Shown: piece after piece, positions 1 through 64,000 of the stretch | Layout: every line of letters starts with the position of its first letter | How positions within the stretch are numbered: position 1 is the first letter of the stretch | Assembly (NCBI GenBank): GCA_963733155.1 | Contig: CAVTCK010000017.1 | Location: forward strand, 9,590-73,589 | Direction: 5' to 3' | DNA from: an uncultured Actinomycetes bacterium | Lineage (GTDB): Bacteria; Actinomycetota; Thermoleophilia; Gaiellales; Gaiellaceae | Length of the DNA stretch: 64,000 nucleotides | Program-made: the position numbers and the translations under genes | The notes under the pieces: model-generated | Told to the model about the DNA's origin: nothing | The model's input: the letters and a program-made list of their open reading frames with translations, nothing else | Database searches by the model: none

Positions 1-1286
1 TTCGGCGTCGCGACGATCATGGTCGTCGCGATCGCGATGCTCGGCTCGCTGACCGTGCTCCCCGCACTGCTGTCGAGGCTCGGCGACAAGGTCGACCGGG
101 CTCGCGTTCCGCTCGTCGGCCGCCTGCGCCGCGAGGACGGCGAGGGTCGGATCTGGGGCGCGATCGTCGACCGCGTCCTGCGCCGGCCCGTGCTGTCGGC
201 GGTCCTCGCCGGCGGGTTGCTGGTCGGCGCTCGCGATTCCCGCGCTCCAGCTTCGCATGGTGCAAGCCGGGCCCGGACACGTTCCCGGAGTCCCTGCCCG
301 TCGTCCAGACGTACAACCGCATGCAGCAGGCGTTCCCCGGAACGGCTCTACCGGCCAACGTGGTCGTCAAGGCTCCGGACGTGAACGCGCCGACCATGCA
401 GGCGGCGATCGAGCAGCTCGAGCAGCGGGCGCTCGCGAGCGGCCGGATGCACGAGCCGATCACGGTCGACGTCAACGATGACGGGACGGTCGCGAACATC
501 ACGGTGCCCATCGACGGGAAGGGGACCGACGCGGTCTCGAACGCTTCGCTGGCTCTTCTCCGCGACGAGATCGTGCCCGACGACGGTGGGTGCGCTTCCG
601 GACACCGAGGCAGGCGTCACGGGCCTCACCGCCCAGTGGAAGGACGGCTACCGACGAGATCAAGTCGAAGCTGCCGCTCGTCGTCGGGTTCGTGCTCGTG
701 TTCGCCTTCACGCTCATGCTGGTTGCCTTCCGGTCGCCTGTGATCGCGGCCAAGGCGATCGTGCTCAACCTGCTCTCCGTGGCGCGCCGCCTACGGGGTG
801 CTCGTGCTCGTCTTCCAGCACGGCCTCGGCAAGAGCCTCCTCGGCTTCAACTCCACAGCGGGGATGGACCCGGTGGTCCCGCTGCTCCTGTTCGTGATCC
901 TGTTCGGGCTCTCGATGGACTACCACGTGTTCCTCCTGAGCCGCATTCGGGAGTTGGTTCAGCGTGGGGCGTCCACCGACGAGGCGGTCGCGCACGGAAT
1001 CAAGTCGACGGCCGGTGTCGTCACGAGCGCCGCGATCGTCATGGTCGCCGTCTTCGCGGTCTTCACGACGCTCTCGATGCTGATGTTCAAGCAGTTCGGC
1101 GTCGGCCTCGCGACCGCGATCCTGATCGACGCGACGATCGTCCGCGGGGTGCTCCTGCCCGCATCGATGAAGCTGCTCGGAGACTGGAACTGGTATTTGC
1201 CCAGCTGGCTCCAGTGGTTGCCTCGCTTCGACCTCTCCGAATCCGAGGCCTCGCCCGAGACGAAGCCGACCCCCGTCTCCGCCTAG
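1..1286 (+). pseudogene. MMPL/RND-type membrane transporter, C-terminal part (5' end lies outside the window), multiply frameshifted
   Basis: MMPL-like segments lie in different frames (ORFs 19-384, 257-481, 321-743, 478-897, 590-, 798-1286): LGSLTVLPALLSRLGDKVD; PDTFPESLPVVQTYNRMQQAFPG; EIKSKLPLVVGFVLVFAFTLMLVAFRS; LLFVILFGLSMDYHVFLLSRIRE. At least 5 frame changes. Confidence 0.8.
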
Positions 1287-1299
1287 ACCGAATGGTCAA

Positions 1300-1323
1300 C
1301 CCCCGGGCCTTGCGGCCCGGGGG
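1300..1323 (+). terminator. GC-rich stem-loop after the MMPL-like gene (possible intrinsic terminator, no clear U-tract)
   Basis: cccccgggcc-ttgc-ggcccggggg, a perfect 10-bp stem starting 14 nt after the TAG at 1284-1286. Confidence 0.4.
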
Positions 1324-1492
1324 TGACCGCGCAGGCTCTCTCGGTGGGGCTTGCCGATTCGGGATCGGTGTTTACTTGGCTGGGTTGACCGCGACTGGGG
1401 AGCCCGCCGACGGCGGCCTTCAAGGTCTCTTGACTGTGCGCATGCTTCCCTTCCGTCGTCCCCGTCAACCATTCAACGGAGGGCTGCGCCCA

Positions 1493-1888
1493 ATGACACT
1501 CAAGCTCATCAATCCCGACGAGCTGCCTACGCCGGAGTCTTATACGCAGGTCGTTGCCGCGAGCGGCACCCGGCTTGTGTTCGTTGCGGGACAGGTTGCC
1601 GACGACGCTCGGGGCAACCTTGTAAGCCCCGGCGACCTGGCTGGCCAAGCTCGCCACGCATTCGCCAACCTCGGCCGCTGCCTCGCCGCCGCTGGAGCGG
1701 TGCCGGAGCAAGTGACCAAGATCGTGATCTATGTCGTTCACCACCGGCCTGAGTATCTGCCTGCTATTTCGGAGGCCCGGATTGCGGTATTCGGTGATCA
1801 CAAGCCCGCCGACACCCTGTTGGGAGTGGAGGCGTTGGCCGAGCCCGGGTATTTGATCGAGATCGACGCAATCGCAGTTGTTGACTGA
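1493..1888 (+). CDS. RidA/YjgF-family reactive-intermediate deaminase
   Basis: 131-aa ORF from ATG 1493 (the tail of track ORF 590-1888). YjgF-like sequence: YTQVVAASGTRLVFVAGQVA ... EALAEPGYLIEIDAIAVV. Confidence 0.85.
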   Translation: MTLKLINPDELPTPESYTQVVAASGTRLVFVAGQVADDARGNLVSPGDLAGQARHAFANLGRCLAAAGAVPEQVTKIVIYVVHHRPEYLPAISEARIAVFGDHKPADTLLGVEALAEPGYLIEIDAIAVVD

Positions 1889-2096
1889 GCGGGCGAGAAG
1901 GAGCCCCAGGCGCTTCGCAAGGCAAATCCTCGCTGTCTCACGGATGCTCGCGCGCTACGTCGCGGCGACCGCGTCTTAGTCGACCGCTAGTAATCCGGCT
2001 CGGGGACGAGGATGACGACCTTCCGCTCGCCGTCGAACCCCAGGCCCACCGCGACGCACGGACTCTCGGTGAATCCGCTCCCCATGACCTCGATGC

Positions 2097-2672
2097 TCAG
2101 TCCTCGTACCCGCGGGCAGCGAGCTCGTGGCGAACGAGCGCGCGGGCCTTCTGCTCCCGTAGGCATTTCGGATCACGCACCGTACTTCCGTATGACGCAC
2201 CGAGCTTCGCGGCGATCGCGTCGCGAAGACCGGAAAAGCGCTCCGCTTCCGCTGCGTACGTCGGGGGGAGGTCGGCAAGGCCGAGTTGTTCGCAGGTGTA
2301 TTTGCCCGAGCTCGGGAACACGCCGAGCGCGCCCGTCGAGCACGCAGGCGGCCAGACTCTGGGTGCAGGCCCAGGTCCCATGTCTCCCTGGCGCCACAGC
2401 TCGGCGCAGATCGCCGTCGGATCCCTTCCGTCGGCGTTCACGATCGCGATGTTCCCGTCGAGGTCAGCTGTCTCGAAGCAGCCAACGCTTTCGAGATGGG
2501 TGGGCTCCCGGGTGAGCGCGTAGGTGGTGAAGCCGGTGACGGCCAGGACGGCGATGACCGCCGGACAAGCACGAGAGCCAGGCGAGCCTTCGCCGCGAGC
2601 CTCTGATCCCACATGATCAATTCCCTCACGAGATGCCCTTTCGAAGCTGGAGCGGTCCGGGAGGGAGGTCAC
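2097..2672 (-). CDS. Single-pass membrane protein, putative anti-sigma factor partner of the upstream ECF sigma factor
   Basis: 191-aa ORF starting 35 nt downstream of the sigma gene on the same strand. One hydrophobic helix (ACPAVIAVLAVTGFTTYAL) followed by a Cys-containing extracytoplasmic part. The function is inferred from position only. Confidence 0.45.
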   Translation of the reverse strand: MTSLPDRSSFERASREGIDHVGSEARGEGSPGSRACPAVIAVLAVTGFTTYALTREPTHLESVGCFETADLDGNIAIVNADGRDPTAICAELWRQGDMGPGPAPRVWPPACSTGALGVFPSSGKYTCEQLGLADLPPTYAAEAERFSGLRDAIAAKLGASYGSTVRDPKCLREQKARALVRHELAARGYED

Positions 2673-2706
2673 GCTGGGCCGGGATGCGAGTGTCGTCGTG
2701 CATCCT

Positions 2707-3273
2707 TCACGCCTCCTTCGCCGGGACGGCAGGTTCGCAGTCCGGTTCGTGTCCGTGGCCCGAGTTGAGTTCCCGGATTTGCGCCCGGGCCCTCGAAAGT
2801 CGCGAGCGCACCGTGCCTACCGGAACACCGAGCGCAACGGCGGCTTCCTCATAGCTGAGCTCGGCCCAGGCGCAGAGCGCAAGCACGTCCTGCTCTCGCC
2901 TGGGCAGCCTCGCGATCGCTCGTAGCACAGTTCGCATCTGACGCTCGTCGTCGAGCCGGCTGTTCGCTTCATCGGCAAAGTCGTGGGCGTGGTTGCGCGG
3001 CAGCCGCTCGAGCGCAGCGCGGTGCCGCCGCTGCGAGCGACGTCTGTTGCGGAGAACGTTCGTCGCCACCCCGAGCAGCCACGGCAGGACGAGCTCCCGC
3101 TCGAGGCGCACGTCCGTGCGGCGCCGCCAGGCCTCGAGGAAGACGACCGAGGTCAGGTCTTCCGCGAGCGCCCAGTCCGCCGTGCGCCGGAAGAGATAGT
3201 TGTAGATGGCCTGAGCGTGCCGTTCGAAGAGAACACCGAATGCGTCGGGCTCACCTCCACCGCACGCCTCCAC
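2707..3273 (-). CDS. ECF-type RNA polymerase sigma-70 family factor
   Basis: Region 2 (FERHAQAIYNYLFRRT...DLTSVVFLEAWRR) and region 4 (REQDVLALCAWAELSYEEAAVALGVPVGTVRSRLSRAR) are both recognisable. Confidence 0.85.
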   Translation of the reverse strand: MEACGGGEPDAFGVLFERHAQAIYNYLFRRTADWALAEDLTSVVFLEAWRRRTDVRLERELVLPWLLGVATNVLRNRRRSQRRHRAALERLPRNHAHDFADEANSRLDDERQMRTVLRAIARLPRREQDVLALCAWAELSYEEAAVALGVPVGTVRSRLSRARAQIRELNSGHGHEPDCEPAVPAKEA

Positions 3274-3305
3274 AGGTCACCATCGGTCGCCTGCCCCATC
3301 GACCG

Positions 3306-3334
3306 ATTATGTCCGCGAGCCGGAAAGAGTTCCC
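3306..3334 (-). promoter_or_regulatory. Candidate promoter of the ECF sigma gene
   Basis: On the minus strand: GGGAAC (3334-3329), a 17-nt spacer, then CATAAT (3311-3306), about 30 nt upstream of the start at 3273. Confidence 0.3.
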
Positions 3335-3349
3335 GCGTATCTTGAGAGA

Positions 3350-3395
3350 CGGGAGCGACGGGACCCGAACCCACGACCTCCGGCGTGACAGGCCG
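3350..3395 (-). repeat. Remnant copy of the 3' 46 nt of tRNA-Asp (att-like scar)
   Basis: cgggagcgacgggacccgaacccacgacctccggcgtgacaggccg matches the anticodon-loop-to-3'-end part of the intact tRNA-Asp at 6829-6902 with 2 mismatches. No D-arm or acceptor 5' half lies upstream. Confidence 0.7.
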
Positions 3396-3537
3396 CGCCC
3401 AGCGCCGCGCTCCGACGGGCGGCGATAAGGGTGGATAGGCCGGAACCCTTACGGCTACAGGGTTGCGGCCCCTTGTCCGACGCAAGCAAGCGGTTCCCGC
3501 TCCGCGTCTCGGGATGCGCCGTTCGGCACACGGTGCT

Positions 3538-4179
3538 TCAGTCAGCGGTGGCGGTTGCATACTGCGGGCGCCCGGTGGGCCGATAGACCTGGATCGTTAC
3601 ACCCTTCGAGTCGGCTCGCGAGTCGACCAGGTCAAGCGCAATGTCCGGGCCGGCGTCGGGGAACAGCCGCGTGCCCTGGCCGAGGACCACGGGGACGATG
3701 AGCAGGTTGATCTCGTCGACGAGGTCGTTTTCGAGCAGCCATCGGATCAGTGCACCGCTGCCGTGCACCTGCAGCTCACCCGCCGGCTTGGCTTTCAGCT
3801 CGCCGATGGCAGCCGCGAGGTCACCGGAGAGGAGGGTGGTGTTCGCCCAGCGCGGTTCGGTGAGCGTGGTCGATGCGAGGTACTTGGGCTTCGTGTTCAA
3901 GGCATCTGCGATCGGGTGGTTGCCCGGATCTTCCGCCGCGGCGCGAGCCCGCTCCTCTGCGCCCCAGTAGCCGGCGAAGAGCTCGTAGGTCCGCCGGCCG
4001 AACAGGAACGCGTCGGCGCGCTGGTAGGTCTGGTTGATGAACGTCATGGTCTCGTTGTCGGCCACCCCCATGGCCCATCCGCCGCGCTCGAATCCGTTCC
4101 TGCGGTCCTCATCCGACGCGCCGCCGTTTCCCTGCATCACTCCATCGACGGTGACTTGCGTCATGGTGGTCAGTTTCAT
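3538..4179 (-). CDS. Dihydrofolate reductase family protein (RibD C-terminal domain type)
   Basis: MKLTTMTQVTVDGVMQG...FLFGRRTYELFAGYWG...ELQVHGSGALIRWLLENDLVDEINLLIVPVVLGQGTRLF. Start taken at the internal ATG 4179 of track ORF 3538-4224. Confidence 0.8.
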   Translation of the reverse strand: MKLTTMTQVTVDGVMQGNGGASDEDRRNGFERGGWAMGVADNETMTFINQTYQRADAFLFGRRTYELFAGYWGAEERARAAAEDPGNHPIADALNTKPKYLASTTLTEPRWANTTLLSGDLAAAIGELKAKPAGELQVHGSGALIRWLLENDLVDEINLLIVPVVLGQGTRLFPDAGPDIALDLVDSRADSKGVTIQVYRPTGRPQYATATAD

Positions 4180-4355
4180 GGGTCGTCCCTTCTCTCGTGG
4201 TGGTCTTCCTCGTTGTGACCGCACCGAGGCGCGGGCCTCATCGGTCGAGCGTGGCTCCGTGCTGCAAGTTCCCTCTGCCTCCTTCCCGATGGCCGCCGCC
4301 GCCGTCGCTCCGGCTTTCGCAACCGCACCGAGGAGCGCGCTGGCACGCCGAGAAC

Positions 4356-4784
4356 ATGCTCCCGGTCGTGAACGGCCGCAGACCCGCGGCCGCCTCTGAG
4401 CTCACGTTGCGCGAGCTCGTCGAGCTCTACGTCACCCGGCACGAGGCGATCCGCTCGCCGCGCACGATTGCGACCTTACGCGAGTGACTCAAGCGACCGC
4501 TCGACGCCTACGGCGAGACTCGCCTCGCCGAGCTCGAGACGATGGCGCTGGAGCTCGGCGCCTGGCGCGTGATGCGGCCGCCCCGCTACGCGCACAAGGT
4601 GATGGGCGTGCTCCGCCAGGTGCCGGCCGCCGCCCTCCGCTGGCGCCTGATGAGTACGAACCCTTCCGCCGGCGAGGGCGAGAACCCGGAGCCGCCGCCA
4701 CGGCCGGTGCGCGTCTACAGATTCGCCGAGCTCGACGCGCTCGAGGAGCAGGCCGAGGAGGGTCAATGGAGGGTAGGTCGGTAG
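4356..4784 (+). pseudogene. Tyrosine-recombinase (phage integrase) N-terminal remnant with an in-frame TGA; the catalytic domain is missing
   Basis: ELTLRELVELYVTRHEAIRSPRTIATLRE-TGA(4485-4487)-LKRPLDAYGETRLAEL...ALRWRLMSTNPSAGEGENPEPPPRPVRVYRFAELDALEEQA. The stop is in the same frame on both sides (CGA to TGA is plausible). The ORF ends where the opposite-strand gene 4763-5338 begins. Confidence 0.6.
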
Positions 4785-5338
4785 ATGAGCTCTTGGATGT
4801 GACCGTCGAGCGTCCGGTGCTCGAGCAGCTCCAGGTCGAAGTCGGCCGCACCCTGGAAGATCGGGTCCAGCCCGGTCTGACCGGTGATGACAGGAAAGAG
4901 CGTCACTTGCACGCAGTCGACGAGGCCGGCGGCCATCAGCGCCCGGTTCAACGACAGGCTGCCGTGCGAGCGCAGCGGCACCTCGGACTCCTCCTTGAGC
5001 CGGGGAACGACGTCGACGGCGTCACCGCTCACGACGGTCGCGTTCGGCCAGTCGAGGGGTTCCTCCAGCGTCGTCGACACCACGGTTGCCGGCATGCTCC
5101 TCATCCGGGTGACCCATGGGTCACGCACTTCGGACTCCTCGGTGCTCGAGGCCAGCATCCGCGCGAATGCCCGATACGTGTTGGCCCCGAAGACCATCCG
5201 CTGCTCCGGGCCGTACAAGGCAAGGCGGTGGTCAAGCAACTCGGGGCCTTGCTTACCCCAGTAGCCGGCCCAGTTTGCGCTGACAGAGCCGTAGCCGTCG
5301 AGGCTGGAAAAGACGTCGAAGGTGTAGGTAGCGGTCAT
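4763..5338 (-). CDS. Dihydrofolate reductase family protein (RibD C-terminal domain type), a paralogue of 3538-4179
   Basis: TFDVFSSLDGYG...MVFGANTYRAFARML...PLRSHGSLSLNRALMAAGLVDCVQVTLFPVITGQTGLDPIF. Confidence 0.8.
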   Translation of the reverse strand: MTATYTFDVFSSLDGYGSVSANWAGYWGKQGPELLDHRLALYGPEQRMVFGANTYRAFARMLASSTEESEVRDPWVTRMRSMPATVVSTTLEEPLDWPNATVVSGDAVDVVPRLKEESEVPLRSHGSLSLNRALMAAGLVDCVQVTLFPVITGQTGLDPIFQGAADFDLELLEHRTLDGHIQELIYRPTLH

Positions 5339-5678
5339 GTCGTTCTCCTCGAGAGCGGTTGATCGATGTGGGTTACAGACTGGGGACCACTGCGAAACTC
5401 ATCGCCGTCGGACTGGCCAAAGCGTTGTGCAGGCACTTCCACTTCGTCACGCCACAGGCATCGTGTCTTTGGCCGTGGGCCGCCGGATGAGGGCTAGACG
5501 GCCGTTTTGACCCCGAGGGGTTGAGGGCCTCGCTCGCCACAGCGACCAGGCCTTAGGCCAGACTTCTTTCCGCGAAGAGCCGACGCCGGTGTTTAGGCCA
5601 CTATTGGGCCACGGGCTCGACAGCCGGCGCGGCTCCTAGCCGGCTCGGATTCCCGCCGCTTGCAGGGGAAACCGAGAA

Positions 5679-5721
5679 CGGGAGGAGGGACTCGAACCCG
5701 CGACCTCCGGGTGACAGGCCG
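5679..5721 (-). repeat. Second decayed copy of the tRNA-Asp 3' half (att-like scar)
   Basis: cgggaggagggactcgaacccgcgacctccgg-gtgacaggccg aligns to the tRNA-Asp 3' half with small indels. Same orientation as the intact gene. Confidence 0.65.
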
Positions 5722-5970
5722 TGCGGCCGAAACGAGGGAGACGAGGGGGCGGAACCGTTGTGGACAAAGTTTGAGGGCAAGTGGGGGGCTAGTGGGGCTA
5801 CGGAAGAGCTGAGGGCAAGTTTGGGCCCGACGTTTTAGCCGCGTCGGGCGCAAAGCTGGCGTGAGCGCCTCTCACCCGATTGATCTGAACGGCCCCGTTT
5901 CACCGTTTCCAATCGGGGAGCAGCTACGGGCGCCGCTCCGCTAGACTGCGATCCGCATTAGGCTCTGCGA

Positions 5971-6644
5971 GTGGCATCGGAGAACGTGCGCGAGGCGGTC
6001 GATGCTGGAGATGTCGATGGACTGCGTGAGCTGGTGCACAGCGAGACCATCGCTCGCTGCGACGTTGCTTGTCACCGCTCCTGAGATTGAACCGACATCG
6101 CCGCTGACCTACGTCGGAATGGTCCGCTTCTACGGCTATGCGACCCACAAGCGGACGGGGGAACTTGCTGGAGTGCTCCTCGATGCTGGGGCTGACAAGG
6201 ATGACGAGACGAAAGAACGGAAGCCCTCTGACTGCGCGGCCAGCCGCGGGGATACCGACGTCGTGCGCGTATGCCGATGCTGGCGCCCGCGACGACTCGC
6301 CGACAATCCGCCCGACGCAGCGCTTCGGCTTGCCGCCGCCTACGGGTGGCCCGAGATCGTAGACCTACTGATCGCCGCTGGCGCCGAGCCTCAGTCGATC
6401 ATCGAAGGGAGCAGGGGCCGGAGACATGTGCGCGTGGGATCTCGAAGACGCTGTCGGACTTCCAGCGAGCGTGTGCACTGCGCGCAGCGGCGGTCAACGA
6501 GCGTCTCAATGTCGTCGACCAGTTGCTCGCCGCCGGTACGCCGTTGACGCCGAAGTCGACGGCCATCCAGCCATCTTCTGGGCGGAGAAGCAGGGCCGGT
6601 CGAGGGCCGTCGCCCACCTCATCGATAGAGGCGAGGAGACCTGA
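5971..6644 (+). pseudogene. Ankyrin-repeat protein, frameshifted
   Basis: Ankyrin-like blocks (LAGVLLDAGADKDDE; LRLAAAYGWPEIVDLLIAAGAEP; ALRAAAVNERLNVVDQLLAAGTPL; HPAIFWAEKQGRSRAVAHLIDRGE) are spread over three frames (ORFs 6002-, 6271-, 6426-6644). Confidence 0.6.
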
Positions 6645-6828
6645 CGCGAGCGGTTGAAGCTAGGCGATCACCGCGAGACGAAGCCCTGCGTCACGCTTGA
6701 GCAGATTGCAGCGCCGAGTAGCGTTGGACAGGCGGGCCAGAGCTGAGGAACGTTCAGGGCACTGAGCTGCAACCGCAGAGTGCCCGGACGTCTGTGCCAC
6801 GTCGGGCGCAAGCCGCTTGAGCAAAGGA

Positions 6829-6902
<74 letters not shown>

Positions 6903-7006
6903 GGGCGCCGGACAATCTTAGCCGCGGACGGGCGTCCCCGGGCGTGCCCAAGCGGAGCGAGGCGCCGCCGGTCACGGCGACGCCCCGCTCCAGGGCGGGC
7001 TCGGTC

Positions 7007-7783
7007 TCAGGCGACCGGTTCCGTGAGATCCGAGTAGAGGAGCGAGCCGTGCGTTGTCAGCCTCTCCCCCGTCTCCAGCAGCGTCTTCAGGCCGGAGAGG
7101 ATCTGCGGCCAGCCGCCGTAGATCTCGTCGTGGGCGCCCTCGCGCAGCTGATCGTGCGTGACGATCAACCTGCATGAATCGCCGACGGGCTCGATCTCCC
7201 AGGTAACCCTGGAGGTGCCCTCGGCCTTCACGTCGTCGCTCCACAGGGCGTTGAAGCTCTGCACGAGCCGGTGCGGCGGATCGACTTCCAGGTTCTCGCC
7301 CTCGGCGATTGCGACACCGGCTGCCGCGTGGGCCGCTTCATAACGCGAGCCGTTCGTCCAGTCCGAGGTGACGCCGATGCCGAACGAGTACTGCGACCTC
7401 AGCTCGGGGTCGGTGATCGCCTCCCACAGCCGCTCGGGCGTGGTCTTGATGTAGATCTCGAATACCTTCTCCATCACTTCCTCCTCAAGTCTTTTCTTGA
7501 GCCCGGTGAGGGACGCGGCCCAGGGCTCGGCGTATTTGCTCACCCACCGGTCGTGGACGAGCCGGATCGGGACGGGGTTCAGGAAATGCAGCTTCTCGCG
7601 ACCGCGTCGCTTCGTGGTCAGGAGACCGGCGTCCTCGAGCACACGCAGGTGCTTCATGACGCCGATCCGCGTCATCGGCAGGCGCCGCTCGAGTGCGCTC
7701 AGCGTCTGCCCGTCGTCCGCGTACAGCTCGTCGAGGAGGCTCCGGCGAGTCGGGTCGGCGAGAGCCTTGAACACCGCGTCCAT
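7007..7783 (-). CDS. ArsR-family HTH regulator fused to an SRPBCC (AHSA1-like) domain
   Basis: N-terminus: FKALADPTRRSLLDELYADDGQTLSALERRLPMTRIGVMKHLRVLEDAGLL. C-terminus: FEIYIKTTPERLWEAITDPELRSQY...VTWEIEPVGDSCRLIVTHD. Confidence 0.85.
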   Translation of the reverse strand: MDAVFKALADPTRRSLLDELYADDGQTLSALERRLPMTRIGVMKHLRVLEDAGLLTTKRRGREKLHFLNPVPIRLVHDRWVSKYAEPWAASLTGLKKRLEEEVMEKVFEIYIKTTPERLWEAITDPELRSQYSFGIGVTSDWTNGSRYEAAHAAAGVAIAEGENLEVDPPHRLVQSFNALWSDDVKAEGTSRVTWEIEPVGDSCRLIVTHDQLREGAHDEIYGGWPQILSGLKTLLETGERLTTHGSLLYSDLTEPVA

Positions 7784-7794
7784 GCGAGTAGGTT

Positions 7795-7814
7795 ATGTAA
7801 CCTAATGGTTACAT
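7795..7814. promoter_or_regulatory. Perfect 8-4-8 palindrome in the divergent ArsR/methyltransferase intergenic region (candidate operator)
   Basis: ATGTAACC-TAAT-GGTTACAT, located 12 nt upstream of the ArsR start codon. Confidence 0.5.
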
Positions 7815-7843
7815 GTCAAATCGTGCGCAAACTTTCGTGGCCG

Positions 7844-8845
7844 ATGACAACGAGCCCGCCGCTCTACGGCACCGAGCAGTCGCGGTTCGCGCGATTCCTG
7901 GAGCACCGGGAGCAGCGCAGCCCTGACCCCGTGGCGCGCGAGCTTCGTCGCCGGCTGCTCGCGGGCCTGCGCGGTCGCGTGCTCGAGATCGGATGCGGTG
8001 ACGGGCGGGCCTTCGAGCTTTACCCGCCGGCCGTGACGAGCCTCCTCGCCGTCGAGCCGGACCCGACGGCTCGCGCGGCTGCGGCCTCCCGCGCGGGTGA
8101 GGCGCCGATTCCGATCGACGTGGTCGACGGTGTCGCCTCGGCGCTGCCGGCCGATGACGAAAGCTACGACGCGGCCGTCCTCATCTGGGTCCTCTGCAGC
8201 GTCCCCGACCCGTCCATGGCGTTGCTCGAGATCCGCCGAGTGCTCGTGCCCGGGGGAGAGCTTCGCTTCTACGAGCACGTCCGCTCTCGGCTGCGCTGGT
8301 CGGCACACGACTACATGCCCGCGGACGGCCTGCCCTATATCGGTCGAATGCGGCGCCGCGACGACCGGGTCTACGTGGCGACCGGCTTTGCGAAGTGGGG
8401 GCTGACGAAGGGGATGATCGCCGCCCGGATCATCACAGACGCCATCGTCGGAAGGCCGAATCCGTGGACCGACCTGTACGATCCCGGCCGCGTCACCCCC
8501 CGCGCCTCTGCGAAGGCGCTCGTGGTGGAAAACGCCCGGGTCGCGCGCCATTTCCTCGGCGATCGCCTCCGTCCACGCGCGGGAGGCGAGGTTCACCGCC
8601 TGGCGCCCGGCGAAGGCGCGGTCCTGCGGGTCGGCGGCCGTCATTTCGCGGTTTACCGAGACGACACTGGCACGCAGCACGTCCTCTCCGCGCGCTGTCC
8701 GCACCTCGGCTGCCTCGTCGAATGGAGCGAGGGCGACGAAACGTGGGAATGCCCGTGACACGGGTCACGCTTTACCGCTGAGGGCGCCGTCGTCCAGGGG
8801 CCCGCCACCGGCGATCTGGAGCGTCGCGACCTGCCACAGCGCTAG
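7844..8845 (+). pseudogene. Chimeric ORF: class I SAM-methyltransferase (3'-truncated) fused to the C-terminal part of an FAD-oxidoreductase/Rieske 2Fe-2S protein, with TGA at a Rieske Cys position
   Basis: The methyltransferase part (VLEIGCGDGRAF...VLVPGGELRFYEHVRS) switches at about 8295 to DGLPYIGR...VYVATGFAKWGLTKG...CPHLGCLVEW...WECP-TGA(8756-8758)-HGSRFTAEGAVVQGPATGDLE, ending at TAG 8843-8845 in the same frame. Confidence 0.65.
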
Positions 8846-8933
8846 CGACCAGGCGTCGGGTCTCGGCTCGGGTTGCGCGGGCTCGCAGCGGCGCCGACGT
8901 TTCCGCCATGCAGGACGCGGATACGGATCCTGC

Positions 8934-9422
8934 ATGACCGACCCACTACGCATCTACTTGCAAGACCACCTCGCGGGGGCGATGTTCGGCGTCGAGCTCG
9001 TCGAACGCTGCCGGCGAAACAACGAAGGCACACAGTTCAGTGAGCCGCTCGAAGAGCTCGCCGCGGACATTCGCTCCGACCGCGAGACGCTGATCGACCT
9101 AGCGCGCGACCTGGGAGCCGAGCCTTCGCGTCTGAAGTCGTCCGTCGCCTGGACGTTCGAGAAGGTGCAACGCCTCAAGCCGAACGGGCGCCTCGTGGGC
9201 TATACGCCACTTGCTCGAGTCGAAGAGCTCGAGAGCCTCACGATCGGCATCACCGGCAAGAGAGCCATGTGGCGCCTGCTGGAAGAAGTCTTCGAAAGAC
9301 GCCCGCTCGGCGGTCACGACTTCGCCGCGCTGGCCGAAGAGGCGGAAAATCAGATCGCGCGGGTAGAGGCGCTTCGGCTCAAGGCTGCAGAGGTGGCGGT
9401 CGGCACCCGGGTCCCCGCCTAG
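8934..9422 (+). CDS. Hypothetical protein (helical, no family recognised)
   Basis: Intact 162-aa ORF with ordinary, non-Arg/Pro-biased composition. The antisense frames look like shadow ORFs. Confidence 0.55.
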   Translation: MTDPLRIYLQDHLAGAMFGVELVERCRRNNEGTQFSEPLEELAADIRSDRETLIDLARDLGAEPSRLKSSVAWTFEKVQRLKPNGRLVGYTPLARVEELESLTIGITGKRAMWRLLEEVFERRPLGGHDFAALAEEAENQIARVEALRLKAAEVAVGTRVPA

Positions 9423-9431
9423 AGCCACCGA

Positions 9432-10628
9432 TCAAGGCTCGAGCACGACCTTGATCGCGCCGTCCTGCTTCTTCTGGAAGATCTCGTAGCCGTGCGGGGC
9501 ATCGTCGAGCGGCAGCCGGTGGGTGGCGAGGTCATCGACGCCGAGCGGGTCGTCGTCGTCGGCCACGAGCGGCAGGAGGTCGTCGATCCAGCGCTTGACG
9601 TTGCGCCTGGCCCATGCGCGACTGTGAGCGCTTGTCGAAGATCTGCAGCATCGGCAGCGGGTCGGCCGTGCCGCCGTAGACGCCGATGATCGAGATCGTT
9701 CCGCCGCGGCGGACCGACGTCGATCGCGTCCAGGAGCGCCGGCAAGCCGATCGACGCCCGGCCTTCTCCATCATCGGCCGCGGCGACGGCAGTCGGGCAG
9801 CAGCCCGACGGACTTCTGCGCGAGCCTCGGCGCACCTCGGCGCCGTGCGCCTCCATGCCGACCGCGTCGATCACCGAGTCCGGACCGCGGCCGTCCGGTG
9901 CGTTCGCGAGACGGCCCGGCGACGTCGTCGTGCTCGTCGGCGTCGATCACCTCGACCCCGTGACGGCGTGCCATCTCGAGCCGCTCGGGCACGAGATCGA
10001 CTGCCGAAGACCCGCCGGCGCCCTGGTGCTTGGCGATGCGCGCGCTCATCTGGCCGATGGGGCCGAGCCCGAAGACGGCGACGCTCCCGCCGGCGGGGAC
10101 GTCGGCGTACTCCACCGCCTGCCACGCGGTCGGCAGCACGTCCGAGAGGAAGAGGAAACGCTCGTCCGGCGGGCCGTCGGGCACCTTGATCGGGCCGAAG
10201 TGCGCCTGCGGGACCCGTAGGTAGCTCGGCCTGGCCGCCCGGAACCTGGCCGTAGAGCTTCGTGTAGCCGAAGAGCGCGGCGCCCGTGTCGTGCTCGCGC
10301 ACCTGGGTCGTCTCGCACTGTGACGTGGAGCCCGCGGTCGCACATCCAGCAGTGCCCGCAGGAGATGTTGAACGGGATCACGACGCGGTCGCCGCCGCTT
10401 GATGTGGGTGACCGTCGGCCCGACCTCCTCCACGATCCCCATCGGCTCGTGGCCGAGGATGTCGCCCTCGTCGATGAACGGGCCGAGCACCTCGTAGAGA
10501 TGCAGGTCGGAGCCGCAGATCGCCGTCGACGTGACCCGGACGATCGCGTCGGTCGACTCCTCGATCGTCGGGTCCGGGACGTCGTCGACGCGGACGTCCC
10601 GCCTGCCGTGCCAGGTGAGTGCCTTCAT
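9432..10628 (-). pseudogene. Zinc-dependent alcohol/formaldehyde dehydrogenase (MDR family), multiply frameshifted
   Basis: MKALTWHGRRDVRVDDVPDP...ICGSDLHLYE...GHEPMGIVEEVG; IPFNISCGHCWMCDRGLH; REHDTGAALFGYTKLYGQVPGGQAE; FGPIKVPDGPPDERFLFLSDVLPTAWQAVEYA...VAVFGLGPIGQM; IDAVGMEAHG; C-terminus HGYEIFQKKQDGAIKVVLEP. These lie in at least 5 different frame segments. Confidence 0.8.
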
Positions 10629-10700
10629 GGGGTGCCTCCGTGGGTTGCTAGGTCACGAGGCCGGCCGCGGGTGACGGCGGCCGGCCTGCGTCTTTTTCGC

Positions 10701-11927
10701 CTAGCGATCTGGATAGGGATCGTTGACGCTGTCCCCGCCGGAGACAGTCGCCCACTCCCCTCCGCCGCACGAAGGGCACGGCGGGATGTGCGTTTGAGAG
10801 CTCATCTCGATCGTTTTGCCGCAGTTCATGCACCGGTAGGTGCCGGCCGAGACGTCGCTGCCCGCTGAAACTGATTCGCCATCAGGCTCCTCTCGTTGCG
10901 TGTCGCCTACTTCGCCTTCGACCTGGCGCTCGAGGTTGTGCTCGTCGTGCGGCGACGTGGCTTTGTCGCGGCGCGCCGACGCGTCTGCCCCTTGCCGTTT
11001 GCGACCGCGCCGGTCGGCTCCTTCGGAAGCCCCGCGGCCTCCCGAAGCTTCCTGGCGATCTCTGCGATCTCCTCCGGGCGCGTAGTCCGGGGCGAAGACA
11101 GCCGGCTGGGAGGGGAGGTCATTGGGAAGCGCGCCCTCAGGAGCTTCATCGATGACCTCGAGCTCCTCACCGGTCTCGGGATGGGGGCCGTTGAAGACGG
11201 CCGCGAGCTCCTGGTAGTCCTTCGGCGAGAACCGGTAGAGGCGCAGATGGTCTCCGCGCTTGATGTGCGGCCGGCACTCGGGGATCTTGTCCGTGGGGAT
11301 CCGGGGCGACGGGAAGAGCTTCATCATGTCCGCCCCGGTGAGGTTCTCGAGAGCGCGCGCGTAGGCGACCTGGTGGACGCCGCCACGAACGAGCAGGTAC
11401 CCGGTGAGGGCACGCGCGGCCGGGTGGTCGACCATCTCGTAGACCTTCAGCTTGTTGTTGCGCGCGCCGGTCTCGAGGAAGAAGTTGTGTGTCAGATCCT
11501 CGACCAGGTCGCCAGAGGAGAAGACGTAGTCGCCGTTCCAGGGGCGCCCCTGCGAGTCCTGAGGGAGCGCGCCCTGGCCGCCGGCAAGGAAGTGATGCGG
11601 GTTGCCGATGCCCTTCAGCTACTTCATGGCGGCACTCGGAGCCTTGCCGTTGTCGGTCGGCGTGGCTCCAGTGAGCATCGTGTTGATCGTTGCGGCGACC
11701 AGTTCGATGTGACCGAACTCCTCGCCGGCGATGTTGGCGATCAGGTCGTAGAACGGCCGAGCGCCCTGGCGGTCGCGAAAGTTGAAGGACTGAAACGTGT
11801 AGTTCATGAAGGTGGACATCTCGCCGAAGCGGCCACCCATCAACTCCTGGACAGCTGCGGCGCCCGCAGGGTCAGGGTCGGAAGGCGGCGGCAATTCGGT
11901 TGCGATACGGTCGAGACGCAGGATCAT
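10701..11927 (-). pseudogene. Manganese catalase family protein with an in-frame TAG, a frameshift pair and a C-terminal zinc-ribbon tail
   Basis: GGRFGEMSTFMNYTFQSFNFR...IAGEEFGHIELVAATI...AAMK-TAG(11619-11621)-LKGIGNPHHFLAGGQGALPQDSQGRPWNGDYVF...LLVRGGVHQVAYARALE. PEEIAEIARKLREAAGLP sits in another frame (ORF 10907-11170). The tail is YRCMNCGKTIEMSSQTHIPPCPSCGGGEW. Confidence 0.75.
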
Positions 11928-12199
11928 GGGGCCTCCAGGTGACGTGGGTTTTGTCGTCGGTCGTTACCCCGGTTCCGGGTCCGTAAACGGAGCTCGGAAC
12001 GGGTGGTTGCGAAAGGAGCGGCCAGCGCGAACGCCGGGCTCCAGTCCGAGAGTCGGCGCTGCGATGTAGCGGACAAGGCTAAGACGCTGCATGGGCTTCG
12101 GAGGACTCGGAGTTGGAGGAGGCCGAGCAGACACCGGCCCCCTCCAACACTCCTCCTAGCGGCGGCTTTCCCGTGGAGTTCCTGCTGGAATTACGATCA

Positions 12200-13004
12200 T
12201 CACGGGATCGGGGTGCGCGGCCGCTCCTCCGGCTCGACGCCGGCGGGCTCTGGGCCTTCGCCGTTCTCGGCCTTTGCCTTCATCCGCGCGGCATCCTGCG
12301 TCGTTCGCTCCTTGCCCTGCTGCAGGTCCTGCTTCACCTGCACCTTCGACTGCTGCCCCCTGATGTAGGCGCCCTGCAGCATCTGGGAGGCAACGTCACG
12401 GCCGCCAAGTCCGAAGGCGAGCGCCATGGCCAGGGCGGCCCCACCCATCAGAGCTCGCGTAGGTGATGGTCACGATCTCGGGCGCGATCATGAGCTGGTC
12501 GAGGATCATGAAGCCGGCAATCGCCATGATCAGGACCGGGACGACCGTGGCGATGACCTTCCCTGTTGCCGTGTCGCCCATCGTCCGCGCAACGAGCCCG
12601 GCGACCGCTCCAGCCACCAGCCCGGCTACGAGGAAGATCAGAAACGCAGCGATCACGTTCGGCAGATACGCATAGATCGCCGCGACGAAGTCTTCGAGCG
12701 CGTCGATCCCCAAGACTGAGACCGCAAGGGAGATGGCCCCCAGAAAGACCGCCCAGAACGCGATCCGCCCGATAAGACGGGATGGGCTCGCGGTCACTTT
12801 TTGCACCCACTGGCCGGCCTGGCCTTCGTGAAGCGTCCGATCGAGCCCGGTGCGCTGGAGCACCCGCCCGATCACACCCGCGATCACCTTGGCCACGATG
12901 TAGCCGATGATGAGAATGACGACGAAGGCGGCGAGCTTGGGAAGCCAGACGAAGAATTCGTCTAGGCCCCGCTCAACGCTGTCGCCGATGCTTGCTAGCA
13001 ACAT
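12200..13004 (-). pseudogene. Conserved-TM-helix repeat / small mechanosensitive-channel-like membrane protein, one frameshift
   Basis: ORF 12396-13004 (FFVWLPKLAAFVVILIIGYIVAKVIAGVIGRVLQR...) continues in ORF 12200-12448 (MGGAALAMALAFGLGGRDVASQMLQGAY...). The junction is near 12450. Confidence 0.6.
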
Positions 13005-13076
13005 CTAACCCCTCCTCCAGCGTGCGACCGAGACCGAGCACCGTTTCGTATCCCCGGAGTCGACGGTCGCACTGGA

Positions 13077-13136
13077 TTGACGTGTCCCTACTAACGGGAC
13101 ATATAGGACACTATGTCCCACAAGAAGGAGATGTAA
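13077..13136. promoter_or_regulatory. Nested inverted repeats (TGTCCC/GGGACA array) plus a candidate minus-strand promoter, in the divergent region between the membrane-protein gene and the HTH-SpoIIE gene
   Basis: TGTCCC(13083)-N8-GGGACA(13096), and GGGACATA-N8-TATGTCCC (13096-13119). On the minus strand: TTACAT (13136-13131), a 17-nt spacer, TAGTGT (13113-13108). TTGACG at 13077-13082 on the plus strand. Confidence 0.4.
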
Positions 13137-13169
13137 ACCTGCCGGCGCATAGAATCTGGAACAGATGGA

Positions 13170-14660
13170 GTGCAAGCTAGACACGCGAAGCGGAGGACGT
13201 TGAGCGCAGGGTTGGGTCAGGCCGCCGGTGCGCCGAGCGAGGTGGCCAAAGCGAGGCGTGACCCGGGTCCCGCACGTGCGGATGCGGTTGCCAGTCGCGA
13301 GCGGATCTTGGAGGCCGCCGCCGCCCTCGCCGGGGACCGGCGGGCCACCATGATCGAGATCGCGGCGGCCGCCGGGGTCGGCCGGTCGACGTTGTACCGG
13401 CATTTCTCGAGCCGCCGGGCTCTCGACCAGGCCCTCGCGCAACGGGCCGGCGTTTCTCCCCCGCCGAGTGCGTGGATTGCCACGCTTCCGTTTCGCACCC
13501 CCGGCCAGCTGGGCCGCGAGGGCCCGCTTACCCTCGAGGTCACACACGTTCTCGACGAGGTGCCTCCCCATCTCGTACCCGACCAGCTGGTAGCCGAGGC
13601 CCGGCGGGCAGCGGGCGTCGCCGTCGCCCTCTATGTCGTCGACATCGACGGATCGCAGCTCGTGCGCCTCGCCGGCTCCGACAACTTCCCCGAAGAGCTG
13701 GAGGCGCCGCCAGCTCTGGGCCCGGAGATCGTCCCCGAAGGGCTCGCTGCCTACGGGACAACGCTGCGGCAGCGCCTTCCCGGCTGCGTCGCCGAGCCGC
13801 TCTGGCTGCGGGGCCGCGTCACGGCGCTCTTTCTCTGCATCGGCACGCCGGTCGCGCCCCTGGAGGACATCGCCAAGCAGGGCGCCGCCGCCCTCGAGCT
13901 CGCGAACCATTACACGGACTTCATCGAGGCGAGACGGCGGCGGAAACCGACGACCCCGGCCGCGGAGATCCAGCAGAACCTGTTCCCACCTCGGATCACG
14001 CGAATCGCCGGCGCGCAGTTGGCAGGCGGGCTCCTGCCGACCTACGAAGTCGGTGGAGATTGGTTTGACTTCGTCGAAAACCGTGATGGAGCCTGGCTCG
14101 CGATCGCCGACGCTGCCGGCACGGGCCCGACGGCGGCCGGCCTGGGCGCGTCGGCGCTCGGCGCCCTACGCGCCGCCCGAAGAAGCGGCGACGACCTCGG
14201 CGAGGCGCTTCGTGCGATGGACGAAACCGTGCGCGGACTGGGGAATCCGGATTTCTACGTCACGGCCATCGTGGCCCGTTGGCATGCGTCCACCTGCACC
14301 TTCACGTGGGCGAACTGCGGACACCCAGACGTGATGCTGGTCGGCACGGACGGCCGTGTGAGCACGCTCGAAGGCACGATTCACGCACCGCTGGGGACCC
14401 AGGGAGACCAGGCCACCTTTCAGCTAACGGAGCGTCAAATGGCCGCGGGCGAGCGGCTCATCCTCGTTACGGACGGCATCACCAAGCGGCGGACGGAGAC
14501 CGGTGGGCGATTCGGCCTGAACGGGATCCGCGGAGCCATCGAGGGCGTCGAAAGCGCTACAGCAGCGGCTAGCGCTATGGCCATCCTGCAGGCCGTGAGC
14601 GACTGCTGTCGCGACCCCCTCGAGGACGACGGCACGGTCGTCGTCCTCGGCGTCGCCTAA
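13170..14660 (+). CDS. TetR-like HTH domain fused to a PP2C/SpoIIE-family serine phosphatase
   Basis: N-terminus: RERILEAAAALAGDRRATMIEIAAAAGVGRSTLYRHFSSRRAL. C-terminus: TYEVGGDWFDFVENRDGAWLAIADAAGTGPTAAG...YVTAIVARW...NCGHPDVMLV...LILVTDGI...DDGTVVVL. The exact start (GTG 13170 or downstream) is uncertain. Confidence 0.8.
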   Translation: MQARHAKRRTLSAGLGQAAGAPSEVAKARRDPGPARADAVASRERILEAAAALAGDRRATMIEIAAAAGVGRSTLYRHFSSRRALDQALAQRAGVSPPPSAWIATLPFRTPGQLGREGPLTLEVTHVLDEVPPHLVPDQLVAEARRAAGVAVALYVVDIDGSQLVRLAGSDNFPEELEAPPALGPEIVPEGLAAYGTTLRQRLPGCVAEPLWLRGRVTALFLCIGTPVAPLEDIAKQGAAALELANHYTDFIEARRRRKPTTPAAEIQQNLFPPRITRIAGAQLAGGLLPTYEVGGDWFDFVENRDGAWLAIADAAGTGPTAAGLGASALGALRAARRSGDDLGEALRAMDETVRGLGNPDFYVTAIVARWHASTCTFTWANCGHPDVMLVGTDGRVSTLEGTIHAPLGTQGDQATFQLTERQMAAGERLILVTDGITKRRTETGGRFGLNGIRGAIEGVESATAAASAMAILQAVSDCCRDPLEDDGTVVVLGVA

Positions 14661-14705
14661 CAGCAGGCGCTGTTTGCAGTTCGCCCCGCTGGCTATACCG
14701 GGCGT

Positions 14706-15194
14706 ATGAATGCGCACACGAGGGCTGGGACAGAGTCTGCAGGCCTCAGCAGACCGGGCATCGTCCTCGGGCTTGGCTTAGGTGGATTTGTGGATGGCAT
14801 CGTTCTCCATCAGATCGCCCAGTGGCACAACATGCTGTCCAGCACCGAGCGATGGCCAGCGTCCACGGTCCAAGGGATGGAACGCAACATGCTGGCAGAC
14901 GGTCTTTTCCACGCCGCGACTTGGATTCTCGTGGCCCTTGGGCTGTGGCTGCTCTGGAGCGTCAGACGTTCTGGCGGTCACGCCTCGGGATGGGTGCTGA
15001 TCGGTTGGATGCTCGTCGGGTGGGGGATCTTCAACCTAGTCGAAGGGGTCATCGACCATCAGCTCCTTGGTATCCATCACGTGCGGCACGAAAGCCTCGC
15101 CTGGGACCTGGGTTTCCTCGGCTTCGGCATGCTGCTCGTCGTTGGTGGTTGGCTTTTCGCTCGGTCGGCCGGGCAACCGAGACGAAGCTCGTAA
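14706..15194 (+). CDS. DUF2243-like integral membrane protein
   Basis: GLGLGGFVDGIVLHQIAQWHNMLS...GLFHAATWILVALGLWLLW...GWGIFNLVEGVIDHQLLGIHHV. Confidence 0.7.
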   Translation: MNAHTRAGTESAGLSRPGIVLGLGLGGFVDGIVLHQIAQWHNMLSSTERWPASTVQGMERNMLADGLFHAATWILVALGLWLLWSVRRSGGHASGWVLIGWMLVGWGIFNLVEGVIDHQLLGIHHVRHESLAWDLGFLGFGMLLVVGGWLFARSAGQPRRSS

Positions 15195-15871
15195 GCCTGA
15201 GATCGGGATCATGGCGACCCAGAACACGATCAGCCAGCCGTTGACGCGGCGCATCCCAGGTCGAACGGGTTATTTCTCGAGACGACGGGTACGCCGTTGT
15301 CGAGAGCTAATCGGCGTGGAGTACATGGAGGTCACTATCCCCGTCCCGACGAGGCATACGCCTGATGAGTGCGAGGAAGCGTTTAGGACGCTCTATCGCC
15401 TGCGGGCGCAGTGGAAGGATGGGAAAGGTCCTCCTCGGGGAGGCCTTGGAGGCGATCAAGAGGCTGATCGAAGACTACGAAGACGAGCTAGGCAAACGGG
15501 CCTAGCCTGGCCACCACCGCGGGTCAGCGGCCGAACGTGATTCGTCGATCGCCGCCTCGCATCCGTTGGCCAACTGGTGGGCCGCGTGCGACTATGCGGC
15601 CTCGAGGTCCACCGGCGGTCTCAGCTCTTCGGCGTCTGCCTCAGCTGTGCTGCCTTGCAGTCGTAACCGGACAGCGTCGAGCAGCTCAACCTCTCGCTCC
15701 TCTTCCTGCTCGAGGCGCCCCCACAGGTCACTCGCACTCTCTCCCCACATTCGACCCCTCCATCCCCGGATGACTGCTGCTAACTACCCGGCGAGCCGCG
15801 GCGGGAAACAGGGAATCGTCGGCGAGTAATCACGTCGGTCCCACGACCGCCACGACCTAAAGCGGCCACGC

Positions 15872-16240
15872 CTAAAGCGCGAGTATCTCGGCGAGGCCCA
15901 TGGTCTCGATCACGCCCCGCATGTGAGCGTTCCCGGTCGTGACACGGAGAGCCCTGCCGCTCTCGCGCAGGCGCCGCGCGGCCTGGATGAGGACGTTCAG
16001 GCCGGTGGACTCGATGAAGCTGTCCGATGAGAACTCGACGAGGACGTCCGAGTCCGTGCCGTGGATCGCGTCGGCGAGAACCTGCTCGAGGTGTGGCGCG
16101 GTCGCCAGGTCGACCTCGCCCCTCACGAATACGTGGGCGCTACCGCCGGCGAGCGTCTCGACCGCGATGCGGATGGACGCCGCGGCGTCGATGTAGCCGG
16201 TGCCGTCGCGTTCTGGTACGTTGGAAACCATGGGCGACAA
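15872..16240 (-). CDS. STAS-domain anti-sigma-factor antagonist
   Basis: VFVRGEVDLATAPHLEQVLADAI...VLVEFSSDSFIESTGLNVLIQAARRLRESGRALRVTTGNAHMRGVIETMGL. Confidence 0.8.
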   Translation of the reverse strand: MSPMVSNVPERDGTGYIDAAASIRIAVETLAGGSAHVFVRGEVDLATAPHLEQVLADAIHGTDSDVLVEFSSDSFIESTGLNVLIQAARRLRESGRALRVTTGNAHMRGVIETMGLAEILAL

Positions 16241-16559
16241 GAAAAATACGACAAATAAGTCCCGAATGTCAAGTCCTCAGGATTCGAGGCCGTGGCGATT
16301 CGTCACCAACCACACCCAGGTCCTTGTCTGCATCGCCCGAGATGGTGACGTGCGCCTGCGCGACGTGGCCGAGAGGGTGGGGATCACCGAGCGGGCGGCG
16401 CAGCGAATCGTGAACGATCTCGTCGAGGCGGGCTACGTCGAGCGCAGGAAGGTCGGGCGGCGAAACCACTACTCGATCGACCGCGCCGCGAAGATGCGCC
16501 ACCCCGCCCAGGTCCACCAGGAGATCGGCGAGCTGCTCGACCTGCTCGCCTCCACGTAG
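16230..16559 (+). CDS. Winged-helix (MarR/ArsR-like) DNA-binding protein
   Basis: VLVCIARDGDVRLRDVAERVGITERAAQRIVNDLVEAGYVERRKVGRRNHYSI. Start taken at ATG 16230 within track ORF 16200-16559. Divergent from the STAS gene. Confidence 0.7.
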   Translation: MGDKKNTTNKSRMSSPQDSRPWRFVTNHTQVLVCIARDGDVRLRDVAERVGITERAAQRIVNDLVEAGYVERRKVGRRNHYSIDRAAKMRHPAQVHQEIGELLDLLAST

Positions 16560-16607
16560 CCGCGCCGCTGGTCCGAGGTCCCAATCCCGGAGGTTGCGGG
16601 CATAGCC

Positions 16608-17009
16608 TTGGCTTGCCGAACCTGTGCCCCCACGGCCGCCCGAGGAACTCGAACCTCTCGCGAGGTTCCTTTCGTCGCCGTACTCACCGCCGGCCTCGCC
16701 GTCCTCATGGGAGTGCTGCTGCCCGCAGTCGGCCTGATCGCCACCCTGATCAGGCGCGAAGTCAACAACCGGCTCTTCCAGCTCGCAGAGGGCGACCTCG
16801 GTGAGTTCCACTGCGAGTGCGGTGGGCTTGCGTGCCTCGAGAAGGTCGTCGTGCCGGTTGCCGATTACCGGTGGGTGCGGAACGATCCGGACATGTTCAT
16901 CATCGACTCTCGCCACAGTTTCGAATCCCTCGGGTGGATCGTGAAGCGGCACGAGCGGCTGGAGCATCGTCGAGACTGCCTACCCGACGTGATACCGTGC
17001 GCGTCCTAA
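16608..17009 (+). CDS. Hypothetical membrane-anchored protein
   Basis: One TM helix (FVAVLTAGLAVLMGVLLPAVGLIATLI) followed by a Cys-containing domain. No family recognised and the start is uncertain. Confidence 0.35.
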   Translation: MACRTCAPTAARGTRTSREVPFVAVLTAGLAVLMGVLLPAVGLIATLIRREVNNRLFQLAEGDLGEFHCECGGLACLEKVVVPVADYRWVRNDPDMFIIDSRHSFESLGWIVKRHERLEHRRDCLPDVIPCAS

Positions 17010-17102
17010 CCGCCCGCCTCGGCCGACTACTCCGATGACCGTCGGCGATCACTCCGAACGGGCCGAACTCCCTGCGTTGGGGTTCTGACGACCTCCTACA
17101 CG

Positions 17103-17131
17103 GAACGCGCCCTCCCCATGGGGGCGCGTTC
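17103..17131 (+). terminator. Stem-loop downstream of 16608-17009 (possible terminator)
   Basis: gaacgcgccc-tccccatgg-gggcgcgttc, a 10-bp stem, followed by tccatc (weak T-tract). Confidence 0.35.
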
Positions 17132-17368
17132 TCCATCACGCGCCGCGCCGCTCGGATTGCATCGTGCAGGATGCACTCAGCCTCTGACAGAAACCGCGAG
17201 GCTTAGCGGACGCGCGTGACAACGCCGGCCGCCACTCAAACCCACTGGCCGGTAGCTGCTCGGCCTTACGCTCGCAGAGGTGATTCTTGGAGCTGGAGGA
17301 TCCCTACGGTTGGCGGATCTCGCGCAGGGCGCGCCGCGGAGCACCGCTAACTTCATCCACTGGTAGGC

Positions 17369-18109
17369 GTGGCCGCTCACTTCGGGCGGGAGATGGCACA
17401 AGCCGCGTTCCCGCGCCTCGGACACTTGTCCACGCCACTCGTGTGGGAGGGGCCTTTGAAGCGTCGGGGCCGGGTCCCTTGGAGCGCGGTGGGCGTAGGC
17501 TGCCACACGGTGTTCAGAAGGGACCCCGAGACCCTCATCGCCGCGCTCGGAAGTGCCGACCCGCATGAGCGCGAGGACGCAGCAAACGCGCTCATCGCCG
17601 CGCCCAATCCGAACGCGGAGCAGCCGCTCCTCCAGGCACTCGACGATCCCGAGCCGGCCGTGCGCGGCCAGGCAGCGCTCGCGATCGGCTCGCTCCGCTC
17701 CCGGCTGGCCGTGCCGCGTCTGCTCGAACTGACCCAGGATTCGGATTGGTTCGTGCGCGTGGCCGCGCTGAACGCACTGGGCTACATCGACGCGGCACTT
17801 CCGGCGGAGCCCGCTTTCGCTGCACTTGGAGACGACACGCCGGAGGTGCGCCAGGCGGCAGCGCTGAACATGGGCAGCTCCACAGATCCAGCCGCCGTCG
17901 ATGTGCTCGCGGAAGCGCTCCTGCACGACCCAGATTGGGCCGTCCGTGAGGCAGCCGCTGAAGCCCTAGGCGAGATCGGCGACCCGCGGGCCACCGACTC
18001 GCTTCAGCGGGCGGCGCGGTTGTGGCGCGTGGCGGTCAGCTGGCGCGTCGTCCGAGCGGCCCGACGGGCACTTCACCGGATCGAGAGCGCCCGTGTGGGC
18101 GAGCCCTAG
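17369..18109 (+). CDS. HEAT-repeat (PBS-lyase type) protein
   Basis: Repeated D-x-x-x-VR-x-x-A-x-x-ALG units: DDPEPAVRGQAALAIG, DSDWFVRVAALNALG, DDTPEVRQAAALNMG, DPDWAVREAAAEALGEIGD. Start uncertain. Confidence 0.7.
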   Translation: MAAHFGREMAQAAFPRLGHLSTPLVWEGPLKRRGRVPWSAVGVGCHTVFRRDPETLIAALGSADPHEREDAANALIAAPNPNAEQPLLQALDDPEPAVRGQAALAIGSLRSRLAVPRLLELTQDSDWFVRVAALNALGYIDAALPAEPAFAALGDDTPEVRQAAALNMGSSTDPAAVDVLAEALLHDPDWAVREAAAEALGEIGDPRATDSLQRAARLWRVAVSWRVVRAARRALHRIESARVGEP

Positions 18110-18174
18110 CCAGACGACGTGCGGCGGAATCGTGACGCTTGCAGCGTCTCTCGAAGTAACTTCGCCAGACCCTC

Positions 18175-18325
18175 CTAGAGCTCGATCGCCTCGACCCGCA
18201 GGAGCGCGGCGAGCTAGGGTCGTCGTCCTCGACCTCGGCGATGAATGTCTCGGCCGGCTCGCGCTCGAGGAAGGCTCGACCGTTTCTTCTGGGGCCTGCG
18301 AGCTGACCACGCCGTAGACGAGCAT
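18175..18325 (-). pseudogene. Small conserved-hypothetical gene (about 50 codons) with two frameshifts
   Basis: MLVYGVVSSQAPEETV / RAFLEREPAETFIAEVEDDDP / LAALLRVEAIEL-stop lie in three frames of the minus strand. Family assignment is tentative. Confidence 0.3.
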
Positions 18326-18472
18326 CGGCGGCAGGATGACACGGCCTCCGTCTCCGTGGCTGGCAACTTCTCGAGGGCGGCACCGGGGGCAGCACGCGAC
18401 GCCCTCAGGCGGGCTTCGTGGCAGCCATGTTTCGCTCAACCATGCGAAACCCGTTCAGCCATGGGGCTGGAG

Positions 18473-18545
18473 ATGGGCGGTGCCGGGCTCGAACCAGCGA
18501 CCTCCTGCTTGTAAGGCAGGCGCTCTCCCAACTGAGCTAACCGCC
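18473..18545 (-). tRNA. tRNA-Val(TAC): tRNA-Val (anticodon TAC)
   Basis: Reverse complement: GGGCGGTTAGCTCAGTTGGGAGAGCGCCTGCCTTACAAGCAGGAGGTCGCTGGTTCGAGCCCGGCACCGCCCA. Full cloverleaf. Confidence 0.95.
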
Positions 18546-18548
18546 CAG

Positions 18549-18621
18549 GTGCCCCCAGCGGGATTCGAACCCGCGCTACGGCCTTGAAAGGGCCGTGACC
18601 TGGGCCACTAGTCGATGGGGG
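18549..18621 (-). tRNA. tRNA-Glu(TTC): tRNA-Glu (anticodon TTC)
   Basis: Reverse complement: GCCCCCATCGACTAGTGGCCCAGGTCACGGCCCTTTCAAGGCCGTAGCGCGGGTTCGAATCCCGCTGGGGGCA. Confidence 0.95.
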
Positions 18622-18667
18622 CCAGGCGGGGCAAGGATAGCTGTCCTCCCTGGCTACACTCGCTGCG

Positions 18668-18740
18668 CGGGCCGGTAGCTCAGCTGGTAGAGCAGGGGAC
18701 TTTTAATCCCAAGGTCGCTGGTTCGAATCCAGCCCGGCCC
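18668..18740 (+). tRNA. tRNA-Lys(TTT): tRNA-Lys (anticodon TTT)
   Basis: GGGCCGGTAGCTCAGCTGGTAGAGCAGGGGACTTTTAATCCCAAGGTCGCTGGTTCGAATCCAGCCCGGCCCA. Confidence 0.95.
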
Positions 18741-19167
18741 ATTCCCCGCCGCACGGTTACGCGGAACCCGCATGGCTGCGTGGGTCAGGTGTGTCGGGAA
18801 TGCCGGAAATGCGCGGCCCGTGCTGTCCCGGTGCTGTCTCAGGAAATCGCCGAACTTGACAGCGGCGGAGCCGGCGAGGCGCGGGCCGCAAGGTCTCCCT
18901 AGGACTACCCTGCCCGCGCCCCGGCGAGAGTCAGGCTATGGCTTGCAGCCGGGCTGCCTAGATGGCCGTTCTGGCCATCAGGCAGACGGCTCTCGCCTTT
19001 GCTGTTTAGCGGCGCCACCCTAGGCGACCGAATCTCGGACACTCAGCGGCCAACGCCGGTCCGAAGGGAGTGCGACTGTTATGGCGAATCCGACGCCGTA
19101 CAGACGCGAAGGCAGCGTGAGCTCCCTTCACGACGCGGCTTGTGACATTCCCAGAAGAGAGGTAGGG

Positions 19168-19574
19168 ATGAACTCCAAGAGCATGGCAGGTTGGATCGGC
19201 TTCGCCGGCATTGTGGTGCTGATCGTCGGCTCGATCGACTTCTTTCAGGGCCTAATCGCTCTGTTCGAAGACGAGTACTTCGTCGTCACTGGGTCTGGCT
19301 TCCTCGTCGTCGACCTGACGGCGTGGGGCTGGATCATGTTGATCTGGGGCGTGCTGCTCGTGCTCGCAGGCCTCGGACTCGTAGCCGCGCAGGGGTGGGC
19401 GCGCTGGTTTGCGATCGTGGTCGTGTCGTGAACTTCATCGCCCAGCTCGGCTTCCTCGGGAACAGCCAGTACCCGCTCTGGTCGCTGACCGTGATGGCGT
19501 TGAACATCGTGGTGCTGTACGCGCTGACCGCGCGCTGGAGCGAGAGCGCGGCCGAGCTCAGCGCCGCCCGCTAA
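19168..19574 (+). pseudogene. Small polytopic membrane protein, one frameshift
   Basis: MNSKSMAGWIGFAGIVVLIVGSIDFFQGLIALFEDEYFVV...WARWFAIVVV (ORF 19081-19431) continues as NFIAQLGFLGNSQYPLWSLTVMALNIVVLYALTARW in ORF 19191-19574. The junction is near 19425. Confidence 0.55.
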
Positions 19575-19670
19575 CGGGCTTTCCTCGGATCGAGGCCGTC
19601 GCGCAGCATTCGTGCGCGACGGCCTCGGCGACGAGAGTGGGAAGGCAGAGCTCATGATTGCCGCGCGGCT

Positions 19671-19994
19671 TCACCACTTCCGCGATACCCGCCGGACTCG
19701 GTGCGTGGAGGTCGCTCTGTTGCAGGCCGCGTGTTCTGGCCCTCGGTAGATGTTCCGGTCGAAGTCGTCATGCCCGAGATCCCAATCGGTGCCGGGCACG
19801 ATCGGCTTTCCGCAGCGGGCGCACAGCGCTCGGCCCGAGGCGACGACGAGGGCGAGTCGAGCTCGAAGCGCCTTGTGAGCTGGGCCGCTAACGCGACCGG
19901 CCGGCCTGGGCGCGGCGCCGATCCTCGCGGCGGGCGACGACCTGGCGACAGGAACACGGCGCCCCGCGATACGCGCCGACCGCGCAACCCGCAA
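19671..19994 (-). CDS. Phage-type HNH endonuclease
   Basis: ALCARCGKPIVPGTDWDLGHDDFDRNIYRGPEHAACNRATSTHRVRRVSRKW (an HNH motif with the Cys pair and the DLGH...H..CN signature). Confidence 0.6.
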   Translation of the reverse strand: MRVARSARIAGRRVPVARSSPAARIGAAPRPAGRVSGPAHKALRARLALVVASGRALCARCGKPIVPGTDWDLGHDDFDRNIYRGPEHAACNRATSTHRVRRVSRKW

Positions 19995-20360
19995 CGTGGC
20001 GGCCCTTGACCCGGTAGCCGAGGTCGACGAGACGATCGTCGAGCGTTTCTGGGTTTCACGCGGCGTGCTACCCGGGTGCTACACGGAAACGGCCGCCGGG
20101 CAGGATCGAACGCCCGCGTGGGGAAGGCCAAAGCAGCGACGGTCCGCTGGCCAGGCTTTTCAGGTCCGCTTGCCGCAGGCGGCCAGTGCCTGCTGCCAGC
20201 GGGCCATCGCCACGTCCACGGCTGCGCCCGCTTCCCGCTGGACGACGCATGCGCGAGCGCCGAAGTTCTTTCCGCCTCGACCCCAACCCGTCGCTAGACA
20301 GCGCCGCCGGGCTGGAGGATGCTGCCGACGCAGGAGTTTCGTTCGAGGATCGGAGGATCC

Positions 20361-20675
20361 ATGCGTACTGACCAGGGGCCGGGCCTGTCGGGGCCGGGCG
20401 GGTCGTTGCGCCGCTTCCGCTGGGTTGCGGTGCTGGCGATCGGGATCGCGATCGGGGTGGCGATGATGGCGACGCCGGTGTCGGGCGATGTCGGCAATAG
20501 CGTCACGCATCTTTGGAATGCGCATCTGAAGTCGAAGACGGATGCCCGCTACTACACGAAGGCGCAGGCGAACGCCCGCTATCTGGGCTCCGGGGCGAAG
20601 GCGGCCGATGCCGACAAGCTGGACGGGCTCGACTCGAGCGAGTTCTTTCGGGGAGCGGCCGGGCCCAGGTGGTGA
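20361..20675 (+). CDS. Hypothetical secreted protein (signal peptide, LDGLDSSEF motif)
   Basis: ggagga RBS before ATG 20361. Signal/TM segment FRWVAVLAIGIAIGVAMMATPVSG. The motif ADKLDGLDSSEF is common in tail-fibre-like and secreted proteins. Looks short or truncated. Confidence 0.4.
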   Translation: MRTDQGPGLSGPGGSLRRFRWVAVLAIGIAIGVAMMATPVSGDVGNSVTHLWNAHLKSKTDARYYTKAQANARYLGSGAKAADADKLDGLDSSEFFRGAAGPRW

Positions 20676-20810
20676 TAACGAGGTAGATACGCGCAGACAG
20701 AACCACGTACACGCGTCGAGGGGGACGGCGCACCTTCCCCCTCGACGACGAGATCGACCGCTGCTGTGCCGTCGTAGCCGCCCTGGCGACGGCCTAGACT
20801 CTTCGCTCCC

Positions 20811-22013
20811 ATGCGGACGCCCCTCGCAGCCTGGACGGCGGCCCTCGCTGTCGCCGGCACGCTCGCCGTCTCCTGCGGCGGTGAATCCGAGAGCGAGGCC
20901 AGTACGGCTGTGCCGCCCGGCGGCCATGCCGTGAGCCATGGCGTGGCCCATCTCCAGGAGGAGCTGTCCGACCTCGGGTACTACGAGGGGCCGCACGACG
21001 GTGTCTTCAGCGAGGAAACCGAAGACGCGCTCCGGCAGCTCCAGGCGGACGAGGGGATCGAGACCTCGGGCAAGCTCGACCGGGCTACCCTCGCCGTTCT
21101 CGGCGCGCTCGCCGGCGAAAGCGACGCCCTCTCCGTGAAGGCGGTGCAGACGGCGCTGACGGAGCTCGGTCTCTACACCGGCCTGATCGACGGGGACTAT
21201 GGGCCTGCGACCGAAGCGGGGATCGAAGAGGTGCAGCGGGAGGCGGGCATCGAGGTCGACGGCGAGCTCGGCCCTGACACCGCCGCCGCGCTCAACGACC
21301 TCTACCAGGAGCAAGTCCTCCCCGAGAAGCCCGTCGGTGAGGTCGGCAACACGACGGCCGACCAGGGCGAGGGCGGGCAGCTGCTCCGGCCCGGCTCCAA
21401 GGGGCGCGCCGTGAAGAAGCTGCAGAAGCGGCTCGCACGACTCGGGTACCGACCCGGGCCGGCCGACGGTGCCTACGGCGCCGCCACGGCCTCGGCCGTC
21501 ATGGCCTTCGAGAAGCACGAGGGCCTGGGCCGCGACGGCGTCGCCGGTCCTCAGGTCCGGGCGAGGCTCCGCAATCCGCAGGGAGCAGGCCCGCGCCCAA
21601 AGGGGCCGAGACCCCGGATCGAGGTCGATCTCGACCGCCAGATCGCCTTCGTCGTCTCCGGCAAGGGGGAGGTCACCGTCCTGAACGTCTCTACCGGCTC
21701 GGGAGAGACGTACGACGTGCCCGGCGGTGGCACTGCGGTTGCCTACACGCCCACCGGCCGCTTCACCGTCTACCGCGAGGCGGACGGGATCGTGGAGGCG
21801 CCGCTGGGAAGCCTGTACAAGCCGCTCTACTTCGACGAGGGCTGGGCGGTGCACGGAGCCGCGAGCGTTCCCGGGTACCCCGCCAGCCACGGCTGCGTGC
21901 GAACAAGCGACTACGACCAGGACTTCGTCGCGCGGACGCTCTCGAAGGGCTCGACCGTGCTCGTCTACGGGAAGAGCCGCGGCCAGCAGGCGGAGGCCCA
22001 GCCGGGGTTTTGA
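20811..22013 (+). CDS. L,D-transpeptidase (YkuD domain) with three peptidoglycan-binding repeats; lipoprotein signal
   Basis: Lipobox LAVSCGG. PG_binding_1-like repeats (VAHLQEELSDLGYYEGPHDGVF, VKAVQTALTELGLYTGLIDGDYG, VKKLQKRLARLGYRPGPADGAYG). Catalytic end: GWAVHGAASVPGYPASHGCVR. Confidence 0.85.
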   Translation: MRTPLAAWTAALAVAGTLAVSCGGESESEASTAVPPGGHAVSHGVAHLQEELSDLGYYEGPHDGVFSEETEDALRQLQADEGIETSGKLDRATLAVLGALAGESDALSVKAVQTALTELGLYTGLIDGDYGPATEAGIEEVQREAGIEVDGELGPDTAAALNDLYQEQVLPEKPVGEVGNTTADQGEGGQLLRPGSKGRAVKKLQKRLARLGYRPGPADGAYGAATASAVMAFEKHEGLGRDGVAGPQVRARLRNPQGAGPRPKGPRPRIEVDLDRQIAFVVSGKGEVTVLNVSTGSGETYDVPGGGTAVAYTPTGRFTVYREADGIVEAPLGSLYKPLYFDEGWAVHGAASVPGYPASHGCVRTSDYDQDFVARTLSKGSTVLVYGKSRGQQAEAQPGF

Positions 22014-22026
22014 GAGCACGTCCCAA

Positions 22027-22594
22027 AATGAAGGCGGCGCCGGCGAGGACACGATTGTTGGGCCACAGGCCGGTACGACGCACCTCGAGGGTGGAGACGG
22101 CGACGATCGGCTCACGGCCCTTGGTCCGGAGGCCAATGATTCAGCCAACTTCACGACGTTCGACGGCGGGCCGGGTTCGGATTATCTCGCGGGGAACAAC
22201 CTGTACGACAGGGTTTCCTATGCGGATCGTGCCGCTGATGTCAGGGTGACGCTGGATGGCCGAGCGAACGACGGTGAAGCAGGAGAAGGCGACAACGTCG
22301 TCGACATCAGGGGCGTCGCCACGGGCTCGGGCGCCGACGTCGTGGTCGGAAACTCGCGGGCGAACTTCATCAGTACGGGTGCAGGTCGCGACAGCGTGCG
22401 CGCGGGCGCGGGGGGCGACAGCTTGGACGGAGGGCCCGGCCGCGACGATCTGCGTGGCTCGACAGGCAAAGATGGGTTCGAGGCGCGCGACGGCTCCCGT
22501 GACGTCCTCGGGGCGGCAACGGGCGCGACTTCGCCGTGCCGATCGAAACCTCGACGTCCTCACCTCGATCGAGCGGCAGCGCTTGCGTCGCTGA
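22027..22594 (+). pseudogene. RTX-like calcium-binding repeat protein fragment (no start codon or signal peptide; at least 2 frameshifts near the 3' end)
   Basis: GG-x-G-x-D type repeats: GGAGEDTIVG, EGGDGDDRL, DGGPGSDYLAG, TGAGRDSVRAGAGGDSLDGGPGRDDL. The C-terminal pieces GNGRDFAV and ADRNLDVLTSIERQRLRR lie in other frames. Confidence 0.5.
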
Positions 22595-22638
22595 CGCGGG
22601 CCGCGCTGAAGCCGGCTCCGGTCTGGCATCGTGACCGG

Positions 22639-23130
22639 GTGATCCTGCGCGAGCCCGCTACCGCGCCCGACCCGCGGGTGCGGACGTACTGGCTGGTCGA
22701 GAACCTGATCGCCACCGGCGTCGTCGCGGGGCTCGTGATCGCGGGCACGGTCGTCGCGGCCCTGCTGGGCGCGAGCACGGTGGCGTGGCTCGTGGGCGGG
22801 CTCGGCGGGCTCCTCGTCGTCGTCCTCGTGGTGCTCTCGTTCGTCGGCGCCGGGCTCGACTACCGGCACTTCCGCTACGAGGTCGCCGACCTCGGGCTCG
22901 CCGTCGCGAGCGGCTGGCTCTGGCGCCGCTACCAGGTCGTGCCGCACGCCCGCGTGCAGACGGTGGACACGACCTCGAACCCGCTGATGCGCGCATTCGG
23001 CCTCGTCTCGGTCGAGGTGACGACCGCGTCGGCGGCCGGCGGCACCTCGATCCCCGGGCTGACTCCGGAGGTCGCCGATGGGCTCGTCGAGGAGCTCGCG
23101 CGCCGCGCCGGCTTGGAGGAGGGAACCTGA
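22639..23130 (+). CDS. YdbS-like membrane protein with a bacterial PH (bPH_2) domain
   Basis: Two TM helices (ATGVVAGLVIAGTVVAALLG...LLVVVLVVLSFVGAGL), then YRHFRYEVADLGLAVASGWLWRRYQVVPHARVQTVDTTSNPLMRAFGLVSVEVTTA. Start taken at GTG 22639. Confidence 0.7.
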   Translation: MILREPATAPDPRVRTYWLVENLIATGVVAGLVIAGTVVAALLGASTVAWLVGGLGGLLVVVLVVLSFVGAGLDYRHFRYEVADLGLAVASGWLWRRYQVVPHARVQTVDTTSNPLMRAFGLVSVEVTTASAAGGTSIPGLTPEVADGLVEELARRAGLEEGT

Positions 23131-23266
23131 GCGTCGCTCGCCTTCGGCTCGCTCCCGTGGGGGAAACCATGTTTCCCCCACGTGCCCCCTTCTTTGAGAC
23201 AGTGAGGGAACCTCCCGGGTCCCTCACACGCCCTCCCCACCCTCACAGGCCTGGTGGCCTGTGAGC
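23127..23266 (+). repeat. Family-A intercistronic repeat, copy 1 (three hairpins; open 45-codon frame ending in a GTGA overlap)
   Basis: About 85-90% identical by eye to 51731-51873. Hairpins at 23157-23181, 23202-23227 and 23242-23265. Bounded by TGAGCG on both sides (the stop at 23128-23130 and the start at 23261-23263). Confidence 0.85.
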
Positions 23267-24697
23267 GCGAGGGCCGCCGAGCTCGAGGGGCGCTTGCACC
23301 CCCTCGCCGTGCTCGTCTATGCGCGCCGGTTCATCGGCGCGAGCATCCTGCCCCTCCTCGTGCTTCTGGTCTCCGCGGGCACGCGCGTGCTCGTCCCGCT
23401 CCTGGCGGTCGCGCTCTTCGTCGGGCTGCCGCTCGCGATCCTTTCCTGGTGGCGCTTCCGCTACCGCGTGAGCGGAGGGCGGCTCGAGCTCCACTCCGGC
23501 GTCTTCAGCCGGTCCGTGCGGACGATCCCGCGGGAGCGGGTTCGCGGCATCGACGTGACCGAGCCGTTCGTCCACCGGCTGTTCGGGCTCGTCAAGGTGG
23601 AGGTCGAAGCGGCAGCGGGAGGCGACTCGAAGCAGGCCGAGCTCTCGCTCGCTGCCGTCTCGCGCGGGCAGGCCGACGAGCTCCGCGAGGCGCTGCTCGG
23701 CGGCGGCGCGGGCGCCGCCGAGGCGGCGGAGGCCGAGCCGCTCTACCAGGCGACGCCGGGCCTGCTCGCCCTCGGCGGGATCACGAGCATGAGCTACCTC
23801 CTGGCCCCGGCCGCGATCGTCGGCGTCGTGCTCAACTTGGCGGACGATCTGCCCGGCGACGTTGTCGAGAGCGCCGTCGAGGGTGCTGCCGACCGATTCC
23901 CCACCGACCTCCTCGGGCTCGTTCTAGTCGGAACGGCGGCGGTCGCCGTCGTTCTCGCGGCTGCCGCCGCCGGCTCGCTGCTCGTCGACTGGGCGTTCAC
24001 GCTCAGGGACGAGGGCGAGCGGCTGGCCGCCACCCGCGGGCTACTCACGCGTCGCGCCGTTCATCTCGACCGGGATCGCATCCGCGGCGCGGACGTGCGC
24101 GATTCCCCGCTCCGGCGGCCGCTCCGCCTTGCCTCCGTCACGGCGATCGCCGCCGGGCTGCGCGGCCGCACCGGCGGGACCTCGCTTGCACCCGTGCTTC
24201 GCTCGCGGTCCGTCCCGGCTCTTCTTCGCGCTGTCGATCCCGCGGCGCCCGACCCGAGCGCGCCGCTCGTCGCTCATCCGCCCGCCGCGCGGTGGCGGCG
24301 GCTGACGCGGGCACTGCCGCTGCCGCTCGCCGGCCTGGTCGCCGCCGCAGTCTTCGGTGTCCTCTGGGCAGTCGCCGCTGCGGCGGCGCTCACGGCTGCG
24401 GCTGTCCCGCTCGCGCTCGACCGCTACCGCCAGCTCGGACACGCGTACGACGGCCGGCGTCTCGCTCTGCGAGGAGGCACGTTGCGACGCCGCTGGTCGG
24501 AGGTCGATCCCGACGGCGTCGTCTCCTTCGACCTGCGGAGCTCGCCGGGGCAGCGCCGTGCCGGCCTCGCCACGCTCACCGTCCACCTCGGGCAGGGCGC
24601 CGGCTCGCGCCGTGCTCTGGACATCGGGGAGGAGCAGGCGGCCGAGCTCCTCGGCCGCGTACACCCGCAGCTCTTCGGACCTCTCAGCCGACGCTGA
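23261..24697 (+). CDS. YdbT-like membrane protein with repeated bPH_2 domains
   Basis: LHPLAVLVYARRFIGASILP...WWRFRYRVSGGRLELHSGVFSRSVRTIPRERVRGIDVTEPFVHRLFGLVKVEVEAA, followed by two further similar modules. GTG start. Confidence 0.8.
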   Translation: MSARAAELEGRLHPLAVLVYARRFIGASILPLLVLLVSAGTRVLVPLLAVALFVGLPLAILSWWRFRYRVSGGRLELHSGVFSRSVRTIPRERVRGIDVTEPFVHRLFGLVKVEVEAAAGGDSKQAELSLAAVSRGQADELREALLGGGAGAAEAAEAEPLYQATPGLLALGGITSMSYLLAPAAIVGVVLNLADDLPGDVVESAVEGAADRFPTDLLGLVLVGTAAVAVVLAAAAAGSLLVDWAFTLRDEGERLAATRGLLTRRAVHLDRDRIRGADVRDSPLRRPLRLASVTAIAAGLRGRTGGTSLAPVLRSRSVPALLRAVDPAAPDPSAPLVAHPPAARWRRLTRALPLPLAGLVAAAVFGVLWAVAAAAALTAAAVPLALDRYRQLGHAYDGRRLALRGGTLRRRWSEVDPDGVVSFDLRSSPGQRRAGLATLTVHLGQGAGSRRALDIGEEQAAELLGRVHPQLFGPLSRR

Positions 24698-25121
24698 GCA
24701 AGTCAGTGAGGGTCACCTTCAAGGCGTCGACGCGCTCGTCGTCGAGGCGACGCCGAACGAGCAGGTCGAGCTCGGCGAGCACCTCGGCGGCGATCGGCTC
24801 GAAGGCTCGGGCACGACTCGTAAGGAAGACAAGCGACGCGCGGCCGTCGCTCGGGTCCGCGCGCCGCTCGACGAGCCCGTCACGCTCGAGCCGCCGTACG
24901 AGCTCCGTCATCGTCTGCTTGCTCAGGCGAGACCGTCGTGCCAGCTCGCCCAGGCGAAGCCCGTCCTCCTCGAAGAGCGGCAGCAGGATGGAGCCGTACG
25001 ACGGGCGGATGTCCCCGTAGCCGGCTGCGGCGAAGCGCTCGGTCAGGAGCTCGTTCCAGCGCTGTGTCGCCTTGGCGAGCAGAAAGCCGAGGTCGTCACG
25101 GCCGACGGCCCGCTCGCTCAC
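24684..25121 (-). CDS. MarR-family transcriptional regulator
   Basis: LGFLLAKATQRWNELL...LRLGELARRSRLSKQTMTELVRRLERDGLVERRADPSDGRASLVFLTSRA. Confidence 0.85.
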   Translation of the reverse strand: MSERAVGRDDLGFLLAKATQRWNELLTERFAAAGYGDIRPSYGSILLPLFEEDGLRLGELARRSRLSKQTMTELVRRLERDGLVERRADPSDGRASLVFLTSRARAFEPIAAEVLAELDLLVRRRLDDERVDALKVTLTDLLSVG

Positions 25122-25507
25122 GAAAAGATCCGGCGGATGTTCTCGAACTCGCGGAGGAGCGACCGATACTGCGAGTCGAAATCCTCGTCGGGCAGGCCGG
25201 GCGCCTGGAACATCGTGAAGCTGTAGGCGCTCGCGCCGCCCGGCAGCCCGACGACCCGGGTGGGGAAGAGCCCGAGCTCGTCCTCAGTTGGGCCCGCGTA
25301 CATGTCGATCACACCCGTCTCCGGATCCGCCTCGATCGCGAAGTAGAACTCTCCGCGCCCGTTCACCACCTTGGCCTTGCCCTCCTCGTACCTGAGCTCC
25401 CGGGCGAACTCGGTCGCCCAGCCGGGCAGGTTCTCGACCCGCGACAGGTAGTCGAACACCTCGTCCTTCGGCGCCGCGAGCACAGCCGTGACAGTCCGGG
25501 TTTCCAT
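25118..25507 (-). CDS. SRPBCC-superfamily (polyketide-cyclase/START-like) protein, co-transcribed with the MarR gene
   Basis: VTAVLAAPKDEVFDYLSRVENLPGWATEFARELR... Its stop overlaps the MarR start by 4 nt. Confidence 0.65.
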   Translation of the reverse strand: METRTVTAVLAAPKDEVFDYLSRVENLPGWATEFARELRYEEGKAKVVNGRGEFYFAIEADPETGVIDMYAGPTEDELGLFPTRVVGLPGGASAYSFTMFQAPGLPDEDFDSQYRSLLREFENIRRIFS

Positions 25508-25522
25508 CGCCGTGCCTCCTCC

Positions 25523-25552
25523 AAGTAGTCTGTATACGTACTACTTAGTACG
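25523..25552. promoter_or_regulatory. AT-rich overlapping inverted repeats upstream of the SRPBCC-MarR operon (candidate MarR operator)
   Basis: AAGTAGT(25523-25529)...ACTACTT(25540-25546), and CGTACT(25537-25542)-ACTT-AGTACG(25547-25552). The only AT-rich patch in this neighbourhood. Confidence 0.4.
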
Positions 25553-27541
25553 GTACCAGACGGCTATCCGACCGCGGCGGGCTGCACGGCATCTTGGACG
25601 CAGTCGGGGAAGAGGACGTGGAACGAGGCGCCCCCGCCGTCCCTGATCCTCGACCCAGCTCCGACCCCCGTGCACTGCTGTGAACTGCGCGACGAGCGAC
25701 AGGCCGATTCCGGCGCCCGGCGTCATCGCGAGCACGCTCGGGCCGCGGTTGAAGGCCTCGAAGACGACCTCCTTGTACTCGTCAGGGATCCCGGGGCCGT
25801 CATCGTCGACGACGAGCAGCATGTCGCGGCCTCGACGAGTGAGCCGGACCCCGATCGAGCCCTCGTTCGGCGTGTGCTTGTCCGCGTTCATCACCAGGTT
25901 CTCGACGATGCGCTCGAGCTTCGCCTGGTCGACTTCGGCGACGACGGGCTCGCAGTCGACGCGAAGCGTACGGCCGTCCGGAGCACACTCGTCGACGACT
26001 CGCCGCACGAGCGCGTCGACTTCGACCGACTCGCGCCGGAGCGGGACCAAGCCCCGCCGCTGGCGCTCGACGTCGAGCAGGTCGGCGATCAAGCGTTCCA
26101 GCCGGCGGGCGCCACGGGCGAGGGCGGAGACGGTCTCGTCGAACGTCTCCGCGCTCATGGTCTCTCGGTGCTTCTCGAGCGTCAGCGCGAAGCCGAGCAC
26201 CGAGGTGAGCGGCGTCCGCAGTTCGTGCGACACGGCGGCGAGGATGTCCTGGCGGAGCCTCTCGACCTGCCGCTGCTCAGTGACGTCCTGCCCGGTCCCC
26301 AACATCGCCACCGGCTGCTTCCCACGTAAGACGACGCGCCCGCGGCTCGACAAGATGCGCTCGTGACCGTCAGGGCGGACGATCCGGTGCTCGAGCGCAT
26401 ACGGTTGCCCGTCCTCCAGGGCGGTCTGAACCGCCCGGTCGGCGAGGTCACGATCGTCTGGATGGACAAGGTCGAGGTAGGTCGCGTAGGTCAGAGGCTC
26501 CGCGCGCACGCGGTCGACGCCGAAGACCTGGTAGAGCTCGTCCGACCACCTGACGAGGTCGCGCTCGATGTCCCACTCCCAGCTGCCGATGTGGGCAATG
26601 CCCTGGGCTTCGCTCAGGCGGGAGGCCGAGAGGGCAAGAGCGCCGCTTGCCGCCTCCCGCTCGGCCAGCGTCGCGCCGAGGACGAGCAGGCTGATCGCCA
26701 GCACGGCGAACGACGCCTGAGCGAGCTGGACCCGCTCGGTCGCAGTCTCTCCACCGAGCGGAAGGGAGCCGTCGACAGCGCCCCAGGTCGCGAGCGCGCC
26801 GGCAATGAAGACGGACGCCGCTGCGCCCGCCTGCCTGAATCTGAGCGCGGCCCAGAGAAAGACCGGAAAGATCAGGACGAACGGGTAGCGCCAGGCGCCG
26901 CCGAGAAAGACGATCGCGCTCGTCGCGATCAGCGCGGCCGTCAGCACCGCGCCCTCGGCCAGGCGCGCGCGGCGCGGCAGCCCTTGCTGCCGCGCGTCGT
27001 AAAGCACGAGCAAGAGGGGCGCTACGACGAGGATCCCCATTGCGTCCCCGAACCACCAGAGGAGCCAGGCCGAGCCGAAGGAGTCCTGACGCGCGTCGGC
27101 AAGGCTCAGCACGGTGACGCCGTTCGTCGCGCTGATCGCCGTGCTCACGACGGCGCCGCCGACGACGAGCGCCAGCACCGAACGAATGCGGTCCAGCCGG
27201 ACCGTGAAGCCGATTCTGCGAACGAGGAAAGCTCCGGCCACCGCCGCGGCCGTGTTCCCGAAGGCGATTCCGGCGGCAACCCCGAGCGAGGCGTCGCTTG
27301 TTGCGTTGGCGAGAAAGGCGCCGAGGGCGACGGCAGGCCAGAAACGCACTCCGAGAACGAGAAGCGCGGCGAGGGCAATCCCGGACGGGGGCCACACGGG
27401 CGTGATCACCCCGTGCGAGACGGACAGGCTGAGGCCGAGCTTGGCGCCGCCGAAGTAGGCGCCGGCGATCAGCAGGAAGCAGGCGGCGTCGCGAACGTGC
27501 CTTCGAGCCGCCGGTGCCCCGTCGAGGTTACGCCAGTCCAT
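25541..27541 (-). CDS. Sensor histidine kinase (MASE1 membrane domain, PAS, HisKA, HATPase_c); probable frameshift in the last ~35 codons
   Basis: MASE1-like N-terminus (GAKLGLSLSVSHGVITPVWPPSGIALAALLV...). PAS (GIAHIGSWEWDIE...). H-box AAVSHELRTPLTSV. G-box VVDDDGPGIP...GAGIGLSLV. The expected tail GGASFHVLFPD...AAVG-stop (25564) lies in another frame from about 25640. Confidence 0.75.
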   Translation of the reverse strand: MDWRNLDGAPAARRHVRDAACFLLIAGAYFGGAKLGLSLSVSHGVITPVWPPSGIALAALLVLGVRFWPAVALGAFLANATSDASLGVAAGIAFGNTAAAVAGAFLVRRIGFTVRLDRIRSVLALVVGGAVVSTAISATNGVTVLSLADARQDSFGSAWLLWWFGDAMGILVVAPLLLVLYDARQQGLPRRARLAEGAVLTAALIATSAIVFLGGAWRYPFVLIFPVFLWAALRFRQAGAAASVFIAGALATWGAVDGSLPLGGETATERVQLAQASFAVLAISLLVLGATLAEREAASGALALSASRLSEAQGIAHIGSWEWDIERDLVRWSDELYQVFGVDRVRAEPLTYATYLDLVHPDDRDLADRAVQTALEDGQPYALEHRIVRPDGHERILSSRGRVVLRGKQPVAMLGTGQDVTEQRQVERLRQDILAAVSHELRTPLTSVLGFALTLEKHRETMSAETFDETVSALARGARRLERLIADLLDVERQRRGLVPLRRESVEVDALVRRVVDECAPDGRTLRVDCEPVVAEVDQAKLERIVENLVMNADKHTPNEGSIGVRLTRRGRDMLLVVDDDGPGIPDEYKEVVFEAFNRGPSVLAMTPGAGIGLSLVAQFTAVHGGRSWVEDQGRRGRLVPRPLPRLRPRCRAARRGRIAVWYRTK

Positions 27542-27590
27542 GCCTCAGGTGCGCATTGTCACAGACGCGCGCCCCCAGGCAAAGGGGCTT

Positions 27591-28964
27591 CTAGGCGACG
27601 CCGGCCGGCTTGGGCAGCGGCTCGATCGCCTCGAGCGCGCGGACGATCTCGTCCTCCGGGAGCGCGAAGTCCTCGAGCTGCCCGTGGAGGTAGGCGTCAT
27701 ACGCGCCGAGGTCGAAATGGCCGTGGCCCGAGAGGTTGAAGAGGATCGTGCGCTCGCGGCCCTCCTCGTCCGCCTGCGCCGCGGCCTGGACGACTCCGTG
27801 GATCGCGTGTGCGGCCTCCGGCGCCGGGATGATGCCCTCCGTGCGAGCGAATCGCACCGCCGAGGCGAAGACGTCGATCTGGCCGTAGGCCTCCGCGCGG
27901 ACGAGCCCGTCGAGGACGAGCTGGGAGACGAGCGGCGCCACCCCGTGGTAGCGGAGGCCGCCCGCATGGATGCCCGGCGGAACAAAGTCGTGCCCGAGGG
28001 TGTGCATGGGGACGAGCGGCGTCAGCCGGCTCGTGTCCCCGAAGTCGTAGGCGAACGGGCCGCGGGTCAGCGTCGGGCAGGCGGCCGGCTCGCAGGCGAG
28101 CACCTCGATCTCGCGGCCGCCGATCTTCTCGCGCAGGAACGGGAACGCGAGCCCGGCGAAATTGGAGCCGCCGCCGACGCAGCCGGCGACGAGATCGGGA
28201 AACGCGCCGGCCAGCTCGAGCTGCGCTAGCGCCTCCTGCCCGATCACGGTCTGGTGCATGAGCACGTGGTTCAAGACGCTTCCGAGCGAGTAGGCGCTGT
28301 CCTCGCGCTGCACGGCGTCCTCGACGGCCTCGGAGATGGCGATGCCGAGGCTGCCCGGCGAGCTCGGTTGGGCCTCGAGGATCGCGCGTCCCGAGTTCGT
28401 GTCCTCGGACGGGCTGGCGACGACGCTCGCGCCCCAGGCCTCCATCATCGAGCGGCGGTATGGCTTCTGCTCGTAGGAGACCTTGACCATGTAGACCTTG
28501 CACTCGAGCCCGAAGAGCTGCGCGGCGAGCGCGACGGCGCTCCCCCACTGACCGGCGCCGGTCTCCGTGGCGATGCGCGTCCGGCCCGACTCCTTCACGT
28601 AGTACGCCTGCGCGACGGCGGTGTTCGGCTTGTGGCTCCCCGCCGGGCTCGTGCCCTCGTACTTGTAGAAGATGCGCGAGCGGGTGCCGAGCGCGGCCTC
28701 GAGGCGGTGCGCGCGGTAGAGCGGTGTCGGGCGCCAGAGCCGGTACACGTCGCGGACCGCGTCCGGGATCGGCACCTCGGCGTCGGTCGAGACCTCCTGG
28801 AGGATCAGGTCCATGGGGAAGAGCGGGGCGAGGTCGTCGGGGCCGACGGGCTCGCCGGTGCCGGGATGGAGCACCGGCTGCGGCCGGTTCGGCATGTCGG
28901 CGGCGATGTTGTACCAGCGCTCCGGGATCGCGCTCTCGGGCAGGGTGATCTTCGTCTCCGTCAT
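27591..28964 (-). CDS. TrpB-like PLP-dependent enzyme (tryptophan synthase beta, TrpB2-type, stand-alone)
   Basis: 457 aa, intact. ERWYNIAADMP...LYRAHRLEAALG...IFYKYEGTSPAGSHKPNTAVAQAYY...ETGAGQWGSAVALA...VGGGSNFAG. Start ATG 28964. Confidence 0.9.
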   Translation of the reverse strand: MTETKITLPESAIPERWYNIAADMPNRPQPVLHPGTGEPVGPDDLAPLFPMDLILQEVSTDAEVPIPDAVRDVYRLWRPTPLYRAHRLEAALGTRSRIFYKYEGTSPAGSHKPNTAVAQAYYVKESGRTRIATETGAGQWGSAVALAAQLFGLECKVYMVKVSYEQKPYRRSMMEAWGASVVASPSEDTNSGRAILEAQPSSPGSLGIAISEAVEDAVQREDSAYSLGSVLNHVLMHQTVIGQEALAQLELAGAFPDLVAGCVGGGSNFAGLAFPFLREKIGGREIEVLACEPAACPTLTRGPFAYDFGDTSRLTPLVPMHTLGHDFVPPGIHAGGLRYHGVAPLVSQLVLDGLVRAEAYGQIDVFASAVRFARTEGIIPAPEAAHAIHGVVQAAAQADEEGRERTILFNLSGHGHFDLGAYDAYLHGQLEDFALPEDEIVRALEAIEPLPKPAGVA

Positions 28965-28981
28965 GGGCGGCGAGGATACTC

Positions 28982-29936
28982 CTACGGCGTCTCGCCTGCG
29001 AGGATCGTCGCGAGGACGGCGGCGTCGATGTTCCCGCCGGAGACGATCGCGACGACCTTGTCTCCGGGGACCCGTCCCGAGAGCGCTGCGGCGACGGCGA
29101 GCGCACCCGCGCCCTCCGCTACGACGCGGACACGCTCGGCGAGCAGGCGCACGGCCGCCGCCGTCTCGTCGAGCGAGACGACGACCGACCCGTCCAGAAG
29201 GGGCCGGCCGAGGCCCCACATCTTCGGGAGGAGCGCGCGGGCGCCGGCGCCGTCCACCCAGGTCGCCCGGTAGTCGATCTCGCGGGGCTCGCCGGCGGCG
29301 AGCGAGGCCGAGAGCGGCGCCGCGGTCTCCAGCTCGACCACGATGCATCTGGGTCGCCGGGCGCGAGCGCCTTGACCGCGCTCGCGATCCCGGTGAAGAG
29401 CCCGCCGCCGCCCCAGGGCACGAGCACGGTGTCCGGATCCGGCAGGTCCTCGAGCAGCTCGAGGCCGATCGTGCCGTTCCCCGCCATGACGGGCTCGTCC
29501 TCGACACGGGTGGACGAAGAAGCCCTCGACGCCGGGGAAGCTCCGCTCCTCGAGCGCCTGCCACCAGCGGTCGAACGGCACCTGCACGACGCTGCCCGCC
29601 GAGACGCTCGATCGCGGCGAGCTTCGTCTCGGGCGCGTGGTCGGGCACGATCACGGTCGCAGGGAACGCCGAGCTCGCGCGCGCGCCCAGGCCGACGCCC
29701 TGCGCCATGTTGCCGGCGCTCGCGGTCACGACGCCGCGCGCCAGCTGCTCGCGCGGCGCTGCCGCCATCGCGTTGTCGGCGCCCGCGAGCTTGAAGGAGC
29801 CGATCGGCTGGAGGTTCTCGAGCTTGAGCTGGATCTCGGCGGGCGCGTCGTCGAGGTGCGAGCCGGATCAGCGGCGTCCGCACCGCGGTGCCGGCGATCG
29901 TTCTCGGGCGCGGCGGATGTCCTCGAGCGGGATCAC
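28982..29936 (-). pseudogene. Threonine/serine dehydratase-like PLP enzyme (EutB-like), at least 5 frameshifts
   Basis: [13 protein letters not shown] / TPLIRL / [17 protein letters not shown]...[13 protein letters not shown]...[19 protein letters not shown] / [11 protein letters not shown]...FVHP / [40 protein letters not shown] / [10 protein letters not shown]...VAIVSGGNID. These pieces alternate between three frames. The GTG start overlaps the upstream TGA (GTGA at 29933-29936). Confidence 0.8.
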
Positions 29937-30870
29937 AGGTCCACCTCCGTCCCGGCGCCCGTCTCGCGGGCCCGGCGGCAAACGTGCTCGACGGCGGCGA
30001 GGTCCTCGACGGCGAGGCCGAGGGACTTGAACACGGTCAGCTCCTCTGCCGACGTCCGCCCGGCGGCGGCGCCGGTGAGGAGCTCCCCGAGCTCTCCGCG
30101 GATGTGCTCCGGCCCGATCGCCCCCTCGCGCTGCGCGAAGAGGAAGTCGCCGGACTCGTCGAGGGTCGACTCGCGCCGGTCGACGAAGAGGGACGCCGCC
30201 GCCATCGTCTCGGTGTCGAGCTCGCGCGTCGTCGGAATGCTCGAGCCGACCGCGTTCACGTGCGCGCCGGTCGCCAGCCAGCCGCGGCGGACGACCGGCT
30301 CGGGCGAGGAGGTGGTCGTGCAGACGACGTCGGCGCCGCGGAGCGCCTCCTCCGCGCTCGAGACAGGCTCGACCGGGAAGGGCGCGTACTCGACCCTCGC
30401 CTGCGAGCGCTGCGGCGGATTCGGGCGTCCGGCTCCAGACCCGTGCCTGCTCGAAGTCGCGGACGGCCGCCATTGCCTGCAGGTGCGAGCGCGCCTGCAC
30501 GCCGGCGCCGAGGACGGCGAGCGACGCGCGCATCCTCGCGTGCGAGCAGGCGGGTGGCGACGGCCGAGACGGCCGCCGTTCGGATCGCCGTGATCGCCGA
30601 GGCGTTCACGGCCGCCCGGAGGACGCCCGTCTCCCCGTCGAAGAGGAGGACGGCGCCCTGGTGTGCGTCCAGCCCGCGCGCGGGGTTTCCGGGAAAGACG
30701 CAGACCGCCTTGAGCGCATAGGCGGCTTCCGGACGGGCGCGGTACGCGGGCATGAGCCCCATGAGCCCCGCTGCCTCCGCCGGCCGGACGATGAATCTGA
30801 GCGGCTGCTCCATGTCCCCGCGCTGGAGCGCGGCGAGCGCTTCGGCCATGGCCTCGATGCACTCCTCCAT
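29933..30870 (-). pseudogene. Ornithine cyclodeaminase/mu-crystallin family protein (EutC-like), 2 frameshifts; N-terminal start unclear
   Basis: MEECIEAMAEALAALQRGDMEQPLR...AVCVFPGNPARGLDAHQGAVLLFDGETGVL...ITAIRTAAVSAVATRLLA / AVLGAGVQARSHLQAMAAVRDFEQARVWSRT / GADVVCTTTSSPEPVV...GAHVNAVGS...[13 protein letters not shown], in three frames. The upstream extension TDGVLVLGEADVARLLP has no in-frame start codon. Confidence 0.8.
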
Positions 30871-31029
30871 CGGGAGTAGGCGCGCGACGTCCGCTTCGCC
30901 GAGGACGAGGACGCCATCGGTCTCGGATGTGCAGCTTCTGCGTTGCGAGCACCGAGCATCGCACTCGTCCGGCCGAGGCTGGACGCCTTGGCAAGGGCGA
31001 GGGCTCGGCGCCGGTGATCGCGCGACGGG

Positions 31030-31998
31030 CCAGTGAGCTGGCGAGCGCTCGTCTCGTCGCGCTCGGCGGCCGAAGGCTCACGTCTCCGCGGCGATGCCGG
31101 CCGAGGCTGCGCCGCGGCCCGATCACGATCGACGTCACGCGTTCGTCGGCGAGGAGCCAGGCGAGGCGAGCGTCGCCATGTCGACGCCGCGTGAGCGGGC
31201 CGCCTCGTCGAACGATGCGAGAGCGTCGAAGGTCCCGTCGCGCGCGAAGTCGCGGTAGGGCTCGGGCCGGAGCGTCATGCGCGAGCCCTCCGGGTACGGC
31301 TCCCCTCGCCGGTACTTCCCGGTCAGCCAGCCGCCGGCGAGCGGACTGAAGGGCGTGTAGCCGAGGCCGTGGCGCGCGCAGAGGGGGAGGACGTCGGCCT
31401 CGTCGCCGCGCTCGAGCAGGCTGTAGGAGTTCTGCACCCAGTCGAAGCGGACGAGGCCGCGTTCCTCACTGACCGCGAGCGCCTCTTCGAGCTCGGTGCC
31501 GCTCACGTTGCTCCCGCCGACGGCGCCCACCTTGCCGGCGCGGACGAGCTCGTCGAGGGCCTCGAGCGTGTCTCCGACCGGGGTTTCTGGATCCGGCTCG
31601 TGGATCAGGTAGAGGTCGACCCGCTCGACGCCGAGTCGCGACAGGCTCCCCTCCACCTGGCGGCGGATGCGGTCGGGCGCCAGGCCGCGATCGGCCGGGT
31701 CGCCCTCCACGGAGTGGAAGACCTTCGTCGAGAGGACGACGCGCTCGCGAACCTCTGACCCTCGGCGCGCGAGCCAGTCGCCCGATCGCCGCTCGCTGCG
31801 ACCACCCCCGTAGGCGTCGGCCGTGTCGAAGAGTGTGATGCCGTGCTCCCAGGCCGCATCCATGAGCGCGAAGGCTTCCTCCTCGCTCTCTCCCTGCCCG
31901 AAGAACTCCGGCGCCGAGCCGATGCCGCCGAAGTTGCCGCAGCCGAGCGCGATGCGGGAGATCTCGATGCCCGTCTGCCCCAGCCGGCGGTACTCCAT
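31030..31998 (-). pseudogene. Aldo/keto reductase, frameshifted in the C-terminal ~50 codons (3' end approximate)
   Basis: MEYRRLGQTGIEISRIALGCGNFGG...LFDTADAYGGGRSE...VVLSTKV...RVDLYLIHEPD...GKVGAVGGSN intact from ATG 31998. After VDMATLA the continuation (AWLLADERVTSIVIGPRR...) is in other frames. Confidence 0.75.
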
Positions 31999-32022
31999 CG
32001 AGCGGGAAGTATCCTGCAAGCC

Positions 32023-32753
32023 ATGAGCGAGCACCTGACCGAGGAGGAGTTCGCGCCGATTCTGCCGGGACGCGGCGCCAGCGACTACGAGCGCTACCTG
32101 CGCACGGACGACCTGCTCGAGCTGCAGAAACGCCCCGAGGAGATGACGCACCGCGACGAGCTCCTCTTCCAGACGACGCACCAGTCGTCGGAGCTCTGGC
32201 TCAAGCTCGCCTGCTTCGAGGTGGAGACCGCGACCGAGCACATGCGCAAGCGCGAGCTTGCCGCGGCGATCCGGCTCCTGCGGCGCGCCGTCGAGTGCAT
32301 CCGGCTGATCACGGAGCAGATCCACATGCTGGAGCACATGTCGCCCTGGGAGTACCAGGAGGTGCGGCGGGTGCTCGGGCACGGGAGCGGCTTCGACTCG
32401 CCCGGCTGGAACGGCGTGCGCCGGGTGACGCCGCCGCTCGGCGCTGCATTCCACGAGCTCCTCCGCGAGCAGGGCCTCACCGTCGTCGAGCTCTACCGCC
32501 GCGGGCGCGAGCTCGAGGAGCTCTACCAGCTCGGCGAGCTCCTGATCGAATGGGACGAGCGGGTCATCCTGTGGCGGGCACACCACTTCAAGCTCGTGGA
32601 GCGCGTGATCGGCGGCGAAGTGGTCGGGACGCAGGGAACGCCGGTGGAGGTGCTCGGCAACCTCGTCGCCAAGAGCCGCTTCCCGGAGCTCTGGCGCGCC
32701 CGCAGCGAGCTCACCGAGCTGGCCAAGCTCGAAGACGAGACGCCGCCAAGTAA
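32023..32753 (+). CDS. kynA: Tryptophan 2,3-dioxygenase; 3' end uncertain (no in-frame stop before running antisense into the next gene)
   Basis: SDYERYLRTDDLLELQKRPEEMTHRDELLFQTTHQSSELWLKLACFE...MSPWEYQEVRRVLGHGSGFDSPGW...WRAHHFKLVERVIGGEVVGTQGTPVEVL...FPELW. The frame stays open to 33153. A TAA at 32751-32753 lies in the +1 frame. Confidence 0.8.
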
Positions 32754-32760
32754 CAGACTG

Positions 32761-33922
32761 TCACGGGGCGAGGAGCGCGCGGTGGCGGCTGAGCGCTGCC
32801 AGGAGCGCGTCCACGTCCTCGCGCGAGTTGTATCCGTGGAAGGAGACGCGGAGGTTCCCGTCTCGCGACGAGGTGACCACGCCTTCGGCCTCGAGCGCGG
32901 CGACGAGCGCGTGCTCGTCGGTCGAGGCGACCGCGACGAGCGGCCCGCGTCGGTCCGGGTCGCGCGGCGTCACGACCCGGCCTCCCAGGTCGTCGACTCC
33001 CTCGATCAGCTGGCGGTCGAGCCCGCGAACGTGCTCCTCGGTCGCCGCGACGCCGATCTCCTCGACGAGCTCGATCCCGGCGAGCCCCGCGTAGATGTTG
33101 GGGACCGGGGAGTTCCGAACTCGAACCGCCGCGCCGTCGCCGCCGGGGAGTAGTCGTGGATGTCCATCTGGAAGATGTCCTCGTCGGCGAACCAGCCCGT
33201 GCTCGTGGGGCGGATGCTCTCGACGAGGTCGCGGCGGCAGTAGAGGAACGCGAGGCCGGCCGAGCCGAGCAGGTACTTGACCGTGCCGGCGGCGAGGAAG
33301 TCGACGTCGAGCGCGCGGACGTCGAGCGGGATCGCCCCGGCGGCCTGATAGGCATCGAGGAGGACGAGCGCGCCGCGTTCGTGCGCCAGGCGAACGACTC
33401 CCTCCACGTCGACGCGGCTGCCGTTTCGGTAACAGACGTGCGTCACGGCCACGAGCGCCGTGTCGTTCGTCGATCGCGGCGTCGAAGTGCTCGAGCGGGA
33501 TGGTCGCGTCCTCGGCCTCGGGGACGTGCACGACGCGACGTCCGCGGAGCTCCTGGGCGTGGGCGATCTGGCCGACGGTGGGGAATTCGAAGTCGCTGAT
33601 GACGATCGTCGTCCGCTCTCCCTCGAAGCGAAGCCCCGAGAAGAGCGCGCTCACCCCCGCGGAGAGCGAGGTCGTGACGGCCACCTCGTCGGGATCGGCG
33701 CCGATCAGCCGCGCGAAGGCTCGCCCGCGCCGCCTCGGCGCGCTCGACCCAGTACTCCCACGGCGCCCCCTGCTCGTCCCAGTCGCGCAGATAGCCTGGT
33801 AGGCGGCCCGCACGTCGTCGGAGAGCGCGCCCTGCGAGCAGCTGTTCACGTACGTGAGCCGCTCGAAGATGGGGAAGCGGTGGCGGATCCGCCCGGGGAG
33901 CGCCGTCGCCGGCTCGACAGCC

Positions 33923-33933
<11 letters not shown>
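32761..33933 (-). pseudogene. Class V aminotransferase-fold PLP enzyme (cysteine desulfurase/kynureninase-like fold), about 4 frameshifts
   Basis: FPIFERLTYVNSCSQGALSDDVRAAYQA / ARLIGADPDEVAVTTSLSAGVSALF...FEFPTVGQIA / VTHVCYRNGSRVDVEGVVRLAHERGALVLLDAYQAAGAIPLDV...GTVKYLLGSAGLAFLY / PNIYAGLAGIELVEEIG...LRVSFHGYNSREDVDALL, split between ORFs 32761-33933 and 33006-33452. Confidence 0.8.
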
Positions 33934-34603
<670 letters not shown>

Positions 34604-34643
34604 CTCGTCGAGGCGAAGCAGCTGCCCGTTGGCCGGCCGTCGG

Positions 34644-35444
34644 TCACGACTCCTCCTCGCTCGCGGCGCGCGCGCCCAGATAGGCCTCGACCACGCGCGG
34701 ATCGGTCGCCACCTGCTCGAAGGAGCCCTCGGCGATCTTCTCGCCGTGGTCGAGGGCGACTACCCGGTCGGAGATCCCCTCGACGACGTGCATGTCGTGC
34801 TCGATCAGGAGGATCGTGTAGCCGCCTTCGGTCTCGCAGACGCCCGATCAGCTCCGTGATCTCGTGGGTCTCGACGGGGTTCATCCCGGCGGCCGGCTCG
34901 TCCAGGAGCAGCAAGCGCGGCGTCGTCCCCGTGGCCCGCGCGATCTCGAGGCGGCGGCGGTTGGCGTACGAGAGGCTGTAGGCGGGCTGATCCATCCGGT
35001 AGCCGATCAGCCGCTTGCCGAAGAAGGCGAGCCGCTCCTCGGCGAGGGCGTCCACCTCCCGCTCCTCGCGCCGGGCGGCGGGCGTTCGCAGCGCCGACTG
35101 CCAGAAGCGCGCCTTCGTGTTGCCCGTAGGTCGCCGCCTTGACGTTCTCCTTCACCGTCATGTTCAGGAAGAGGCGGAGTGTCTGGAACGTGCGCGCGAT
35201 CCCGAGCTTGGCGATCTTGTGCGGATCGAGCCCGACGATCCCCTGTCCCTCGAAGAGGATCTCGCCCTGGTCGGGCTCGTAGATCCCGGTGACGAGGTTG
35301 AAGAGCGTCGTCTTGCCGGCGCCGTTCGGCCCGATGACGCTGACGATCTCGCCCTCGCCGACGGTCAGGTCGAGGCGGTCGATGCAAACAAGCCCGCCGA
35401 ACGACTTGCTCACGCCGTCGCAGCTCGAGCAACGGGGTCGTCAT
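34644..35444 (-). pseudogene. livG: LivG-like ABC ATP-binding protein, at least 3 frameshifts
   Basis: MTTPLLELR / SKSFGGLVCIDRLDLTVGEGEIVSVIGPNGAGKTTLFNLVTG...IARTFQTLRLF / LSYANRRRLEIARATGTTPRLLLLDEPAAGMNP / TILLIEHDMHVV...DPRVVEAYLGARAASEEES-stop, in several frames. Confidence 0.8.
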
Positions 35445-36879
35445 ACGGCATTCTCCACGCGGGGAGTGCCGAGAAGCCCTTGAGGGCGTGCCGTCATCAT
35501 CGCTACGAGAATGGCGCCGAAGAGAAGCTGCCTCGTCACGCTCGGCTGCTCGACCAGGCGGTTCTCCCAGACGAACGCCGCCAGGTAGATCGTCGGCACG
35601 AGCAGGAAGAGGCGCTCGTTGCCGGCGAGCAGGGTGAGCAGAGCACGGCCGCCACCAGAAGCACGAAGGCGACGTTGCCCGACCGTGTCCTGGCTCTCGG
35701 CGGGGATCACCACCCAGGAGTCGAGGAGCCGCCCGAACGCGCCGCCTGGGCTCTCGCCGGCCACTCCTTCGGGCCAGATCCAGGCGACCAGCCCGTGCAC
35801 GGCCAGGCCGAAGACGACGATCGCGCCGACCACGACGGCCAGCCGCTTCCAGGGGCGCACGGTCGCCACGAGCACGGCGATGACCGCGCCGTAGAAGAGC
35901 CAGCGCGCGTTGTCGGGCGTACGCAGGATCTCGGGCACCGCCGCGACGACGATCGCGCCGAGGACCGCGCCCGCGATCGAGCCGACGCCTCCGAGGATGA
36001 GGGCGGCGTAGATCATGATCAGCAGCACCACTTCGAAGTTCTGGGGAAAGACCCCCGTCTGGACGGCGGCGAAGATCGAGCCCGTGAGCCCGGCGATCGC
36101 GGCTCCCATCGCGAAGGCGAGGAGCTTGAGTCGGTTGACCGGCGTCGTCATCAGCTCGGCGGCGAGCGGGTCCTCCCGCGAGGCCCGCCAGCCGCGGCCC
36201 GTGCGCGAGTCGTTCAGATAGAAGAGGCCGACGGCGATCAGCGCGAGCAGGATCAGGAGCAGGAAGTAGTAGTCGCGCACGTCGGCGAGCTGGAGGCCGA
36301 AGAAGTCCATGCGGTCGATGCCCGGGATCCCGTTCGGGCCGCCGGTCAAGTTGAGCGGCTCGTCGCGCCAGGGCAGGTCGATGCGGTCGAGGTTGAGGGT
36401 CAGCTCGACGAAGATCTGCGCGAAGAAGAGCGTGGTGATGGCGAGGTAGTCGCCCGACGAGGCGCCAGGAGGGCAGCCCGAGCAGCAGGCCGAGGAGCGC
36501 CGAGGCGACGACGACGACCGGGATCGCCAGCTCGGTGGGCAGGTGGACGTCGAGATGGTCCGACGAGACCCAGGCGTACATGTACGCGCCGAAGCCGTAG
36601 AAGGCGACGTAGCCGAGGTCGAGCAGCCCGGCCCAGCCCACGACGATGTTGAGCCCGAGCGCCAGGAGCGCAAAGAGGAGCACGTTGACGCCGATACGGA
36701 TGAGGAAGGCCGAGTCGGTCAGGAACGGGAAGAGCGCGCAGATCCCGCAGGAAGACGAAGAACCGCGGGCCCGGCCCGACGCGGTCGAACGCGCGGCGCG
36801 CGGGGGCGGTCAGCCCCGTGTAGTACTCGGTGCGAAGCTCCTGCTCGGAGACCCACTCGTCGGTGCCGATGCGAGGCAT
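35441..36879 (-). pseudogene. livM: LivM-like ABC permease, about 4 frameshifts
   Basis: MPRIGTDEWVSEQ... / LLFALLALGLNIVVGWAGLLDLGYVAFYGFGAY / DYLAITTLFFAQIF...GGPNGIPGI...RASREDPLAAELMTTPVNRLKLLAFAMGAAIAGLTGS... / LFGAILVAMMTARPQGLLG, across ORFs 36400-37803, 35007-36683 and 35441-36673. Confidence 0.8.
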
Positions 36880-36883
36880 GGGC

Positions 36884-37803
36884 TCACACCTTTCGACAGC
36901 ACCGGCGACCCGAGCAGCCCTGTGGGGCGGACGAGCATGACGGCGATGAGGATTCCGAAGACGATGAGGTTCTGGAAGGTCGAGGAGACGTAGCTGGCGG
37001 TGAACGCCTCCGCCAGGCCGATCACGAGCCCGCCGAGCATGGCGCCGGGGATGTTCCCGATGCCGCCGATCACGGCGGCCGTGAAGCCCTTCAGCCCGGC
37101 GACGAAGCCCATGAAGTGGAAGACGCGCTCGAACACGAGCCCGACCATCACCCCTGCGGCTCCCGCCAGCACCGAGCCGATGAAGAACGTCGTCACGATC
37201 ACCCGGTCGACGTCGATCCCCATCATCGCCGCCGCCTCGCGGTCGTAGGACGTCGCCCGCATCGCCTTGCCGAACCGCGTCCTGCTCACGATCAGCGTCA
37301 GGGCGATCATCAGCAGGACCGCCGAGCTGATCACGAGGATGCGGACGAGCGAGATCCGCAGCGGCCCCGCCTCGATCCCGGTCGAGAACGGGATCAGCTC
37401 CGGCGTGCTGTACGTCCGAAACTGCGCCGAGAAGAGCAGGAGCGCGGATGCCTGGAGGAAGAACGAGACGCCGATCGCGCTGATCAGCGGCGCGATGCGC
37501 GGCGCATTGCGCAGGGGCCGGTAGGCGAAGCGCTCGACCACCACACCGAGCAGCGCCGGCGCCGAGCATCCCCGCCAGGAACATGAGGATCAGGAGCGGG
37601 GCCACGGGGAGCATCGGCGAGGAGGCGCCGCCGAGCGCCGTCAGCACGAAATAGCCGATGAAGGCGCCGATCATGTAGACCTCGCCGTGGGCGAAGTTGA
37701 GGAGCTTGAGGATCCCGTAGACCATCGAGTAGCCCAGGGCGATGAGGGCGTAGACGCTCCCCAGGGTCACGCCGTTCACCAGCTGCTGAACGAAGAAGTC
37801 CAT
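36884..37803 (-). pseudogene. livH: LivH-like ABC permease, 1-2 frameshifts
   Basis: MDFFVQQLVNGVTLGSVYALIALGYSMVYGILKLLNFAHGEVYMIGAF (ORF 36400-37803) continues in ORF 36810-37544 (ERFAYRPLRNAPRIAPLISAIGVSFFLQ...IGGIGNIPGAMLGG...). The expected stop lies in a third frame at 36884. Confidence 0.8.
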
Positions 37804-37879
37804 AGCTGCTCTCGATGCCCGGATCGGCCGTGCGGCCCCCGCAGGAGCCGCACGGCCAGTGACCCGGGATTCTCTCTAA

Positions 37880-39073
37880 CTACTCGACGAGCGTGTAGCT
37901 CCCGTCGTCCTGCACCTGGAAGATGAAGAACATCGCGTCCTCGATGTCGCCGATGTCCGTGAATGCGATCGGCTGTCCGAGGATCGACTCGGGCAGGTTC
38001 GTCTGCTGCGATCTGGTCGACCATCGCCTCGCGGGTCGGCTCCTCGCCCGCCGCGCAGAGGGCCATGGCCGCCTCCATCACGACGGTCGTCGCGGCGAAG
38101 GTGGGCGGACCGAACGTGCCGAAGTCGCCGTACTCGGCCTCGAACGCCGTCGCGAGCTCCTGGACCGCCGGGTCGTCGAGCGCCCGTGATGTCGGGGGCG
38201 AACGACGAGACGTAGGAGCCGGCGATCTTGAAGTCGTCAGGCGAGAAGAGGCCGTCCGACCCGAAGATGACCGCGTCCTTGCCCTGCTCGGAGAGCTGGT
38301 TCCCGAAGAGCTGGGCGTTGGCGGCGACCTGCCACGGCAGGAAGACGACGTCCGTGTCGTCGGCGACTCCCGAGGCGAGCCCGGAGAAGTCCGTCTGGTC
38401 CTGGCTGACGGATTCCCGCTCGACGGTCACGCCGGCGTCCTCGAGGGCCGTGGCCGTCGCGTCGGCGAGGCCCGTCGAGTACGAGGTCTGGTCGTCGATG
38501 ATCAGCACGTTCTGCGCGCCGAGCTGGTCGGCCATGTAAGCGGCGTCGGTCGGGCCCTGGTCGGCGTCCGTGGGGACGACGCGGAAGAACGTCTCGAAGT
38601 CCTCCGTCAGATCCGTTGCGGTCGCCGACGGCGAGATGAACGCCATGGTCGCGTCGCCGTAGATCGTCCCGACCGCCTCGATCTCCTGGCTTCCCGCCGG
38701 GCCGACCACGGCGATGATGTCGCTGTTCGAGACGAACTGGGGCGCGACCGTGGCCGCCTGCGCCGGGTCGAGCTGCGTGTCGCCCTCGACGAGCGAGAAG
38801 GTCGTTCCGTGCTCGGTGTTGAACTGGTCGACGGCGAACTTCGCCCAGTTGAGCTGCTCCTGGCCGATCGCGGCGACGTCGCCGGTGAACGGGCCCATGA
38901 TCCCGATCGAGGCGGTGCACTCGACGGGCTCCATCGTGCCGTCGTCGGTGGCGGTCGTATCAGGGGCCGCCGCCCCTCCGTCGTCGTCGATCGTCTCCGC
39001 CGCAGCCGGCCGCAACCAGCGCGAGCGCGGCCACGACCAGAGCGAGCAGGAGCCAAATCCCGGACTTCCTCAT
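37880..39073 (-). pseudogene. livK: LivK/LivJ-like periplasmic substrate-binding lipoprotein, about 3 frameshifts
   Basis: Lipoprotein signal MRKSGIWLLLALVVAALALVAAGC (ATG 39073), then a frame change. IGIMGPFTGDVAAIGQEQLNWAKFAVDQFN...VVGPAGSQE (ORF 37876-39015). MEAAMALCAAGEEPTREAMV (ORF 37776-38081). The end FFIFQVQDDGSYTLVE-stop is at 37880. Confidence 0.8.
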
Positions 39074-39810
39074 GCGCTTTCCTCCTCTTCCTGGGCCTCA
39101 GGGACGTTGTAGGCCGTCGAGGGATCGCCGGCAGGATGGAAGACGCCGAGGACCCTGAGCGTCCCCGTGCCGACGTTCTCGAGGATGTGCGGTTCCCGCG
39201 GCGGAAAGTGAATGCACGAGCCGGCCCGCACGGCCGAGCTCTCGCCGCCCATGTGGAGGACACCCTCTCCCTCCAGGATGTACGCCACCTCCTCGTAGGT
39301 GTGGTAGTGCGGCTTCGCCCGCCCGGGTGGAATCGAGCCGACGAACTGCGTGACGGTGCGGCAGCCGACCTCCTCGTTCGCCACGTAGCGAAACTCCCGG
39401 TCTCGGCCCGCGGGATGGGCAGGCTGGTCGGCTAGACGAACCTCGACGGGGGTCGGCCGCTCCTTCGCCTCGTCCTCGGGCTCGAGGGCGAGCACCGAGA
39501 CGACGACGAGCTCGTCCGGGCCCGGATCGGCGACCTCGTAGGTTGCGCCCGGCGGGACGAGCAGCCCCGTCTCAGGCTCGAGGGCGCGGCTCGTGCCGTC
39601 CAGGTCGACCGTGCCGGCGCCGGCGACTGCGAAGAGAAGCTCCTCCCGGCTCGAGCCTCCGCGCCGGCTCGAGCGCCCGGGTGCGAAGCGGACCACCCGC
39701 TGCTCGAGGGCCTCGCAGCCGAAGCCCGGGCCGATGGTCACGCGCGTCGTGGCGGTGTCGCCCTCGTCGCGCCGGGCCTCGGCCGAGGCCTCGTCGGTCA
39801 CGTACCGCAT
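39070..39810 (-). CDS. Bicupin-domain protein, first gene of the minus-strand Liv operon
   Basis: Intact 246 aa. Two cupin cores (VVRFAPGRS...ELLFAVAGAGTVDLDG, and GRAKPHYHTYEEVAYILEGEGVLHMGGESSAVRAGSCIHFPPREPH). Its stop overlaps the livK-like ATG (ATGA). Confidence 0.7.
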   Translation of the reverse strand: MRYVTDEASAEARRDEGDTATTRVTIGPGFGCEALEQRVVRFAPGRSSRRGGSSREELLFAVAGAGTVDLDGTSRALEPETGLLVPPGATYEVADPGPDELVVVSVLALEPEDEAKERPTPVEVRLADQPAHPAGRDREFRYVANEEVGCRTVTQFVGSIPPGRAKPHYHTYEEVAYILEGEGVLHMGGESSAVRAGSCIHFPPREPHILENVGTGTLRVLGVFHPAGDPSTAYNVPEAQEEEESA

Positions 39811-40009
39811 CAGCTAGGCCCCGGGTGTGGGGCTGGAGCCGTCGCGGTGAACCGTGACCTCGAGCATGGGCCTCACTTTCACTCTCTCAGACGGCGTGCC
39901 GGCAGGCTGGTTAGGCGCCCCCGTCCGCGCTTCGCGGGCCAACCCTACACCGCAGCGATGCTTGGCGGTAATTAGCGTTGGCGTGCGAATTGCCGGTCAA
40001 GGATCTAGG

Positions 40010-40040
40010 TTGACGTGCGGGCGATCAGGTTGGTTAGGAT
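40010..40040 (+). promoter_or_regulatory. Candidate promoter of the plus-strand super-operon (near-leaderless)
   Basis: TTGACG (40010-40015), a 19-nt spacer, TAGGAT (40035-40040), then 8 nt to ATG 40049. The direct repeat gatc(t/a)aggttg flanks the -35 region. Confidence 0.3.
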
Positions 40041-40048
40041 CGCTCGCG

Positions 40049-40860
40049 ATGCTGCTGAGCGAGGTCGGGTACGCACGACCTTCCAGCGTTGACGAAGCCG
40101 TGCGGCTCCTGGCGGAGAACGACGGGGCGAGGGCGCTTGCGGGCGGCCAGACCATCGTCAACGTGATGAAGGCGCGCGCCGCCGCGCCCGACGTCCTCGT
40201 CGATCTCGCCGACCTCGAGGAGCTTCGGGCGATCGCCGTCACGGGCGACGGCGCGCTGGAGCTCGGCGCGCTCGCCACCTACTCGCAGCTGATCACCTCG
40301 GCCGAGGTGAAGCAGACGCGCCCGATCGTCGCCGAAGTGGCCGCGCAGATCGCGGACGTGCAGGTGCGGAACCGCGGGACGGTGGGCGGCAACGTCTGCT
40401 CCAACGACCCGACGAACCACCTGCCCCCTGTCTTCGTCGCCACGGGAGCGGCGATGACCGTTCTGGGAGCCGAGGGAGAGCGCATCGTCCCGGCGGAGGA
40501 GTTCTTCCTCGGCGTCTACATGACCGCGGCCGGGCCGGGGGAGCTGCTCACGAAGGTCGTCCTTCCTCCCGCCGGCGATGCCCGCGACGGCTTCAGCGCG
40601 GTCACGATCGGAGCGGACGGGACGTGCATCGTCAACGCTGCCGCGACCGTGAGCGGCGGACGAGGCCCGGGTCGTCGCTCGGCTGCGTTGCCGCCACGCC
40701 GGTCCTCCTTACCGCGGAGGCCGACGAGGACGCCGTGCGCGACGCGGTGCGTGGCGCCGAGCTCGACCCTCCGTCGGACGTCCACGGCCCTGCCGAGTAT
40801 CGTCGGCAGCTCGCCGAGGCAGTTGCGGCGCGCGCGGTCGCCGCTGCGAGAGAAGACTAG
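40049..40860 (+). pseudogene. Molybdenum-hydroxylase FAD-binding medium subunit (CoxM/XdhB-like), one frameshift near 40670
   Basis: ARALAGGQTIVNVMKARAAAPDVLVDL...VQVRNRGTVGGNVCSNDP in ORF 39854-40894. C-terminus GCVAATPVLL...DVHGPAEYRRQLAEAV in ORF 40624-40860. Confidence 0.8.
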
Positions 40861-41349
40861 ATGGAGCCCGTCACGAGCATGCAGGTCTCGGTAACGGTCA
40901 ACGGCGACGTCCACGGGCGGGACGTGGAGGCACGCCGCCTGCTCGTCCACCTCATCCGAGACGACCTCGGCCTGACCGGCACGCACATCGGCTGCGACAC
41001 GGGAAACTGCGGCGCCTGCACGGTCATCCTCGACGGCGCGGCGGTCAAGTCCTGCATGCTGCTCGCCGTCCAGGCCGACGGGGCCTCGATCGAGACCGTC
41101 GAGTCACTCGCCCTGGGCGACGGCGAGCTTCACCCGCTCCAGCAGGCCTTCTCCGCACACCATGCGCTCCAGTGCGGCTACTGCACGCCGGGGATGCTGA
41201 TGAGCGCGAAGCATCTGCTCGACCACAACGCGGAGCCGACGGAGAACGAGATCCGGCGCGCGATCCAGGGAAACATCTGCCGCTGCACCGGCTACGTGAA
41301 CATCGTCGAGGCGATCTCGGCGGCCGCGAAGGGAGAGGTATCGGCGTGA
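40861..41349 (+). CDS. Molybdenum-hydroxylase [2Fe-2S] small subunit (CoxS-like)
   Basis: GCDTGNCGACTV...SC...QCGYCTPGMLM...NICRCTGY. Both cluster motifs are intact. Confidence 0.9.
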   Translation: MEPVTSMQVSVTVNGDVHGRDVEARRLLVHLIRDDLGLTGTHIGCDTGNCGACTVILDGAAVKSCMLLAVQADGASIETVESLALGDGELHPLQQAFSAHHALQCGYCTPGMLMSAKHLLDHNAEPTENEIRRAIQGNICRCTGYVNIVEAISAAAKGEVSA

Positions 41350-43815
41350 CGACGACTGCGCCCGAGCAGGTCGAGGCCCCGCAGAAGGGCTTCGCCGGCG
41401 AGAGCATTCCGCGCAAGGAAGACAAGCGCCTCGTGCAGGGACAGGGAGTCTTCGTCGACGACGTCCGCCGCCACGAGGTCGGCTACGTCCACTTCGTGCG
41501 CTCGCCCTACGCGCACGCGGCGATCACGAGCATCGACGTTTCGGCGGCCGAGGCGCTCGAAGGCGTCTACGGCGTGCTGATCGGCGAGGAGGTGGCCGCG
41601 CTCACCGATCCGTTCTTCCAGCTCTCCGTCCCCCCGGGCTCGGAGATCAAGGACTACGCCCTCGCGGTGGGCAAGGTGCGCCACCTAGGGGATCCCGTCG
41701 CGGCGGTCGCCGCGCGCACGCGCGAGCTCGCGCGCGACGCCGCCGAGCTCGTCGAGGTCGAGTACGAGCCGCTCCCCGTCGTCGTCGACCCGGAGCATGC
41801 GCTCGACGAGGACGCCGGCGTCCTCCACGACGAGGCCGGCTCGAACCTCGTCTGGTCCGGCGAGTTCGACTGGGGCGACTTCGAGGCGGCGCTGGACGAG
41901 GCCGACCACGTCGTCAGGATCGACCGGCTCCACTTCGACCGCTTCTCCTCGACCCCGCTCGAGACGAGCGGCGCCATGGTCGAGTACGACCGCGGAACCG
42001 GCCAGTGGACGATCCACGCGAACAACCAGTTCCCCGGGTTCGCCATCATCATGATGGGCGCCCGCGCTCCGCACCGGGATGGACAAGCTCCGCTTCGTCT
42101 CCCAGGACATCGGCGGCGGCTTCGGCAACAAGATCTGCACCCACCCGCAGCTGGTCGCGCTCTGCCTGCTCGCGCGCAAGCTCAACCGCCCCGTGCAGTG
42201 GACGGAGTGGCGCACGGACCAGCACACCGGGAACAGCCACGGGAACGAACGCGTCTTCCTCGACATCGAGGTGCCGGTCAAGGCGGACGGGACGATGCTC
42301 GGCTTCAGCGTGCAAGGCGATCGACGACTGCGGAGCCTTCAGCCGCTACGAGCCGCTCGGCTGCATCATCTGGGCGCAGGTGACGCCGGGGATGTACCGC
42401 TGGCGCAACGTTCACATCGACTTCACGCAGGTGTGCACGAACAAGTCCCCCTGCGGGCCGAACCGGGGCTACTCGCGCATGCAGCACCTCTGGTTCACGG
42501 AGCGCGTGATCGACATCGTCGCCCACGAGCTCGAGCTCGACCCGGTCGAGATCCGCAAGCGCAACTACATCAAGGCCGAGGAGATGCCCTACGAGACGCC
42601 GAACGGCTGCGTCTACGACTCCGGCGACTACGCGCGCTGCCTCGACATCGCCCTCGACCTCGTCGGCTATTCGTCGCTCGAGGAGAAGCGGCGAGACGCC
42701 GAGAGCCGGGGAAAGCTGCTCGGCGTCGGCATCGGCTCGACGCTCGACTCGGGGACGAACAACTTCGGCCAGTCCCAGCTCCTGAACCCGGATCTCCAGT
42801 TCTCGGGCAACAACGAGGTGGCGAGCGTCAAGCTCGACATCTTCGGCGAGGTCGTCGTCACCCTCGGAACGACCCCGCAGGGCCAGAGCCACGAGACCGT
42901 CGCCTCCCAGATCGTCGCCGACATCCTCGGCGTCACCCCCGACGACGTGCACGTGCGCGCCGGCCACGACAGCTACTGGAACACACACGCCGGCTTCTCC
43001 GGGACGTACGCGAGCCAGTTCGCGGTCACCGGCCTGGGCGCGGTCAAGGGAGCCACCGATCTGCTCGCCGACCAGATCCGGCGGCTGGCCGCGGTCATCC
43101 TCGGAGCAGACGGGCCCGGAAGAGATCGAGCTCGGCGGCGGCTTCGCCAAGCGGCGCGACAACCCGGAGGCCGCCCTGCCCTTCCTGGCCTGCGGCGCGA
43201 TCGTCAACGCGAACAACGCCGGGCTGCCGGAGGAGCTGGACGACGTCACGCTCAACTGCCGCTACGTCTACAAGCCGCCCTTCCAGGTGCCGGACAAGGA
43301 GCGCAAGTTCGGGAATCTCACACTCACGTACGCGTCCCAGATCCACGTGTGCGTGCTCGAGGTCGACCCCGAGACGGGCGTCTACGAGATCGTCGACTAC
43401 TCCGCCGTGGACGACTGCGGCAACCGCATCCATCCTCAGATCGTCGAGGGCCAGGTGCACGGCGCCGTCGCGCACGGGCTCGGAGCGGCGATGTTCGAGA
43501 CGATGGCCTACGACGAGGACGGGACGCTCCTGACGTCCAACTTCTACGACTACCACGTCCCGCACGCGCTCGACATGCCGCCGCTTCAGGACGGACGCGA
43601 TCGAGTCGCCCTCGCCCTTCACCTCGCTGGGGACGAAGGGGATGGGCGAAGGAGGCGGCGCGAGCATCCACGCGGTCTGCGCCGCCATCCAGGACGCGCT
43701 GCGCTCGGCGGGCAACGCCGTCGTCACCGACAGCCACAACCCGTACCACCGGGTGTGGGAGCTGCTCCGCAACCCCGAGGCCAGCCGGGAGCTCGTGAAG
43801 GTCGAGGCCCGGTGA
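41346..43815 (+). pseudogene. Molybdopterin-binding large subunit (CoxL/aldehyde oxidase/xanthine dehydrogenase family), about 5 frameshifts
   Basis: IPRKEDKRLVQGQGVFVDDV... / MDKLRFVSQDIGGGFGNK... / AIDDCGAFSRYEP...CGPNRGYSRMQH... / FAKRRDNPEA...EVDPETGVYEIVDYSAVDDCGNRIHPQIVEGQVHG / FTSLGTKGMGEGG, in alternating frames (ORFs 41172-, 42079-, 42005-, 43287-). The active-site loop matches neither the VAYRCSFR nor the AYRGAGR CODH signature. Confidence 0.8.
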
Positions 43816-44259
43816 AGGTCGAGGGCACGCGGAGCTACGCGGCCTCGCGCGAGCAGGTGTGGGAGGTCCTCAACGACCCGGCGGAGATGGCGGGCCTCAT
43901 GCCGGGCGTCGAGAGCTTCGAGATCGTGGACGACGAGCACTGGCAGGCCAAGGTCAAGGTGCCGCTCGGGCTCGGGAGCCTGCGCATGAGCATCGACTTC
44001 ACGAAGGCCGAGTCCCGTCCGCCCGAGCACGCCCGCCTGCAGGCGAAGGGCAAGGGCGTCGGGGCGATCATGAGCATGGAGACCCAGTTCGACCTGAGCG
44101 AGGACGGAGACGGCACGGCCATGCGCTGGGAAGCGGACGTCCGCATCCTCGGCCAGGTCGCGAGCATGGGCCAGCGCGTCATCCAGCCGATCGTGAACCA
44201 GCAGGTCGAGAACGTGCTCACCGCCCTCGACGCCCGCGGTCGCAGCCGAAGGCGCGTAG
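43812..44259 (+). pseudogene. CoxG-like SRPBCC subunit; a frameshift near the 3' end fuses the ORF to the next gene
   Basis: VKVEGTRSYAASREQVWEVLNDPAEMAGLMPGVESFE...MSMETQFDL...QRVIQPIVNQQVENVL. The expected end AVAAEGA-TAG (44257-44259) is in the +1 frame. The GTG start overlaps the coxL-like TGA. Confidence 0.7.
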
Positions 44260-44282
44260 CGGGCGAGCGGCTCCCGACGACG

Positions 44283-45316
44283 ATGGCTCCGCCCTTCCGC
44301 GTCGGCGTCATGCAGCTGACCATGGAGCCGCTCGAGGAGATGCTCGAGACGGCCGCGGTCATGGACCGGGTGGGCATGGACACGATCTGGCTGGCCGAGG
44401 CCTACCCCTGGTGGCGAAAGCACGGGATGGAGGCGCGCTCCTCGACCGTCGTCTCGGCCCTGATCGCGGAGCGGGACCGAGCGGATCGCCGTCGGCTGGG
44501 GGATCATCTCCCCGTTCACGCGGCACCCGGTGCAGGCGGCCATGGACGCGCGGGTCGTCCAGGAGGCTGCCGGGCCGGGGCGTTTCCTGCTCGGCTTCGG
44601 CACCTCGAAGATCTTCTTGAACAACGCGCGTGATGCAGACGAAGAAGACGCTCGGGCCGATGCGCGACGCCGTGGCGATCGTTCGCGGCGTCCTCGCGCG
44701 GTGAGCCCTTCGAGTACGAGGGCGAGACGTGGAGCGCCTCCGTGCCCGGCCTCGCGGAGGCGGCGGAAACGCCGCGAGAGGTCCCGCCCGTGTACGTCGC
44801 GGCGACGGCGCCCAAGATGCAGGCGCTCGCGGGTGAGATCGGCGACGGCTGCCTGACGCCTTCGATCACGACGCCGGCCTTCGTCCGCTACACCCGCGAG
44901 AACGTCAAGGCCGACATCGACATCGGCTGCACAGTCGTCGCCTCCGTGCACGAGTCCGACCGGGACGTGGGCGCGACGGCGCCCGTGAGATCGCAGCCAT
45001 GTACCTCGCCAACAAGTTCCAGAACATCAAGGGGTCGGCGGACACGCTGCTCGAGCTGGCCGGGATCGAGATGGAGGAGCTCGCGCCCGTGGCCGAGGCG
45101 ATGGAGAGCGGCGGCCGCCTCGCCGCGAAGGAGCAGGTGACCGACTCCCTCCTCGACCGGTGCAAGCCGATCGCCGGCACGCCCGAGGACTGCGTCGCGG
45201 CGATCGAGGAGTACCGCGAGGCGGGCTGCACCCACGTCATGCTCGAGCTCTGGGGCGAGGACCGCCACCGCCAGCTCGAGGTCTTCGGGGAGCGCGTCCT
45301 CCCGCAGGTGCGATGA
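44283..45316 (+). pseudogene. LLM-class (luciferase-like) flavin/F420-dependent oxidoreductase, about 3 frameshifts
   Basis: FRVGVMQLTMEPLEEMLETAAVMDRVGMDTIWLAEAY / IAVGWGIISPFTRHPVQAAMDARVVQEAAGPGRFLLGFG / VPPVYVAATAPKMQALAGEIGDGCL / MYLANKF...GTPEDCVAAIEEYREAGCTHVMLEL, in different frames. Confidence 0.75.
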
Positions 45317-46511
45317 TCGACGAGCGCCGCCTGATCGACCTCGCAATCCGGCTGGTCTCGACGCCGTCGTTCACCGGCTCCGAGGAGGCCGCGGCGGAGC
45401 TCGTCCGCGACGAGCTCGCTTCCCTCGGCCTCCAGGTGCAGTGGCAGCAGGTCGAAGAGGGGCGCGCGAACGTGCTCGGAACCTGGCCGGGCGAGGGCGG
45501 CGGCCCGACGCTCATGTTCAACGGCCACCTGGACACCTCGTACTCGGGACGCGAGCCGTGGCTCCAGGGCATTCCGGGCTTCCAGCCCGAAGGCTTCGAG
45601 CGCGACGGCCGCATCTACGGGCTCGGCATCTCGAACATGAAGGGCGCGGTCGCCTGCTACGTCGAGGCGGTGCGGTCGCTGATAGAGGACGGGGTGCGCC
45701 TGCGCGGCGACGTGATGATCGCCGCCGTCGCCGGCGAGATCGAGAAGACGCAGGAGGGCGATGCCCAGGGCGCCGAGTACCGCGGGTACGCAGCCGGGTC
45801 ACGCCACCTGGTCGGCCACGGCGGCGCGGCCGACATGTGCATCCTCGGCGAGCCGACGGAGAACAAGGTGGTGCTCGCGCACTTCGGCACGCTCTGGCTG
45901 CGCCTGCGCACGCGCGGGCCGTTCATCCACACGGCCTTCAGCGCGGGGCGGCAGGAGGAGAACTCGATCGTGCGCATGGGCGCCGTGCTCGAACGCGGTG
46001 CTCGCCTGGCTGCCGAGCTGGGAGGAGGAGATGAGCTACGGCGACGTCCGCGGGGTCGCCAACGTCGGCGCGATCCGCGGCGGCTTCGGCTGGCGCGTCT
46101 CGCAGAACGCCGCACGAGACCGACCTCTACCTCGACCTCCGCGTCCCGCCCTCGGTTCCCATGGCGGAGGCCCGCCGGAAGGCGCTCGAGTTCGCCCGCG
46201 GCCTCGACGGCGTCGAGGCGGAGGCGTACGTGACGGCGCCGGGGGCCGAGATCGAGGAGGGGCATCCGCTCGTGGCCGCGCTCGACGCCGCCCACGCCGA
46301 GGTCTTCGGCGAGGCGCCCGAGCGCGACGTCACGCGCTGGTTCTCGGACGCGTCGGTTCTCTCCCGCTACGGGATCGCCACGGTCAACTACGGTACGTCG
46401 AGCGGCCTGCCCGACGCGGAGCTGGGGGAGAACCTGGAGATCGAGGGGCTGGTGAAGACGGCGGAGGTCTACGCGCGGGTCGCGACGAAGATCTGCGGAG
46501 TGGTGGAGTGA
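45313..46511 (+). pseudogene. M20-family amidohydrolase (ArgE/DapE-like deacylase), about 2 frameshifts
   Basis: LVSTPSFTGSEEAAAELV...MFNGHLDTS...GLGISNMKGAVACYVEAV (ORF 45160-). WLPSWEEEMSYGDVRGVANVGAIRGG (ORF 45761-). MAEARRKALEF...GEAPERDVTRWFSDASVL (ORF 46161-46511). ATGA overlap with the upstream gene. Confidence 0.8.
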
Positions 46512-47374
46512 AGCTTGTCACCTTCGACGAGGGCCGCGTAGGCGTTCTGGACGGCGAGGAAATCGCCGTTCTCGACGCCCCGAGCATGCGGACGTACTTC
46601 GAGCGCGGCGGCGCAGGGGAGACCGGCGAGCGGGTTCCGCGCGAAGCCGCCCGCCTGCGCGCGCCGATCGTCCCCAAGAAGTTCTTCCACACGGCAGGCA
46701 ACTTCCGCGAGCACGAGGAGGAATCCAAGCGCGTCGACTGGTCGCACGAGATCGCCCCCTGGATCGTCTTCTTCCAGAACGTCGACGCGATCGTCGGCCC
46801 CGACGAGCCGGTCGTCTATCCCGAGCATCTGACCGAGGAGCTCGACTACGAGCTCGAGCTCGCCGTCGTCATCTCGAAGCCCGGGAAGTGGTTCGGGCCC
46901 GAGGAGGCCGCCGACTACATCGGCGGCTACGTCATCTTCAATGACGTGACCGCACGCGACATCCAGCGGCGTGAGATGCGCTCGGGCGTCTTCTCCTTCT
47001 GCAAGGCGATCGACACGTTCTGCCCGCTCGGCCCGTGGATCGTCACGCCCGACGAGATCTCCGACCCGCACGACCTTGCCATGGAGCTCCGGGTGAACGG
47101 CGAGCCGCGGCAGGTCTCCCACTCGAGCCGGATGTCCGTGACGATCCCGGAAATCGTCTCCCACTACTCGGCGCTCGGGTACAGCGCCGGCGACGTCGTC
47201 TCGACCGGAACCGTTTCCGGGGTGGCGGGCTTCAGCGAGGACGCCGCCTCGCTCTACCTGCGGCCGGGCGACGTGATGGAGGGCGAGATCGAGGGGATCG
47301 GCGTCCTCCGCAACCCCGTGGTCTCGTGGGAGGAGGCGCACGGGGAGCCGGCACCGCCGCGGGTCCGTTGGTGA
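46508..47374 (+). CDS. Fumarylacetoacetate hydrolase (FAH) family protein
   Basis: Intact 288 aa. PKKFFHTAGNFREH...LDYELELAVVISKPG...IGGYVIFNDVTARDIQ...CKAIDTFCPLGPWIV...GDVVSTGTVSGV. GTG start in a GTGA overlap. Confidence 0.85.
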   Translation: MKLVTFDEGRVGVLDGEEIAVLDAPSMRTYFERGGAGETGERVPREAARLRAPIVPKKFFHTAGNFREHEEESKRVDWSHEIAPWIVFFQNVDAIVGPDEPVVYPEHLTEELDYELELAVVISKPGKWFGPEEAADYIGGYVIFNDVTARDIQRREMRSGVFSFCKAIDTFCPLGPWIVTPDEISDPHDLAMELRVNGEPRQVSHSSRMSVTIPEIVSHYSALGYSAGDVVSTGTVSGVAGFSEDAASLYLRPGDVMEGEIEGIGVLRNPVVSWEEAHGEPAPPRVRW

Positions 47375-47664
47375 CCGCCTCTCCGGCTTGTGCTCTTGTG
47401 GAGATGGGAGACCCGCCTCCCCAACCCGATGGCTTTAGAACTCGTCTCAAAATGAAGCCTTGTGCCGTCGGGCCGCGCTGCTCGCCCCGAGAGCGGCGTC
47501 CTCAGTCGCGCCCATACCGCTGCGGGTATGGGCGCTCCCTGCGTCCTTGTCTCGGAACGATCATCGCACCCCGACGGCGAAGCGTCATTCTGAAACGAGT
47601 TCTCAGCCTAACCCGACAATCCGCGCGCGTGGGAGACGGATCCGCGCCGGAAGCGTGCCGGTGA
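47371..47664 (+). other. 97-codon intercistronic ORF spanning the whole FAH-M24 gap, with GTGA overlaps at both ends; contains repeat B1
   Basis: GTG 47371 overlaps the FAH TGA (47372-47374). TGA 47662-47664 overlaps the GTG 47661 of the M24 gene. The frame is that of track ORF 47035-47664. Confidence 0.6.
47437..47603 (+). mobile_element. Family-B MITE-like repeat, copy 1 (22-nt imperfect terminal inverted repeats, central hairpin)
   Basis: TIRs agaactcgtctcaaaatgaagc / gcgtcattctgaaacgagttct (19/22 complementary). Hairpin cgcccatacc-gctgcg-ggtatgggcg at 47509-47534. Shares gcgtcctc.gtcgcgccc and gcgctccctgcgtccttg.ctcg with copy 2. Confidence 0.8.
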
Positions 47665-48829
47665 GCTGGCCTCGCGACTCGGCGAAACTCGACCGGGTAC
47701 GCGCGTTGATGGCGGACCGCGGAGCTCGACGCCCTCGTTGTCAGGGCGCCCGACAACGTCCTCTATCTGTCCAACTACTGGTGCATGAAGGGCTACGACG
47801 TCGTCGTCTTCCCGCGCGAGGGTGACCCGACCCTGGTTGTGCTCGAGCCCCAGCAAGCCGACGCCGAGCGCATGGCCTGGACGTCCGACATCCGTCTCTT
47901 CAAGGGCTACGACGAGCGCGATCCGCGCCCGCCGACGGCGCGCTCGCTCGAGCTCGCCCAGGCGGTCGTACGCGAGGCAGGGTACGAGCGGGTCGGCCTG
48001 GAGCTTTCGCTCGGGACGCAGGCCGCCGACCGCATGGTCGGGGAGCCGACGCACGTACACGCACGACTTCTTCCACGCCTTCGGCGCGGCGGAGGACGCG
48101 ACGCCGCTCCTCGTCGAGGCGCGCGCAGTCAAGACTCCGCAGGAGATCGAGCGCATGCGGCTCGCCAACGAGCTCGCGGCCCGCGCGATGGAGCACGTCC
48201 GGCGCGAGCTGCGGCCGGGCATGAAGGAGAGCGAGGCGGGGGCCCTCTGGGAGGGCTTCGTCCACGGCGAGGGCACCGGCTACCAGGGCAAGGTGGAGCT
48301 TGCGCGCGGGTTCTGCGCTCGTCTGGTCGGGCCCGGGCATCCGCACCTTCACGGCGACCGGCGACCGCCCCGTGCAGGAGCACGAGCCGACGCTCTTCGA
48401 GATCTGGGTCTGCGTCGACGGCTACTGGTGCGACCACACGAAGAACGTCTGCCCCGGCGAGCTCGCGCCGGAGTACGAGCGGCTGCTCGAGCAGCCTGCT
48501 CGCGGTCTACGAGGCCGCGATCGACCACCTCGCGCCTGGTGCGCGACCTGGCCGAGCTCGACCGCCTCGTCCGTGACGGCATCGCTGAGGCCGGCTACCC
48601 GGGCCAGCCGTCGCACCCCGTCGCCCACGGCGTGGGGGCGCGTGCCCATGAGCCGCCGTACGCACACCAGGCCGGAGGCGGCATCATCCAGGAAGGCATG
48701 GTGCTGGCGATCGAGCCGGGGGCGTACTGGGAGGGCGGCGGCGGGCTCCGCCTCGAGGACAACTTCCTCGTCACCGCTGACGGCGCCGAGCGGCTCTCCT
48801 CCTTCCCCGACGACTTCCGCGCGACGTGA
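47661..48829 (+). pseudogene. M24-family metallopeptidase (creatinase/Xaa-Pro aminopeptidase/ectoine-hydrolase-like), about 5 frameshifts
   Basis: SAKLDRVRALMADRG / MKGYDVVVFPREGDPTLVVLEPQQ... / FFHAFGAAEDATPLLVEARAVKTPQEIERMRLANELAARAMEH... / LVWSGPGIRTF...FEIWVCVDGYWCDHTKN / AELDRLVRDGIAEAGY...HGVGARAHEPP...GMVLAIEPGAY...LEDNFLVT, in alternating frames. Confidence 0.8.
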
Positions 48830-49998
48830 TCGAGCGGGACAGGATCTGGACGGGCAGCGTCAACGAGCCGTTCCAACGCGGCGGGTCGGTGGGGCTCTAC
48901 GACACGACCCTGCGCGACGGCGAGCAGACCGTCGGCGTCGTGCTCTCGCCGGAGGACAAGCTGGAGATCGCCCGCGCGCTCGACGTCCTCGGCATCGATC
49001 GGATCGAGGCCGGCTTTCCTCGTGTTTCCGAGGACGACCGCCGCGCGATCGAGCTCATCCTCGCCGCCGGGCTCCAGGCTGAGGTCTGGGGCTTCTCGCG
49101 CGCGGTCCCTGCCGACGTCGAGGCTCTGGTCGCCCTCGGCGTGCGTGCGTCAGTCGTCGAATCTCCCATCTCCGACCTCAAGCTCGACGCCCTGGGCGTG
49201 AGCCGCGAGACCATGCTCGAGCGGATCTCGAAGGCCGTCGCCTTTGCCGCCGGGGAGGACGTCACGGTCGCCTACTTCGGCGTCGACTCCACGCGGGCCG
49301 ACCCCGAGTTCTTCGCGCGGGCGTACTCGGCGGCGGTCGAGGCTGGGGCCAAGGAGGTCGTCGTCGTGGACACGCTCGGGATCGCCACCCCCGAAGCCGT
49401 GGGCGACCTCGTCGGGCGCACCGTCGAGCTAGTCGGCGCCGACGTGCCCGTTCACTTCCACGGGCACAACGACTTCGGACTCGCCACGGCGGCCGCCGTG
49501 GCGGCGGTGCAGGCCGGCGCCGCCTGGATCCAGGGGACGATCAACGGCATGGGCGAGCGCGCGGGGAATGCGAACCTCCTCGAGGTCGCGCTCGCCCTCG
49601 ACGCGCTCTACGGCGTCGAGACGAACCTGCGCCTGGAGCGGGCGCGCGAGGTCTCCGAGCGCGTGCGGGAGCTCTCCGGCTACCAGCTCGAGCCGTGGAA
49701 GCCGCTGGTCGGCGACACGCTCTTTCGCCGCGAGAGCGGGGCGGTCGCGAGCCAGTTTCACGACCCGCCCTCGATCGAGCCCTACTCGGCTGAGGTGGTC
49801 GCGGCCGAGCGGGCGATCGTGCTCGGCAAGAAGAGCGGCATCGACTCCATCCGGATCAAGGCGGCGGAGCTCGGCCTCGAGCTCTCCGAGGAAGAGGAGC
49901 GCGCTCTGCTCGAGGCCGTCAAGGCGCGGGGAGCGGAAAAGCGCGGCCTCGTCTCCGACGACGAGCTCGCCGAGCTGGCGCGCGCGCTCCACGACTAA
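48826..49998 (+). CDS. HMGL-like (2-isopropylmalate/homocitrate synthase family) aldolase-type enzyme
   Basis: Intact 390 aa. LYDTTLRDGEQTVGV...IEAGFPRVSEDD...VVVDTLGIATPEAV...HFHGHNDFGLATAAAVAAVQAGA...GTINGMGERAGNA. Confidence 0.85.
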   Translation: MIERDRIWTGSVNEPFQRGGSVGLYDTTLRDGEQTVGVVLSPEDKLEIARALDVLGIDRIEAGFPRVSEDDRRAIELILAAGLQAEVWGFSRAVPADVEALVALGVRASVVESPISDLKLDALGVSRETMLERISKAVAFAAGEDVTVAYFGVDSTRADPEFFARAYSAAVEAGAKEVVVVDTLGIATPEAVGDLVGRTVELVGADVPVHFHGHNDFGLATAAAVAAVQAGAAWIQGTINGMGERAGNANLLEVALALDALYGVETNLRLERAREVSERVRELSGYQLEPWKPLVGDTLFRRESGAVASQFHDPPSIEPYSAEVVAAERAIVLGKKSGIDSIRIKAAELGLELSEEEERALLEAVKARGAEKRGLVSDDELAELARALHD

Positions 49999-50013
49999 GT
50001 AAAAGGAGGACGT

Positions 50014-50406
50014 ATGCCACGCGACGACGTCAACCCGGCAGCGCTCCATCCGGCACCCGGCTTCAGCCACGTCAGCGTCGCCGACGGGAGCCACGAGGTC
50101 TACTTTGCCGGCCAACTCGCGCTCGACCCTGAGTTCGGGATCGTCGGCGGCGACGATCTGGGCGAGCAGACGAAGGCGGCGATGCGGAACCTCCAGGTCG
50201 CGATGCAGGAGGTCGGCGCCGCGTGGGACGACATCGTGCGCAGGACGATCTACACCCTCCACCCGACCGAGTACGAGGTGATCACGGCCGCGATCGACGA
50301 GGTGACCGGCGGCGCTGCGCACCCGGCGCAGACCATCGTCGGCGTCATCGGGCTTGCTGTTCCGGGCTGCCTGATCGAGATCGAGTGCACCGCCTCGCTC
50401 GACTGA
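50014..50406 (+). CDS. RidA/YjgF-family protein (second copy in the window)
   Basis: AAGGAGG RBS at 50003-50009. GFSHVSVADGSHEVYFAGQLALD...QTKAAMRNLQVAMQEVGAAWDDIV...GCLIEIECTA. Confidence 0.85.
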   Translation: MPRDDVNPAALHPAPGFSHVSVADGSHEVYFAGQLALDPEFGIVGGDDLGEQTKAAMRNLQVAMQEVGAAWDDIVRRTIYTLHPTEYEVITAAIDEVTGGAAHPAQTIVGVIGLAVPGCLIEIECTASLD

Positions 50407-50409
50407 GCC

Positions 50410-51153
50410 GTGCTGGTCTTCCGACATTTGACATCTGATCAAATGCGCGGGACGATGGCCGTCGTGAAGCGCACGGCGCTCGCCCAGGGGAAGCCGCGTC
50501 ATCAGACGATGGCGGAGGCGGCGGTAGCGGAGCTTCAGGAAGGGATCCTTACGGGTGAGCTGCCGCCGGGGTCGCCGCTCCGGCTCGAGGAGCTCGCCCG
50601 CTCGCTCGGGATGAGCATCTCCCCGGTTCGCGAGGCGGTGCGCCAGCTGGAGGGCCTGGGTCTCGCGGTGCACGTCCCGCACCGCGGTGCGCGGGTCAGT
50701 GAGCTTGCGATCGAGGACCTGCACGACGCTTACGAGGCCCGGCTCGCGCTCGAGCCGCTGGCCGTCCGCCGGGCGGCGGTGCGGTTCACCGACGAGGACG
50801 CCGAGCGCGGGCGTGTGCTCCTGGACGACTACGCGGCGGCGCATCGGCGCGGCGATCAGCGGGCCGCCCGTCGCTTCCACGCCGAGTTCCACCTCTCCCT
50901 GTACGCCGCCTCCGGCTCGGCCTGGCTCATGCGCCTGATCCGCCCCGCGTGGGAGAACTGCGAGCGCTACCGCGCGCTCTCCCTTGCCGGGCGGTCGCTT
51001 CGCCAGCGGCGCGAGGAGCACGAGGCGATCCTCGCGGCCTGCGCGCGTCAAGACCCGGACGAGGCCGCGGAGCTCGTTCGCCGGCACCTCTCGCTGACCG
51101 CCAACCTCGTCGCCCGGCGCATGGGCGCCGGCGACCTCTTCGAGAACTCGTGA
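50410..51153 (+). CDS. GntR-family (FadR/FCD subfamily) transcriptional regulator; the start is probably internal (ATG 50455 or 50509)
   Basis: HTH: LPPGSPLRLEELARSLGMSISPVREAVRQLEGLGLAVHVPHRGARV. FCD-like helical C-terminus: FHAEFHLSLYAASGSAWLMRLI... Confidence 0.8.
   Translation: MLVFRHLTSDQMRGTMAVVKRTALAQGKPRHQTMAEAAVAELQEGILTGELPPGSPLRLEELARSLGMSISPVREAVRQLEGLGLAVHVPHRGARVSELAIEDLHDAYEARLALEPLAVRRAAVRFTDEDAERGRVLLDDYAAAHRRGDQRAARRFHAEFHLSLYAASGSAWLMRLIRPAWENCERYRALSLAGRSLRQRREEHEAILAACARQDPDEAAELVRRHLSLTANLVARRMGAGDLFENS
50425..50445. promoter_or_regulatory. AT-rich inverted repeat with an embedded TTGACA, immediately upstream of or within the 5' end of the GntR gene (candidate operator or internal promoter)
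   Basis: CATTTGA-catctga-TCAAATG. TTGACA at 50428-50433. Confidence 0.35.
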
Positions 51154-51734
51154 GCGACTACGCGGAATTCGCGCCCGACCCCCGGGTCCTCGTCGGCGGC
51201 TACATCGAGGCGGATCCCGCCTTCGCCCCGCGCCGGCCGGCCAGCGTGGACGAGGAGACGTTCAAGTCCGCGATGCGCTCGCTCGCCGCGGGCGTCGTCA
51301 TGGTGATCGCGCGCAAGGGCGACCGGCTCTGGGGCCTGACGATCAGCGCGTGCTGCTCGATCTCGGCCAACCCGCCCCGGGTGCTGATCTCGCTCGCCGA
51401 CGACGCGAGCTGCCGGGACGCGATCCTCGAGACGCGGCGCTTCGGCCTCAGCGTGCTCCGCGACGACCAGAAGCATCTGGCCGAGCTCGGCGCGGTGCCG
51501 GGCGCGCCCAAGTATGTGGACGTGTTCTGCGAGGACGCGGGCTCCGAGGAGCCGACGACGATGATCGCGGGCGCGCTCGTCCACCTCGAGTGCGCCGTCG
51601 AGCGCGTCTTCGGCGTGAGCGGCCACACGCTCCTGATCGGCGACGTTCAAGCAGTCGTCTCCTCGAGCCGCGAGGGCGGCCCGCTCCTCTACTTCGACCG
51701 CACCTTTCACGCGCTCGGAGACACCCTGCGATGA
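51150..51734 (+). CDS. Flavin reductase (FMN-binding split-barrel) family protein
   Basis: FKSAMRSLAAGVVMVIARKGDRLWGLTISACCSISANPPRVLISL...TLLIGDVQAVV...PLLYFDRTFHAL. GTG start in a GTGA overlap with the gntR-like gene. Confidence 0.8.
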   Translation: MSDYAEFAPDPRVLVGGYIEADPAFAPRRPASVDEETFKSAMRSLAAGVVMVIARKGDRLWGLTISACCSISANPPRVLISLADDASCRDAILETRRFGLSVLRDDQKHLAELGAVPGAPKYVDVFCEDAGSEEPTTMIAGALVHLECAVERVFGVSGHTLLIGDVQAVVSSSREGGPLLYFDRTFHALGDTLR

Positions 51735-51873
51735 GCGTCGCTCGCCTCCGGCTCGCTCCTGTGGGGGAAACCAGCGCTCCCCCACGGGCCCCCTTCTTTG
51801 AGACAGTGAGGGAACCTCCCGGTTCCCTCACACACCCTCCACACGCTCATAGGCCAAAGGTCGGCCTATGAGC
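51731..51873 (+). repeat. Family-A intercistronic repeat, copy 2 (46-codon ORF with ATGA overlaps at both ends; three hairpins)
   Basis: ORF MSVARLRLAPVGETSAPPRAPFFETVREPPGSLTHPPHAHRPKVGL, 51731-51871. Hairpins at 51761-51785, 51806-51831 and 51846-51872. Flanked by ATGAGCG on both sides. Confidence 0.85.
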
Positions 51874-53508
51874 GAGCGCTACGACGTCGTTTTCGTCGGC
51901 AGCGGCATCAACTCGCTCGTCGCTGCAGCTCTCCTCGCCCGCGGGGGGAAGCGCGTGCTCGTGCTCGAGCGCAACGACTACGTCGGGCGGCGCGATCCGG
52001 ACCGCGGAGATCACCGAGCCGGGCTTCGTGCACGAGGTCTTCTCCTCGCTGGCACCCGCTCTTCCTCGGCTCGGCGGCCTATGCCGAGCTTGGGGAGGAG
52101 CTGGGCTCGCGTGGCCTCGAGTACCTGAACACCGAGCTGCCGACGGCCTCGCTCTTCCCGGACGGCTCGAGCGCGTTCCTGAGCACGTCCCACGAGGCAA
52201 ACGTGGAGGAGTTCGAGCGGCTCGCGCCCGGGGACGGCGAAGCCTGGCGGCGGGTCGTCGACGGGTTCATGCCCACCGCCGACCTGGCGTTCGGCGTGCT
52301 CGGCACGGAGCTCTGGTCGTCGTCCGGCGCCGGCCTCGGCGTCAAGGCGTACCGCCGGCTGGGACGGCGCGGCCTGGTCGAGTTCAGCGGCGCTCTGCTC
52401 GCCTCCTGCCGCGACTGGGTCGCCGAGACGTTCGCCTCACCGCAGGTGCACGGGCTCCTCGCCCCGTGGGTCCTGCACACGGGGGTCGGGCCGGACGCGG
52501 CCTCCTCCGGGTTCATGACCCGCGTGATCGCGGTGGCGATCGAGCTCGGCGGCATGCCGGTTCCCCGCGGCGGCGGCGTGCGGCTCGTGGAGGCGCTCAC
52601 GGGGATCGTCCGCGACGCGGGCGGCGCCTGCGAGACGGGCCGCGACGTGGAGCGCGTCCTCGTCCGCGACGGACGCGCCGCCGGGGTCGCGCTCGCCGGG
52701 GGCGAGACCGTCGAGGCCGGGGAGGCCGTCGTCGCCAACGTCACTCCGACCCAGCTCTACGACCGGTTGCTCGCCGGCGTCTCGATCCCGGCCGAGACGG
52801 CGGAGGCGGCCCGCCGGTTTCGCTACGGCCGCGCGGGCATGCAGATCCACATGGCCCTCTCGGAGCCGCCGCGCTGGGCGGGCGACGAGCGGCTCGGGCG
52901 CACCGCGATCGTCCACCTCACGCCCGGCCTCGACGGCGTCTCCCGGGCGGTGAACGAGGCAGAGCGGGGGCTGCTCCCGGCCGAGGCGACGATCGTCTGC
53001 GGGCAGCCGACGACGGTCGACCCTTCGCGCGCTCCGGAGGGCGCGTCGATCCTGTGGATCCAGCTCCAGGAGCTGCCGGCGCACGTGCGCGGCGACGCCG
53101 CCGGCGAGCTCGACGTCGGAGACGGGGCGTGGACGGGAGGGCTTGCGGGAGCAGTACGCAGACCGCATCCAGGCCCGCCTCGCGCTGCAGATCGAGAACC
53201 TCGACTCGGCGCTCCTCGAGCGCGTCGTCCTCTCGCCCGCGGACATCGAGACGGCCAACATGAACATGGTCGGCGGCGACATCTACAGCGGCTCCTGCAG
53301 CCTCGACCAGAATCTCGTCTGGCGGCCGCGCCCCGAGCTTCCCGGCCACGGGACGCCGATCGACGGGCTGTACCACATCGGCGCGAGCACGCATCCCGGC
53401 CCCGGGCTGGGGGCGGGCTCGGGGACGCTCGTGGCGAAGCACCTGCTCAAGCCGCCGCTCCCCAAGCGGGCGCTCAGCCGCCTGGGATCGCTTCGGGAGC
53501 GGGTTTGA
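51868..53508 (+). pseudogene. Phytoene-desaturase-family NAD(P)/FAD-dependent oxidoreductase (CrtI-like), 3 frameshifts
   Basis: MSERYDVVFVGSGINSLVAAALLARGGKRVLVLERNDYVG / AIRTAEITEPGFVHEVFSS / HPLFLGSAAYAELG...MEEFERLAPGDGEAW...GMPVPRGGGVRLVEAL... / REQYADRIQARL...GGDIYSGSCSLDQ...GLYHIGASTHPGPGLGAGSG, in ORFs 51868-, 52028-, 52203- and 53143-53508. Confidence 0.8.
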
Positions 53509-53581
53509 CACTTGATAAAACATGGTTCAGAGTCGCGGCGGCGGGGCGTTGCGGCGCCTGGATCCGACCGGGAGGTAGAGG

Positions 53582-54676
53582 ATGAGGTTCAGCCTGTACT
53601 CGGAGATCCAGCACTGGCCGGGCAAGTCGCCGGCCCAGCTCTACGAGGAAGTGGTGGAGCAGGTGGTGAACGCAGACCGCCTCGGCTACCACGCATACGC
53701 CGCGATCGAGCACTTCTTCTTCCCCAAGTTCTCGATCTCCGCGAACCCGTTCGCGCTCTGGGGCATCTGCGCGGCCCGCACGAGCCAGATCAGGTTCCGG
53801 ACACTCGGTCACGTCCTCCCGTACCACAACCCGACGATCCTGGCGTCGCAGATCGCTGCGGCCGACATCTTCTTCGGCGGCCGCTACGAGTTCGGCGCCC
53901 TCCGCGGCCACGGGTGGATCCCGCTCAAGGCCGGCGTCCCGCTCGCCGAGACCCGCGACCGCTACGAGGAGTCGCTCGACATCCTCTTCACGGCGCTCGA
54001 GCAGGAACGGTTCTCCTACGACGGCGACTTCTACAAGATCGACGACTCACACGTGGTGCCACGGCCGCCGCGCAGCTTCCGCGTCTTCCTGGGCGGCACG
54101 AGCGACCGCACGTACGAGCTCGCCGCCGAGCGCGGCTGGGCCGTCGTCGTGCCCCCGCTCCTGCCCTACGCCGCGCTCAAGGAGCAGCTCGACCTCTACC
54201 GGTCGAAGTGCGCCGAGCACGGCACCGAGCCTGACATCGTCTGGATCCACGCTTGCTACATCGACGAGGACCGGGACGCCGCCAAGCGTGAGGCGGAGCA
54301 GGGCATGAAGCAGTTCCTGGCCGGCAACGCGTCGCCGCTCACGGAGGGCGACGAGCTGCCGCCGCCGGACGAGCTCGAGGCGGCCGGCTACGGGTTCTAT
54401 GCCGCCGGCATCCTCGAGCAGCTGGCGGAGACGCCCTACGACGAGATGATCGACGGCGACGTCATCTGGGTGGGGACGCCGGAAGACGTGATCGAGCGCA
54501 TCGAGGCGGTCCGCGACGTCTGCGAGGGCCTCACCGAGATCTCGATCACCGTCAATGCCGGCGGATTCGAGCACTGGCAGGCGATCAAGGCGCAGGAGCT
54601 CTTCGCGGCGAGGGTGATCCCGCACTTCCGCGAGCAGGCGCCGGTCGAGTCCACGGGCGATCCCGCCTACGCCTAG
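53582..54676 (+). CDS. LLM-class (luciferase-like) flavin-dependent oxidoreductase
   Basis: Intact 364 aa. MRFSLYSE...VVNADRLGYHAYAAIEHFFFPKFSISANP...FRTLGHVLPYHNP...FLGGTSDRTYELAAERGW. Confidence 0.8.
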   Translation: MRFSLYSEIQHWPGKSPAQLYEEVVEQVVNADRLGYHAYAAIEHFFFPKFSISANPFALWGICAARTSQIRFRTLGHVLPYHNPTILASQIAAADIFFGGRYEFGALRGHGWIPLKAGVPLAETRDRYEESLDILFTALEQERFSYDGDFYKIDDSHVVPRPPRSFRVFLGGTSDRTYELAAERGWAVVVPPLLPYAALKEQLDLYRSKCAEHGTEPDIVWIHACYIDEDRDAAKREAEQGMKQFLAGNASPLTEGDELPPPDELEAAGYGFYAAGILEQLAETPYDEMIDGDVIWVGTPEDVIERIEAVRDVCEGLTEISITVNAGGFEHWQAIKAQELFAARVIPHFREQAPVESTGDPAYA

Positions 54677-54723
54677 TGCCCCTCCAGGCAATACAAGCAA
54701 GCCGGCATTACCTGAAGGGGCAC
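54676..54723 (+). other. Long imperfect intercistronic hairpin (17-bp arms, 2 mismatches), comparatively AT-rich
   Basis: gtgcccctccaggcaat-N14-attacctgaaggggcac, lying between TAG 54674-54676 and GTG 54726. Confidence 0.5.
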
Positions 54724-54725
54724 TC

Positions 54726-55614
54726 GTGAGCCCGTCCGCTCCTCCCTTTGCGGTCTGCGAGTTCACGACGCTCAACGCGAGCTTCGAGGACGACCTTGCC
54801 GCGTATCGCGCGGCCGGCGCGAGCGGGATCGGCATCTGCGAGATCAAGCTCGAGGAGGGCCGCGAGGAAGAGCAGCTCGAAGCGTTCAGGGCGAGCGGCC
54901 TCGAGGCTACGAGCGCAGTCCCGGCGGTGCCGTCGATCCTGCCGCTTCCCCACCTTCCCGGTCCCGGAGGATCCGGCCGCGCGGATCGAGGCTCTCCGCG
55001 CGAGCGTCCGGCGGCTCGCGCCGTTCGAGCCGACCGCGCTCGTATGCCTGACCGGCCCGGCCGGGGCGCTCGGGAACGAGGACGCGCGGCGCCTCGTCGT
55101 CGCCGGGCTCCGAGCCGTCGCGGACGAGGCTGAGCGCGCAGGATTCCCCGTGGGGCTCGAGCCGATGAGCGCCCACTTCCGCGAGGACTGGACGATCGCG
55201 ACGACGCTCGACGAGGCGGCCGAGCTTCTGCGACGAGGCCGGCCACGAGAACGTCGGGATCCTCTTCGACACGTGGCATCTGTGGGACACCGCGGACCTG
55301 GCGGGGGCGATCCAGGGTCACGCGCCACAGGATCGTCGGCGTCCACGTGAACGACTGGCGTGAGGAGACGCGAGGCTGGTGCGATCGCGTTCTCCCGGGA
55401 GACGGTGTCGCGGACCTCCCGGCGATCCTCGGCGCGCTTGCGGACGCCGGCTGGAGCGGCGCCTACGAGCTCGAGGTCTTCTCCGGACGACGGGACGTTC
55501 GGATCGGCGTATCCCGATTCCCTCTGGAAGGAGGACGCCGGCGACCTCGCCCGCCGCGGACATGACGCGTTTCGCCAACTGTGGGAGCGGCCCGCCGTCG
55601 AAATGAAGGCGTGA
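54726..55614 (+). pseudogene. Sugar-phosphate isomerase/epimerase (xylose-isomerase-like TIM barrel), 4 frameshifts
   Basis: FAVCEFTTLNASFEDDLAAYRAAGASGIGICE / DPAARIEALRASVRRLAPF...GFPVGLEPMSAHF / DEAGHENVGILFDTWHLW / RIVGVHVNDW...LPGDGVADLPAILGALADAGWSGAYELEVFS / DGTFGSAYPDSLWKEDAGDLARRG, in alternating frames. Confidence 0.8.
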
Positions 55615-56618
55615 CTGAGCGCGTCTGCATCGTCGGGGGCGGCGTCATCGGCAGCCTCTATGCCGCCCATCTCGCCTCGGTCGCCGACGTGTGGGTGTTG
55701 ACGCGGCGGGCCGAGCACGCCCGCTCGCTCGAGGAGGACGGGCTCCGGGTCTCGGGGAAGCACGACTTCACTGCGCGCCTGCGGGCTACGTCCGACCCGG
55801 GTGAGCTGCCGGAGATCGATCTGGTCATCCTCGCGACGAAGGCGACCCAACTCGACGAGGCGGCGGCTGTCCTTGAGGGGCACGTTCCGAGAGCCACCGT
55901 GATGACCATCCAGAACGGCCTCGGCGCCGAGGAGATCGTGGGCCGCCACGGCGACTGGCCGATCGTCTCGGCCGTGACCTTCATGAGCGGTGACCGCCAC
56001 GCGGACACGCACGTCGAGTACGAGCTCGACACGCCCACGTGGTTGGGCCCGTACGCGGGGACCGGCACGCCGTTCGACCGGGTGCAGGAGATCGAGGGGC
56101 TTCTGCGCGCCGCGGGGCTCGAAGCGGAGGCGTTCCCGGACCTCCTGCCGGCGCAGTGGTCGAAGCTGATCTTCAACGCGACGGTGAACACGGTCTCGGC
56201 GCTCACCGGTCTCGGCCACGTGGAGCTCTTTGCCCGCGAGGAAGAGCCGACGGATCTCGGACGCCTCGTGCATGCGCTCATGGACGAGGGGATGCACGTG
56301 GCCGCGGCGGCGGGCGTCGAGCTGCACGAGGACCCGTGGGAGATGAACGTCCTCGCCGTGCAGAGGGGGGAGACGCAACAGAGCGACTATGCGCACGTGC
56401 CGTCCATGCTCGAGGACGTGCGTTCGTCGAGGCCGACCGAGGTCGACTTCATCACGGGCGCGCTCGTCCGCGAGGCCGAGCGGCTCGGCGTGGAGGTGCC
56501 GTTGCACACGGCGATGTACCGGTTGGTGAAGGGGAGAGAAGCGGCGTATCCGCCGGGAGAAGGCCGGGCTCCGGCGGTGGCCGGCGAAGTGAAAACGGTC
56601 GAGAGGAGTTCGGCATGA
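55611..56618 (+). CDS. Ketopantoate-reductase (PanE/ApbA) family oxidoreductase
   Basis: Intact. VCIVGGGVIGSLYAAHLA...LVILATKATQ...MTIQNGLG...QWSKLIFNATVNTVSALTG...SMLEDVRSSRPTEVDFITG. GTG in a GTGA overlap. Confidence 0.8.
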   Translation: MTERVCIVGGGVIGSLYAAHLASVADVWVLTRRAEHARSLEEDGLRVSGKHDFTARLRATSDPGELPEIDLVILATKATQLDEAAAVLEGHVPRATVMTIQNGLGAEEIVGRHGDWPIVSAVTFMSGDRHADTHVEYELDTPTWLGPYAGTGTPFDRVQEIEGLLRAAGLEAEAFPDLLPAQWSKLIFNATVNTVSALTGLGHVELFAREEEPTDLGRLVHALMDEGMHVAAAAGVELHEDPWEMNVLAVQRGETQQSDYAHVPSMLEDVRSSRPTEVDFITGALVREAERLGVEVPLHTAMYRLVKGREAAYPPGEGRAPAVAGEVKTVERSSA

Positions 56619-57848
56619 GAGGAACGACGAGATGGAGCTTGCTGCTCGCGCTCGTGCTGGCGTTCGGGCTCGCGGTTGCAGCCTGCGGCGGCGACGATGA
56701 CGACGACGGCGACGCGGCGGCGGACACGGCGACCACCGGGGAGGGCGAGGCGTCCGGCGAGCCGATCGTGATCGGCGCCGCGGTGGACCTGACGAATCAG
56801 ATGGCGCCCTTCGACGGGCCCGCCGTGACGGCGGCGCAGATCCAGGTGGACGCGATCAACGCAGGCAGGCGGCGTCGACGGCCGGCAGGTCGAGCTGCGC
56901 GTCGTCGATCACCAGCTTGACCCGGAGCGAACGAAGTCCGCGGCGATCGAGCTGATCGACGGCGGCGCCGAGGTCCTGCTCGTGACCTGCGACGTCGACT
57001 TCGCCACCCCGGCCGTACAGGAGGCGATCACGCGGGGAGTCCTCGCGGTGGCGCCCTGCATCGGGACCGATCAGATGGGCCCGGAGCGCTTCGGCGACGC
57101 GGGGAAGCTCGCGTTCAGCATCGGCAACGTCGCGCAGGACGAAGGCGCGGCCATGGCCGAGTTCGCGATCGAGCAGGGCTGGATGACCGCTGCGACGGTG
57201 ACCGACAACGTCATCGTCTACTTCCAGGACGTCGTCAAGGCGTTCGCGGCGCGGTACGAGGAGCTCGGCGGCGAGATCGCGGTCGAGGAGTCGTGGACGC
57301 AGGGCGACGGGACGATCCAGAACGTCGTCAGCTCCCTCGACGGCGCGAACGTCGACGTGATCGCCACGTCGACCGCGTTCGACGACATGCCCGCCCTCGT
57401 CGGCGGCCTCCGCAGCCTCGGCAACGAGACGCCGATCATCTGCGGCTGGTCGTGCGACGGCAACTACTGGCTGCCGGAGGGCACGAGCAACTTCTACACC
57501 GTGACCTATGCGTCGGTCTTCGGCGACGATCCGAGCACCGAGGTGCAGGCGTTGATCGACGAGATGACGGCTCAGGACCAGGCCCCCGGCACCGGCGGCT
57601 TCATCACCGGCGCCGCGGCCATCGACGCGATCGCGGCGGCGGTCGAGGAGACCGGCGGCACCGAGGGCGAGGCGCTCGCGGACGCGTTCGAGTCGTTCGA
57701 CGGCCTCGAGACGATCTCGGGGGACATCAGCTTCTCCGAGGAGTTCCACTCGGTCTTCGGTCGCGAGTACCGAGTGATGGAGGTGCAGAACAGCCAGCCC
57801 GCGTTCGTCGAGCTGAGGGCGGCCAGCTCGCCCGCCGAGATCGAGTGA
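56615..57848 (+). pseudogene. livK: LivK-like ABC substrate-binding lipoprotein, one frameshift near 56865
   Basis: Lipobox LAVAACGG and PIVIGAAVDLTNQMAPFDGPAVTAAQIQVDAINA (ORF 56039-56920), then GGVDGRQVELRVVDHQLDP...LLVTCDVDFATPAVQEA... (ORF 56982-57848 frame). Confidence 0.8.
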
Positions 57849-57855
57849 TCGCCGT

Positions 57856-58615
57856 GTGACCGATACGGCGCCGGAAGCCCGCCGCTGGCCCGGAGAGACT
57901 CTCCGGGCCAGCGGCATATCACGCTCCTTCGAAGGCGTGCACGCGCTCAACGGCGTGTACGCTCGAGCTGCATCGCCACGAGGTCGTCGGGCTGATCGGC
58001 CCGAACGGCGCCGGGAAGACGACGCTCGTCAACATCGTCACGGGCTTCGACTCCCCTACCGAGGGCGAGGTCGAGCTCGCGGGTGAGGCGATCACGTCGT
58101 GGGCGCCCCACCGCCGGGCGCGGGCCGGGCTGGCGCGGACGTACCAGCAGGGGAGGCTCTTCTCCGGCCTCTCGGCGCGCGAGAACGTCGAGGTGGCCGC
58201 GCTCGGCGTCGGTGCCTCGCCCCGCGAGGCGAGGCGGCGGGCCGGCGAGCTCCTCGCCCTGCTCGGGCTCGAGCGCCGCGCGGACTCCTCGGCGGCCGTC
58301 CTCCCGCACGGAGAGGAGCGAAAGCTCGGCGTCGCGCGCGCGTTGGCCACCGATCCTCGTTTCGTCCTCATGGACGAGCCGGCGGCGGGCCTGTCCGAGG
58401 CCGAGGTGCCGGACTTCGCAGAGGTCGTGCGGACGGTGCGCGAGGAGCGCGAGGCCGGCGTGCTCCTGATCGACCACAACGTCGCCCTCATCCTCGAGGT
58501 CTGCGACCGCATCCAGGTTCTCGACCAGGGCAGGACGCTCGCCGAGGGAACGCCGGCAGAGATTCGGCGCAACATCGACGTCACGGCCGCCTACCTCGGG
58601 AGCGCGCGTGCGCTA
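57856..58615 (+). pseudogene. livG: LivG-like ABC ATP-binding protein; a frameshift near 57957 and no in-frame stop before repeat B2
   Basis: ISRSFEGVHALNGV, frame change, then LELHRHEVVGLIGPNGAGKTTLVNIVTG...LPHGEERKLGVARALATDPRFVLMDEPAAGL...LLIDHNVALI...DVTAAYLGS. Confidence 0.8.
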
Positions 58616-58780
58616 AGAACCCGTTTCGAAATGAAGCCGGGTGTCGCCGGAACGCCCTGGACGGCGCGATTCTGCGTCCTCGGTCGCGCCCGTATTCTCG
58701 AATACGAGCGCTCCCTGCGTCCTTGCCTCGCACTCGCCCAGGACGCCCCGACGACAGCGCGTCATTCCAAAATGAGTTCT
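58616..58780 (+). mobile_element. Family-B MITE-like repeat, copy 2, between the livG-like and livF-like genes
   Basis: TIRs agaacccgtttcgaaatgaagc / gcgtcattccaaaatgagttct (17/22). Hairpin cgcccgtatt-ctcg-aatacgagcg at 58687-58710. Open in the livG frame throughout. The livF-like ATG (58772) lies inside the right TIR. Confidence 0.8.
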
Positions 58781-59493
58781 GACGCCATCCTCGAGCTCCG
58801 GGATCTCGAGCTCCGCTACGGCGGCGTCCCCGCGGTGCGCGGCCTCAGCCTGCGGCTCGAGCGCGGCGAGGTGGTGGGGCTCGTCGGCCCGAACGGAGCC
58901 GGGAAGACCTCGACGCTCCTGGCGATCATGGGCGTCGTCCAGCCGTACCGCGGGGAGATCCTGCACGCTCGGGCGGCCGCTCGCGGGCCTCGGGACGGAC
59001 GCGATCGTGCGCTCGGGAGTCGCGCTCGTGCCCGAGGGACGGCAGATCTTCCCGGAGCTCACGGTCGAGGAGAATCTCAGGCTGGGGCTGGTCGGCCGCC
59101 GCTCGCGGGACGGCGCCGAGGATGACCTCGCGCGCGTCGCCGCCCTCTTCCCCGTCGTCGGCGGGGACCGCCACCGCCCTGCGGGCGTGCTCTCCGGCGG
59201 GCAGCAGCAGCAGCTTGCGATCGCGCGGGCGCTCGTCGCCCGGCCCGACCTTCTCCTCCTCGACGAGCCCTCCCTCGGGCTTGCGCCGACGGTCGTCGAG
59301 GATGTCTTCGCCGCGCTGGCGGAGATCCGGGAGGGCGGCGTCACGATCCTGCTCGTCGAGCAGCGGGCGCAGTTCGCCGTCGGCTTCGCCGACCGCACCC
59401 ACGTGCTCGCGAACGGGCGAGCTCAGGCTCACGCTGACTCCGGCGGACGCGGACGACACCGCCCGCATCACCGCGGCCTACTTCGGATCGTGA
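58772..59493 (+). pseudogene. livF: LivF-like ABC ATP-binding protein, 2 frameshifts
   Basis: ILELRDLELRYGGVPAVRGLSLRLERGEVVGLVGPNGAGKTSTL / GVALVPEGRQIFPELTVEENL...LSGGQQQQLAIARALVARPDLLLLDEPSLGL...ILLVEQ / [25 protein letters not shown]. Confidence 0.8.
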
Positions 59494-59506
59494 CTGGAGG
59501 GCGGCC

Positions 59507-60392
59507 ATGAGTGCGCTCCAGACCCTGATCGACGCGGTCGCGCTCGGGTCGATCTACGCGCTCGTCGCCATGGGGATCGGCCTCGTCTTCGGCGTCATGC
59601 GGCTGATCAACTTCGCTCACGGGGAGCTGATCACTGCCGGGCGCCTACGCTCTCGCCCTCACGAACCACTTGCCGCTCGCGGTGAGCCTCGTCGCCTGCT
59701 TCGGCGTCGTGGTCGCGCTCGCGCTCGCGATGGACGTGACCTACCGGCCGCTGCGGACGACGACGCCGACCACGATGCTGGTGACGACGTTCGCCGTCTC
59801 GTTCCTCCTCCAGGCCGTGGCGCTCCTCGCGTTCGGCGCGCGGGGGAAAACGTCGGCGTGCTCCCCGAGCTGAACCGGGCCGTGTCGATCGGCGACCTTC
59901 GCATCCGGTGGGTGACGCTCGTCTCCATCGCGGTGGGCGGCGTGCTCCTCGGAGCGACGGCCGCCGTCCTGCTACGCGGACGGATATCGGGCTCCAGATG
60001 CGCGCGGCGGCGATGAACGCGCAAACGGCGCGGCTGCTCGGCGTGCGCGCCTCGACGGTCATCCGTTTCGCGTTCGTCCTTGCCGGGATCTCGTGGCCGC
60101 CTCGGCGACCGTCCTGCTCACGGTCCAGCGGCCCCTCGTCACACCGACCTACGGCTTCCAGCTCGTCATCCCGGCGCTCGTGGGGGTGGTGGTCGGGGGC
60201 ATGGACCGGCTCGTGAGCGCGACGCTCGGCGGCTTCGCGATCGGCTTCGCGGCCGCCGTGCTCGGCGACGTCCTCCCCGCCGACGGGCGCGTCTTCCTGG
60301 ACACCGCGCTCTTCCTGCTCGTCATCCTCGTCCTGCTCGCGCGCCCGAGCGGGCTCTTCACCCGCTCGCGCGCGGCCTGGGAGCGGCTGTGA
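59507..60392 (+). pseudogene. livH: LivH-like ABC permease, 4 frameshifts
   Basis: [45 protein letters not shown] / [13 protein letters not shown]...[25 protein letters not shown] / [18 protein letters not shown] / [19 protein letters not shown] / LLTVQRPLVTPTYGFQLVIPALVGVVVGGMD...LLARPSGLF. Confidence 0.8.
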
Positions 60393-61390
60393 GGCGCGTC
60401 GCCGAAGGATCGCAGCTACTCGCGCCGGTCCTGCTGCTGGCCCTCGTCGGGGTGGTCGGGAGCTTCACGTCGCGGTCGGTGCAGTTCCAGTTCCGCTTTG
60501 CGCTCGTGATGGCGACGATCGTGATCGCGCTCTACGTCTTCGTGGGGAACTCGGGGGTCGTCTCCTTCGGGCACATCAGCTTCGTGGCCGTCGGCGCCTT
60601 CGCAGCAGGCCTGACGACCGTGCCGGAGGCGCTCAAGCTCTCGCTCAGCCCCGATCTCTTCCCGGTCATCGCGAGCGCCGAGGTGGGGAACGCCGTCTCG
60701 CTTCTCCTCGCCGCAGCCGTAGGCGGCCTCTACGCCCTGCTCGTCGGCGGGCCGCTCATGCGGCTGTCCGGGCTCTCGCGCGGGCATCGCCACCTTCGCC
60801 GTGCTCGTGATTACGAACAACGTCCTCCGGAACTGGGAGGCGATCGGCCCGGGGGCCAGGACGCTCTCGCTGGTCCCGGAGACGACCGGCTTCCTCCAGG
60901 GGACGGTGGGTGTGATCGCGGTCGCCGTGCTGGCCTTCCTCTACCAGCGCAGCCGCTTCGGCCGGGTGCTGCGCGCCTCGAGCGAGGACACCGCCGCCGC
61001 CGAAGGAGCGGGAATCGACATCTACCGGCAGCGGTTGCTCGCCTTCGCGCTCTCGGCGCGCTGGCCGGATTCGCCGGCGGCCTGCTCGTCCACCTCCTCG
61101 GCAGCATCACGACGCAGCAGGTGTACCTCGACCTCACCTTCATCACCCTCGCCATGCTCGTGATCGGCGGCGTCCGCAGCCTCTGGGGGGCGGTCGTGGG
61201 CGCGCTGCTCGTGAGCGGCGTCAACTCCTTGCTGCTCACGGCCGAGAACGGGCTCGATTTTGGGGTGACCGAGCTCAACGTCCCCACGGGGACGCGCCTG
61301 GTTACGCTGGGCGTCGTCATGACGCTGATCCTCCTCTTCCGGCCGCGCGGCCTCACGGGTGGCCGCGAGGTGACGCTGAGGAGGTCGTGA
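60389..61390 (+). pseudogene. livM: LivM-like ABC permease with a compensating frameshift pair (about 60780 and 61060); the ORF stays open but about 93 codons are read out of frame
   Basis: Track ORF 60080-61390 is continuous. However, its middle (SRGHRHLRRARDYEQRPP...) is nonsense, while ORF 60801-61163 carries the real sequence (VITNNVLRNWEAIGPGARTLSLVPETTGF...RVLRASSEDTAAAEGAGIDIYRQRLLAFALS). Confidence 0.75.
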
Positions 61391-62310
61391 CGCGGGTTTG
61401 CGTCGTCGGGTGCGGGGCCGTCGGCTCCCTCTTCGCGGCGTCTCTCGCGCAGCTCGACGACGTCGAGGTCTGGGCGTACGACCTCGATGCCGAGCACGTC
61501 CGCGAGATCGGCGAACGCGGACTCCGCCTCTCGGGGGCCGGCGAGCTCGTCGGCAGGCTGCACGCGACGACCGACGCCTCGGGCCTGCCTCCCTGCGAGC
61601 TCGGAATCGTGGCGACGAAGAGCATGCACACGGACGCCGCCGTGGCAGCTGCCGCCCACGCTCTCGCGGAGGGCGCCGTCTGCTCCGTCCAGAACGGGCT
61701 CGGGAACGAGGAGGCGATCGCCGCCCACGTGCCCCGCGTGATCCGGGGCACGACCTTCCCGGCCGGCCACATTGTCGAGCCGGGCCACGTCCACTGGGAC
61801 GTCAAGGGCGACACGACGATCGGCCCCTTCGAGCCGAGCCCGGCCTCGATGGAGGAGGTCGAGCGGCTCGCGGACTCCTGCACACGGGCTGGGCTGCCGA
61901 CGGAGGCGGTCCCCGACGCGCGCGGCCCGCAGTGGCGGAAGGTCATCTTCAATGCGGCGACGAACCCGGTTGGAGCCCTCACGGGGCTGACGCACGGCCG
62001 GGTCTGCGAGGACGCCGGGCTGCGCCGGCTCGTCAGCGGCCTCGTGGACGAGGGCAAGGCCGTGGCTGCGGCGCAGAAGATCGTGCTCGACGCCGACCCC
62101 GAGGAGCTGATCGACTACGCCGCCCGTCCCGACGTCGCCTACGAGCACAAGGCGAGCATGCTCCAGGACGTCGAGGCTCGCCGGCAGACGGAGATCGACT
62201 ACCTGAACGGCGGCATCGCCCGCTTCGGCCGTGACCACGGCGTCGAGACTCCGCTGAACGAGGCGGTGACCGCGCTGATCAAGGGACTGGAGGCATCGTG
62301 GGAGCGATAA
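61387..62310 (+). CDS. Ketopantoate-reductase (PanE/ApbA) family oxidoreductase, second paralogue
   Basis: Intact 307 aa. VCVVGCGAVGSLFAASLA...GIVATKSMHT...SVQNGLGNEE...QWRKVIFNAATNPVGALTG...SMLQDVEARRQTEIDYLNG. GTGA overlap with the livM-like gene. Confidence 0.8.
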   Translation: MTRVCVVGCGAVGSLFAASLAQLDDVEVWAYDLDAEHVREIGERGLRLSGAGELVGRLHATTDASGLPPCELGIVATKSMHTDAAVAAAAHALAEGAVCSVQNGLGNEEAIAAHVPRVIRGTTFPAGHIVEPGHVHWDVKGDTTIGPFEPSPASMEEVERLADSCTRAGLPTEAVPDARGPQWRKVIFNAATNPVGALTGLTHGRVCEDAGLRRLVSGLVDEGKAVAAAQKIVLDADPEELIDYAARPDVAYEHKASMLQDVEARRQTEIDYLNGGIARFGRDHGVETPLNEAVTALIKGLEASWER

Positions 62311-63431
62311 GCGGCGAGGTCGAGCGGCGGTTCCGGAACGTCAGAGAGGCGCTCGTGCGGAACAACCTCGACGCCGCCGTCGTCGCGGGAAGCGAATACA
62401 CGGGCTTCGAGGGGGCGGTGACGTACCTGTCGGGGTTCGTGATCGTCCACCGCTACGCGTACGTGCTGCTCCCGCTCGACGGCGAGCCTACCGTCGTCTT
62501 CCCGGCCGAGGCCCGCTACGTGGGCGAGCACGGGACGACGTGGATCGAGGAGCAGGTCTTCGTCGAAACGCCCGGCGCGTGGCTCCGCGAGCGGGCGACC
62601 GAGCGCGGCTGGAACCGGCTCGGCGTCTACGGGCTCGACTACGTCATGCCCGTGCGCGACTACCGGGCGCTGGCGGACGGCGGGCCGGAGGTCGTCTCCT
62701 TCGACGTCGACTTCGACCTCGCGCGCGCGGTGAAGAGCGAGGAGGAGATCGCCTCGGTGCGCGAGAGCGTCCGGATCAACGCGGAGGGCTTCTGGATCTT
62801 CCTGGAGGAGTTCGCGGTCGGGAAGAGCGAGGCCGAGCTCCTGGCGCCCTGCGAGCGCTACTTCGTCGAGCAGGGGTGCGGGCGGCTGACGATGGACATG
62901 GTGCTCGTGGGCGAGGGCGGCGCCGCGGAGCCCGAGTTCCGCATCGCCAGCCCCGAGCGGCGCATTCGTGCGGGCGACCTCGTCCTGCCCTCGCTCGAGA
63001 TCGCGGGCCCCGGCGGGCACTGGGTCGAGGTCTCCCGCGCGATCGCCGACGGCGAGCCGGGAGACGAGGCCAGGCGCATGCTCGAGGCGTACGAGGAGTA
63101 CTTCGAGGTGGCCCGCACGGCCATGCGGCCCGGCGCCTCGGCACACGACGTGCACCGGGCCGTCGCACGGGGCTTCGCCGAGCGCGGCTACCAGCTCGGC
63201 CATGTCACCGGCCACTCGATCGGGATGACGATGATCGAGTTCCCGAAGATCGGCGAGGGCGTCGAGACGGAGCTCGCCGAGAACATGGTCTTCTCGATGC
63301 ATCCCCACGCGATCGCTTCCGACGGGAAGGCGTGCCTCTACATGCAGGACACGTGGCTCGTGACGTCCGAGGGCGGCGAGCCGCTCGCGGGCCTGCCCAT
63401 GCGGATCTTCCAGGGCGGCGAGTCGCGCTAA
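62298..63431 (+). CDS. M24-family metallopeptidase (creatinase/Xaa-Pro-peptidase-like), intact paralogue of 47661-48829
   Basis: VKSEEEIASVRESVRINAEGF...MDMVLVG...AGDLVLPSLEIAGPGGHWVEVSRA...GHVTGHSIGMTMIEFP...MVFSMHPH...MQDTWLVT. Confidence 0.8.
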   Translation: MGAISGEVERRFRNVREALVRNNLDAAVVAGSEYTGFEGAVTYLSGFVIVHRYAYVLLPLDGEPTVVFPAEARYVGEHGTTWIEEQVFVETPGAWLRERATERGWNRLGVYGLDYVMPVRDYRALADGGPEVVSFDVDFDLARAVKSEEEIASVRESVRINAEGFWIFLEEFAVGKSEAELLAPCERYFVEQGCGRLTMDMVLVGEGGAAEPEFRIASPERRIRAGDLVLPSLEIAGPGGHWVEVSRAIADGEPGDEARRMLEAYEEYFEVARTAMRPGASAHDVHRAVARGFAERGYQLGHVTGHSIGMTMIEFPKIGEGVETELAENMVFSMHPHAIASDGKACLYMQDTWLVTSEGGEPLAGLPMRIFQGGESR

Positions 63432-63437
63432 CGGGCT

Positions 63438-63920
63438 CTAGGACGCCTCGCAGTCGTCGTCGACGACCGCGGCGCCGGGGAGTCGCGAGAGCAGCGAGGA
63501 AAGCGTGGCGAGCTCCTCGTCGCTGAACCGCCCGACGAAGAGGGATTCGATGCCGGCGACGTGCGTCCGCGAGGCCTCGCGCAGCTTCTCCAAGCCCTCC
63601 GGCGTCAGCTTCGCCCAGACCACGCGGCGGTCTTCGGGGCAATTGAGACGCTCGACGAGCTCGGACTGCTCGAGACCTTCCAGGAGCCGGGTGATGCCCG
63701 ACGCCGTCAGCAGGACGCGGTCGGCCAGGTCGACGCGGCGCAGCCTTCGCTCGGGGGCCCGCGCGAGGTGCAGGAGCACCTCGTAGTCGTTGATCGTGAG
63801 CCCGTGCTCCGCTACGAGCTCGGCGGAGAGCTCGCGAGTCAGCGCCGCATGGGCGCGGAGAAACCGGATCCAGGCGTCGAGCCTGGAGGTGTCGGGAAGC
63901 GCCTGGGTGCTCACGGTCAT
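63438..63920 (-). CDS. MarR-family transcriptional regulator
   Basis: LTINDYEVLLHLARAPERRLRRVDLADRVLLTASGITRLLEGLEQSELVERLNCPEDRRVVWAKLTPEG. Confidence 0.85.
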   Translation of the reverse strand: MTVSTQALPDTSRLDAWIRFLRAHAALTRELSAELVAEHGLTINDYEVLLHLARAPERRLRRVDLADRVLLTASGITRLLEGLEQSELVERLNCPEDRRVVWAKLTPEGLEKLREASRTHVAGIESLFVGRFSDEELATLSSLLSRLPGAAVVDDDCEAS

Positions 63921-64000
63921 GGGATGACTGTAGTGATCTCGTCAGCGAGGGCGCGCCGGAGGATGTCCAGGAGCGCTTGCTGATCGGCCGCCGAGAGCGC
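63917..64000 (-). CDS. 3' end of a further gene (MarR-like C-terminus?), truncated by the window edge
   Basis: ALSAADQQALLDILRRALADEITTVIP-stop. Its TGA overlaps the ATG of the MarR gene (ATGA). Confidence 0.4.
   Translation of the reverse strand, partial: ALSAADQQALLDILRRALADEITTVIP

Follow-up and report, generated by a model that had tools for sequence, protein, structure and literature searches.

The bulk of the frame changes in the window, the whole 64-kb stretch of Gaiellaceae DNA analysed here, are very probably long-read consensus errors and not gene decay, judging from the sequence, and in the soil bacterium itself the genes with broken frames are most likely whole. The lesions are specific to this assembly, biased to insertions, located outside homopolymers, blind to selection, spread over the genome and unaccompanied by decay through substitution. 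In this regard, the first-pass annotation had proposed either genuine gene loss or indel-rich consensus error, of which the latter fits the great majority of the lesions and the former only a few.

Distribution of frame changes along the window

Frameshift-aware alignment of the intact proteins of relatives detected ~75–80 frame changes in the 64 kb, in agreement with an earlier count of ~80, at densities of 0.15/kb in the core genes at 20.8–28.96 kb, 2.9/kb at 28.98–39.07 kb and 1.2–1.9/kb further on. The window start cuts an MMPL-family transporter gene (10–1341, plus strand, recognised by its MMPL domain) with 86% amino acid identity to the orthologue in relative G006 and six frame changes, all of them single-base insertions (+1 events at 226, 266, 582, 646, 785 and 1239). 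A few additional changes occur at 4–27 kb, where an L,D-transpeptidase/PG-binding protein and two bPH_2 proteins are encoded by core genes lacking frameshifts as seen by alignment and domains (20811–24697, plus strand). A TrpB-like PLP enzyme gene conserved in all relatives (27591–28964, minus strand, 93–97% amino acid identity) is also intact, and just past it the indel density rises, with the jump at ~28.97 kb falling exactly where a core gene gives way to an accessory cluster.

The hot stretch that follows (28982–39073, minus strand) carries 29 frameshifts in nine genes when aligned with relatives' proteins, close to the ~30 originally reported there: eight in the PALP dehydratase-like gene, three in OCD, two in AKR, four in the class V aminotransferase/kynureninase-like gene, one in LivF, three in LivG, four in LivM, one in LivH and three in the LivK-like gene. 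A TDO gene lying within the stretch (32023–32750, plus strand) aligns intact. Downstream on the plus strand, alignment places six frame changes in the cox genes (40049–43812), as two insertions in coxM-like, none in coxS-like and four in coxL-like; two nonsense codons seen in coxL against relative G015 were alignment artefacts that vanished with a closer reference. Some 11 changes at 44.2–48.8 kb affect a luciferase-like monooxygenase (4–5), an M20 peptidase (2) and an M24 peptidase (5), with an FAA hydrolase spared (44240–48826, plus strand). A cold stretch of 2.9 kb with four successive genes, one HMGL-like, has zero frameshifts (48826–51734, plus strand) and is followed by a second transporter/oxidoreductase block (51868–61390, plus strand; alignment and domains), where ~17 changes at 51.9–61.4 kb fall in genes that are amine-oxidase-like (3), AP_endonuc_2 (4), LivH-like (4–5) and LivM-like (2), and in those at 56615–57848 (1), 57850–58612 (1) and 58781–59490 (2), with intact genes interleaved at 53582–54676 and 55581–56618. 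Finally, ApbA/PanE-like and M24 genes (61387–63431, plus strand) are intact, and here it is G015 that has the broken frames. The genes aligned from 28.98 to 63.4 kb showed no structural lesion, and an Rfam search of the window returned nothing except four tRNAs.

Individual statements of the first-pass annotation were also reproduced. All ten positions it proposed for inspection lie at most 12 nt from an indel visible against relatives (29343, 29506, 29595, 34631, 36747, 42059, 42310, 43118, 57958 and 60779). The proteins of relatives corroborate the intactness of 20811–22013, 23261–24697, 27591–28964, 48826–49998 and 53582–54676, as well as that of coxS and the FAH gene between broken neighbours. 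The gene at 62298–63431 reads as one open frame and matches the M24 domain in full, its G015 copy being the fragmented one, and that at 13170–14660 is judged intact from its open frame and domain match only.

The uneven density that had been claimed is statistically real. Thirteen genes of the window are unhit where a uniform rate predicts 6.3 (p = 0.00015), the 6.5-kb core flank holds one event where the island rate would predict 12.3 (p = 6e-5), and per-gene counts are overdispersed. This two-fold excess of unhit genes, together with the density jump at the core/accessory border, counts against an artefact, and both could originate from gene-wise selection. A first alternative is a very recent and genuine pseudogenisation of the reductive-evolution type, in which an accessory island for catabolism and transport (Liv, CODH-like and kynurenine-type functions) is being lost in addition to losses throughout the genome. 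Such a scenario agrees with the overdispersed counts, with the sharp drop of density at the neighbouring core gene, with a hot region that coincides with an accessory cluster missing from four of the five sampled relatives, and with the real remnants found at 4–12 kb. Nevertheless, it is very unlikely in view of the data below.

Specificity and spectrum of the lesions

When the intact proteins of the close relative L065 (91–97% amino acid identity) were taken as reference for polarity, 36 frameshifts were found in the window, one in G015 and none in a third genome, L067. In this line, the class V enzyme is full-length in all 120 of its public homologues, the nearest being 94% identical, and each of the 15 closest among those listed locates four identical breaks in the window. 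At most events, moreover, codon usage switches frame in the window and not in G015. This coding-frame test replaced a reverse control of window ORFs against G015 (0.69 events/kb), which was confounded because at 85% nucleotide identity the off-frame translation still aligns and the shifts of the window are mirrored. Exact-protein searches with three intact proteins of the window did not turn up another assembly of this strain.

One-base insertions outnumber one-base deletions by 39 to 15 in the window relative to its relatives. Most of these insertions (29/39) have no identical adjacent base, and in such clean cases the inserted base was G in 16 of 29 and a new CpG was created in 16 of 29, compared with 9.3 expected. 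The homopolymer concentration that characterises classical Nanopore R9 data is therefore lacking, which counts against that error mode and not against consensus error as such. As an observation in its own right, this spectrum of non-homopolymer insertions differs from the classical Nanopore signature of homopolymer deletions and speaks against an artefact. Genuine bacterial pseudogenes, on the other hand, show a deletion bias that is absent both here and genome-wide (63 insertions to 23 deletions), so that the excess of insertions, as well as the location of the indels outside homopolymers, also argues against pseudogenisation.

The same picture extends to six other contigs, where 52 of 83 orthologues carry a frameshift (0.96/kb; 63 +1 and 23 −1 events). 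Essential genes (DnaK, PcrA and NuoD/F/L/M) are not spared, and UvrA, UvrB, the H+-pyrophosphatase and ornithine carbamoyltransferase are likewise frameshifted elsewhere in the genome, all at 88–97% amino acid identity. Frameshift density among the orthologues of these contigs is unrelated to conservation (rho 0.09), and their unhit genes number 31, with 28.4 expected from random placement. That DnaK, PcrA, UvrA/B and four Nuo subunits are affected as often as weakly conserved genes is difficult to reconcile with genuine loss, as is the ~five-fold spread among whole contigs of a frame-switch index (0.6 to 3.2 per kb). This index, a reference-free measure of same-strand frame switches, reached 12.5 per 10 kb (variance/mean 5.7) compared with 6.0 (1.6) in G015. 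The 23S/ITS region (3.6 kb) has two unique indels, a number not above that of relatives and not decisive taken alone, and the 2.7-kb secA gene is intact; with so few indels in the former and none breaking the latter, the error rate must vary strongly.

Substitutions tell against decay as well. In a three-lineage test, 307 substitutions were unique to this lineage compared with 417 for its sister; within the broken genes, 70% of them fall at third codon positions, with neither relaxed selection nor extra substitutions detected in these genes. Stretches with up to 8 indels per kb thus keep their third-position bias and show no surplus of substitutions, contrary to what pseudogenisation would leave. 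The continuing loss of catabolism and transport suggested previously is not supported, as the Liv, cox and PLP-enzyme genes keep a signature of purifying selection. Mass pseudogenisation is known from recently host-restricted or reductively evolving bacteria such as Mycobacterium leprae and Sodalis glossinidius, where essential genes are spared, deletions prevail, dead genes evolve under relaxed selection and insertion sequences have often bloomed. The window resembles these genomes in that about half of the genes are interrupted at a conserved genome size and in the interleaving of intact and broken genes, but differs in that essential genes are equally affected, insertions dominate and purifying selection persists.

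Two further readings accept the frame changes as real. In the first, programmed frameshifting, slippage during transcription or editing would correct them in the cell, leaving the genes functional; nothing specific favours it except that protein sequences stay readable across the breaks, and it is scarcely credible given that the sites share no slippery motif or homopolymer, are scattered randomly within genes and correspond to proteins that close relatives encode in a single frame. The second invokes a recent burst of non-homopolymer +1 insertions, biased to G and to new CpG, from an unusual mutator process in a lineage of soil actinobacteria, either too young to have been followed by substitutions or tolerated through recoding, and is highly improbable.

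Stops, fusion and remnants at 4–12 kb

The three in-frame stops pointed out earlier (TGA 4485, TGA 8756 and TAG 11619) are all present in the sequence, and two of them fall in genes already reduced to truncated remnants. The first interrupts, at 4485–4487, a short ORF (4339–4767, plus strand) that resembles an integrase N-terminus by eye, with a coding-potential segment spanning the stop; a Pfam search with a 48-residue piece of it returned no family. This ORF is likely a genuine relic beside tRNA-linked integration scars. The second belongs to the gene at 7850–8758 (plus strand), whose Pfam layout confirmed the announced deletion fusion, near 8290: a complete Methyltransf_11 domain (positions 1–94 of 95) is joined at ~8276–8295 directly to the last ~50 positions of DAO (302–352 of 353), followed by Rieske (9–63 of 88). 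A reading of the translation shows that TGA 8756 stands at the expected second cysteine of the Rieske CxxH motif, where the Rieske match ends, and this fusion of a SAM methyltransferase with a DAO end and a Rieske domain is probably a real gene remnant. The third lies in a Mn-catalase gene (10910–11927, minus strand) which, compared with relatives, has the TAG at 11619–11621, where they carry GAG or AAG, and a single-base insertion near 11078.

Structural lesions of the kind expected from pseudogenes were seen only in the fusion and in the short remnant. Support for real decay is thus limited to a handful of lesions at ~4–12 kb, a variable region linked to tRNAs, where the deletion fusion, the integrase-like remnant and their nonsense codons probably constitute a second, small and real layer. 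With over 75 indel errors in its 64 kb, an assembly plausibly contains substitution errors too, a few of them creating stops, and for this reason the nonsense codons do not decide the case for decay. The previous leaning to some real decay is upheld for this handful and gives way to errors of the consensus type for the great majority.

Sequencing background and meaning for annotation

The source is a medium-quality MAG of an uncultured Gaiellaceae-type actinobacterium, with 28 contigs and 2.75 Mb, rated 52% complete at a size that matches its relatives. The rpoB and rpoC genes, sought as essential-gene tests, are absent from the assembly, which is therefore also truly incomplete. A search with one protein of the window retrieved several close relatives that are Nanopore MAGs of Microflora Danica, a catalogue built with Flye and one Medaka round and accepting genomes from 50% completeness, whose authors noted Nanopore-associated errors in low-coverage MAGs (PMC12313526; PMC9262707). 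The consensus indels of Nanopore-only assemblies and MAGs, with truncations of the IDEEL type (Sereika et al. 2022, PMC9262707; MFD-LR, PMC12313526), resemble those reported here in reaching housekeeping genes throughout the genome, in leaving proteins readable across the breaks and in a low completeness estimate despite normal size and few contigs. They differ in being classically homopolymer indels, whereas here we find non-homopolymer insertions with an excess of inserted G and new CpG.

We infer that the cause is consensus error tied to depth or strain mixture in presumably Nanopore-only data. Long reads were probably the sole input to the MAG, and its consensus would keep residual errors, mostly single surplus bases, at a rate that differs by stretch and contig, likely following local read depth or strain mixture; GC content showed no correlation with error density. 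As every surplus base shifts the frame, about half of the genes would look like pseudogenes, while short genes and those in better-covered stretches may be spared by chance. A variant of this mechanism dispenses with low depth: reads of co-existing strains would have been collapsed into a single consensus, with the polisher writing both alleles as adjacent bases at polymorphic sites, and the resulting one-base insertions would be densest where strains differ most, as in accessory islands. At 35122 and 37555 the surplus base is indeed the allele of one relative and its neighbour that of the other, the hot block at 28.98–32.7 kb is also the part of the window most divergent from L065 (82–85% versus 92–94% nucleotide identity), and the rRNA region and conserved core genes are clean. 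However, most insertions (e.g., 36747 and 38182) occur where both relatives carry the same base, and highly conserved genes such as uvrA (97% amino acid identity) are also affected, which leaves strain mixture in place of low depth unlikely.

Consensus error makes the frame breaks most likely a warning about data quality and not a biological feature. The read-free tests that separate artefact from decay can be reused: polarity from a pair of relatives, the balance of insertions and deletions, indifference to selection, substitutions unique to a branch counted by codon position, and the reference-free frame-switch index. Were the lesions real, a free-living actinobacterium of soil would be undergoing a genome collapse driven by insertions, which would be without precedent and to which the evidence is strongly opposed. 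Annotators of this or similar low-coverage long-read MAGs would call about half of the genes pseudogenes; if these are artefacts, completeness is underestimated and the losses of branched-chain amino-acid transport, CODH-like functions and kynurenine-type catabolism are false.

Frame changes and their uneven distribution

Frame labelling of the window with a seven-state scheme, based on a codon log-odds model trained on its own genome (G000), yielded 165 segments, and short frame changes on the same strand are numerous. The relative G015 is collinear with the window at 27.6-64 kb (~85% nucleotide identity), and frameshift-aware protein-to-DNA alignment of its ORFs revealed ~71 relative frameshifts in this part; for most of these, the switch in codon-usage frame is on the window's side and not on that of G015. 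A few of them, at 61.8-62.7 kb, are G015's own. Frames of its contig C1 are broken opposite window positions 61.4-63.4 kb, where the window is intact, and its ApbA-like and M24 genes lie in four pieces. G015 is an imperfect assembly too, though far cleaner than G000.

A closer relative, the NCBI MAG contig L065 (91-97% amino acid identity), was reached via the class V aminotransferase and keeps the whole cluster intact (coxLSM, a cupin gene, LivKHMGF, a histidine kinase, TDO, AKR, OCD, and the kynureninase-like, PALP and TrpB-like enzymes). Against its proteins, 36 frameshifts were counted at 25-44 kb in the window, one in G015 and none in L067, a short-read-style contig. By region, 29 frameshifts fall at 28982-39073 (the hot stretch) and six in coxM and coxL; the block at 44.2-48.8 kb has about 11 and that at 51.9-61.4 kb about 17, the MMPL gene (10-1341) has six, and a few lie elsewhere in the window. 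These counts agree with the ~80 frame changes estimated by the first-pass annotation. An indel was present at all ten positions singled out there, and the genes listed as intact are so.

The regional clustering described from the sequence alone is also real, as both the excess of unhit genes and the deficit in the core flank are significant. Within the accessory island (~28.98-63.4 kb), 13 of 34 genes are unhit, where a uniform rate would predict 6.3 (p = 0.00015), and the core flank at 20.8-28.96 kb holds one event versus 12.3 expected (p = 6e-5). Three successive blocks show 2.9, 1.85 and 1.2 frameshifts per kb, and most of the unhit-gene excess disappears in a hand calculation with these block-specific rates. 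The chance of escaping a frameshift is then ~0.4 for coxS (0.49 kb) and ~0.2 for the FAH gene (0.86 kb); short genes escape by chance, so that no special explanation is needed for operons in which broken genes sit next to intact ones. L065 has exactly 1000 extra bases without a called gene (its positions 15215-16229) in the interval that separates its PALP gene from its TrpB-like gene, at the site that corresponds to the jump in indel density of the window (~28983).

Consensus error and gene loss as possible sources of the lesions

The first-pass annotation had proposed ongoing gene loss or consensus indel errors. The second reading is favoured for the bulk of the lesions, which very probably represent insertion errors in the consensus of a long-read MAG; gene loss is not supported for this bulk in view of the insertion bias, the genome-wide occurrence and the lack of a decay signature. 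Genuine bacterial pseudogenes show a deletion bias. In the window, one-base indels relative to L065 at the nucleotide level comprise 39 insertions and 15 deletions, and 29 of those insertions lack an adjacent identical base. This spectrum is neither a pseudogene-type deletion bias nor homopolymer slippage, and the insertion signature differs from textbook homopolymer error. The inserted base is G in 16 of the 29 clean insertions, and a CpG is created by 16 of the 29 versus 9.3 expected (p about 0.008). Along the contig + strand, inserted bases at window positions 28990-43990 are asymmetric (G 16, C 5, T 6, A 2). The strand asymmetry and CpG creation may be the fingerprint of a base-caller or polisher. 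At two sites the extra base resembles both alleles of a polymorphism side by side, suggesting that a strain mixture may contribute to the insertions.

A gene that has drifted until it holds up to 8 indels/kb should have gained many further substitutions, non-synonymous ones included, as well as several nonsense codons. In three-way alignments (window, L065 and G015; 32.8-44 kb plus the TrpB-like gene), the two broken-gene blocks hold 307 unique substitutions in the window lineage versus 417 in the sister lineage. Third codon positions hold 70% of the lineage-specific substitutions in broken genes of the window and 78% in the sister, versus a neutral 33%, and the excess of substitutions and nonsense codons expected from decay was not seen in the window's broken genes in these alignments.

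The same lesions occur across the genome. Of 163 long ORFs from ~370 kb of G015, alignment to G000 gave clear orthologues for 83, on six contigs other than the window's. One or more frameshifts affect 52 of these 83 (0.96/kb, from 99 events in 103.6 kb; 63 of +1 versus 23 of -1). Those hit include DnaK, UvrA, UvrB, PcrA, NuoD, NuoF, NuoL and NuoM, together with the membrane pyrophosphatase and ornithine carbamoyltransferase, all with 88-97% amino acid identity. Among the 83 orthologues, neither conservation (rho 0.09) nor G+C is related to frameshift density, and the 31 unhit ones match the 28.4 expected by chance. Density is weakly correlated between neighbouring genes (rho 0.25, p 0.035), which suggests a rate that varies by region. 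An index that needs no reference, the number of same-strand frame switches per 10 kb, reaches 12.5 in G000 (variance/mean 5.7; 95th percentile 32) versus 6.0 in G015 (variance/mean 1.6). Whole G000 contigs span from 0.6/kb, the baseline, to 3.2/kb, so the hot stretch does not stand out from the rest of its genome; depth or strain effects fit these between-contig differences better than biology. As only two unique indels lie in the 23S/ITS region and secA is intact, the error rate must vary widely.

Assembly background

The window (G000:C17:9590-73589) belongs to an assembly of 28 contigs, 2.75 Mb and ~70% G+C, with an estimated completeness of 52.4%; same-genus genomes of equal size score 88-96%. 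Neither rpoB nor rpoC was found anywhere in the G000 assembly, so part of its low completeness is true incompleteness. The gyrA gene is divided over two contig ends (C23:3-2178 and C6:146149-146379), with a frame change ~160 nt from the C23 end, and the 23S rRNA gene is interrupted by the end of C12. Matches of one window protein are Gaiellaceae/Thermoleophilia MAGs, several of them named 'MFD...bin', which are genomes of the Microflora Danica long-read catalogue. The catalogue uses only Nanopore reads, with Flye --meta as assembler and one Medaka round for polishing, and medium-quality MAGs are admitted once they reach 50% completeness; the authors describe low-coverage MAGs with Nanopore-associated errors (PMC12313526). 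For the origin of G000 itself, this is context and not proof.

Accessory cluster, repeats and probably genuine remnants

The stretches at 24.7-27.5 and 28.98-63.4 kb are absent from four other relatives (G014, G018, G012 and G006), whose bPH_2, TrpB-like and 63.45-kb genes are neighbours; G015 has both stretches, and L065 and L067 have parts of them. The stretches form an accessory catabolic cluster, with TDO and a kynureninase-like enzyme, two Liv-type transporters, a CODH-like enzyme and luciferase-like monooxygenases. Its identity to relatives is mosaic (82-94% nucleotide). A dispersed repeat of ~170 bp (47437-47608 and 58613-58780) resembles a MITE in its terminal inverted repeats and single long hairpin, with about 30 copies in G000; all genomes of the genus carry many copies. 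A second, intergenic repeat of ~143 bp (23128-23267 and 51731-51874) has three or four strong hairpins and at least 15 copies in G000, copies being 85-96% identical across the genus. Neither repeat matched an Rfam family.

At 7850-8758, a complete methyltransferase domain is followed by the last 50 DAO positions and a Rieske domain, content that bears out the deletion fusion proposed initially. The Rieske domain is ended by TGA 8756 at the expected second cysteine of its CxxH motif (translation, by eye). Some 300 codons (about 900 nt) have been deleted in this fusion, a loss that no base-calling error can explain. TGA 4485 lies within a short remnant adjoining tRNA-Asp and duplicated RibD_C genes. 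At 3541-5338, two minus-strand RibD_C (dihydrofolate-reductase-like) genes lie on either side of this short remnant ORF, downstream of tRNA-Asp (6826-6903); the arrangement fits the serial integration scars described in a separate note of the first-pass annotation. TAG 11619 falls in a variable segment of the Mn-catalase gene, where relatives have GAG or AAG, and may be real or a substitution error; with >75 indel errors in 64 kb, substitution errors, a few of them creating stops, would be plausible. A handful of probably genuine remnants is found at 4-12 kb.

Follow-up and report, generated by a model that had tools for sequence, protein, structure and literature searches.

Mycobacterial interspersed repetitive units (MIRUs; Supply et al. 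1997, cited after PMC3184786 and PMC12548453) are short multi-copy repeats located between the cistrons of operons, in one orientation with respect to the genes. The ends of their ORF overlap the flanking stop and start codons with a spacing of -4. Tetranucleotide direct repeats and empty orthologous sites suggest insertion, size classes differ by internal segments, tandem copies occur, and tolerance of the repeats has been ascribed to the translational coupling that is kept (PMC3184786, PMC12548453). Neisseria REP2 and the inverted-repeat sequences of Borrelia plasmids lie directly upstream of genes, supply a site for ribosome binding together with an ATG, contain internal stem-loops and also carry a promoter (PMC3184786). 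Rickettsia palindromic elements (RPEs) are in-frame repeats that lie within host ORFs, so that their translation contributes to the host protein (PMC3184786). Coupling gated by RNA structure has been described for MS2 coat-lysis/replicase and for rpmI-rplT (reviewed in PMC12548453).

We analyzed a window of 64,000 nt from contig CAVTCK010000017.1 of assembly GCA_963733155.1 (positions 9,590–73,589 of the forward strand). An earlier note on this DNA had described a repeat of about 130 nt between a stop and a start codon, with a second copy near 51735–51867. Alignment bears this out: the copies are about 88–90% identical, both are located on the same strand and each fills the gap from an upstream TGA to a downstream GTG or ATG (Table 1). 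Mean column identity between them is 87% with flanks included and 90% over 124 nt. Within the window 27–34-mers of the element core occur exactly twice, compared to zero expected from shuffles, and an nhmmer search of the 64 kb did not find a third copy. According to their Pfam matches the flanking genes are unrelated, as had been claimed. A contig that is 98.7% identical (L205) has a predicted gene of 163 aa in the position of the ydbS-like gene. For the ydbT-like product an exact look-up gave no record; its orthologues were gathered by homology search. The oxidoreductase gene downstream of copy 2 contains a frame shift near 51985–52030. TGAGCG was found to bound both copies, being the upstream stop codon on the left and the GTGA or ATGA overlap with the downstream start codon on the right, and the unoccupied GTGAGCG junction that had been pointed out is likewise a stop/start overlap.

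Table 1. Repeat copies, their hairpins and neighboring genes in the 64,000-nt window.
Feature	Position	Strand	Remarks
Element copy 1, long form, 138 nt	23127..23264	+	open frame, 45 codons
SL0, constant 5' module (GAGCG..TCGCTCGCCTTCGGCTCGCTC), copy 1	23129..23154	+	fold
SL1 (CGTGGGGGAAACC ATG TTTCCCCCACG), copy 1	23156..23182	+	fold; in-frame ATG in loop
Unpaired pyrimidine-rich linker (TGCCCCCTTCTTTGAGACA)	23183..23201	+	almost invariant among copies
SL2 (GTGAGGGAACC TCCC GGGTCCCTCAC), copy 1	23202..23227	+	fold
SL3, constant 3' module, copy 1	23240..23267	+	hairpin core 23242–23251 / 23256–23265
Element copy 2, long form, 141 nt	51731..51871	+	open frame, 46 codons
SL0 / 5' module, copy 2	51733..51758	+	
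SL1, copy 2	51758..51788	+	loop unlike copy 1
SL2, copy 2	51806..51831	+	
SL3, copy 2	51844..51874	+	loop AAAGGTC, SD-like
ydbS-like gene, one bPH_2 domain	22639..23130 (start approximate)	+	Pfam match in ORF ending 23130; TGA 23128–23130 is left boundary of copy 1
ydbT-like gene, 3x bPH_2	23261..24697	+	Pfam; start codon within copy 1
Flavin-reductase-like gene (Flavin_Reduct)	51150..51734	+	TGA 51732–51734 bounds copy 2 on the left
FAD/NAD(P)-binding oxidoreductase gene, 5' part	51868..52128	+	Pfam; starts within copy 2
GTGAGCG, unoccupied stop/start overlap	51150..51156	+	TGA ends GntR/FCD regulator; in-frame GTG starts flavin-reductase gene

A single open mini-ORF spans the whole element. 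It begins in an overlap with the upstream stop codon (xTGA) and ends with a TGA that in turn overlaps the start codon downstream (RTGA), so that one former 4-nt overlap becomes two. In copy 1 the frame runs from a CTG overlapping the ydbS-like TGA (CTGA) to the TGA at 23262–23264, which overlaps the ydbT-like GTG (GTGA). The frame of copy 2 begins with the ATG at 51731 on the upstream TGA (ATGA) and ends with the TGA at 51869–51871 on the downstream ATG at 51868 (ATGA). The mini-ORF was absent from the earlier note, as were the modular size series and the MIRU precedent.

Across the family the 5' module (xTGA-SCG-TCGCTCGCCTYCGGCTCGCTCC) and the 3' hairpin, SL3, are constant, and between them lie internal hairpins whose number varies from none to several (SL1 and SL2 in the window copies). 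Lengths range from 42 to 270 nt, corresponding to mini-ORFs of 13–89 codons, and the commonest form measures 192 nt. The SL0 module is the most conserved sequence over all size forms, and its 23-mer retrieves every one of them. Folding (copy 1, z-score -5.5; copy 2, z-score -5.7) supports the three hairpins that had been proposed, with the downstream start codon in the 3' arm of SL3, and adds the 5' hairpin SL0. In copy 1 this arm holds the ydbT-like GTG (23261–23263), the mini-ORF TGA and the first ydbT bases. The statement that no good Shine-Dalgarno (SD) sequence precedes the start is correct for copy 1, whose SL3 loop TGGT has no SD-like motif, but not for copy 2 or most of the family: the downstream start codon lies in the SL3 stem and the loop is usually purine-rich and SD-like. 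An SD-like motif 4–16 nt before the downstream start is present in 45% (strict) or 70% (relaxed) of the copies, compared to a background of 15% and 20%.

Base pairing is maintained across copies, with 93% of cells paired and 17 pairs showing double changes, a level reached in none of 500 shuffles. SL1 is 97% paired, with compensatory UA<->CG changes at pair 32-54, and SL2 is 96% paired, with AU<->GC at pair 79-98 in 14 copies. In SL3 11 of 14 pairs covary, some of them extending into the second codon of the downstream gene. Its stem has a compensatory T-A in copy 2 where copy 1 has C-G, matching the ATG and GTG starts, and the SL3 hairpins of the orthologous copies L040 and L056 have diverged with compensating changes. 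Pairing of SL0 is weakly supported (helix 1 89% paired, pair 5-26 unpaired in 32 of 71 copies). Alternative long-range pairing of the left end (ATGAGCGT) with the 5' arm of SL3 (ACGCTCAT) was rejected as a conserved feature because roughly one third of the copies have C or A at left position 5, whereas its would-be partner, column 116, mostly stays C. In SL1–SL3 A.C mismatches, equivalent to G.U on the minus strand, outnumber plus-strand G.U pairs, in counts that do not represent independent events. Selection of the hairpins as plus-strand RNA is therefore not demonstrable.

A start codon that is buried in a covarying hairpin whose loop is SD-like could also belong to a domesticated cis-regulatory RNA module, in which the hairpins, chiefly the start-masking SL3, regulate the downstream gene, and the dispersed copies form a regulon signal instead of selfish insertions. 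Conceivable roles of such a module are temperature sensing, RNase processing or control of stability, and the binding of a protein or sRNA. We consider this unlikely: although orthologous copies are conserved far above neutral sites and the unpaired linkers are conserved as well, the downstream genes are functionally unrelated (ydbT-like, oxidoreductase, arg genes and many more), presence at a single site is patchy among close relatives, internal modules are freely gained and lost, G.U is not in excess over A.C on the transcribed strand, and there is no Rfam match. With Rfam 15 only tRNAs were detected in the window at the gathering cutoff; the best sub-threshold hit scored 19.4 bits compared to a cutoff of 58.6 bits, and E<=10 yielded nothing credible. 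Secondary exaptation of some copies is compatible with a regulatory role. Neither copy contains a sigma-70 promoter (-35/-10 hexamers) or an intrinsic terminator (GC hairpin and T-run), in agreement with the earlier claim that the repeat is not an ordinary terminator.

To search for further copies we used a 2-sequence alignment of the mini-ORF peptide as query against species-representative genomes, followed by confirmation with tblastn. From 454 pattern matches 367 stretches were confirmed. At least 120 soil-metagenome contigs contain the 5' 23-mer, and 678 clusters of "hypothetical proteins" of 45–47 or 63 aa match the mini-ORF. Many copies thus exist beyond the window, as had been anticipated. 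All 79 of the 79 loci retained are in MAGs of Gaiellaceae, Gaiellales or Thermoleophilia, and judging by these searches the family is large and restricted to Gaiellales/Thermoleophilia. The 137-nt element had no blastn match on plasmids, and the 5' 23-mer none on viral contigs. In the literature we found nothing specific on Gaiellales repeats.

The coding frame downstream begins at the terminal RTG of the element in 70 of 77 copies of the genome set and in 79 of 86 of the metagenome set. An upstream coding frame stops at the element TGA in about 55 of 77 and in 70 of 88, respectively. Some copies are preceded by a divergent gene or by a stop codon a few nt upstream. What stays constant, therefore, is the start codon downstream; of the proposed operon-junction-specific family the junction position and the single orientation stand, whereas the junction itself is not invariant. 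In L007 the element is located at all five junctions of argC-J-B-D-R-G, so it is tolerated in essential operons. Nearly all copies are single; one tandem pair shares an ATGA (L106). Furthermore we noticed a frameshifted copy (L136) and two loci with the 5' 23-mer in an unrelated context and no Rfam match (L111, L112). A shortened copy at an operon end (L177) was considered as a parent element and ruled out, being incomplete.

Next to its position, the reading frame is maintained. In a metagenome sample for which the 5' 23-mer was the only criterion and SL3 was located frame-blind, 63 of 65 copies keep the frame, and 17 length classes are in frame compared to 2 out of frame; this sample offsets only in part the bias towards intact frames of the genome set, which was chosen via a peptide pattern, as an intact 5' 23-mer was required. 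Six of six copies found by DNA alone in locus flanks are open, and where orthologous copies differ in length the shorter form has lost an in-frame segment (75 nt, L041 compared to L058/L060). In three copies (L159, L160, L184) the 5' half is read in another frame, in which a TTTGA stop is avoided and the ATGA end is retained. In one exceptional case the element frame is fused with a host gene (L121).

An open frame that is maintained and predicted by gene callers in hundreds of assemblies could indicate genuine small-protein genes, of about 45–63 aa, whose product is the function. However, GC3 is 0.60 in the mini-ORF compared to 0.92–0.93 in the flanking genes, and variability is about equal at codon positions 1, 2 and 3 (0.073, 0.071 and 0.100). 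Copies with half of the element in another frame persist, the size varies from one end of the series to the other, C-terminal residues vary along with SL3 stem covariation, and the peptide matched no family in Pfam or NCBIfam. On the grounds of GC3, codon positions, alternative-frame copies and missing family match we rejected this explanation as extremely improbable. Codon statistics and the alternative-frame copies instead show conservation of ORF continuity and not of the peptide. Stalling at polyproline with a role of EF-P, suggested by FPPR, EPPG and HPPH in the 141-nt form, was also rejected because the commonest form (192 nt) does not contain these motifs.

Orthologous element pairs are 87–94% identical, compared to 45–72% at four-fold sites of the adjacent genes, which points to conservation stronger than neutral. 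The unpaired linkers are conserved as much as the stems. This is explained neither by coupling nor by the hairpins, and gene conversion or recognition of the DNA by a protein may contribute.

We compared sites with and without the element between relatives. At the ydbS/ydbT junction four relatives have no element (L200, L201, L203, L204), one has a 45-nt form (L206), one a 57-nt form (L202), and the window and L205 have the 138-nt form. Empty sites were expected to be simple xTGA overlaps, and those of L204 (GTGAGCG), L203 (GTGAGCA) and L201 (ATGATGG) are. Five further comparisons of filled and empty sites revealed a plain xTGA overlap at the empty site in three; they include L030 (empty, ATGACTG) versus L040 and L056, where the N-terminal length of the gene is retained, L036, L027 and L051 versus L076 and L065, and L017 and L019 versus L054. 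These alignments show what appears to be precise insertion at xTGA overlaps. Left and right ends of the elements are concordant at x (p = 0.00025) and at the +1 base (p = 5e-5), and concordance is limited to xTGA and one base. The right-hand GCG is present in 68% of the elements compared to 15% of native junctions, and is largely element-borne or selected. The proposal that the direct repeat originates from a duplicated xTGA target agrees with the concordant xTGA and one further base, but not with the GCG on the right. The right end ATGAGCG is far more uniform than native junctions are, which simple target duplication fails to explain.

When the left 35 nt were aligned locally with the right 35 nt in reverse complement, no terminal inverted repeats were detected and the match was confined to the internal SL3 arm ATGAGCGT; direct repeats form the two ends. 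Among about 200 loci we found neither a transposase or parent element nor a long variant whose ORF resembles a transposase. The absence of terminal inverted repeats weighs against a purely DNA-level element, in which hairpins and ends serve as ssDNA or cruciform signals for a recombinase or an HUH-type transposase (IS200/IS605, REP-RAYT), or which spreads between RTGAGCG microhomologies through gene conversion or template switching, with the open frame as a mere filter on surviving insertions. Several observations fit such an element: constant ends with a variable interior, direct-repeat ends with left/right concordance, the excess of A.C over G.U that suits minus-strand pairing, the conserved linkers, the ATGA shared by tandem copies in L106, and orthologous copies that are barely closer than random pairs (0.87–0.94 versus 0.86), which suggests homogenisation. 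This explanation concerns spread and does not contradict a coupling-preserving account of persistence; as an account of the repeat in its own right we regard it as very unlikely.

Taken together, we favor as the probable explanation a MIRU-like, lineage-specific mobile intercistronic mosaic element that is located at RTGA overlaps and preserves translational coupling. Ribosomes arriving from the upstream gene, or bound at the host's old SD that now precedes the mini-ORF, would translate the element and thereby melt the hairpins including SL3. They would terminate at the UGA overlapping the downstream AUG or GUG and re-initiate there, or the start would be exposed for initiation. Coupling and operon stoichiometry would in this way outlast insertion, which would be the reason that copies persist only in frame, in the correct orientation and at start codons. 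As copy 1 has a CTG start and no SD-like SL3 loop, coupling at the ydbS/ydbT site may be poor; this copy may use the in-frame ATG in the SL1 loop instead. A stronger version, which we put forward as a rather doubtful speculation, is that the elements are portable hairpin-gated "translational couplers" that are under purifying selection and at dozens of operon junctions tie translation of the downstream gene strictly to that of the upstream gene, and that they use a new mode of targeting to RTGA overlaps for which no classical transposase is needed. Targeting could then proceed by pairing of the SL3 5' arm (CGCTCAY) with a target RTGAGCG, or alternatively by template switching between junction microhomologies.

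A repeat whose survival within operons depends on its re-forming the stop/start overlaps amounts to a natural experiment in translational coupling. The family provides hundreds of independent junctions with spacers graded from 42 to 270 nt, varied hairpin loads, SD-like loops and matched empty sites, so that contested coupling mechanisms (re-initiation or RNA unfolding, dependence on distance and structure) become directly testable. The element also affects genome data: gene callers list the mini-ORFs among hypothetical proteins (at least 678 clusters), genes downstream are given wrong starts, and assembly breaks occur at the element.

Among the known systems, REP/BIME sequences and MITEs (Correia, ERIC, RUP) share with the Gaiellales element that they are small, non-autonomous, multi-copy, hairpin-forming, modular or mosaic and transcribed intergenic DNA. 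REP/BIME sequences and MITEs are found in either orientation, mostly in UTRs or behind stop codons, and do not require an open frame. MITEs have terminal inverted repeats. REPs are GTAG-headed extragenic palindromes of 20–40 nt, often arranged as inverted pairs, with a RAYT gene as partner (REPIN-RAYT). The Gaiellales element in contrast has a single orientation, direct-repeat ends with no terminal inverted repeat, and a maintained frame; with start and stop codons inside the element and one orientation to the genes, the earlier judgement that it is not an ordinary REP is sustained. Neisseria REP2 and the Borrelia repeats resemble it in their location upstream of a gene, their stem-loops and the ribosome-binding site and start codon that they provide. 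They carry a promoter and have no described mini-ORF over the upstream stop, whereas the Gaiellales element has no promoter-like site and would be read through from the upstream gene. RPEs are also palindromic and persist only where the reading frame stays open; they are located inside a host ORF, whereas the Gaiellales element forms a separate cistron between two genes. With structure-gated coupling it shares a downstream start in a hairpin, presumably opened by the upstream ribosome, and the -4 spacing that favors re-initiation. MS2 and rpmI-rplT are single gene-specific arrangements, whereas here the same arrangement is found on a portable repeat.

MIRUs are closest. Both are short multi-copy intercistronic repeats in one orientation with an ORF overlapping both neighbors, with a short direct repeat, empty sites and size classes by internal segments, and in both tolerance is ascribed to the retained translational coupling. 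Tandem copies occur in both, here as the one pair in L106. MIRUs are found in the M. tuberculosis complex and M. leprae, and occur in VNTR arrays, whereas the repeats described here belong to Thermoleophilia/Gaiellales and are mostly single units. The latter further differ by a mosaic of strong GC-hairpins between constant ends, by a covarying terminal hairpin that buries the downstream start and has an SD-like loop, and by a wider size range. By these features the Gaiellales element belongs to a MIRU-like functional class, which is a grouping by features and not membership in the MIRU sequence family. The MIRU strategy would then not be peculiar to mycobacteria, and recur in a distant, abundant soil lineage.

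Alignment of the two repeat regions of the window gave 87–90% identity, confirming the repeat pair described in the earlier note. The similarity begins exactly at the upstream TGA and stops a few bases past the downstream start. In the window (G+C ~70%) 27- and 34-mers from the element core occur twice, with zero occurrences expected, and a profile search found no third copy there. The predicted fold of both copies contains the three hairpins already described (SL1–SL3, 5' to 3') as well as a weaker 5' hairpin (SL0); folding compared to shuffles gave z = -5.5 for copy 1 and -5.7 for copy 2. The flanking genes had also been described correctly: copy 1 lies between genes for one-domain and three-domain bPH_2 proteins (ydbS/ydbT type), copy 2 between those for a flavin reductase and an FAD/NAD oxidoreductase. 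Likewise, the GTGAGCG at 51150-51156 is a genuine stop/start overlap without the element.

Positions of features in the window and in fetched loci
Feature	Position	Description
Element copy 1 region	23127-23266	sequence inspection
Element copy 2 region	51731-51873	sequence inspection
In-frame ATG in SL1 apical loop, copy 1	23169-23171	
Oxidoreductase gene starting inside copy 2	51868-52200	frame change near 51985-52030
tRNA-Asp, partial copy	3348-3395	48-nt copy of 3' half, 96% identical
tRNA-Asp, intact gene	6826-6903	
tRNA cluster, three genes	18472-18741	Val-TAC, Glu-TTC minus strand; Lys-TTT plus strand
L007, arginine operon	5001-9001, CAWBAC010000005.1	four 141-nt copies and one 48-nt short form (GTGGTCGCTCGCCTCCGCCTCGTTCATCGACCGGAGACCGGCCGATGA)
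L111, 5' 23-mer	~1500-1540	
L112, 5' 23-mer	~2540-2580 (minus strand)	
L121, 5' module with ORF	4115-5257	
L200, empty ydbS/ydbT junction	~1150-1200	AAC CTGA ATC

Other observations also concern the window. In the oxidoreductase gene downstream of copy 2, an 86-aa ORF carries the NAD_binding_8 match and the rest of the gene has a different frame, the mark of a pseudogene or of an indel in the assembly. The partial tRNA-Asp duplication, 3.4 kb from the intact gene, looks like the att duplication that an integrated element leaves behind; the region between them encodes two RibD_C proteins and one ankyrin-like ORF, and a matching integrase was not found.

Starting at the base preceding the upstream TGA, each element copy forms an open frame, 45 codons long in copy 1 and 46 in copy 2. 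This mini-ORF had not been noticed previously. Its TGA overlaps the GTG (copy 1) or ATG (copy 2) of the downstream gene. In copy 2 the frame opens with an ATG that also overlaps the upstream TGA (ATGA...ATGA), where copy 1 has CTG. The copies differ in length only within the SL3 loop, by 3 nt. The SL1 apical loop holds an in-frame ATG or GTG in ~80% of copies (AAACC ATG TTTCC), just behind a G-rich stem arm. The mini-ORF could use this codon as an internal start in copies whose left codon is no start, e.g. the CTG of copy 1.

One genome per species was scanned with two peptide patterns derived from the mini-ORF, and 367 of 454 matches were confirmed. All 79 retained loci belong to Gaiellaceae, Gaiellales or Thermoleophilia MAGs. 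Searching these loci with a DNA profile gave 90 matches (77 full length), revealing six additional copies detected by DNA only and one operon with four full copies. Since the peptide patterns bias this genome set towards intact frames, metagenome contigs were scanned with a 23-mer of the 5' module only, which was found in at least 120 contigs. Plasmids, viral contigs and Rfam gave no match to the element, and membership in an Rfam family was rejected.

In the metagenome sample the family is a mosaic: between a constant 5' module (xTGA-SCG-TCGCTCGCCTYCGGCTCGCTCC) and the constant 3' hairpin SL3 lie zero to about four hairpin modules, giving sizes of 42, 54, 60 and so on through 141 and 192 to 270 nt. 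Among the matches listed 192 nt is the commonest size, and one contig carries a tandem pair of 192-nt units with a common ATGA. The element breaks assemblies, as many short-read contigs end within it (L014, L018, L029, L042, L059, L062, L072, L078). In contigs L111 and L112 the 23-mer lies in a conserved, AT-richer non-coding context with a GGCTCGCTC half-repeat in front; this context is unrelated to the element family and had no match in Rfam. In L121 the 5' module (MSVARLRLAP) is joined in frame to a 380-aa ORF resembling a class-III (ArgD-type) aminotransferase, an element remnant made into an N-terminal extension.

To locate the copies relative to genes, flanking coding frames were identified by third-position G+C. 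The downstream frame starts at the terminal RTG of the element in 70 of 77 cases in the genome set and in 79 of 86 among the metagenome matches listed; the upstream frame ends at the element's TGA in ~55 of 77 and 70 of 88, respectively. No copy inverted relative to the downstream gene was seen in the genome set or the metagenome matches listed, in line with the proposed family specific for gene junctions. In the exceptions the upstream gene is divergent or already stops a few bases ahead of the element's TGA, which leaves the downstream start codon as the invariant feature. In one operon (L007) all five junctions of argC-argJ-argB-argD-argR-argG carry the element.

For analysis of the frame, SL3 was located irrespective of frame. 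Among the metagenome matches listed the terminal RTGA is in frame with the initial xTGA in 63 of 65 elements, with 17 length classes in frame versus 2 out of frame. Size variants of the element at one and the same site are related by deletions that keep the frame, e.g. of 75 nt. Gene callers have already predicted the mini-ORF as 678 clusters of 45–47-aa or 63-aa "hypothetical proteins", none with a family assignment. A reading as a small-protein gene fails: GC3 is 0.60 compared to 0.92–0.93 in neighboring genes, variability is nearly equal across the three codon positions, and copies in an alternative frame exist. In L159, L160 and L184, 2 nt are missing at the left end and the first half is read in a different frame (MSRSPSARSRGGNHVSPTSPLL...); the TTTGA that would stop this frame is lost, and a second indel restores the usual frame, the end still being ATGA. 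Together, these data are evidence of selection on the continuity of the frame and not on the peptide.

Filled and empty orthologous sites both occur among the fetched loci. The empty site of L030 reads ...GA ATGA CTGCTCCGCTC; in the orthologous L040 and L056 the element sits between two xTGA, and the length of the downstream protein is unchanged (MTAPLL vs VSAPLL and MTTPLL). Further empty sites read GTGACGG (L036), GTGAGCG (L027), GTGACCG (L051), GTGAGCC (L017) and GTGACTC (L019). We also compared ydbS/ydbT junctions, ordered by amino-acid identity to the window ydbT. L205 (99%) has the same 138-nt element with 2 substitutions, L206 (87%) and L202 (83%) have 45- and 57-nt forms, and the junction is empty in L200 (92%, CTGA), L201 (89%, ATGATGG), L203 (79%, GTGAGCA) and L204 (76%, GTGAGCG); P0009 (81%) has a 4-nt overlap, judged from gene coordinates alone. 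Presence of the element is thus patchy, and it is remodelled in place. The L200 junction lacks a canonical start codon at its overlap and shares the unusual C before TGA with the filled window and L202 sites; it may be a scar of precise excision.

Insertion with duplication of a direct repeat, as proposed earlier, is supported by the xTGA empty sites and by agreement between left and right ends, which is more frequent than expected by chance for x (p=0.00025) and for the first base following TGA (p=5e-5); beyond that base none above chance was found. Native unoccupied RTGA junctions are mostly GTGA, with GCG next in 15% only, versus 80% ATGA and 68% GCG at the right end of the element. Because of this different composition a plain 7-bp target duplication is not the whole story. 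A classical MITE is rejected, as the element lacks terminal inverted repeats.

Over 71 copies 93% of cells are paired and 17 pairs show double changes, a level reached by 0 of 500 shuffles; slid controls pair at 30–48%. Covariation resides mostly in SL3 (11 of 14 pairs), where it extends to pairs involving the initial bases of the downstream gene, and SL3 of the orthologous L040 and L056 shows compensating changes. SL0 pairing is weak. GGAG, GAGG or AGGA precedes the downstream start by 4–16 nt in 45% of copies (background 15%), relaxed SD-like motifs in 70% (background 20%); the motif is mostly missing in the 138-nt class, of which copy 1 is a member. It is also enriched in host DNA preceding the mini-ORF start (36% strict). 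Orthologous element pairs are 87–94% identical compared to 45–72% at four-fold sites of adjacent genes, a figure from which purifying selection and homogenisation are not separable, since random element pairs average 86%. On the plus strand, SL1–SL3 contain more A.C mismatches than G.U, and unpaired linkers are as conserved as stems; neither would be expected if the plus-strand RNA fold alone mattered.

Overall the earlier finding is real and its interpretation holds: a REP fails, as the element has a single orientation with codons inside, and terminator or promoter readings fail their tests. The present analysis adds to it the mini-ORF, the series of sizes built from modules, the lineage distribution and the evidence for selection on frame continuity. 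As a natural system, the family lends itself well to work on translational coupling.

The simplest account of all findings, judged from sequence, would be the mechanism proposed for MIRUs. The element would exchange one stop/start overlap for two with a translated spacer in between. Ribosomes coming from the upstream gene, or loaded at the host's former SD, would translate the mini-ORF, open the hairpins on their way and stop at the UGA overlapping the downstream start, which SL3 would hold until termination; re-initiation or initiation would follow. Copies that land elsewhere, in inverted orientation or out of frame would be lost, since they would break the coupling of the downstream gene or silence it. 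Copies may spread by means of an enzyme recognising the hairpinned ends, or RTGAGCG microhomologies may allow template switching or gene conversion.

MIRUs are 40–100 bp repeats in operon intergenic regions whose ORF ends overlap the adjacent genes; they show direct repeats of four nucleotides, and M. leprae has an empty site (PMC3184786). Their described insertion sites are start codons, which couples the internal ORF at -4 spacing (PMC12548453). By analogy they are the closest known kind: the Gaiellales element shares their functional characteristics, a likeness in described function. It differs in occurring in another class of Actinomycetota, in being mostly single-copy per site, in its build from strong hairpin modules and in having the start codon held within a covarying terminal hairpin.

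Follow-up and report, generated by a model that had tools for sequence, protein, structure and literature searches.

Several described repeat systems resemble the element reported here, an inverted repeat that occurs twice in a 64,000-nucleotide stretch of DNA from an uncultured member of the Gaiellaceae ("the window" below means this whole stretch). First, the IS5-family IS and their MITEs are the bacterial counterparts of the PIF/Harbinger-Tourist elements; IS5 subgroups, like PIF/Tourist elements, duplicate TNA/TWA. The Thermoleophilia element has termini identical to those of a 903-bp IS that encodes an NF033580 transposase, a 3-bp T-N-A duplication (mostly TTA/TAA) in a palindromic C-TNA-G context, and many short non-coding derivatives of several lengths. 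It differs from this group in that only ~20 nt of terminus are in common with the IS, and in that several unrelated termini are combined with one and the same internal core module. Second, the Correia elements of Neisseria and the ERIC/IRU elements of Enterobacteria are also palindromic MITEs of 100–170 nt with TA-containing targets, often located between genes of one operon and co-transcribed with their neighbors as long RNA hairpins; their effects on mRNA processing are known. They differ from the Thermoleophilia element in sequence, host phylum and transposase family, and the latter has TNA as its target and, by duplicating these 3 bp, restores stop codons. Third, REP/BIME/REPIN sequences share with our element their abundance, an imperfectly palindromic form with conserved, strand-specific mismatches, and a location at gene 3′ ends and in convergent gaps. 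However, REPs lack target-site duplications and depend on a RAYT (HUH) enzyme, whereas TNA duplications and the termini of a DDE-type IS characterize the Thermoleophilia element. Fourth, mycobacterial MIRUs and the Rickettsia palindromic elements are repeats found inside operons or genes whose expression they do not destroy. MIRUs have been described to carry small ORFs that overlap the stop and start codons of their neighbors, an arrangement that an earlier note on this DNA had seen here. Unlike these repeats, the Thermoleophilia element has no conserved reading frame, is not built of tandem units, and has copies that coincide with stop codons instead of lying within genes in frame.

Based on comparisons of sequence, we put the probability at roughly 80% that the element is a non-autonomous MITE mobilized in trans by an IS5-family DDE transposase.

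Two copies of the element in the window

Copy 1 (GAAC...GTTC; positions 47438–47602, plus strand, 165 nt) lies within the intergenic spacer between an FAH gene and an M24 gene. Its borders were set by blastn against other copies and by empty-site alignment with two orthologous loci (L122 and L123). It folds as a single long hairpin (−91.9 kcal/mol, z −7.7). The left terminal inverted repeat (TIR), AGAACTCGTCTCAAAATGAAGC, occupies 47437–47458 on the plus strand and the right TIR occupies 47582–47603 on the minus strand; the two arms are 19/22 complementary, as the earlier note had claimed for TIRs of 22 nt, and no inverted repeats this good are expected in shuffled sequence. The flanking triplets, TTA on the left (47435–47437) and TCA on the right (47603–47605), form an imperfect target-site duplication. 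Inside the arms is an asymmetric core (47496–47549, plus strand), which consists of a left box, GCGTCCTCAGTCGC (47496–47509), a central variable hairpin, and a right box, GCGCTCCCTGCGTCCTTG (47532–47549). The hairpin has 11 bp and spans 47508–47535, close to the 10 bp at 47509–47534 previously proposed.

Copy 2 (58617–58779, plus strand, 163 nt) is located exactly at the stop codon of a gene for a livG-like ABC ATPase. Its core (58674–58725, plus strand) has its left box at 58674–58687 and the same right box, GCGCTCCCTGCGTCCTTG, at 58708–58725; this is the conserved box described in the earlier note. Sequence identity between the two copies is 82%, and they also differ by small indels. When the 64 kb is searched with a covariance model of the core, these two are the sole copies detected, with scores of 85.7 and 81.5 bits; the runner-up scores 16 bits. 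At 165 and 163 nt, both copies have the short (<~300 bp), non-coding form of a MITE. All of the sequence features described in the earlier note are present, at or within 2 nt of where it had placed them, including an independent second copy ~11 kb away (58616–58780). When the window was compared by blastn with all fetched loci, similarity was confined to 47436–47607 and 58612–58780. Since similarity stops at the element borders, a segmental duplication can be ruled out as the source of the second copy.

Empty sites at both insertions

Comparison of the FAH-M24 junction with related genomes, a check suggested in the earlier note, reveals an empty site. The FAH gene itself (46508–47374, 288 aa) has the same length as >100 orthologs at 84–94% identity, although an exact look-up of its protein gave no record. 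In two orthologous M20-FAH-M24-HMGL operons (L122 and L123), the FAH-M24 spacer is 109 and 129 nt long, versus 286 nt in the window, and alignment with these operons shows that copy 1 alone interrupts a conserved spacer. The empty site reads ...GATGGCT-CGA-GCCTAAC... in both orthologs, with the longer context ...CCCGATGGCT-CGA-GCCTAAC... in L123; the filled site in the window reads ...CCCGATGGCT-TTA-(GAAC...GTTC)-TCA-GCCTAAC.... Copy 1 would have hit a CTNAG-like palindromic site (GGCT-NNN-AGCC) in a pre-existing FAH-M24 spacer of ~120 nt. Its effect there is probably close to neutral, that of a passenger transcribed in the operon as a long hairpin. No intrinsic terminator or sigma-70 promoter was found in the region, nor any terminator-like site in 47300–47750.

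The livG-livF junction likewise lacks the element in an orthologous transporter operon (L124), where livG and livF overlap by 8 nt. The empty site there is GCGCATGCC-TGA-CGCG and the window has GCGCGTGCGC-TAA-element-TGA-CGCC, from which it follows that the livG stop codon is the exact insertion point of copy 2. The left duplicated triplet, TAA (58614–58616), is where the Pfam domain BCA_ABC_TP_C ends, and, if an inserted base upstream of it is ignored, the livG-like gene probably now stops at this triplet. The right duplicated triplet, TGA (58780–58782), corresponds to the ancestral livG stop codon and now lies in livF codons 3–4. The old livF start in the window now reads into TAA. Within the right TIR, an ATG (58772–58774, plus strand) replaces the ACG of the family consensus and is in frame with the livF-like gene, whose N-terminus, MSSDAILELRDLELRYGGV, aligns with MPDAMLQIRDLELRYAGV of L124. 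To judge by this alignment, the ATG is likely to serve as the new start codon of the livF-like gene. The proposed order of events is that copy 2 hit the livG stop codon and parted livF from its old start codon, and that livF then gained a new ATG, in frame, through a point change in the right TIR. Both copies therefore show presence/absence polymorphism at orthologous sites, one of the hallmarks of MITEs.

The 97-codon frame

Is the element part of a gene? According to the earlier note, copy 1 is embedded in a 97-codon ORF (47371–47664, plus strand) that bridges FAH and M24. This frame is open in the given sequence, from the GTG at 47371–47373, which overlaps the FAH TGA (47372–47374), to the TGA at 47662–47664, which overlaps a GTG (47661–47663) assigned to M24. 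The GTGA overlaps are thus real letters, but they are not evidence for a coupled gene. One alternative to a mobile non-coding element would be that the ORF is a real small gene, coupled translationally to FAH and M24, and that the repeat is a protein-coding insertion. The open frame with its overlaps at both ends would be consistent with such a gene, as would copy 2, where one frame crosses the element and joins the livG-like gene to the livF-like gene. Composition argues otherwise: GC content at codon positions 1/2/3 is 0.69/0.66/0.61 in the ORF and 0.68/0.44/0.93 in FAH, so the third-position GC bias of a coding region is absent. The ORF matches no Pfam family, and the orthologous operons have only the 109- to 129-nt spacer at this place. 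The frame is confirmed as a sequence, but the ORF is not a gene.

The family as a whole gives no support for a retained frame. Hairpin lengths range between 17 and 23 nt, which shifts the frame from one copy to another, so that no frame is conserved across them. Shuffled sequence contains stop-free frames about as often as family members do, and conservation is at the nucleotide level, falling on all three codon positions. The proposal that the element keeps an open frame coupled to both neighbors therefore does not hold; copy 1, moreover, lies 63 nt past the FAH stop codon and 58 nt before the M24 start codon. Frames in this part of the window also need to be read with caution. Relative to the L122 ortholog, M24 has five single-base insertions, M20 has two and FAH has none, and the M20, M24 and ABC_tran Pfam domains in the window are split over ORFs in different frames. 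Statements about reading frames are fragile there because these 1-nt insertions break frames, which weakens the case for a small gene further. We regard a translationally coupled small gene as extremely improbable.

A probable transposase partner and its target site

Elements that share the left terminus of the window copies were found by scanning metagenomes, which returned 120 loci. They are of four kinds: core-less MITEs of 50–260 nt; the 165-nt core type (37/72); elements of 689–832 nt with unrelated ORFs; and two 903-bp elements (L159 and L213). The left end of the 903-bp elements is identical to the first 19 nt of the left TIR of copy 1. They contain two overlapping ORFs that match DUF4096 (90.8 bits) and DDE_Tnp_1 (76 bits), and fusion of the two gives a product that scores 245.9 bits against NCBIfam NF033580 (IS5 family transposase; cut-off 110), spanning profile positions 2–257 of 258. 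The transposase is apparently made by frameshifting at an A-rich slippery site. The earlier note had suggested looking for a transposase with matching TIRs; an element of this kind, with T-N-A/GAAC termini that match, therefore exists and belongs to the IS5 family. It is located on metagenome contigs and is absent from the window and from the genome stretches sampled; about 1 Mb of genome stretches contained no relevant IS-sized inverted repeats. The MITE and the IS have ~20 nt of terminus in common and no more, which indicates that the MITE did not arise from this IS by simple deletion.

Target-site duplication, another check that had been proposed, proved to be real. Identical 3-nt TNA flanks are found in 41/72 elements with this terminus, where 14 are expected and the maximum in 1000 shuffles is 23. 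By triplet, the identical flanks are TTA (19), TAA (12), TGA (5), CTA (3) and TCA (2), and 27/41 have a C..G context around the duplicated triplet. Identical TNA flanks in this context define the target as C-TNA-G, with duplication of TNA. Neither window copy has a perfect duplication (their triplets are TTA/TCA and TAA/TGA), and the same is true of L159 and L213. A DDE transposase in the full-length element and a short, TNA-centered target duplication are the marks of the IS5 family, and the element shows all of the testable defining features of a MITE derived from an IS5-family IS. The earlier description of a MITE-like mobile repeat is borne out by the TIRs, the duplications, the empty sites and the transposase-bearing element.

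The same data bear on a second alternative, in which the element is REP/REPIN-like and is processed in the form of single-stranded DNA by an enzyme that reads the core palindrome, either a domesticated HUH (RAYT-type) transposase or another hairpin-recognizing one. This would fit a core that is an imperfect palindrome with conserved bulges and strand-specific mismatches, the existence of tandem copies, and a preference, as for REPs, for gene 3′ ends and gaps between convergent genes. On the other hand, the 3-bp target-site duplications are clear, insertion at the empty sites is clean and accompanied by a duplicated triplet, a DDE IS5-family element has identical termini, and there is no GTAG-type REP head. 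With TNA duplications and the termini of a DDE IS, the element lacks the defining character of REPs and REPINs, and we consider a REP-like origin very unlikely.

Insertion at stop codons

If the element is an IS5-type MITE, what accounts for its position relative to genes? The earlier note had proposed a habit of occupying junctions within operons. Copies do lie at gene junctions; restriction to operons does not stand, as convergent contexts (29) are as common as co-directional ones (33 + 8) in the genome sample, where divergent contexts number 2. With genes called by a frame rule (GC3>GC1>GC2), the stop codon of a same-strand upstream gene falls within −12 to +13 nt of the element start in about 70/78 genome loci. 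In 12/20 loci of the metagenome sample, the duplicated triplet is itself the stop codon; where the downstream gene is convergent, its stop codon lies at the opposite end of the element. The same coincidence with stop codons is seen for MITEs that share the terminus but have no core, which implies that location at gene ends comes from target choice.

A simple scenario would account for this pattern. In genomes of ~70% G+C, the TNA triplets at which insertion is tolerated would mostly be stop codons (TAA, TGA) or their complements. Duplication of the triplet would regenerate the stop codon and leave the upstream protein unchanged, so copies would accumulate exactly at gene ends, at operon junctions and between convergent genes alike. 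The common duplicated triplets are all stop codons or their complements, and together with survival under selection this would produce the observed habit. Thus, insertion at TNA stop codons, and not conservation of a frame, explains the position of the element.

Insertion next to a start codon may have consequences for the downstream gene. At 10/15 junctions where a start codon abuts the element, there is a Shine-Dalgarno sequence in the right arm, 6–9 nt before the element end. Examples include a copy before rplB (L066) and copies before an rpsD-like gene (L011 and L064); a dcw cluster also hosts a copy (L056). In some sister subfamilies, the Shine-Dalgarno sequence of the arm may serve the downstream gene. 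A plausible model for coupling in such cases is that a terminating ribosome melts the base of the hairpin and so exposes the Shine-Dalgarno sequence.

An invariant core in elements with unrelated termini

The 18-mer box of the core is present in >120 stretches of a collection of species-representative genomes. The carriers are nearly all soil MAGs of the Gaiellales, Gaiellaceae and Solirubrobacterales (class Thermoleophilia). Using the core model, about 14 further copies were found in 740 kb of flanks, or ~20–30 per Mb, and tandem copies occur (L037 and L088). All family members have paired termini. The outer arms are wholly different among subfamilies, with the GAACTCGTCTCAAAATGA type of the window standing beside the GAGCTCCTAACG, TAGGAGGGTTTGGCG and TAGTGNCCCTCC types, and the Solirubrobacterales have short, 100-nt forms. 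The core is therefore common to elements with unrelated termini across two orders, the Gaiellales and Solirubrobacterales. A search of the available literature found no description of this repeat in Thermoleophilia or Gaiella. There are no plasmid relatives, and a phage-borne element was rejected, since the six 16-mer hits in viral contigs all lack the left box and are due to chance.

In all of these stretches, the box forms the 3′ part of a core with the layout GCGTCCTC-R-GTCGC, then a hairpin of 17–23 nt, then GCGCTCCCTGCGTCCTTG, which includes the right-box 16-mer GCTCCCTGCGTCCTTG. The sequence of the hairpin is free and its pairing is kept. The left box, which played no part in ascertaining the 113 stretches collected through the right box, is exact (R = A or G) in 91/113 of them, and the 16-mer is kept in 8/8 copies that were found through the left box. 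RNAalifold on a MAFFT alignment gave a poor consensus, so the structure, a single long hairpin over the whole element, was specified by hand. With this structure, 84.8% of cells pair, compared with 74.5% in shuffles, and the core hairpin and flanking helix covary (score 0.277 versus 0.128; 0/500 shuffles as high), whereas slid controls collapse. The 54-nt core is under strong sequence constraint, and we take it to be a putative cis-acting module that is recognized sequence-specifically by a protein or RNA.

The two strands of the element are not equivalent. In 77/77 long elements, the strand opposite GCGTCC... folds better, by a mean of 24 kcal/mol, because the arm mismatches on the GCGTCC strand are A·C (456) rather than G·U (112). 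Core mismatches have the reverse bias (204 G·U versus 44 A·C). Origin by DDE cut-and-paste offers no reason for an invariant, asymmetric core and leaves the strand asymmetry of the mismatches unaccounted for.

These features raise a third alternative, that the element serves first of all as a structured RNA module, either intercistronic or in 3′-UTRs, and that its mobility is secondary. Such a module might, for example, control mRNA processing or stability, or it might couple translation, with a stop and a start codon at the base of the hairpin. The invariant core would be the functional part, and the various IS5-type termini would merely spread it. Invariance of the core at paired and unpaired positions alike, covariation of the enclosed hairpin and flanking helix, the prevalence of wobble pairs in the core on one strand, and the sharing of the core by elements with unrelated termini in two orders are all consistent with a selected RNA. 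The same is true of the copies tolerated in ribosomal-protein and dcw operons and of the Shine-Dalgarno sequences within the right arms of operon-junction subfamilies. The evidence from orientation is divided. At co-directional junctions in the genome sample, 33 elements are in sense orientation and 8 in antisense, as an RNA-level function would predict, but an independent metagenome sample of the window's subfamily has 3 sense and 9 antisense. A consistent sense orientation of the core is not borne out by this comparison, and a simple mRNA-level role for one strand is unsupported. The arms, moreover, pair far better on the opposite strand. Core-less MITEs are found at stop codons equally, and variants persist that have lost the core or its left box by deletion (L131 and L043). 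At the gathering score, Rfam 15 yields only four tRNAs in the window and does not match the element; at up to E 10, there is no known RNA family, and the best sub-threshold hit on the region is to Rhodo-rpoB (E = 0.2). A primary function as RNA is possible, although we lean against it.

It is possible, though less likely than not, that the core and its covarying hairpin form an independently functional cis-module, a recognition site in RNA or single-stranded DNA, that has been coupled repeatedly to different IS5-type termini and has spread through two Thermoleophilia orders.

Functional implications

What does the element mean for the genomes that carry it? First, it explains a recurrent, unannotated repeat in the genomes of soil Thermoleophilia, which are abundant and almost all uncultured. 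Second, gene callers otherwise turn such elements into spurious ORFs or fusions, as illustrated by the 97-codon ORF and the livG-element-livF read-through. Third, it illustrates cleanly how, in a genome of high G+C content, a transposon is directed to stop codons by target choice alone (C-TNA-G, with TNA duplication), which allows the element to sit even in ribosomal-protein and cell-division operons. Fourth, if anything new is to come of this element, it would be from the invariant core shared by different termini. If the core is a functional module, a mobile element bears conserved regulatory cargo that goes beyond mere transposase-binding ends. The core would then have spread perhaps because it renders harmless those insertions that fall in the stop-start junctions of essential operons, or perhaps because it brings the genes it tags under a common factor.

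Variation among copies of the MITE

The core of the MITE, that is, the left box, hairpin and right box shared with elements that have unrelated termini, can be interrupted or lost. A few copies tolerate interruption: at the retrieved locus L070 (about 3512-3633), a secondary hairpin insertion is nested in the core's central hairpin, and at L083 and L113 secondary hairpin insertions are nested within its left box. Deletion derivatives go further. A 73-nt derivative at L131 keeps the arms and is missing the central 90 nt, and derivatives at L043 and at the murF-mraY junction of L056 keep the arms without the left box. The core is thus not needed for the element to persist at a site. Elsewhere, copies lie in tandem, head to tail, with one shared flanking triplet (L037 3114-3284; L088, minus strand, about 2150-2320). 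The short Solirubrobacterales-type copies at L033 and L081 lie directly 3' of tRNA genes, in the orientation of the tRNA.

In three elements with the same IS5-type termini (L230 6114-6945, L179 and L189), the cargo consists of unrelated ORFs (689-832 nt) in place of a transposase; these ORFs look like genes for small secreted proteins. Three element-bearing contigs, L005, L043 and L068, bear the taxon labels Acidobacteriota, Thermoplasmata archaeon and beta proteobacterium. They are probably mis-binned, since their sequence resembles Gaiellales despite these labels.

Other features of the window

A second repeat of ~140 nt, unrelated to the MITE, occurs at 23128-23278 and 51731-51873, and also in another MAG (L005 2555-2716). 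The window copies are 90% identical across 124 nt, with several hairpins inside and TGAGCG at either end. This is probably the "family A" that the earlier note placed at intra-operon junctions. There is also a 48-nt direct repeat (3348-3395 and 6827-6874; 96% identical) corresponding to the 3' half of tRNA-Asp, whose gene lies at 6826-6903. The pair looks like attL/attR of a small integrated element of ~3.4 kb.

Relative to orthologs, M24 (47661-48829) is broken by five single-base insertions and M20 (45310-46511) by two; FAH has none. At 58193-59510, the ABC_tran domain is divided between reading frames. All of these changes are +1 insertions and none is at a homopolymer, a pattern that suggests either assembly errors of the insertion type or recent decay.

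The FAH-M24 spacer (47375-47434 and 47606-47660) is ~110-130 nt once the MITE is discounted. It is conserved across species, including the MITE-free orthologous operons L122 (3868-3976) and L123 (3880-4008), and a GGGAGAC motif is repeated within it. Given this conservation and the repeated motif, the spacer could be a regulatory leader of M24.

Follow-up and report, generated by a model that had tools for sequence, protein, structure and literature searches.

Mycobacterial interspersed repetitive units (MIRUs), described by Supply et al. in 1997 and summarised since (PMC12548453, PMC3184786), are mobile repeats that insert at start codons and carry an internal ORF coupled with a spacing of −4 (PMC12548453). 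They have tetranucleotide direct repeats, occur as filled and empty sites, and contain GC-rich internal inverted repeats and ORFs that overlap the neighbouring genes (PMC3184786). Their units, of 77 and 53 bp, stand in tandem, and their occurrence is confined to M. leprae and the M. tuberculosis complex (PMC4213456). Other mobile repeats that come to terms with expressed regions include the Rickettsia palindromic elements (RPEs), which fuse in frame with genes (PMC10969869).

Two copies of a repeat of comparable build had been noticed in a 64,000-nt stretch of DNA (hereafter the window; 69.5% GC) from an uncultured Actinomycetes bacterium (CAVTCK010000017.1:9590-73589), and the original prediction likened them to MIRUs, as intercistronic repeats whose small ORF overlaps the flanking stop and start codons. 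We find that both copies belong to a family in Gaiellaceae and related genomes, which would by analogy work like a MIRU, the likeness being one of design and placement.

Results

Two copies of a hairpin repeat in the window

On re-reading the sequence, the coordinates of copy 2, its translation (MSVARLRLAPVGETSAPPRAPFFETVREPPGSLTHPPHAHRPKVGL) and its overlaps with both flanking genes all proved correct (Table 1), as did, for copy 1, the CTG at 23127, the upstream stop at 23128-23130, the GTG at 23261 and the TGA at 23262-23264, with the frame between them open as in copy 2. Both neighbours of copy 1 are members of the bPH_2 family, and homologues of a neighbour gene are named "PH domain-containing protein [Gaiellaceae bacterium]" at NCBI. 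The two copies are identical at 123 of 140 positions. The differences listed in the original prediction were confirmed in every point: the sole gap is one of 3 nt in the SL3 loop (tggt versus aaaggtc), one SL3 pair is changed in a compensatory manner from C–G to T–A, by which the downstream start is switched from GTG to ATG, and SL2 has one mismatch in copy 1 and none in copy 2. The SL2 mismatch is strain-specific, SL2 being perfect on a contig of 98.7% identity. The similarity of the two copies is more than chance, as 0.00 matches to element probes of 23 and 26 nt are expected in shuffled sequence and the folding z-scores against shuffles are −5.5 and −4.1 for the two copies.

Table 1 Parts, copies, target sites and edge triplets of the repeat (window positions unless a locus is named; unit order: left RTGA, SL0, SL1, linker, SL2, spacer, SL3)
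Feature	Position or locus	Strand	Remarks
Upstream gene of copy 2, flavin reductase	51150..51734	+	Pfam Flavin_Reduct, E=2e-29
Copy 2, whole unit, left ATGA to right ATGA	51731..51871	+	46-codon bridging ORF and its stop; covariance model score 163 bits
Left ATGA of copy 2	51731..51734	+	flavin-reductase stop TGA 51732-51734 overlaps bridging-ORF start ATG 51731-51733
SL0 of copy 2, short hairpin GCTCGCC-TCC-GGCTCGC	51740..51756	+	stem covaries in other copies
SL1 of copy 2, hairpin	51760..51786	+	loop and inner stem degraded relative to the family consensus GTGGGGGAAACCATGTTTCCCCCAC
Linker of copy 2, unpaired, CCCCCTTCTTTGAGACA	51789..51805	+	nearly invariant in the family
SL2 of copy 2, perfect 11-bp hairpin	51806..51831	+	CCUCCC-type loop
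SL3 of copy 2, 12-bp hairpin	51844..51874	+	loop AAAGGTC
Downstream gene of copy 2, CrtI-like FAD/NAD oxidoreductase	51868..53508	+	NAD(P)-binding Rossmann N-terminus
Copy 1, whole unit, left edge CTGA, right edge GTGA	23127..23264	+	between ydbS-like 22639-23130 and ydbT-like 23261-24697
SL0 consensus			GCxxGCC-UYC-GGCxxGC
SL1 consensus			GTGGGGGAAAC-CAT-GTTTCCCCCAC
Linker consensus			CCCCCTTCTTTGAGACA; almost invariant, unpaired
SL2 consensus			GTGAGGGAACC-TCCC-GGTTCCCTCAC
SL3, 3' arm			right RTGA and 2-3 further bases
Empty site, GTGA between MoCoBD_2 and CoxG genes	43812..43815	+	filled in L026, L028
Empty site	L042		filled in L045
Empty site	L009		filled in L030
Empty sites, copy 1 locus	L056, L058		acGTGAgca (L056), acATGAtgg (L058)
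Edge agreement beyond consensus AGC: AAG	L026/L028, L043		
Edge agreement beyond consensus AGC: AAC	L031		right edge and arm only
Edge agreement beyond consensus AGC: ATC	L027		right edge and arm only
Edge agreement beyond consensus AGC: ACN	ilvB/ilvN junction		

The 3' arm of SL3 in copy 2 holds three signals at once, namely the downstream ATG (51868-51870), the stop codon of the bridging ORF (51869-51871) and the second codon of the downstream gene, and the two remaining forward frames across the bridge are closed by TGA codons lying in the linker and where SL2 begins. The coding frame of the downstream CrtI-like gene, as read from third-position GC, changes at least twice (at about 51990-52107 and about 53070); either the gene is a pseudogene or the sequence contains indel errors. 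An intrinsic terminator or attenuator was rejected, there being no site in 51400-52200 with a GC-rich hairpin followed by a T run, and a scan for promoters and terminators gave nothing. A covariance model of the family, searched for diverged or partial copies, returned only the two known copies from the window; a weak SL2-like match at 19106 is unrelated to the family.

A repeat family of Gaiellaceae and related genomes

Further members were collected with an exact 20-mer from the unpaired linker, CTTCTTTGAGACAGTGAGGG. Among contigs representing one genome per species, this query found 18 true loci, all in Gaiellaceae, Solirubrobacterales or unclassified Actinomycetota MAGs, and one chance match; in JGI metagenomes it found 30 true loci. 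The 48 true matches from the two collections reduce to about 36 distinct loci in genomes of Gaiellaceae and related Thermoleophilia and in soil metagenomes. The covariance model, built from 30 copies, added two diverged copies within the recovered loci. One operon (L030) has three copies at consecutive gene junctions within 5.4 kb (1-135, 1931-2082 and 3228-3376), and many copies lie at contig ends, as expected of a dispersed repeat. The unit, of 134 or 137 nt with four hairpins, is single at every locus, and no tandem array of units was found at these loci; nor did the recovered loci contain a parent insertion sequence or solitary end modules.

Comparison with Rfam, which had been proposed as a check, yielded no matching family under either gathering or permissive thresholds: only tRNAs reach the gathering score in the window, and the best local matches have E > 0.5. 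The literature search found no prior description in Thermoleophilia and none of "MIRU-like" elements, and this family of small mobile repeats of soil Gaiellaceae is apparently undescribed.

Insertion at RTGA junctions

Since these genomes are GC-rich, the true coding frame on each side of the element could be read from third-position or codon-position GC. Judged in this way, the upstream gene truly stops at the left TGA in about 27 of 33 loci, and the downstream gene truly starts at the right RTG in about 27 of 31. Every copy runs in the direction of its neighbouring genes, and the genes flanking different loci are unrelated. More rarely, the element is found at the RTG-A with which the first gene of an operon begins, and one copy with a broken frame (L041) follows a TAA and has no downstream gene. 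Five orthologous empty sites were recovered (Table 1), each consisting of a plain native RTGA, that is, a 4-nt overlap of stop and start codons, which indicates that the element inserts there. We therefore regard it as highly probable that these sequences form a repeat family inserting at RTGA junctions. One of the empty sites lies in the window itself, and from the alleles compared the junction at 43812 is an insertion polymorphism among related strains. At least nine RTGA junctions of the window are unfilled, two of which read GTGAGCG (51150-51153, and 25118-25121 on the minus strand) and are still empty, so that the targets are not saturated.

Two further repeats of the window were recorded. 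Across the MoCoBD_2/CoxG junction, the 13-nt sequence GTGAAGGTCGAGG is repeated at a distance of 23 nt (about 43789-43801 and 43812-43824); its reading as an excision footprint was abandoned, as L026, a filled allele, also has a near-copy of the first occurrence. A 48-nt copy of the 3' part of tRNA-Asp, 96% identical, lies 3.4 kb from the intact gene (3348-3395 and 6826-6903), as would be left by an element integrated at the tRNA; the interval contains two RibD_C genes and an ankyrin-like ORF, and no integrase was seen in it.

A bridging frame and a buried start codon

The reading that we favour, as probable though with considerable reserve, is that of a MIRU-like mobile repeat at RTGA junctions that carries a ribosome-bridging ORF. 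The repeat encodes no transposase and presumably relies on an enzyme supplied in trans; among the recovered loci no mobilising gene, such as a Y1 transposase (TnpA or RAYT), was noticed. Upon insertion, the native TGA would stay at the left edge as the stop codon of the upstream gene, and a second RTGA at the right edge would rebuild the start of the downstream gene. The left RTG would then be the native start codon, with its native Shine–Dalgarno sequence still ahead of it, and, the length being 2 mod 3 with one frame free of stops, a ribosome starting there would translate a bridge of 45 or 46 codons. In doing so it would melt all four hairpins, including SL3, in which the downstream start is hidden, and would end on the TGA that overlaps this start, where it could reinitiate. 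Such a relay would make insertion inside operons tolerable. The survey of the family supports the argument from frame in the original prediction. Most copies measure 135 or 138 nt from the left RTG to the right TGA, with 132 nt in L031 and 54 nt in L057; the units are accordingly 134, 137, 131 and 53 nt long, every one of which is congruent to 2 mod 3, and the bridge is open and in frame in 26 of 32 full copies. We put the chance that most copies would function in this way at about even.

A different reading, which is possible but on the whole rather unlikely, is that of a selfish hairpin repeat whose ORF is incidental and which persists at RTGA junctions by virtue of its target specificity and of the start codon that it restores. 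The downstream genes would then initiate independently, through breathing of SL3 and its purine-rich loops, and the open frame would have been inherited from a master copy in GC-rich sequence. Several features of the frame agree with this. Six of the 32 full copies (L022, L024, L027, L040, L041 and L045) are out of frame or meet a stop about 60 nt ahead of the downstream start, and they in part supply what the original prediction had said would speak against it, namely copies with stops in this frame or with incongruent lengths. L024 and L045 have each lost 1 nt from a run of C, L022 has likewise lost 1 nt, and SL3 is shorter in L040. In these copies, a ribosome from the left RTG would terminate 13-64 nt short of the downstream start, and yet the downstream gene looks intact in four of the six, showing that a relay is not obligatory. 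Counted as events, about three indels are in frame or compensated, and five or six break the frame. Moreover, the copies differ by only about 10-15%, so that the openness of the frame is mostly inherited; a reverse-strand frame is largely open as well; and a substitution test for the avoidance of stops in the bridge frame had no power, new stops being rare in all frames. The lineage of copy 1 (the window copy, L059 and L057) has CTGA at its left edge and hence no canonical start for the bridge, with ACC-TGA standing where the empty orthologues have ACG or ACA, giving a GTG or ATG start; the frame has nonetheless been kept open in three relatives.

Other features speak against an incidental frame. 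Both alternative forward frames are closed by conserved TGAs. In the middle copy of the three in one operon (L030:1931), a +1 and a −1 shift are accompanied by the loss of the TGA of the intermediate frame, and the bridge stays open with a different middle peptide. In the copy 1 orthologue L057 (1148-1204), a 53-nt derivative that runs straight from the left end and SL0 into SL3, the deletion is of 84 nt, in frame, and leaves a bridge of 18 codons. Finally, all length variants inspected in the wider superfamily keep the 4-nt overlaps at both ends.

The state of the downstream start codon weighs in the same direction. Of 36 copies, 33 have it paired within SL3, the folding energies being −15 to −33 kcal/mol; in most copies the hairpin that holds the start reaches −20 to −30 kcal/mol and a clear Shine–Dalgarno sequence is lacking. 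Only 12 of 36 copies have a strict core (GGAG, GAGG or AGGA) in the SL3 loop, 6-8 nt ahead of the start, a minority in which independent initiation, as the selfish reading has it, would be served by the loop itself. Because the start is mostly paired and a strict core mostly lacking, independent initiation should be poor in most copies, and this is the main, though indirect, argument for the need of a ribosome arriving from upstream. The buried start matches models of RNA unfolding and reinitiation that have been reviewed (PMC12548453).

Covariation of the hairpins

In the 30-copy alignment, 93.6% of the cells assigned to hairpin stems can pair. Changes on both sides of a pair were found in 13 pairs, against 6.0 ± 1.4 in shuffled alignments, none of 500 shuffles reaching 13, and sliding the partner columns against each other lowers the pairing to 29-50%. 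SL3 bears most of the covariation (7 of its 11 pairs), one of its positions being A–U, G–C and C–G in 12, 10 and 5 copies, respectively; SL1 and SL2 hardly vary. SL3 also covaries within a single orthologous locus (L013 versus L023).

The conservation of the element in place is high. Orthologous copies are 92-94% identical, against 57-61% at the 4-fold sites of the downstream gene, and copies at the ilvB/ilvN junction are 86-93% identical against 66-74% at 4-fold sites; it is the interior (SL1, linker and SL2) that is invariant, and the ends are locus-specific. Together with the strong covariation of SL3, including that within one locus, this conservation is what would be expected of a domesticated cis-regulatory or mRNA-stabilising RNA, the hairpins of which set or condition downstream translation or protect the upstream message (cf. 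REP, BIME). We consider such a role improbable all the same. The flanking genes are unrelated and Rfam contains no counterpart. About 10 cells of the alignment are G·U and about 14 are A·C, so that G·U is not in excess and nothing points to selection on the sense RNA strand in particular; a role of the hairpins in DNA accounts for the pairing data equally well. Interior conservation, moreover, fits either purifying selection or concerted evolution between copies. At one pair of loci (L006 and L040), the flanks are 83-91% identical at 4-fold sites and the elements only 80%, which points to a probable re-insertion or replacement at the same site.

The bridge peptide and a superfamily of bridges

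Third-position GC is 0.61-0.64 in the bridge and 0.88-0.97 in the neighbouring genes, and hence the bridge is not an ordinary host gene; to judge from its composition, the peptide itself is not the object of selection. A role of the 46-residue peptide as a functional microprotein or a regulatory leader peptide is most improbable: its core, PFFETVREPPGSLTH, is conserved, many copies have been annotated by gene callers as hypothetical proteins and its PPG-type motifs could stall ribosomes, but the conservation is at the nucleotide level with no synonymous excess, the third-position GC of 0.61 contrasts with about 0.93 in host genes, the peptide is altered in the middle of L030:1931, a related 63-codon family reads an SL2-like module in another frame and a Pfam search gave no match.

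A protein search with the bridge peptide, in a sample biased to open frames because it is drawn from gene calls, returned 133 matches, many of them "hypothetical proteins" of 46 residues. A large group has 63-64 residues, and smaller groups have 48 and 56-57. An N-terminal module, MSVARLRLAPVGETMFPPRAPFF, is common to all groups, and most of the full-length peptides shown end in a C-terminus of the type ..AHRPKVGL, the middle differing from group to group; it is the 63-64-residue group that reads the SL2-like module in another frame. On the DNA, this sister family of 63-64 codons (L051:3001-3192; proteins P0026-P0120) shares the 5' module and SL3 and has an extra middle hairpin. Overlaps of 4 nt at both ends were verified at DNA level for L051 (63 codons), L060 (47 codons) and L061 (51 codons). 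The result is a modular superfamily with bridges of 18 to 64 codons and the same ends.

In some database proteins (P0242, P0245, P0259, P0251 and P0258), the bridge is fused C- or N-terminally to neighbouring genes. A hopanoid operon contains, between hpnG and ispH, an element (L054:3001-3240, L055:1082-1321) whose 5' module and middle resemble the 63-codon family and which has about 55 nt of diverged 5' coding sequence of ispH on either side, so that its bridge begins with a duplicate of the IspH N-terminus (..LLAAPRSFCAGV).

Regularity of the edges

The two bases that follow the right TGA are the same as the two that follow the left TGA, and are the complement of the outer 5' arm of SL3. This agreement extends beyond the consensus AGC to several other triplets (Table 1), among which AAG is native at the window junction 43812, as its empty site shows. 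At two further loci, right edges of TGAAC and TGATC had been predicted from peptides alone (MN...VH and MI...HH), and both were confirmed on DNA. The AAG copies do not form a single subfamily, since two of them differ in the SL3 backbone. At 11 loci the left edge has ACC and the right edge AGC, which rules out a simple target duplication of 6-9 nt as the whole story. The second codon of the downstream gene differs at several loci, being Ser in the filled allele and Thr in the empty orthologue or in the left-edge copy of the target; this is so at the L045 junction, compared with the empty orthologue L042, and the same difference is seen between L036 and the orthologous window gene at 55611, where the upstream neighbours differ.

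Two accounts fit these edges. In one, a 5-nt duplication (TGANN) comes first, and template switching or selection then lengthens the palindrome, which changes the arm in some cases and codon 2 in others. In the other, a mechanism like that of IS200/IS605 elements would use the arm as a guide, and the right RTGAGC would travel with the element. That the element chooses its target, or is moulded to it, by base pairing between the SL3 5' arm and the start codon with codon 2 is an unlikely proposition.

Discussion

Referring to the published descriptions of MIRUs, the resemblance put forward in the original prediction holds for build and placement, and fails for unit organisation and host. As in MIRUs, the element is intercistronic within operons and lies in the orientation of the genes, its ORF ends overlap the stop and start codons of the neighbours with a −4 spacing, both ends carry tetranucleotide repeats (here RTGA), filled and empty sites occur (five empty ones here), the internal inverted repeats are GC-rich, the unit lengths leave a remainder of 2 on division by 3 (MIRUs, 77 and 53 bp; the present family, 134, 137 and 53 nt) and classes differ by in-frame internal deletions. 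In clear contrast, MIRUs are units of 40-100 bp that often form tandem arrays (VNTRs), whereas the units found here are single, non-tandem and 134 or 137 nt long; four strong hairpins dominate them, and in one of these the downstream start codon is buried. The hosts differ as well, those of MIRUs being mycobacteria and those of the present element Gaiellaceae, a different class of Actinomycetota.

The RPE is likewise a palindromic mobile repeat of about 150 bp in which an open frame makes insertion in expressed regions tolerable. However, RPEs are inserted inside coding sequences as translational fusions, whereas the Gaiellaceae element stands between coding sequences with the stop and start codons kept, although a few fused variants are found in databases. 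The Neisseria REP2 and Borrelia upstream repeats (PMC3184786) differ in that they also bear a promoter, lie upstream of genes but not on a stop/start overlap, and have no bridging ORF.

As to its ends, the element is not a classical MITE, its extreme ends not being complementary; the sole end-related inverted repeat is formed by ATGAGCGT on the left, which pairs with the 5' arm of SL3, and the short direct repeat TGANN is present. The lack of terminal inverted repeats, the hairpins near the ends and the strict orientation are shared with the ends of IS200/IS605 elements and of their derivatives that lack a transposase, namely palindrome-associated elements and REP/REPIN-RAYT systems, although REPs are only 20-40 nt long and often occur in inverted pairs. 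Insertion beside a short specific sequence (here TGANN) is also typical of IS200/IS605-type elements, but the ends fit a 5-nt duplication equally well. IS200/IS605 elements recognise their cleavage sites through pairing with guide sequences, and the outer 5' arm of SL3, complementary to the junction, recalls this pairing; the complementary stretch here, unlike that of IS200/IS605, pairs with the junction in one uninterrupted helix. Were the arm a guide, the system would be one of hairpin-guided transposition of single-strand DNA in the style of IS200/IS605, aimed at gene starts, which rebuilds the start codons and couples them to a ribosome-relay ORF.

In practical terms, the repeats break assemblies and add "hypothetical proteins" of 45 to 64 residues to databases, and the filled alleles at several loci carry the Thr/Ser difference at codon 2. 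The bridging reading, if correct, would show that the strategy of MIRUs, a mobile repeat hidden on the stop/start overlaps of operons and carrying a bridging ORF, arose or spread outside the mycobacteria, in a deep, largely uncultured actinobacterial lineage. The anatomy is cleaner here, the unit being single, the hairpins having defined boundaries and the start codon being held within a stem that covaries, and the family offers a natural test bed for termination-reinitiation and for the unfolding of hairpins driven by the ribosome.
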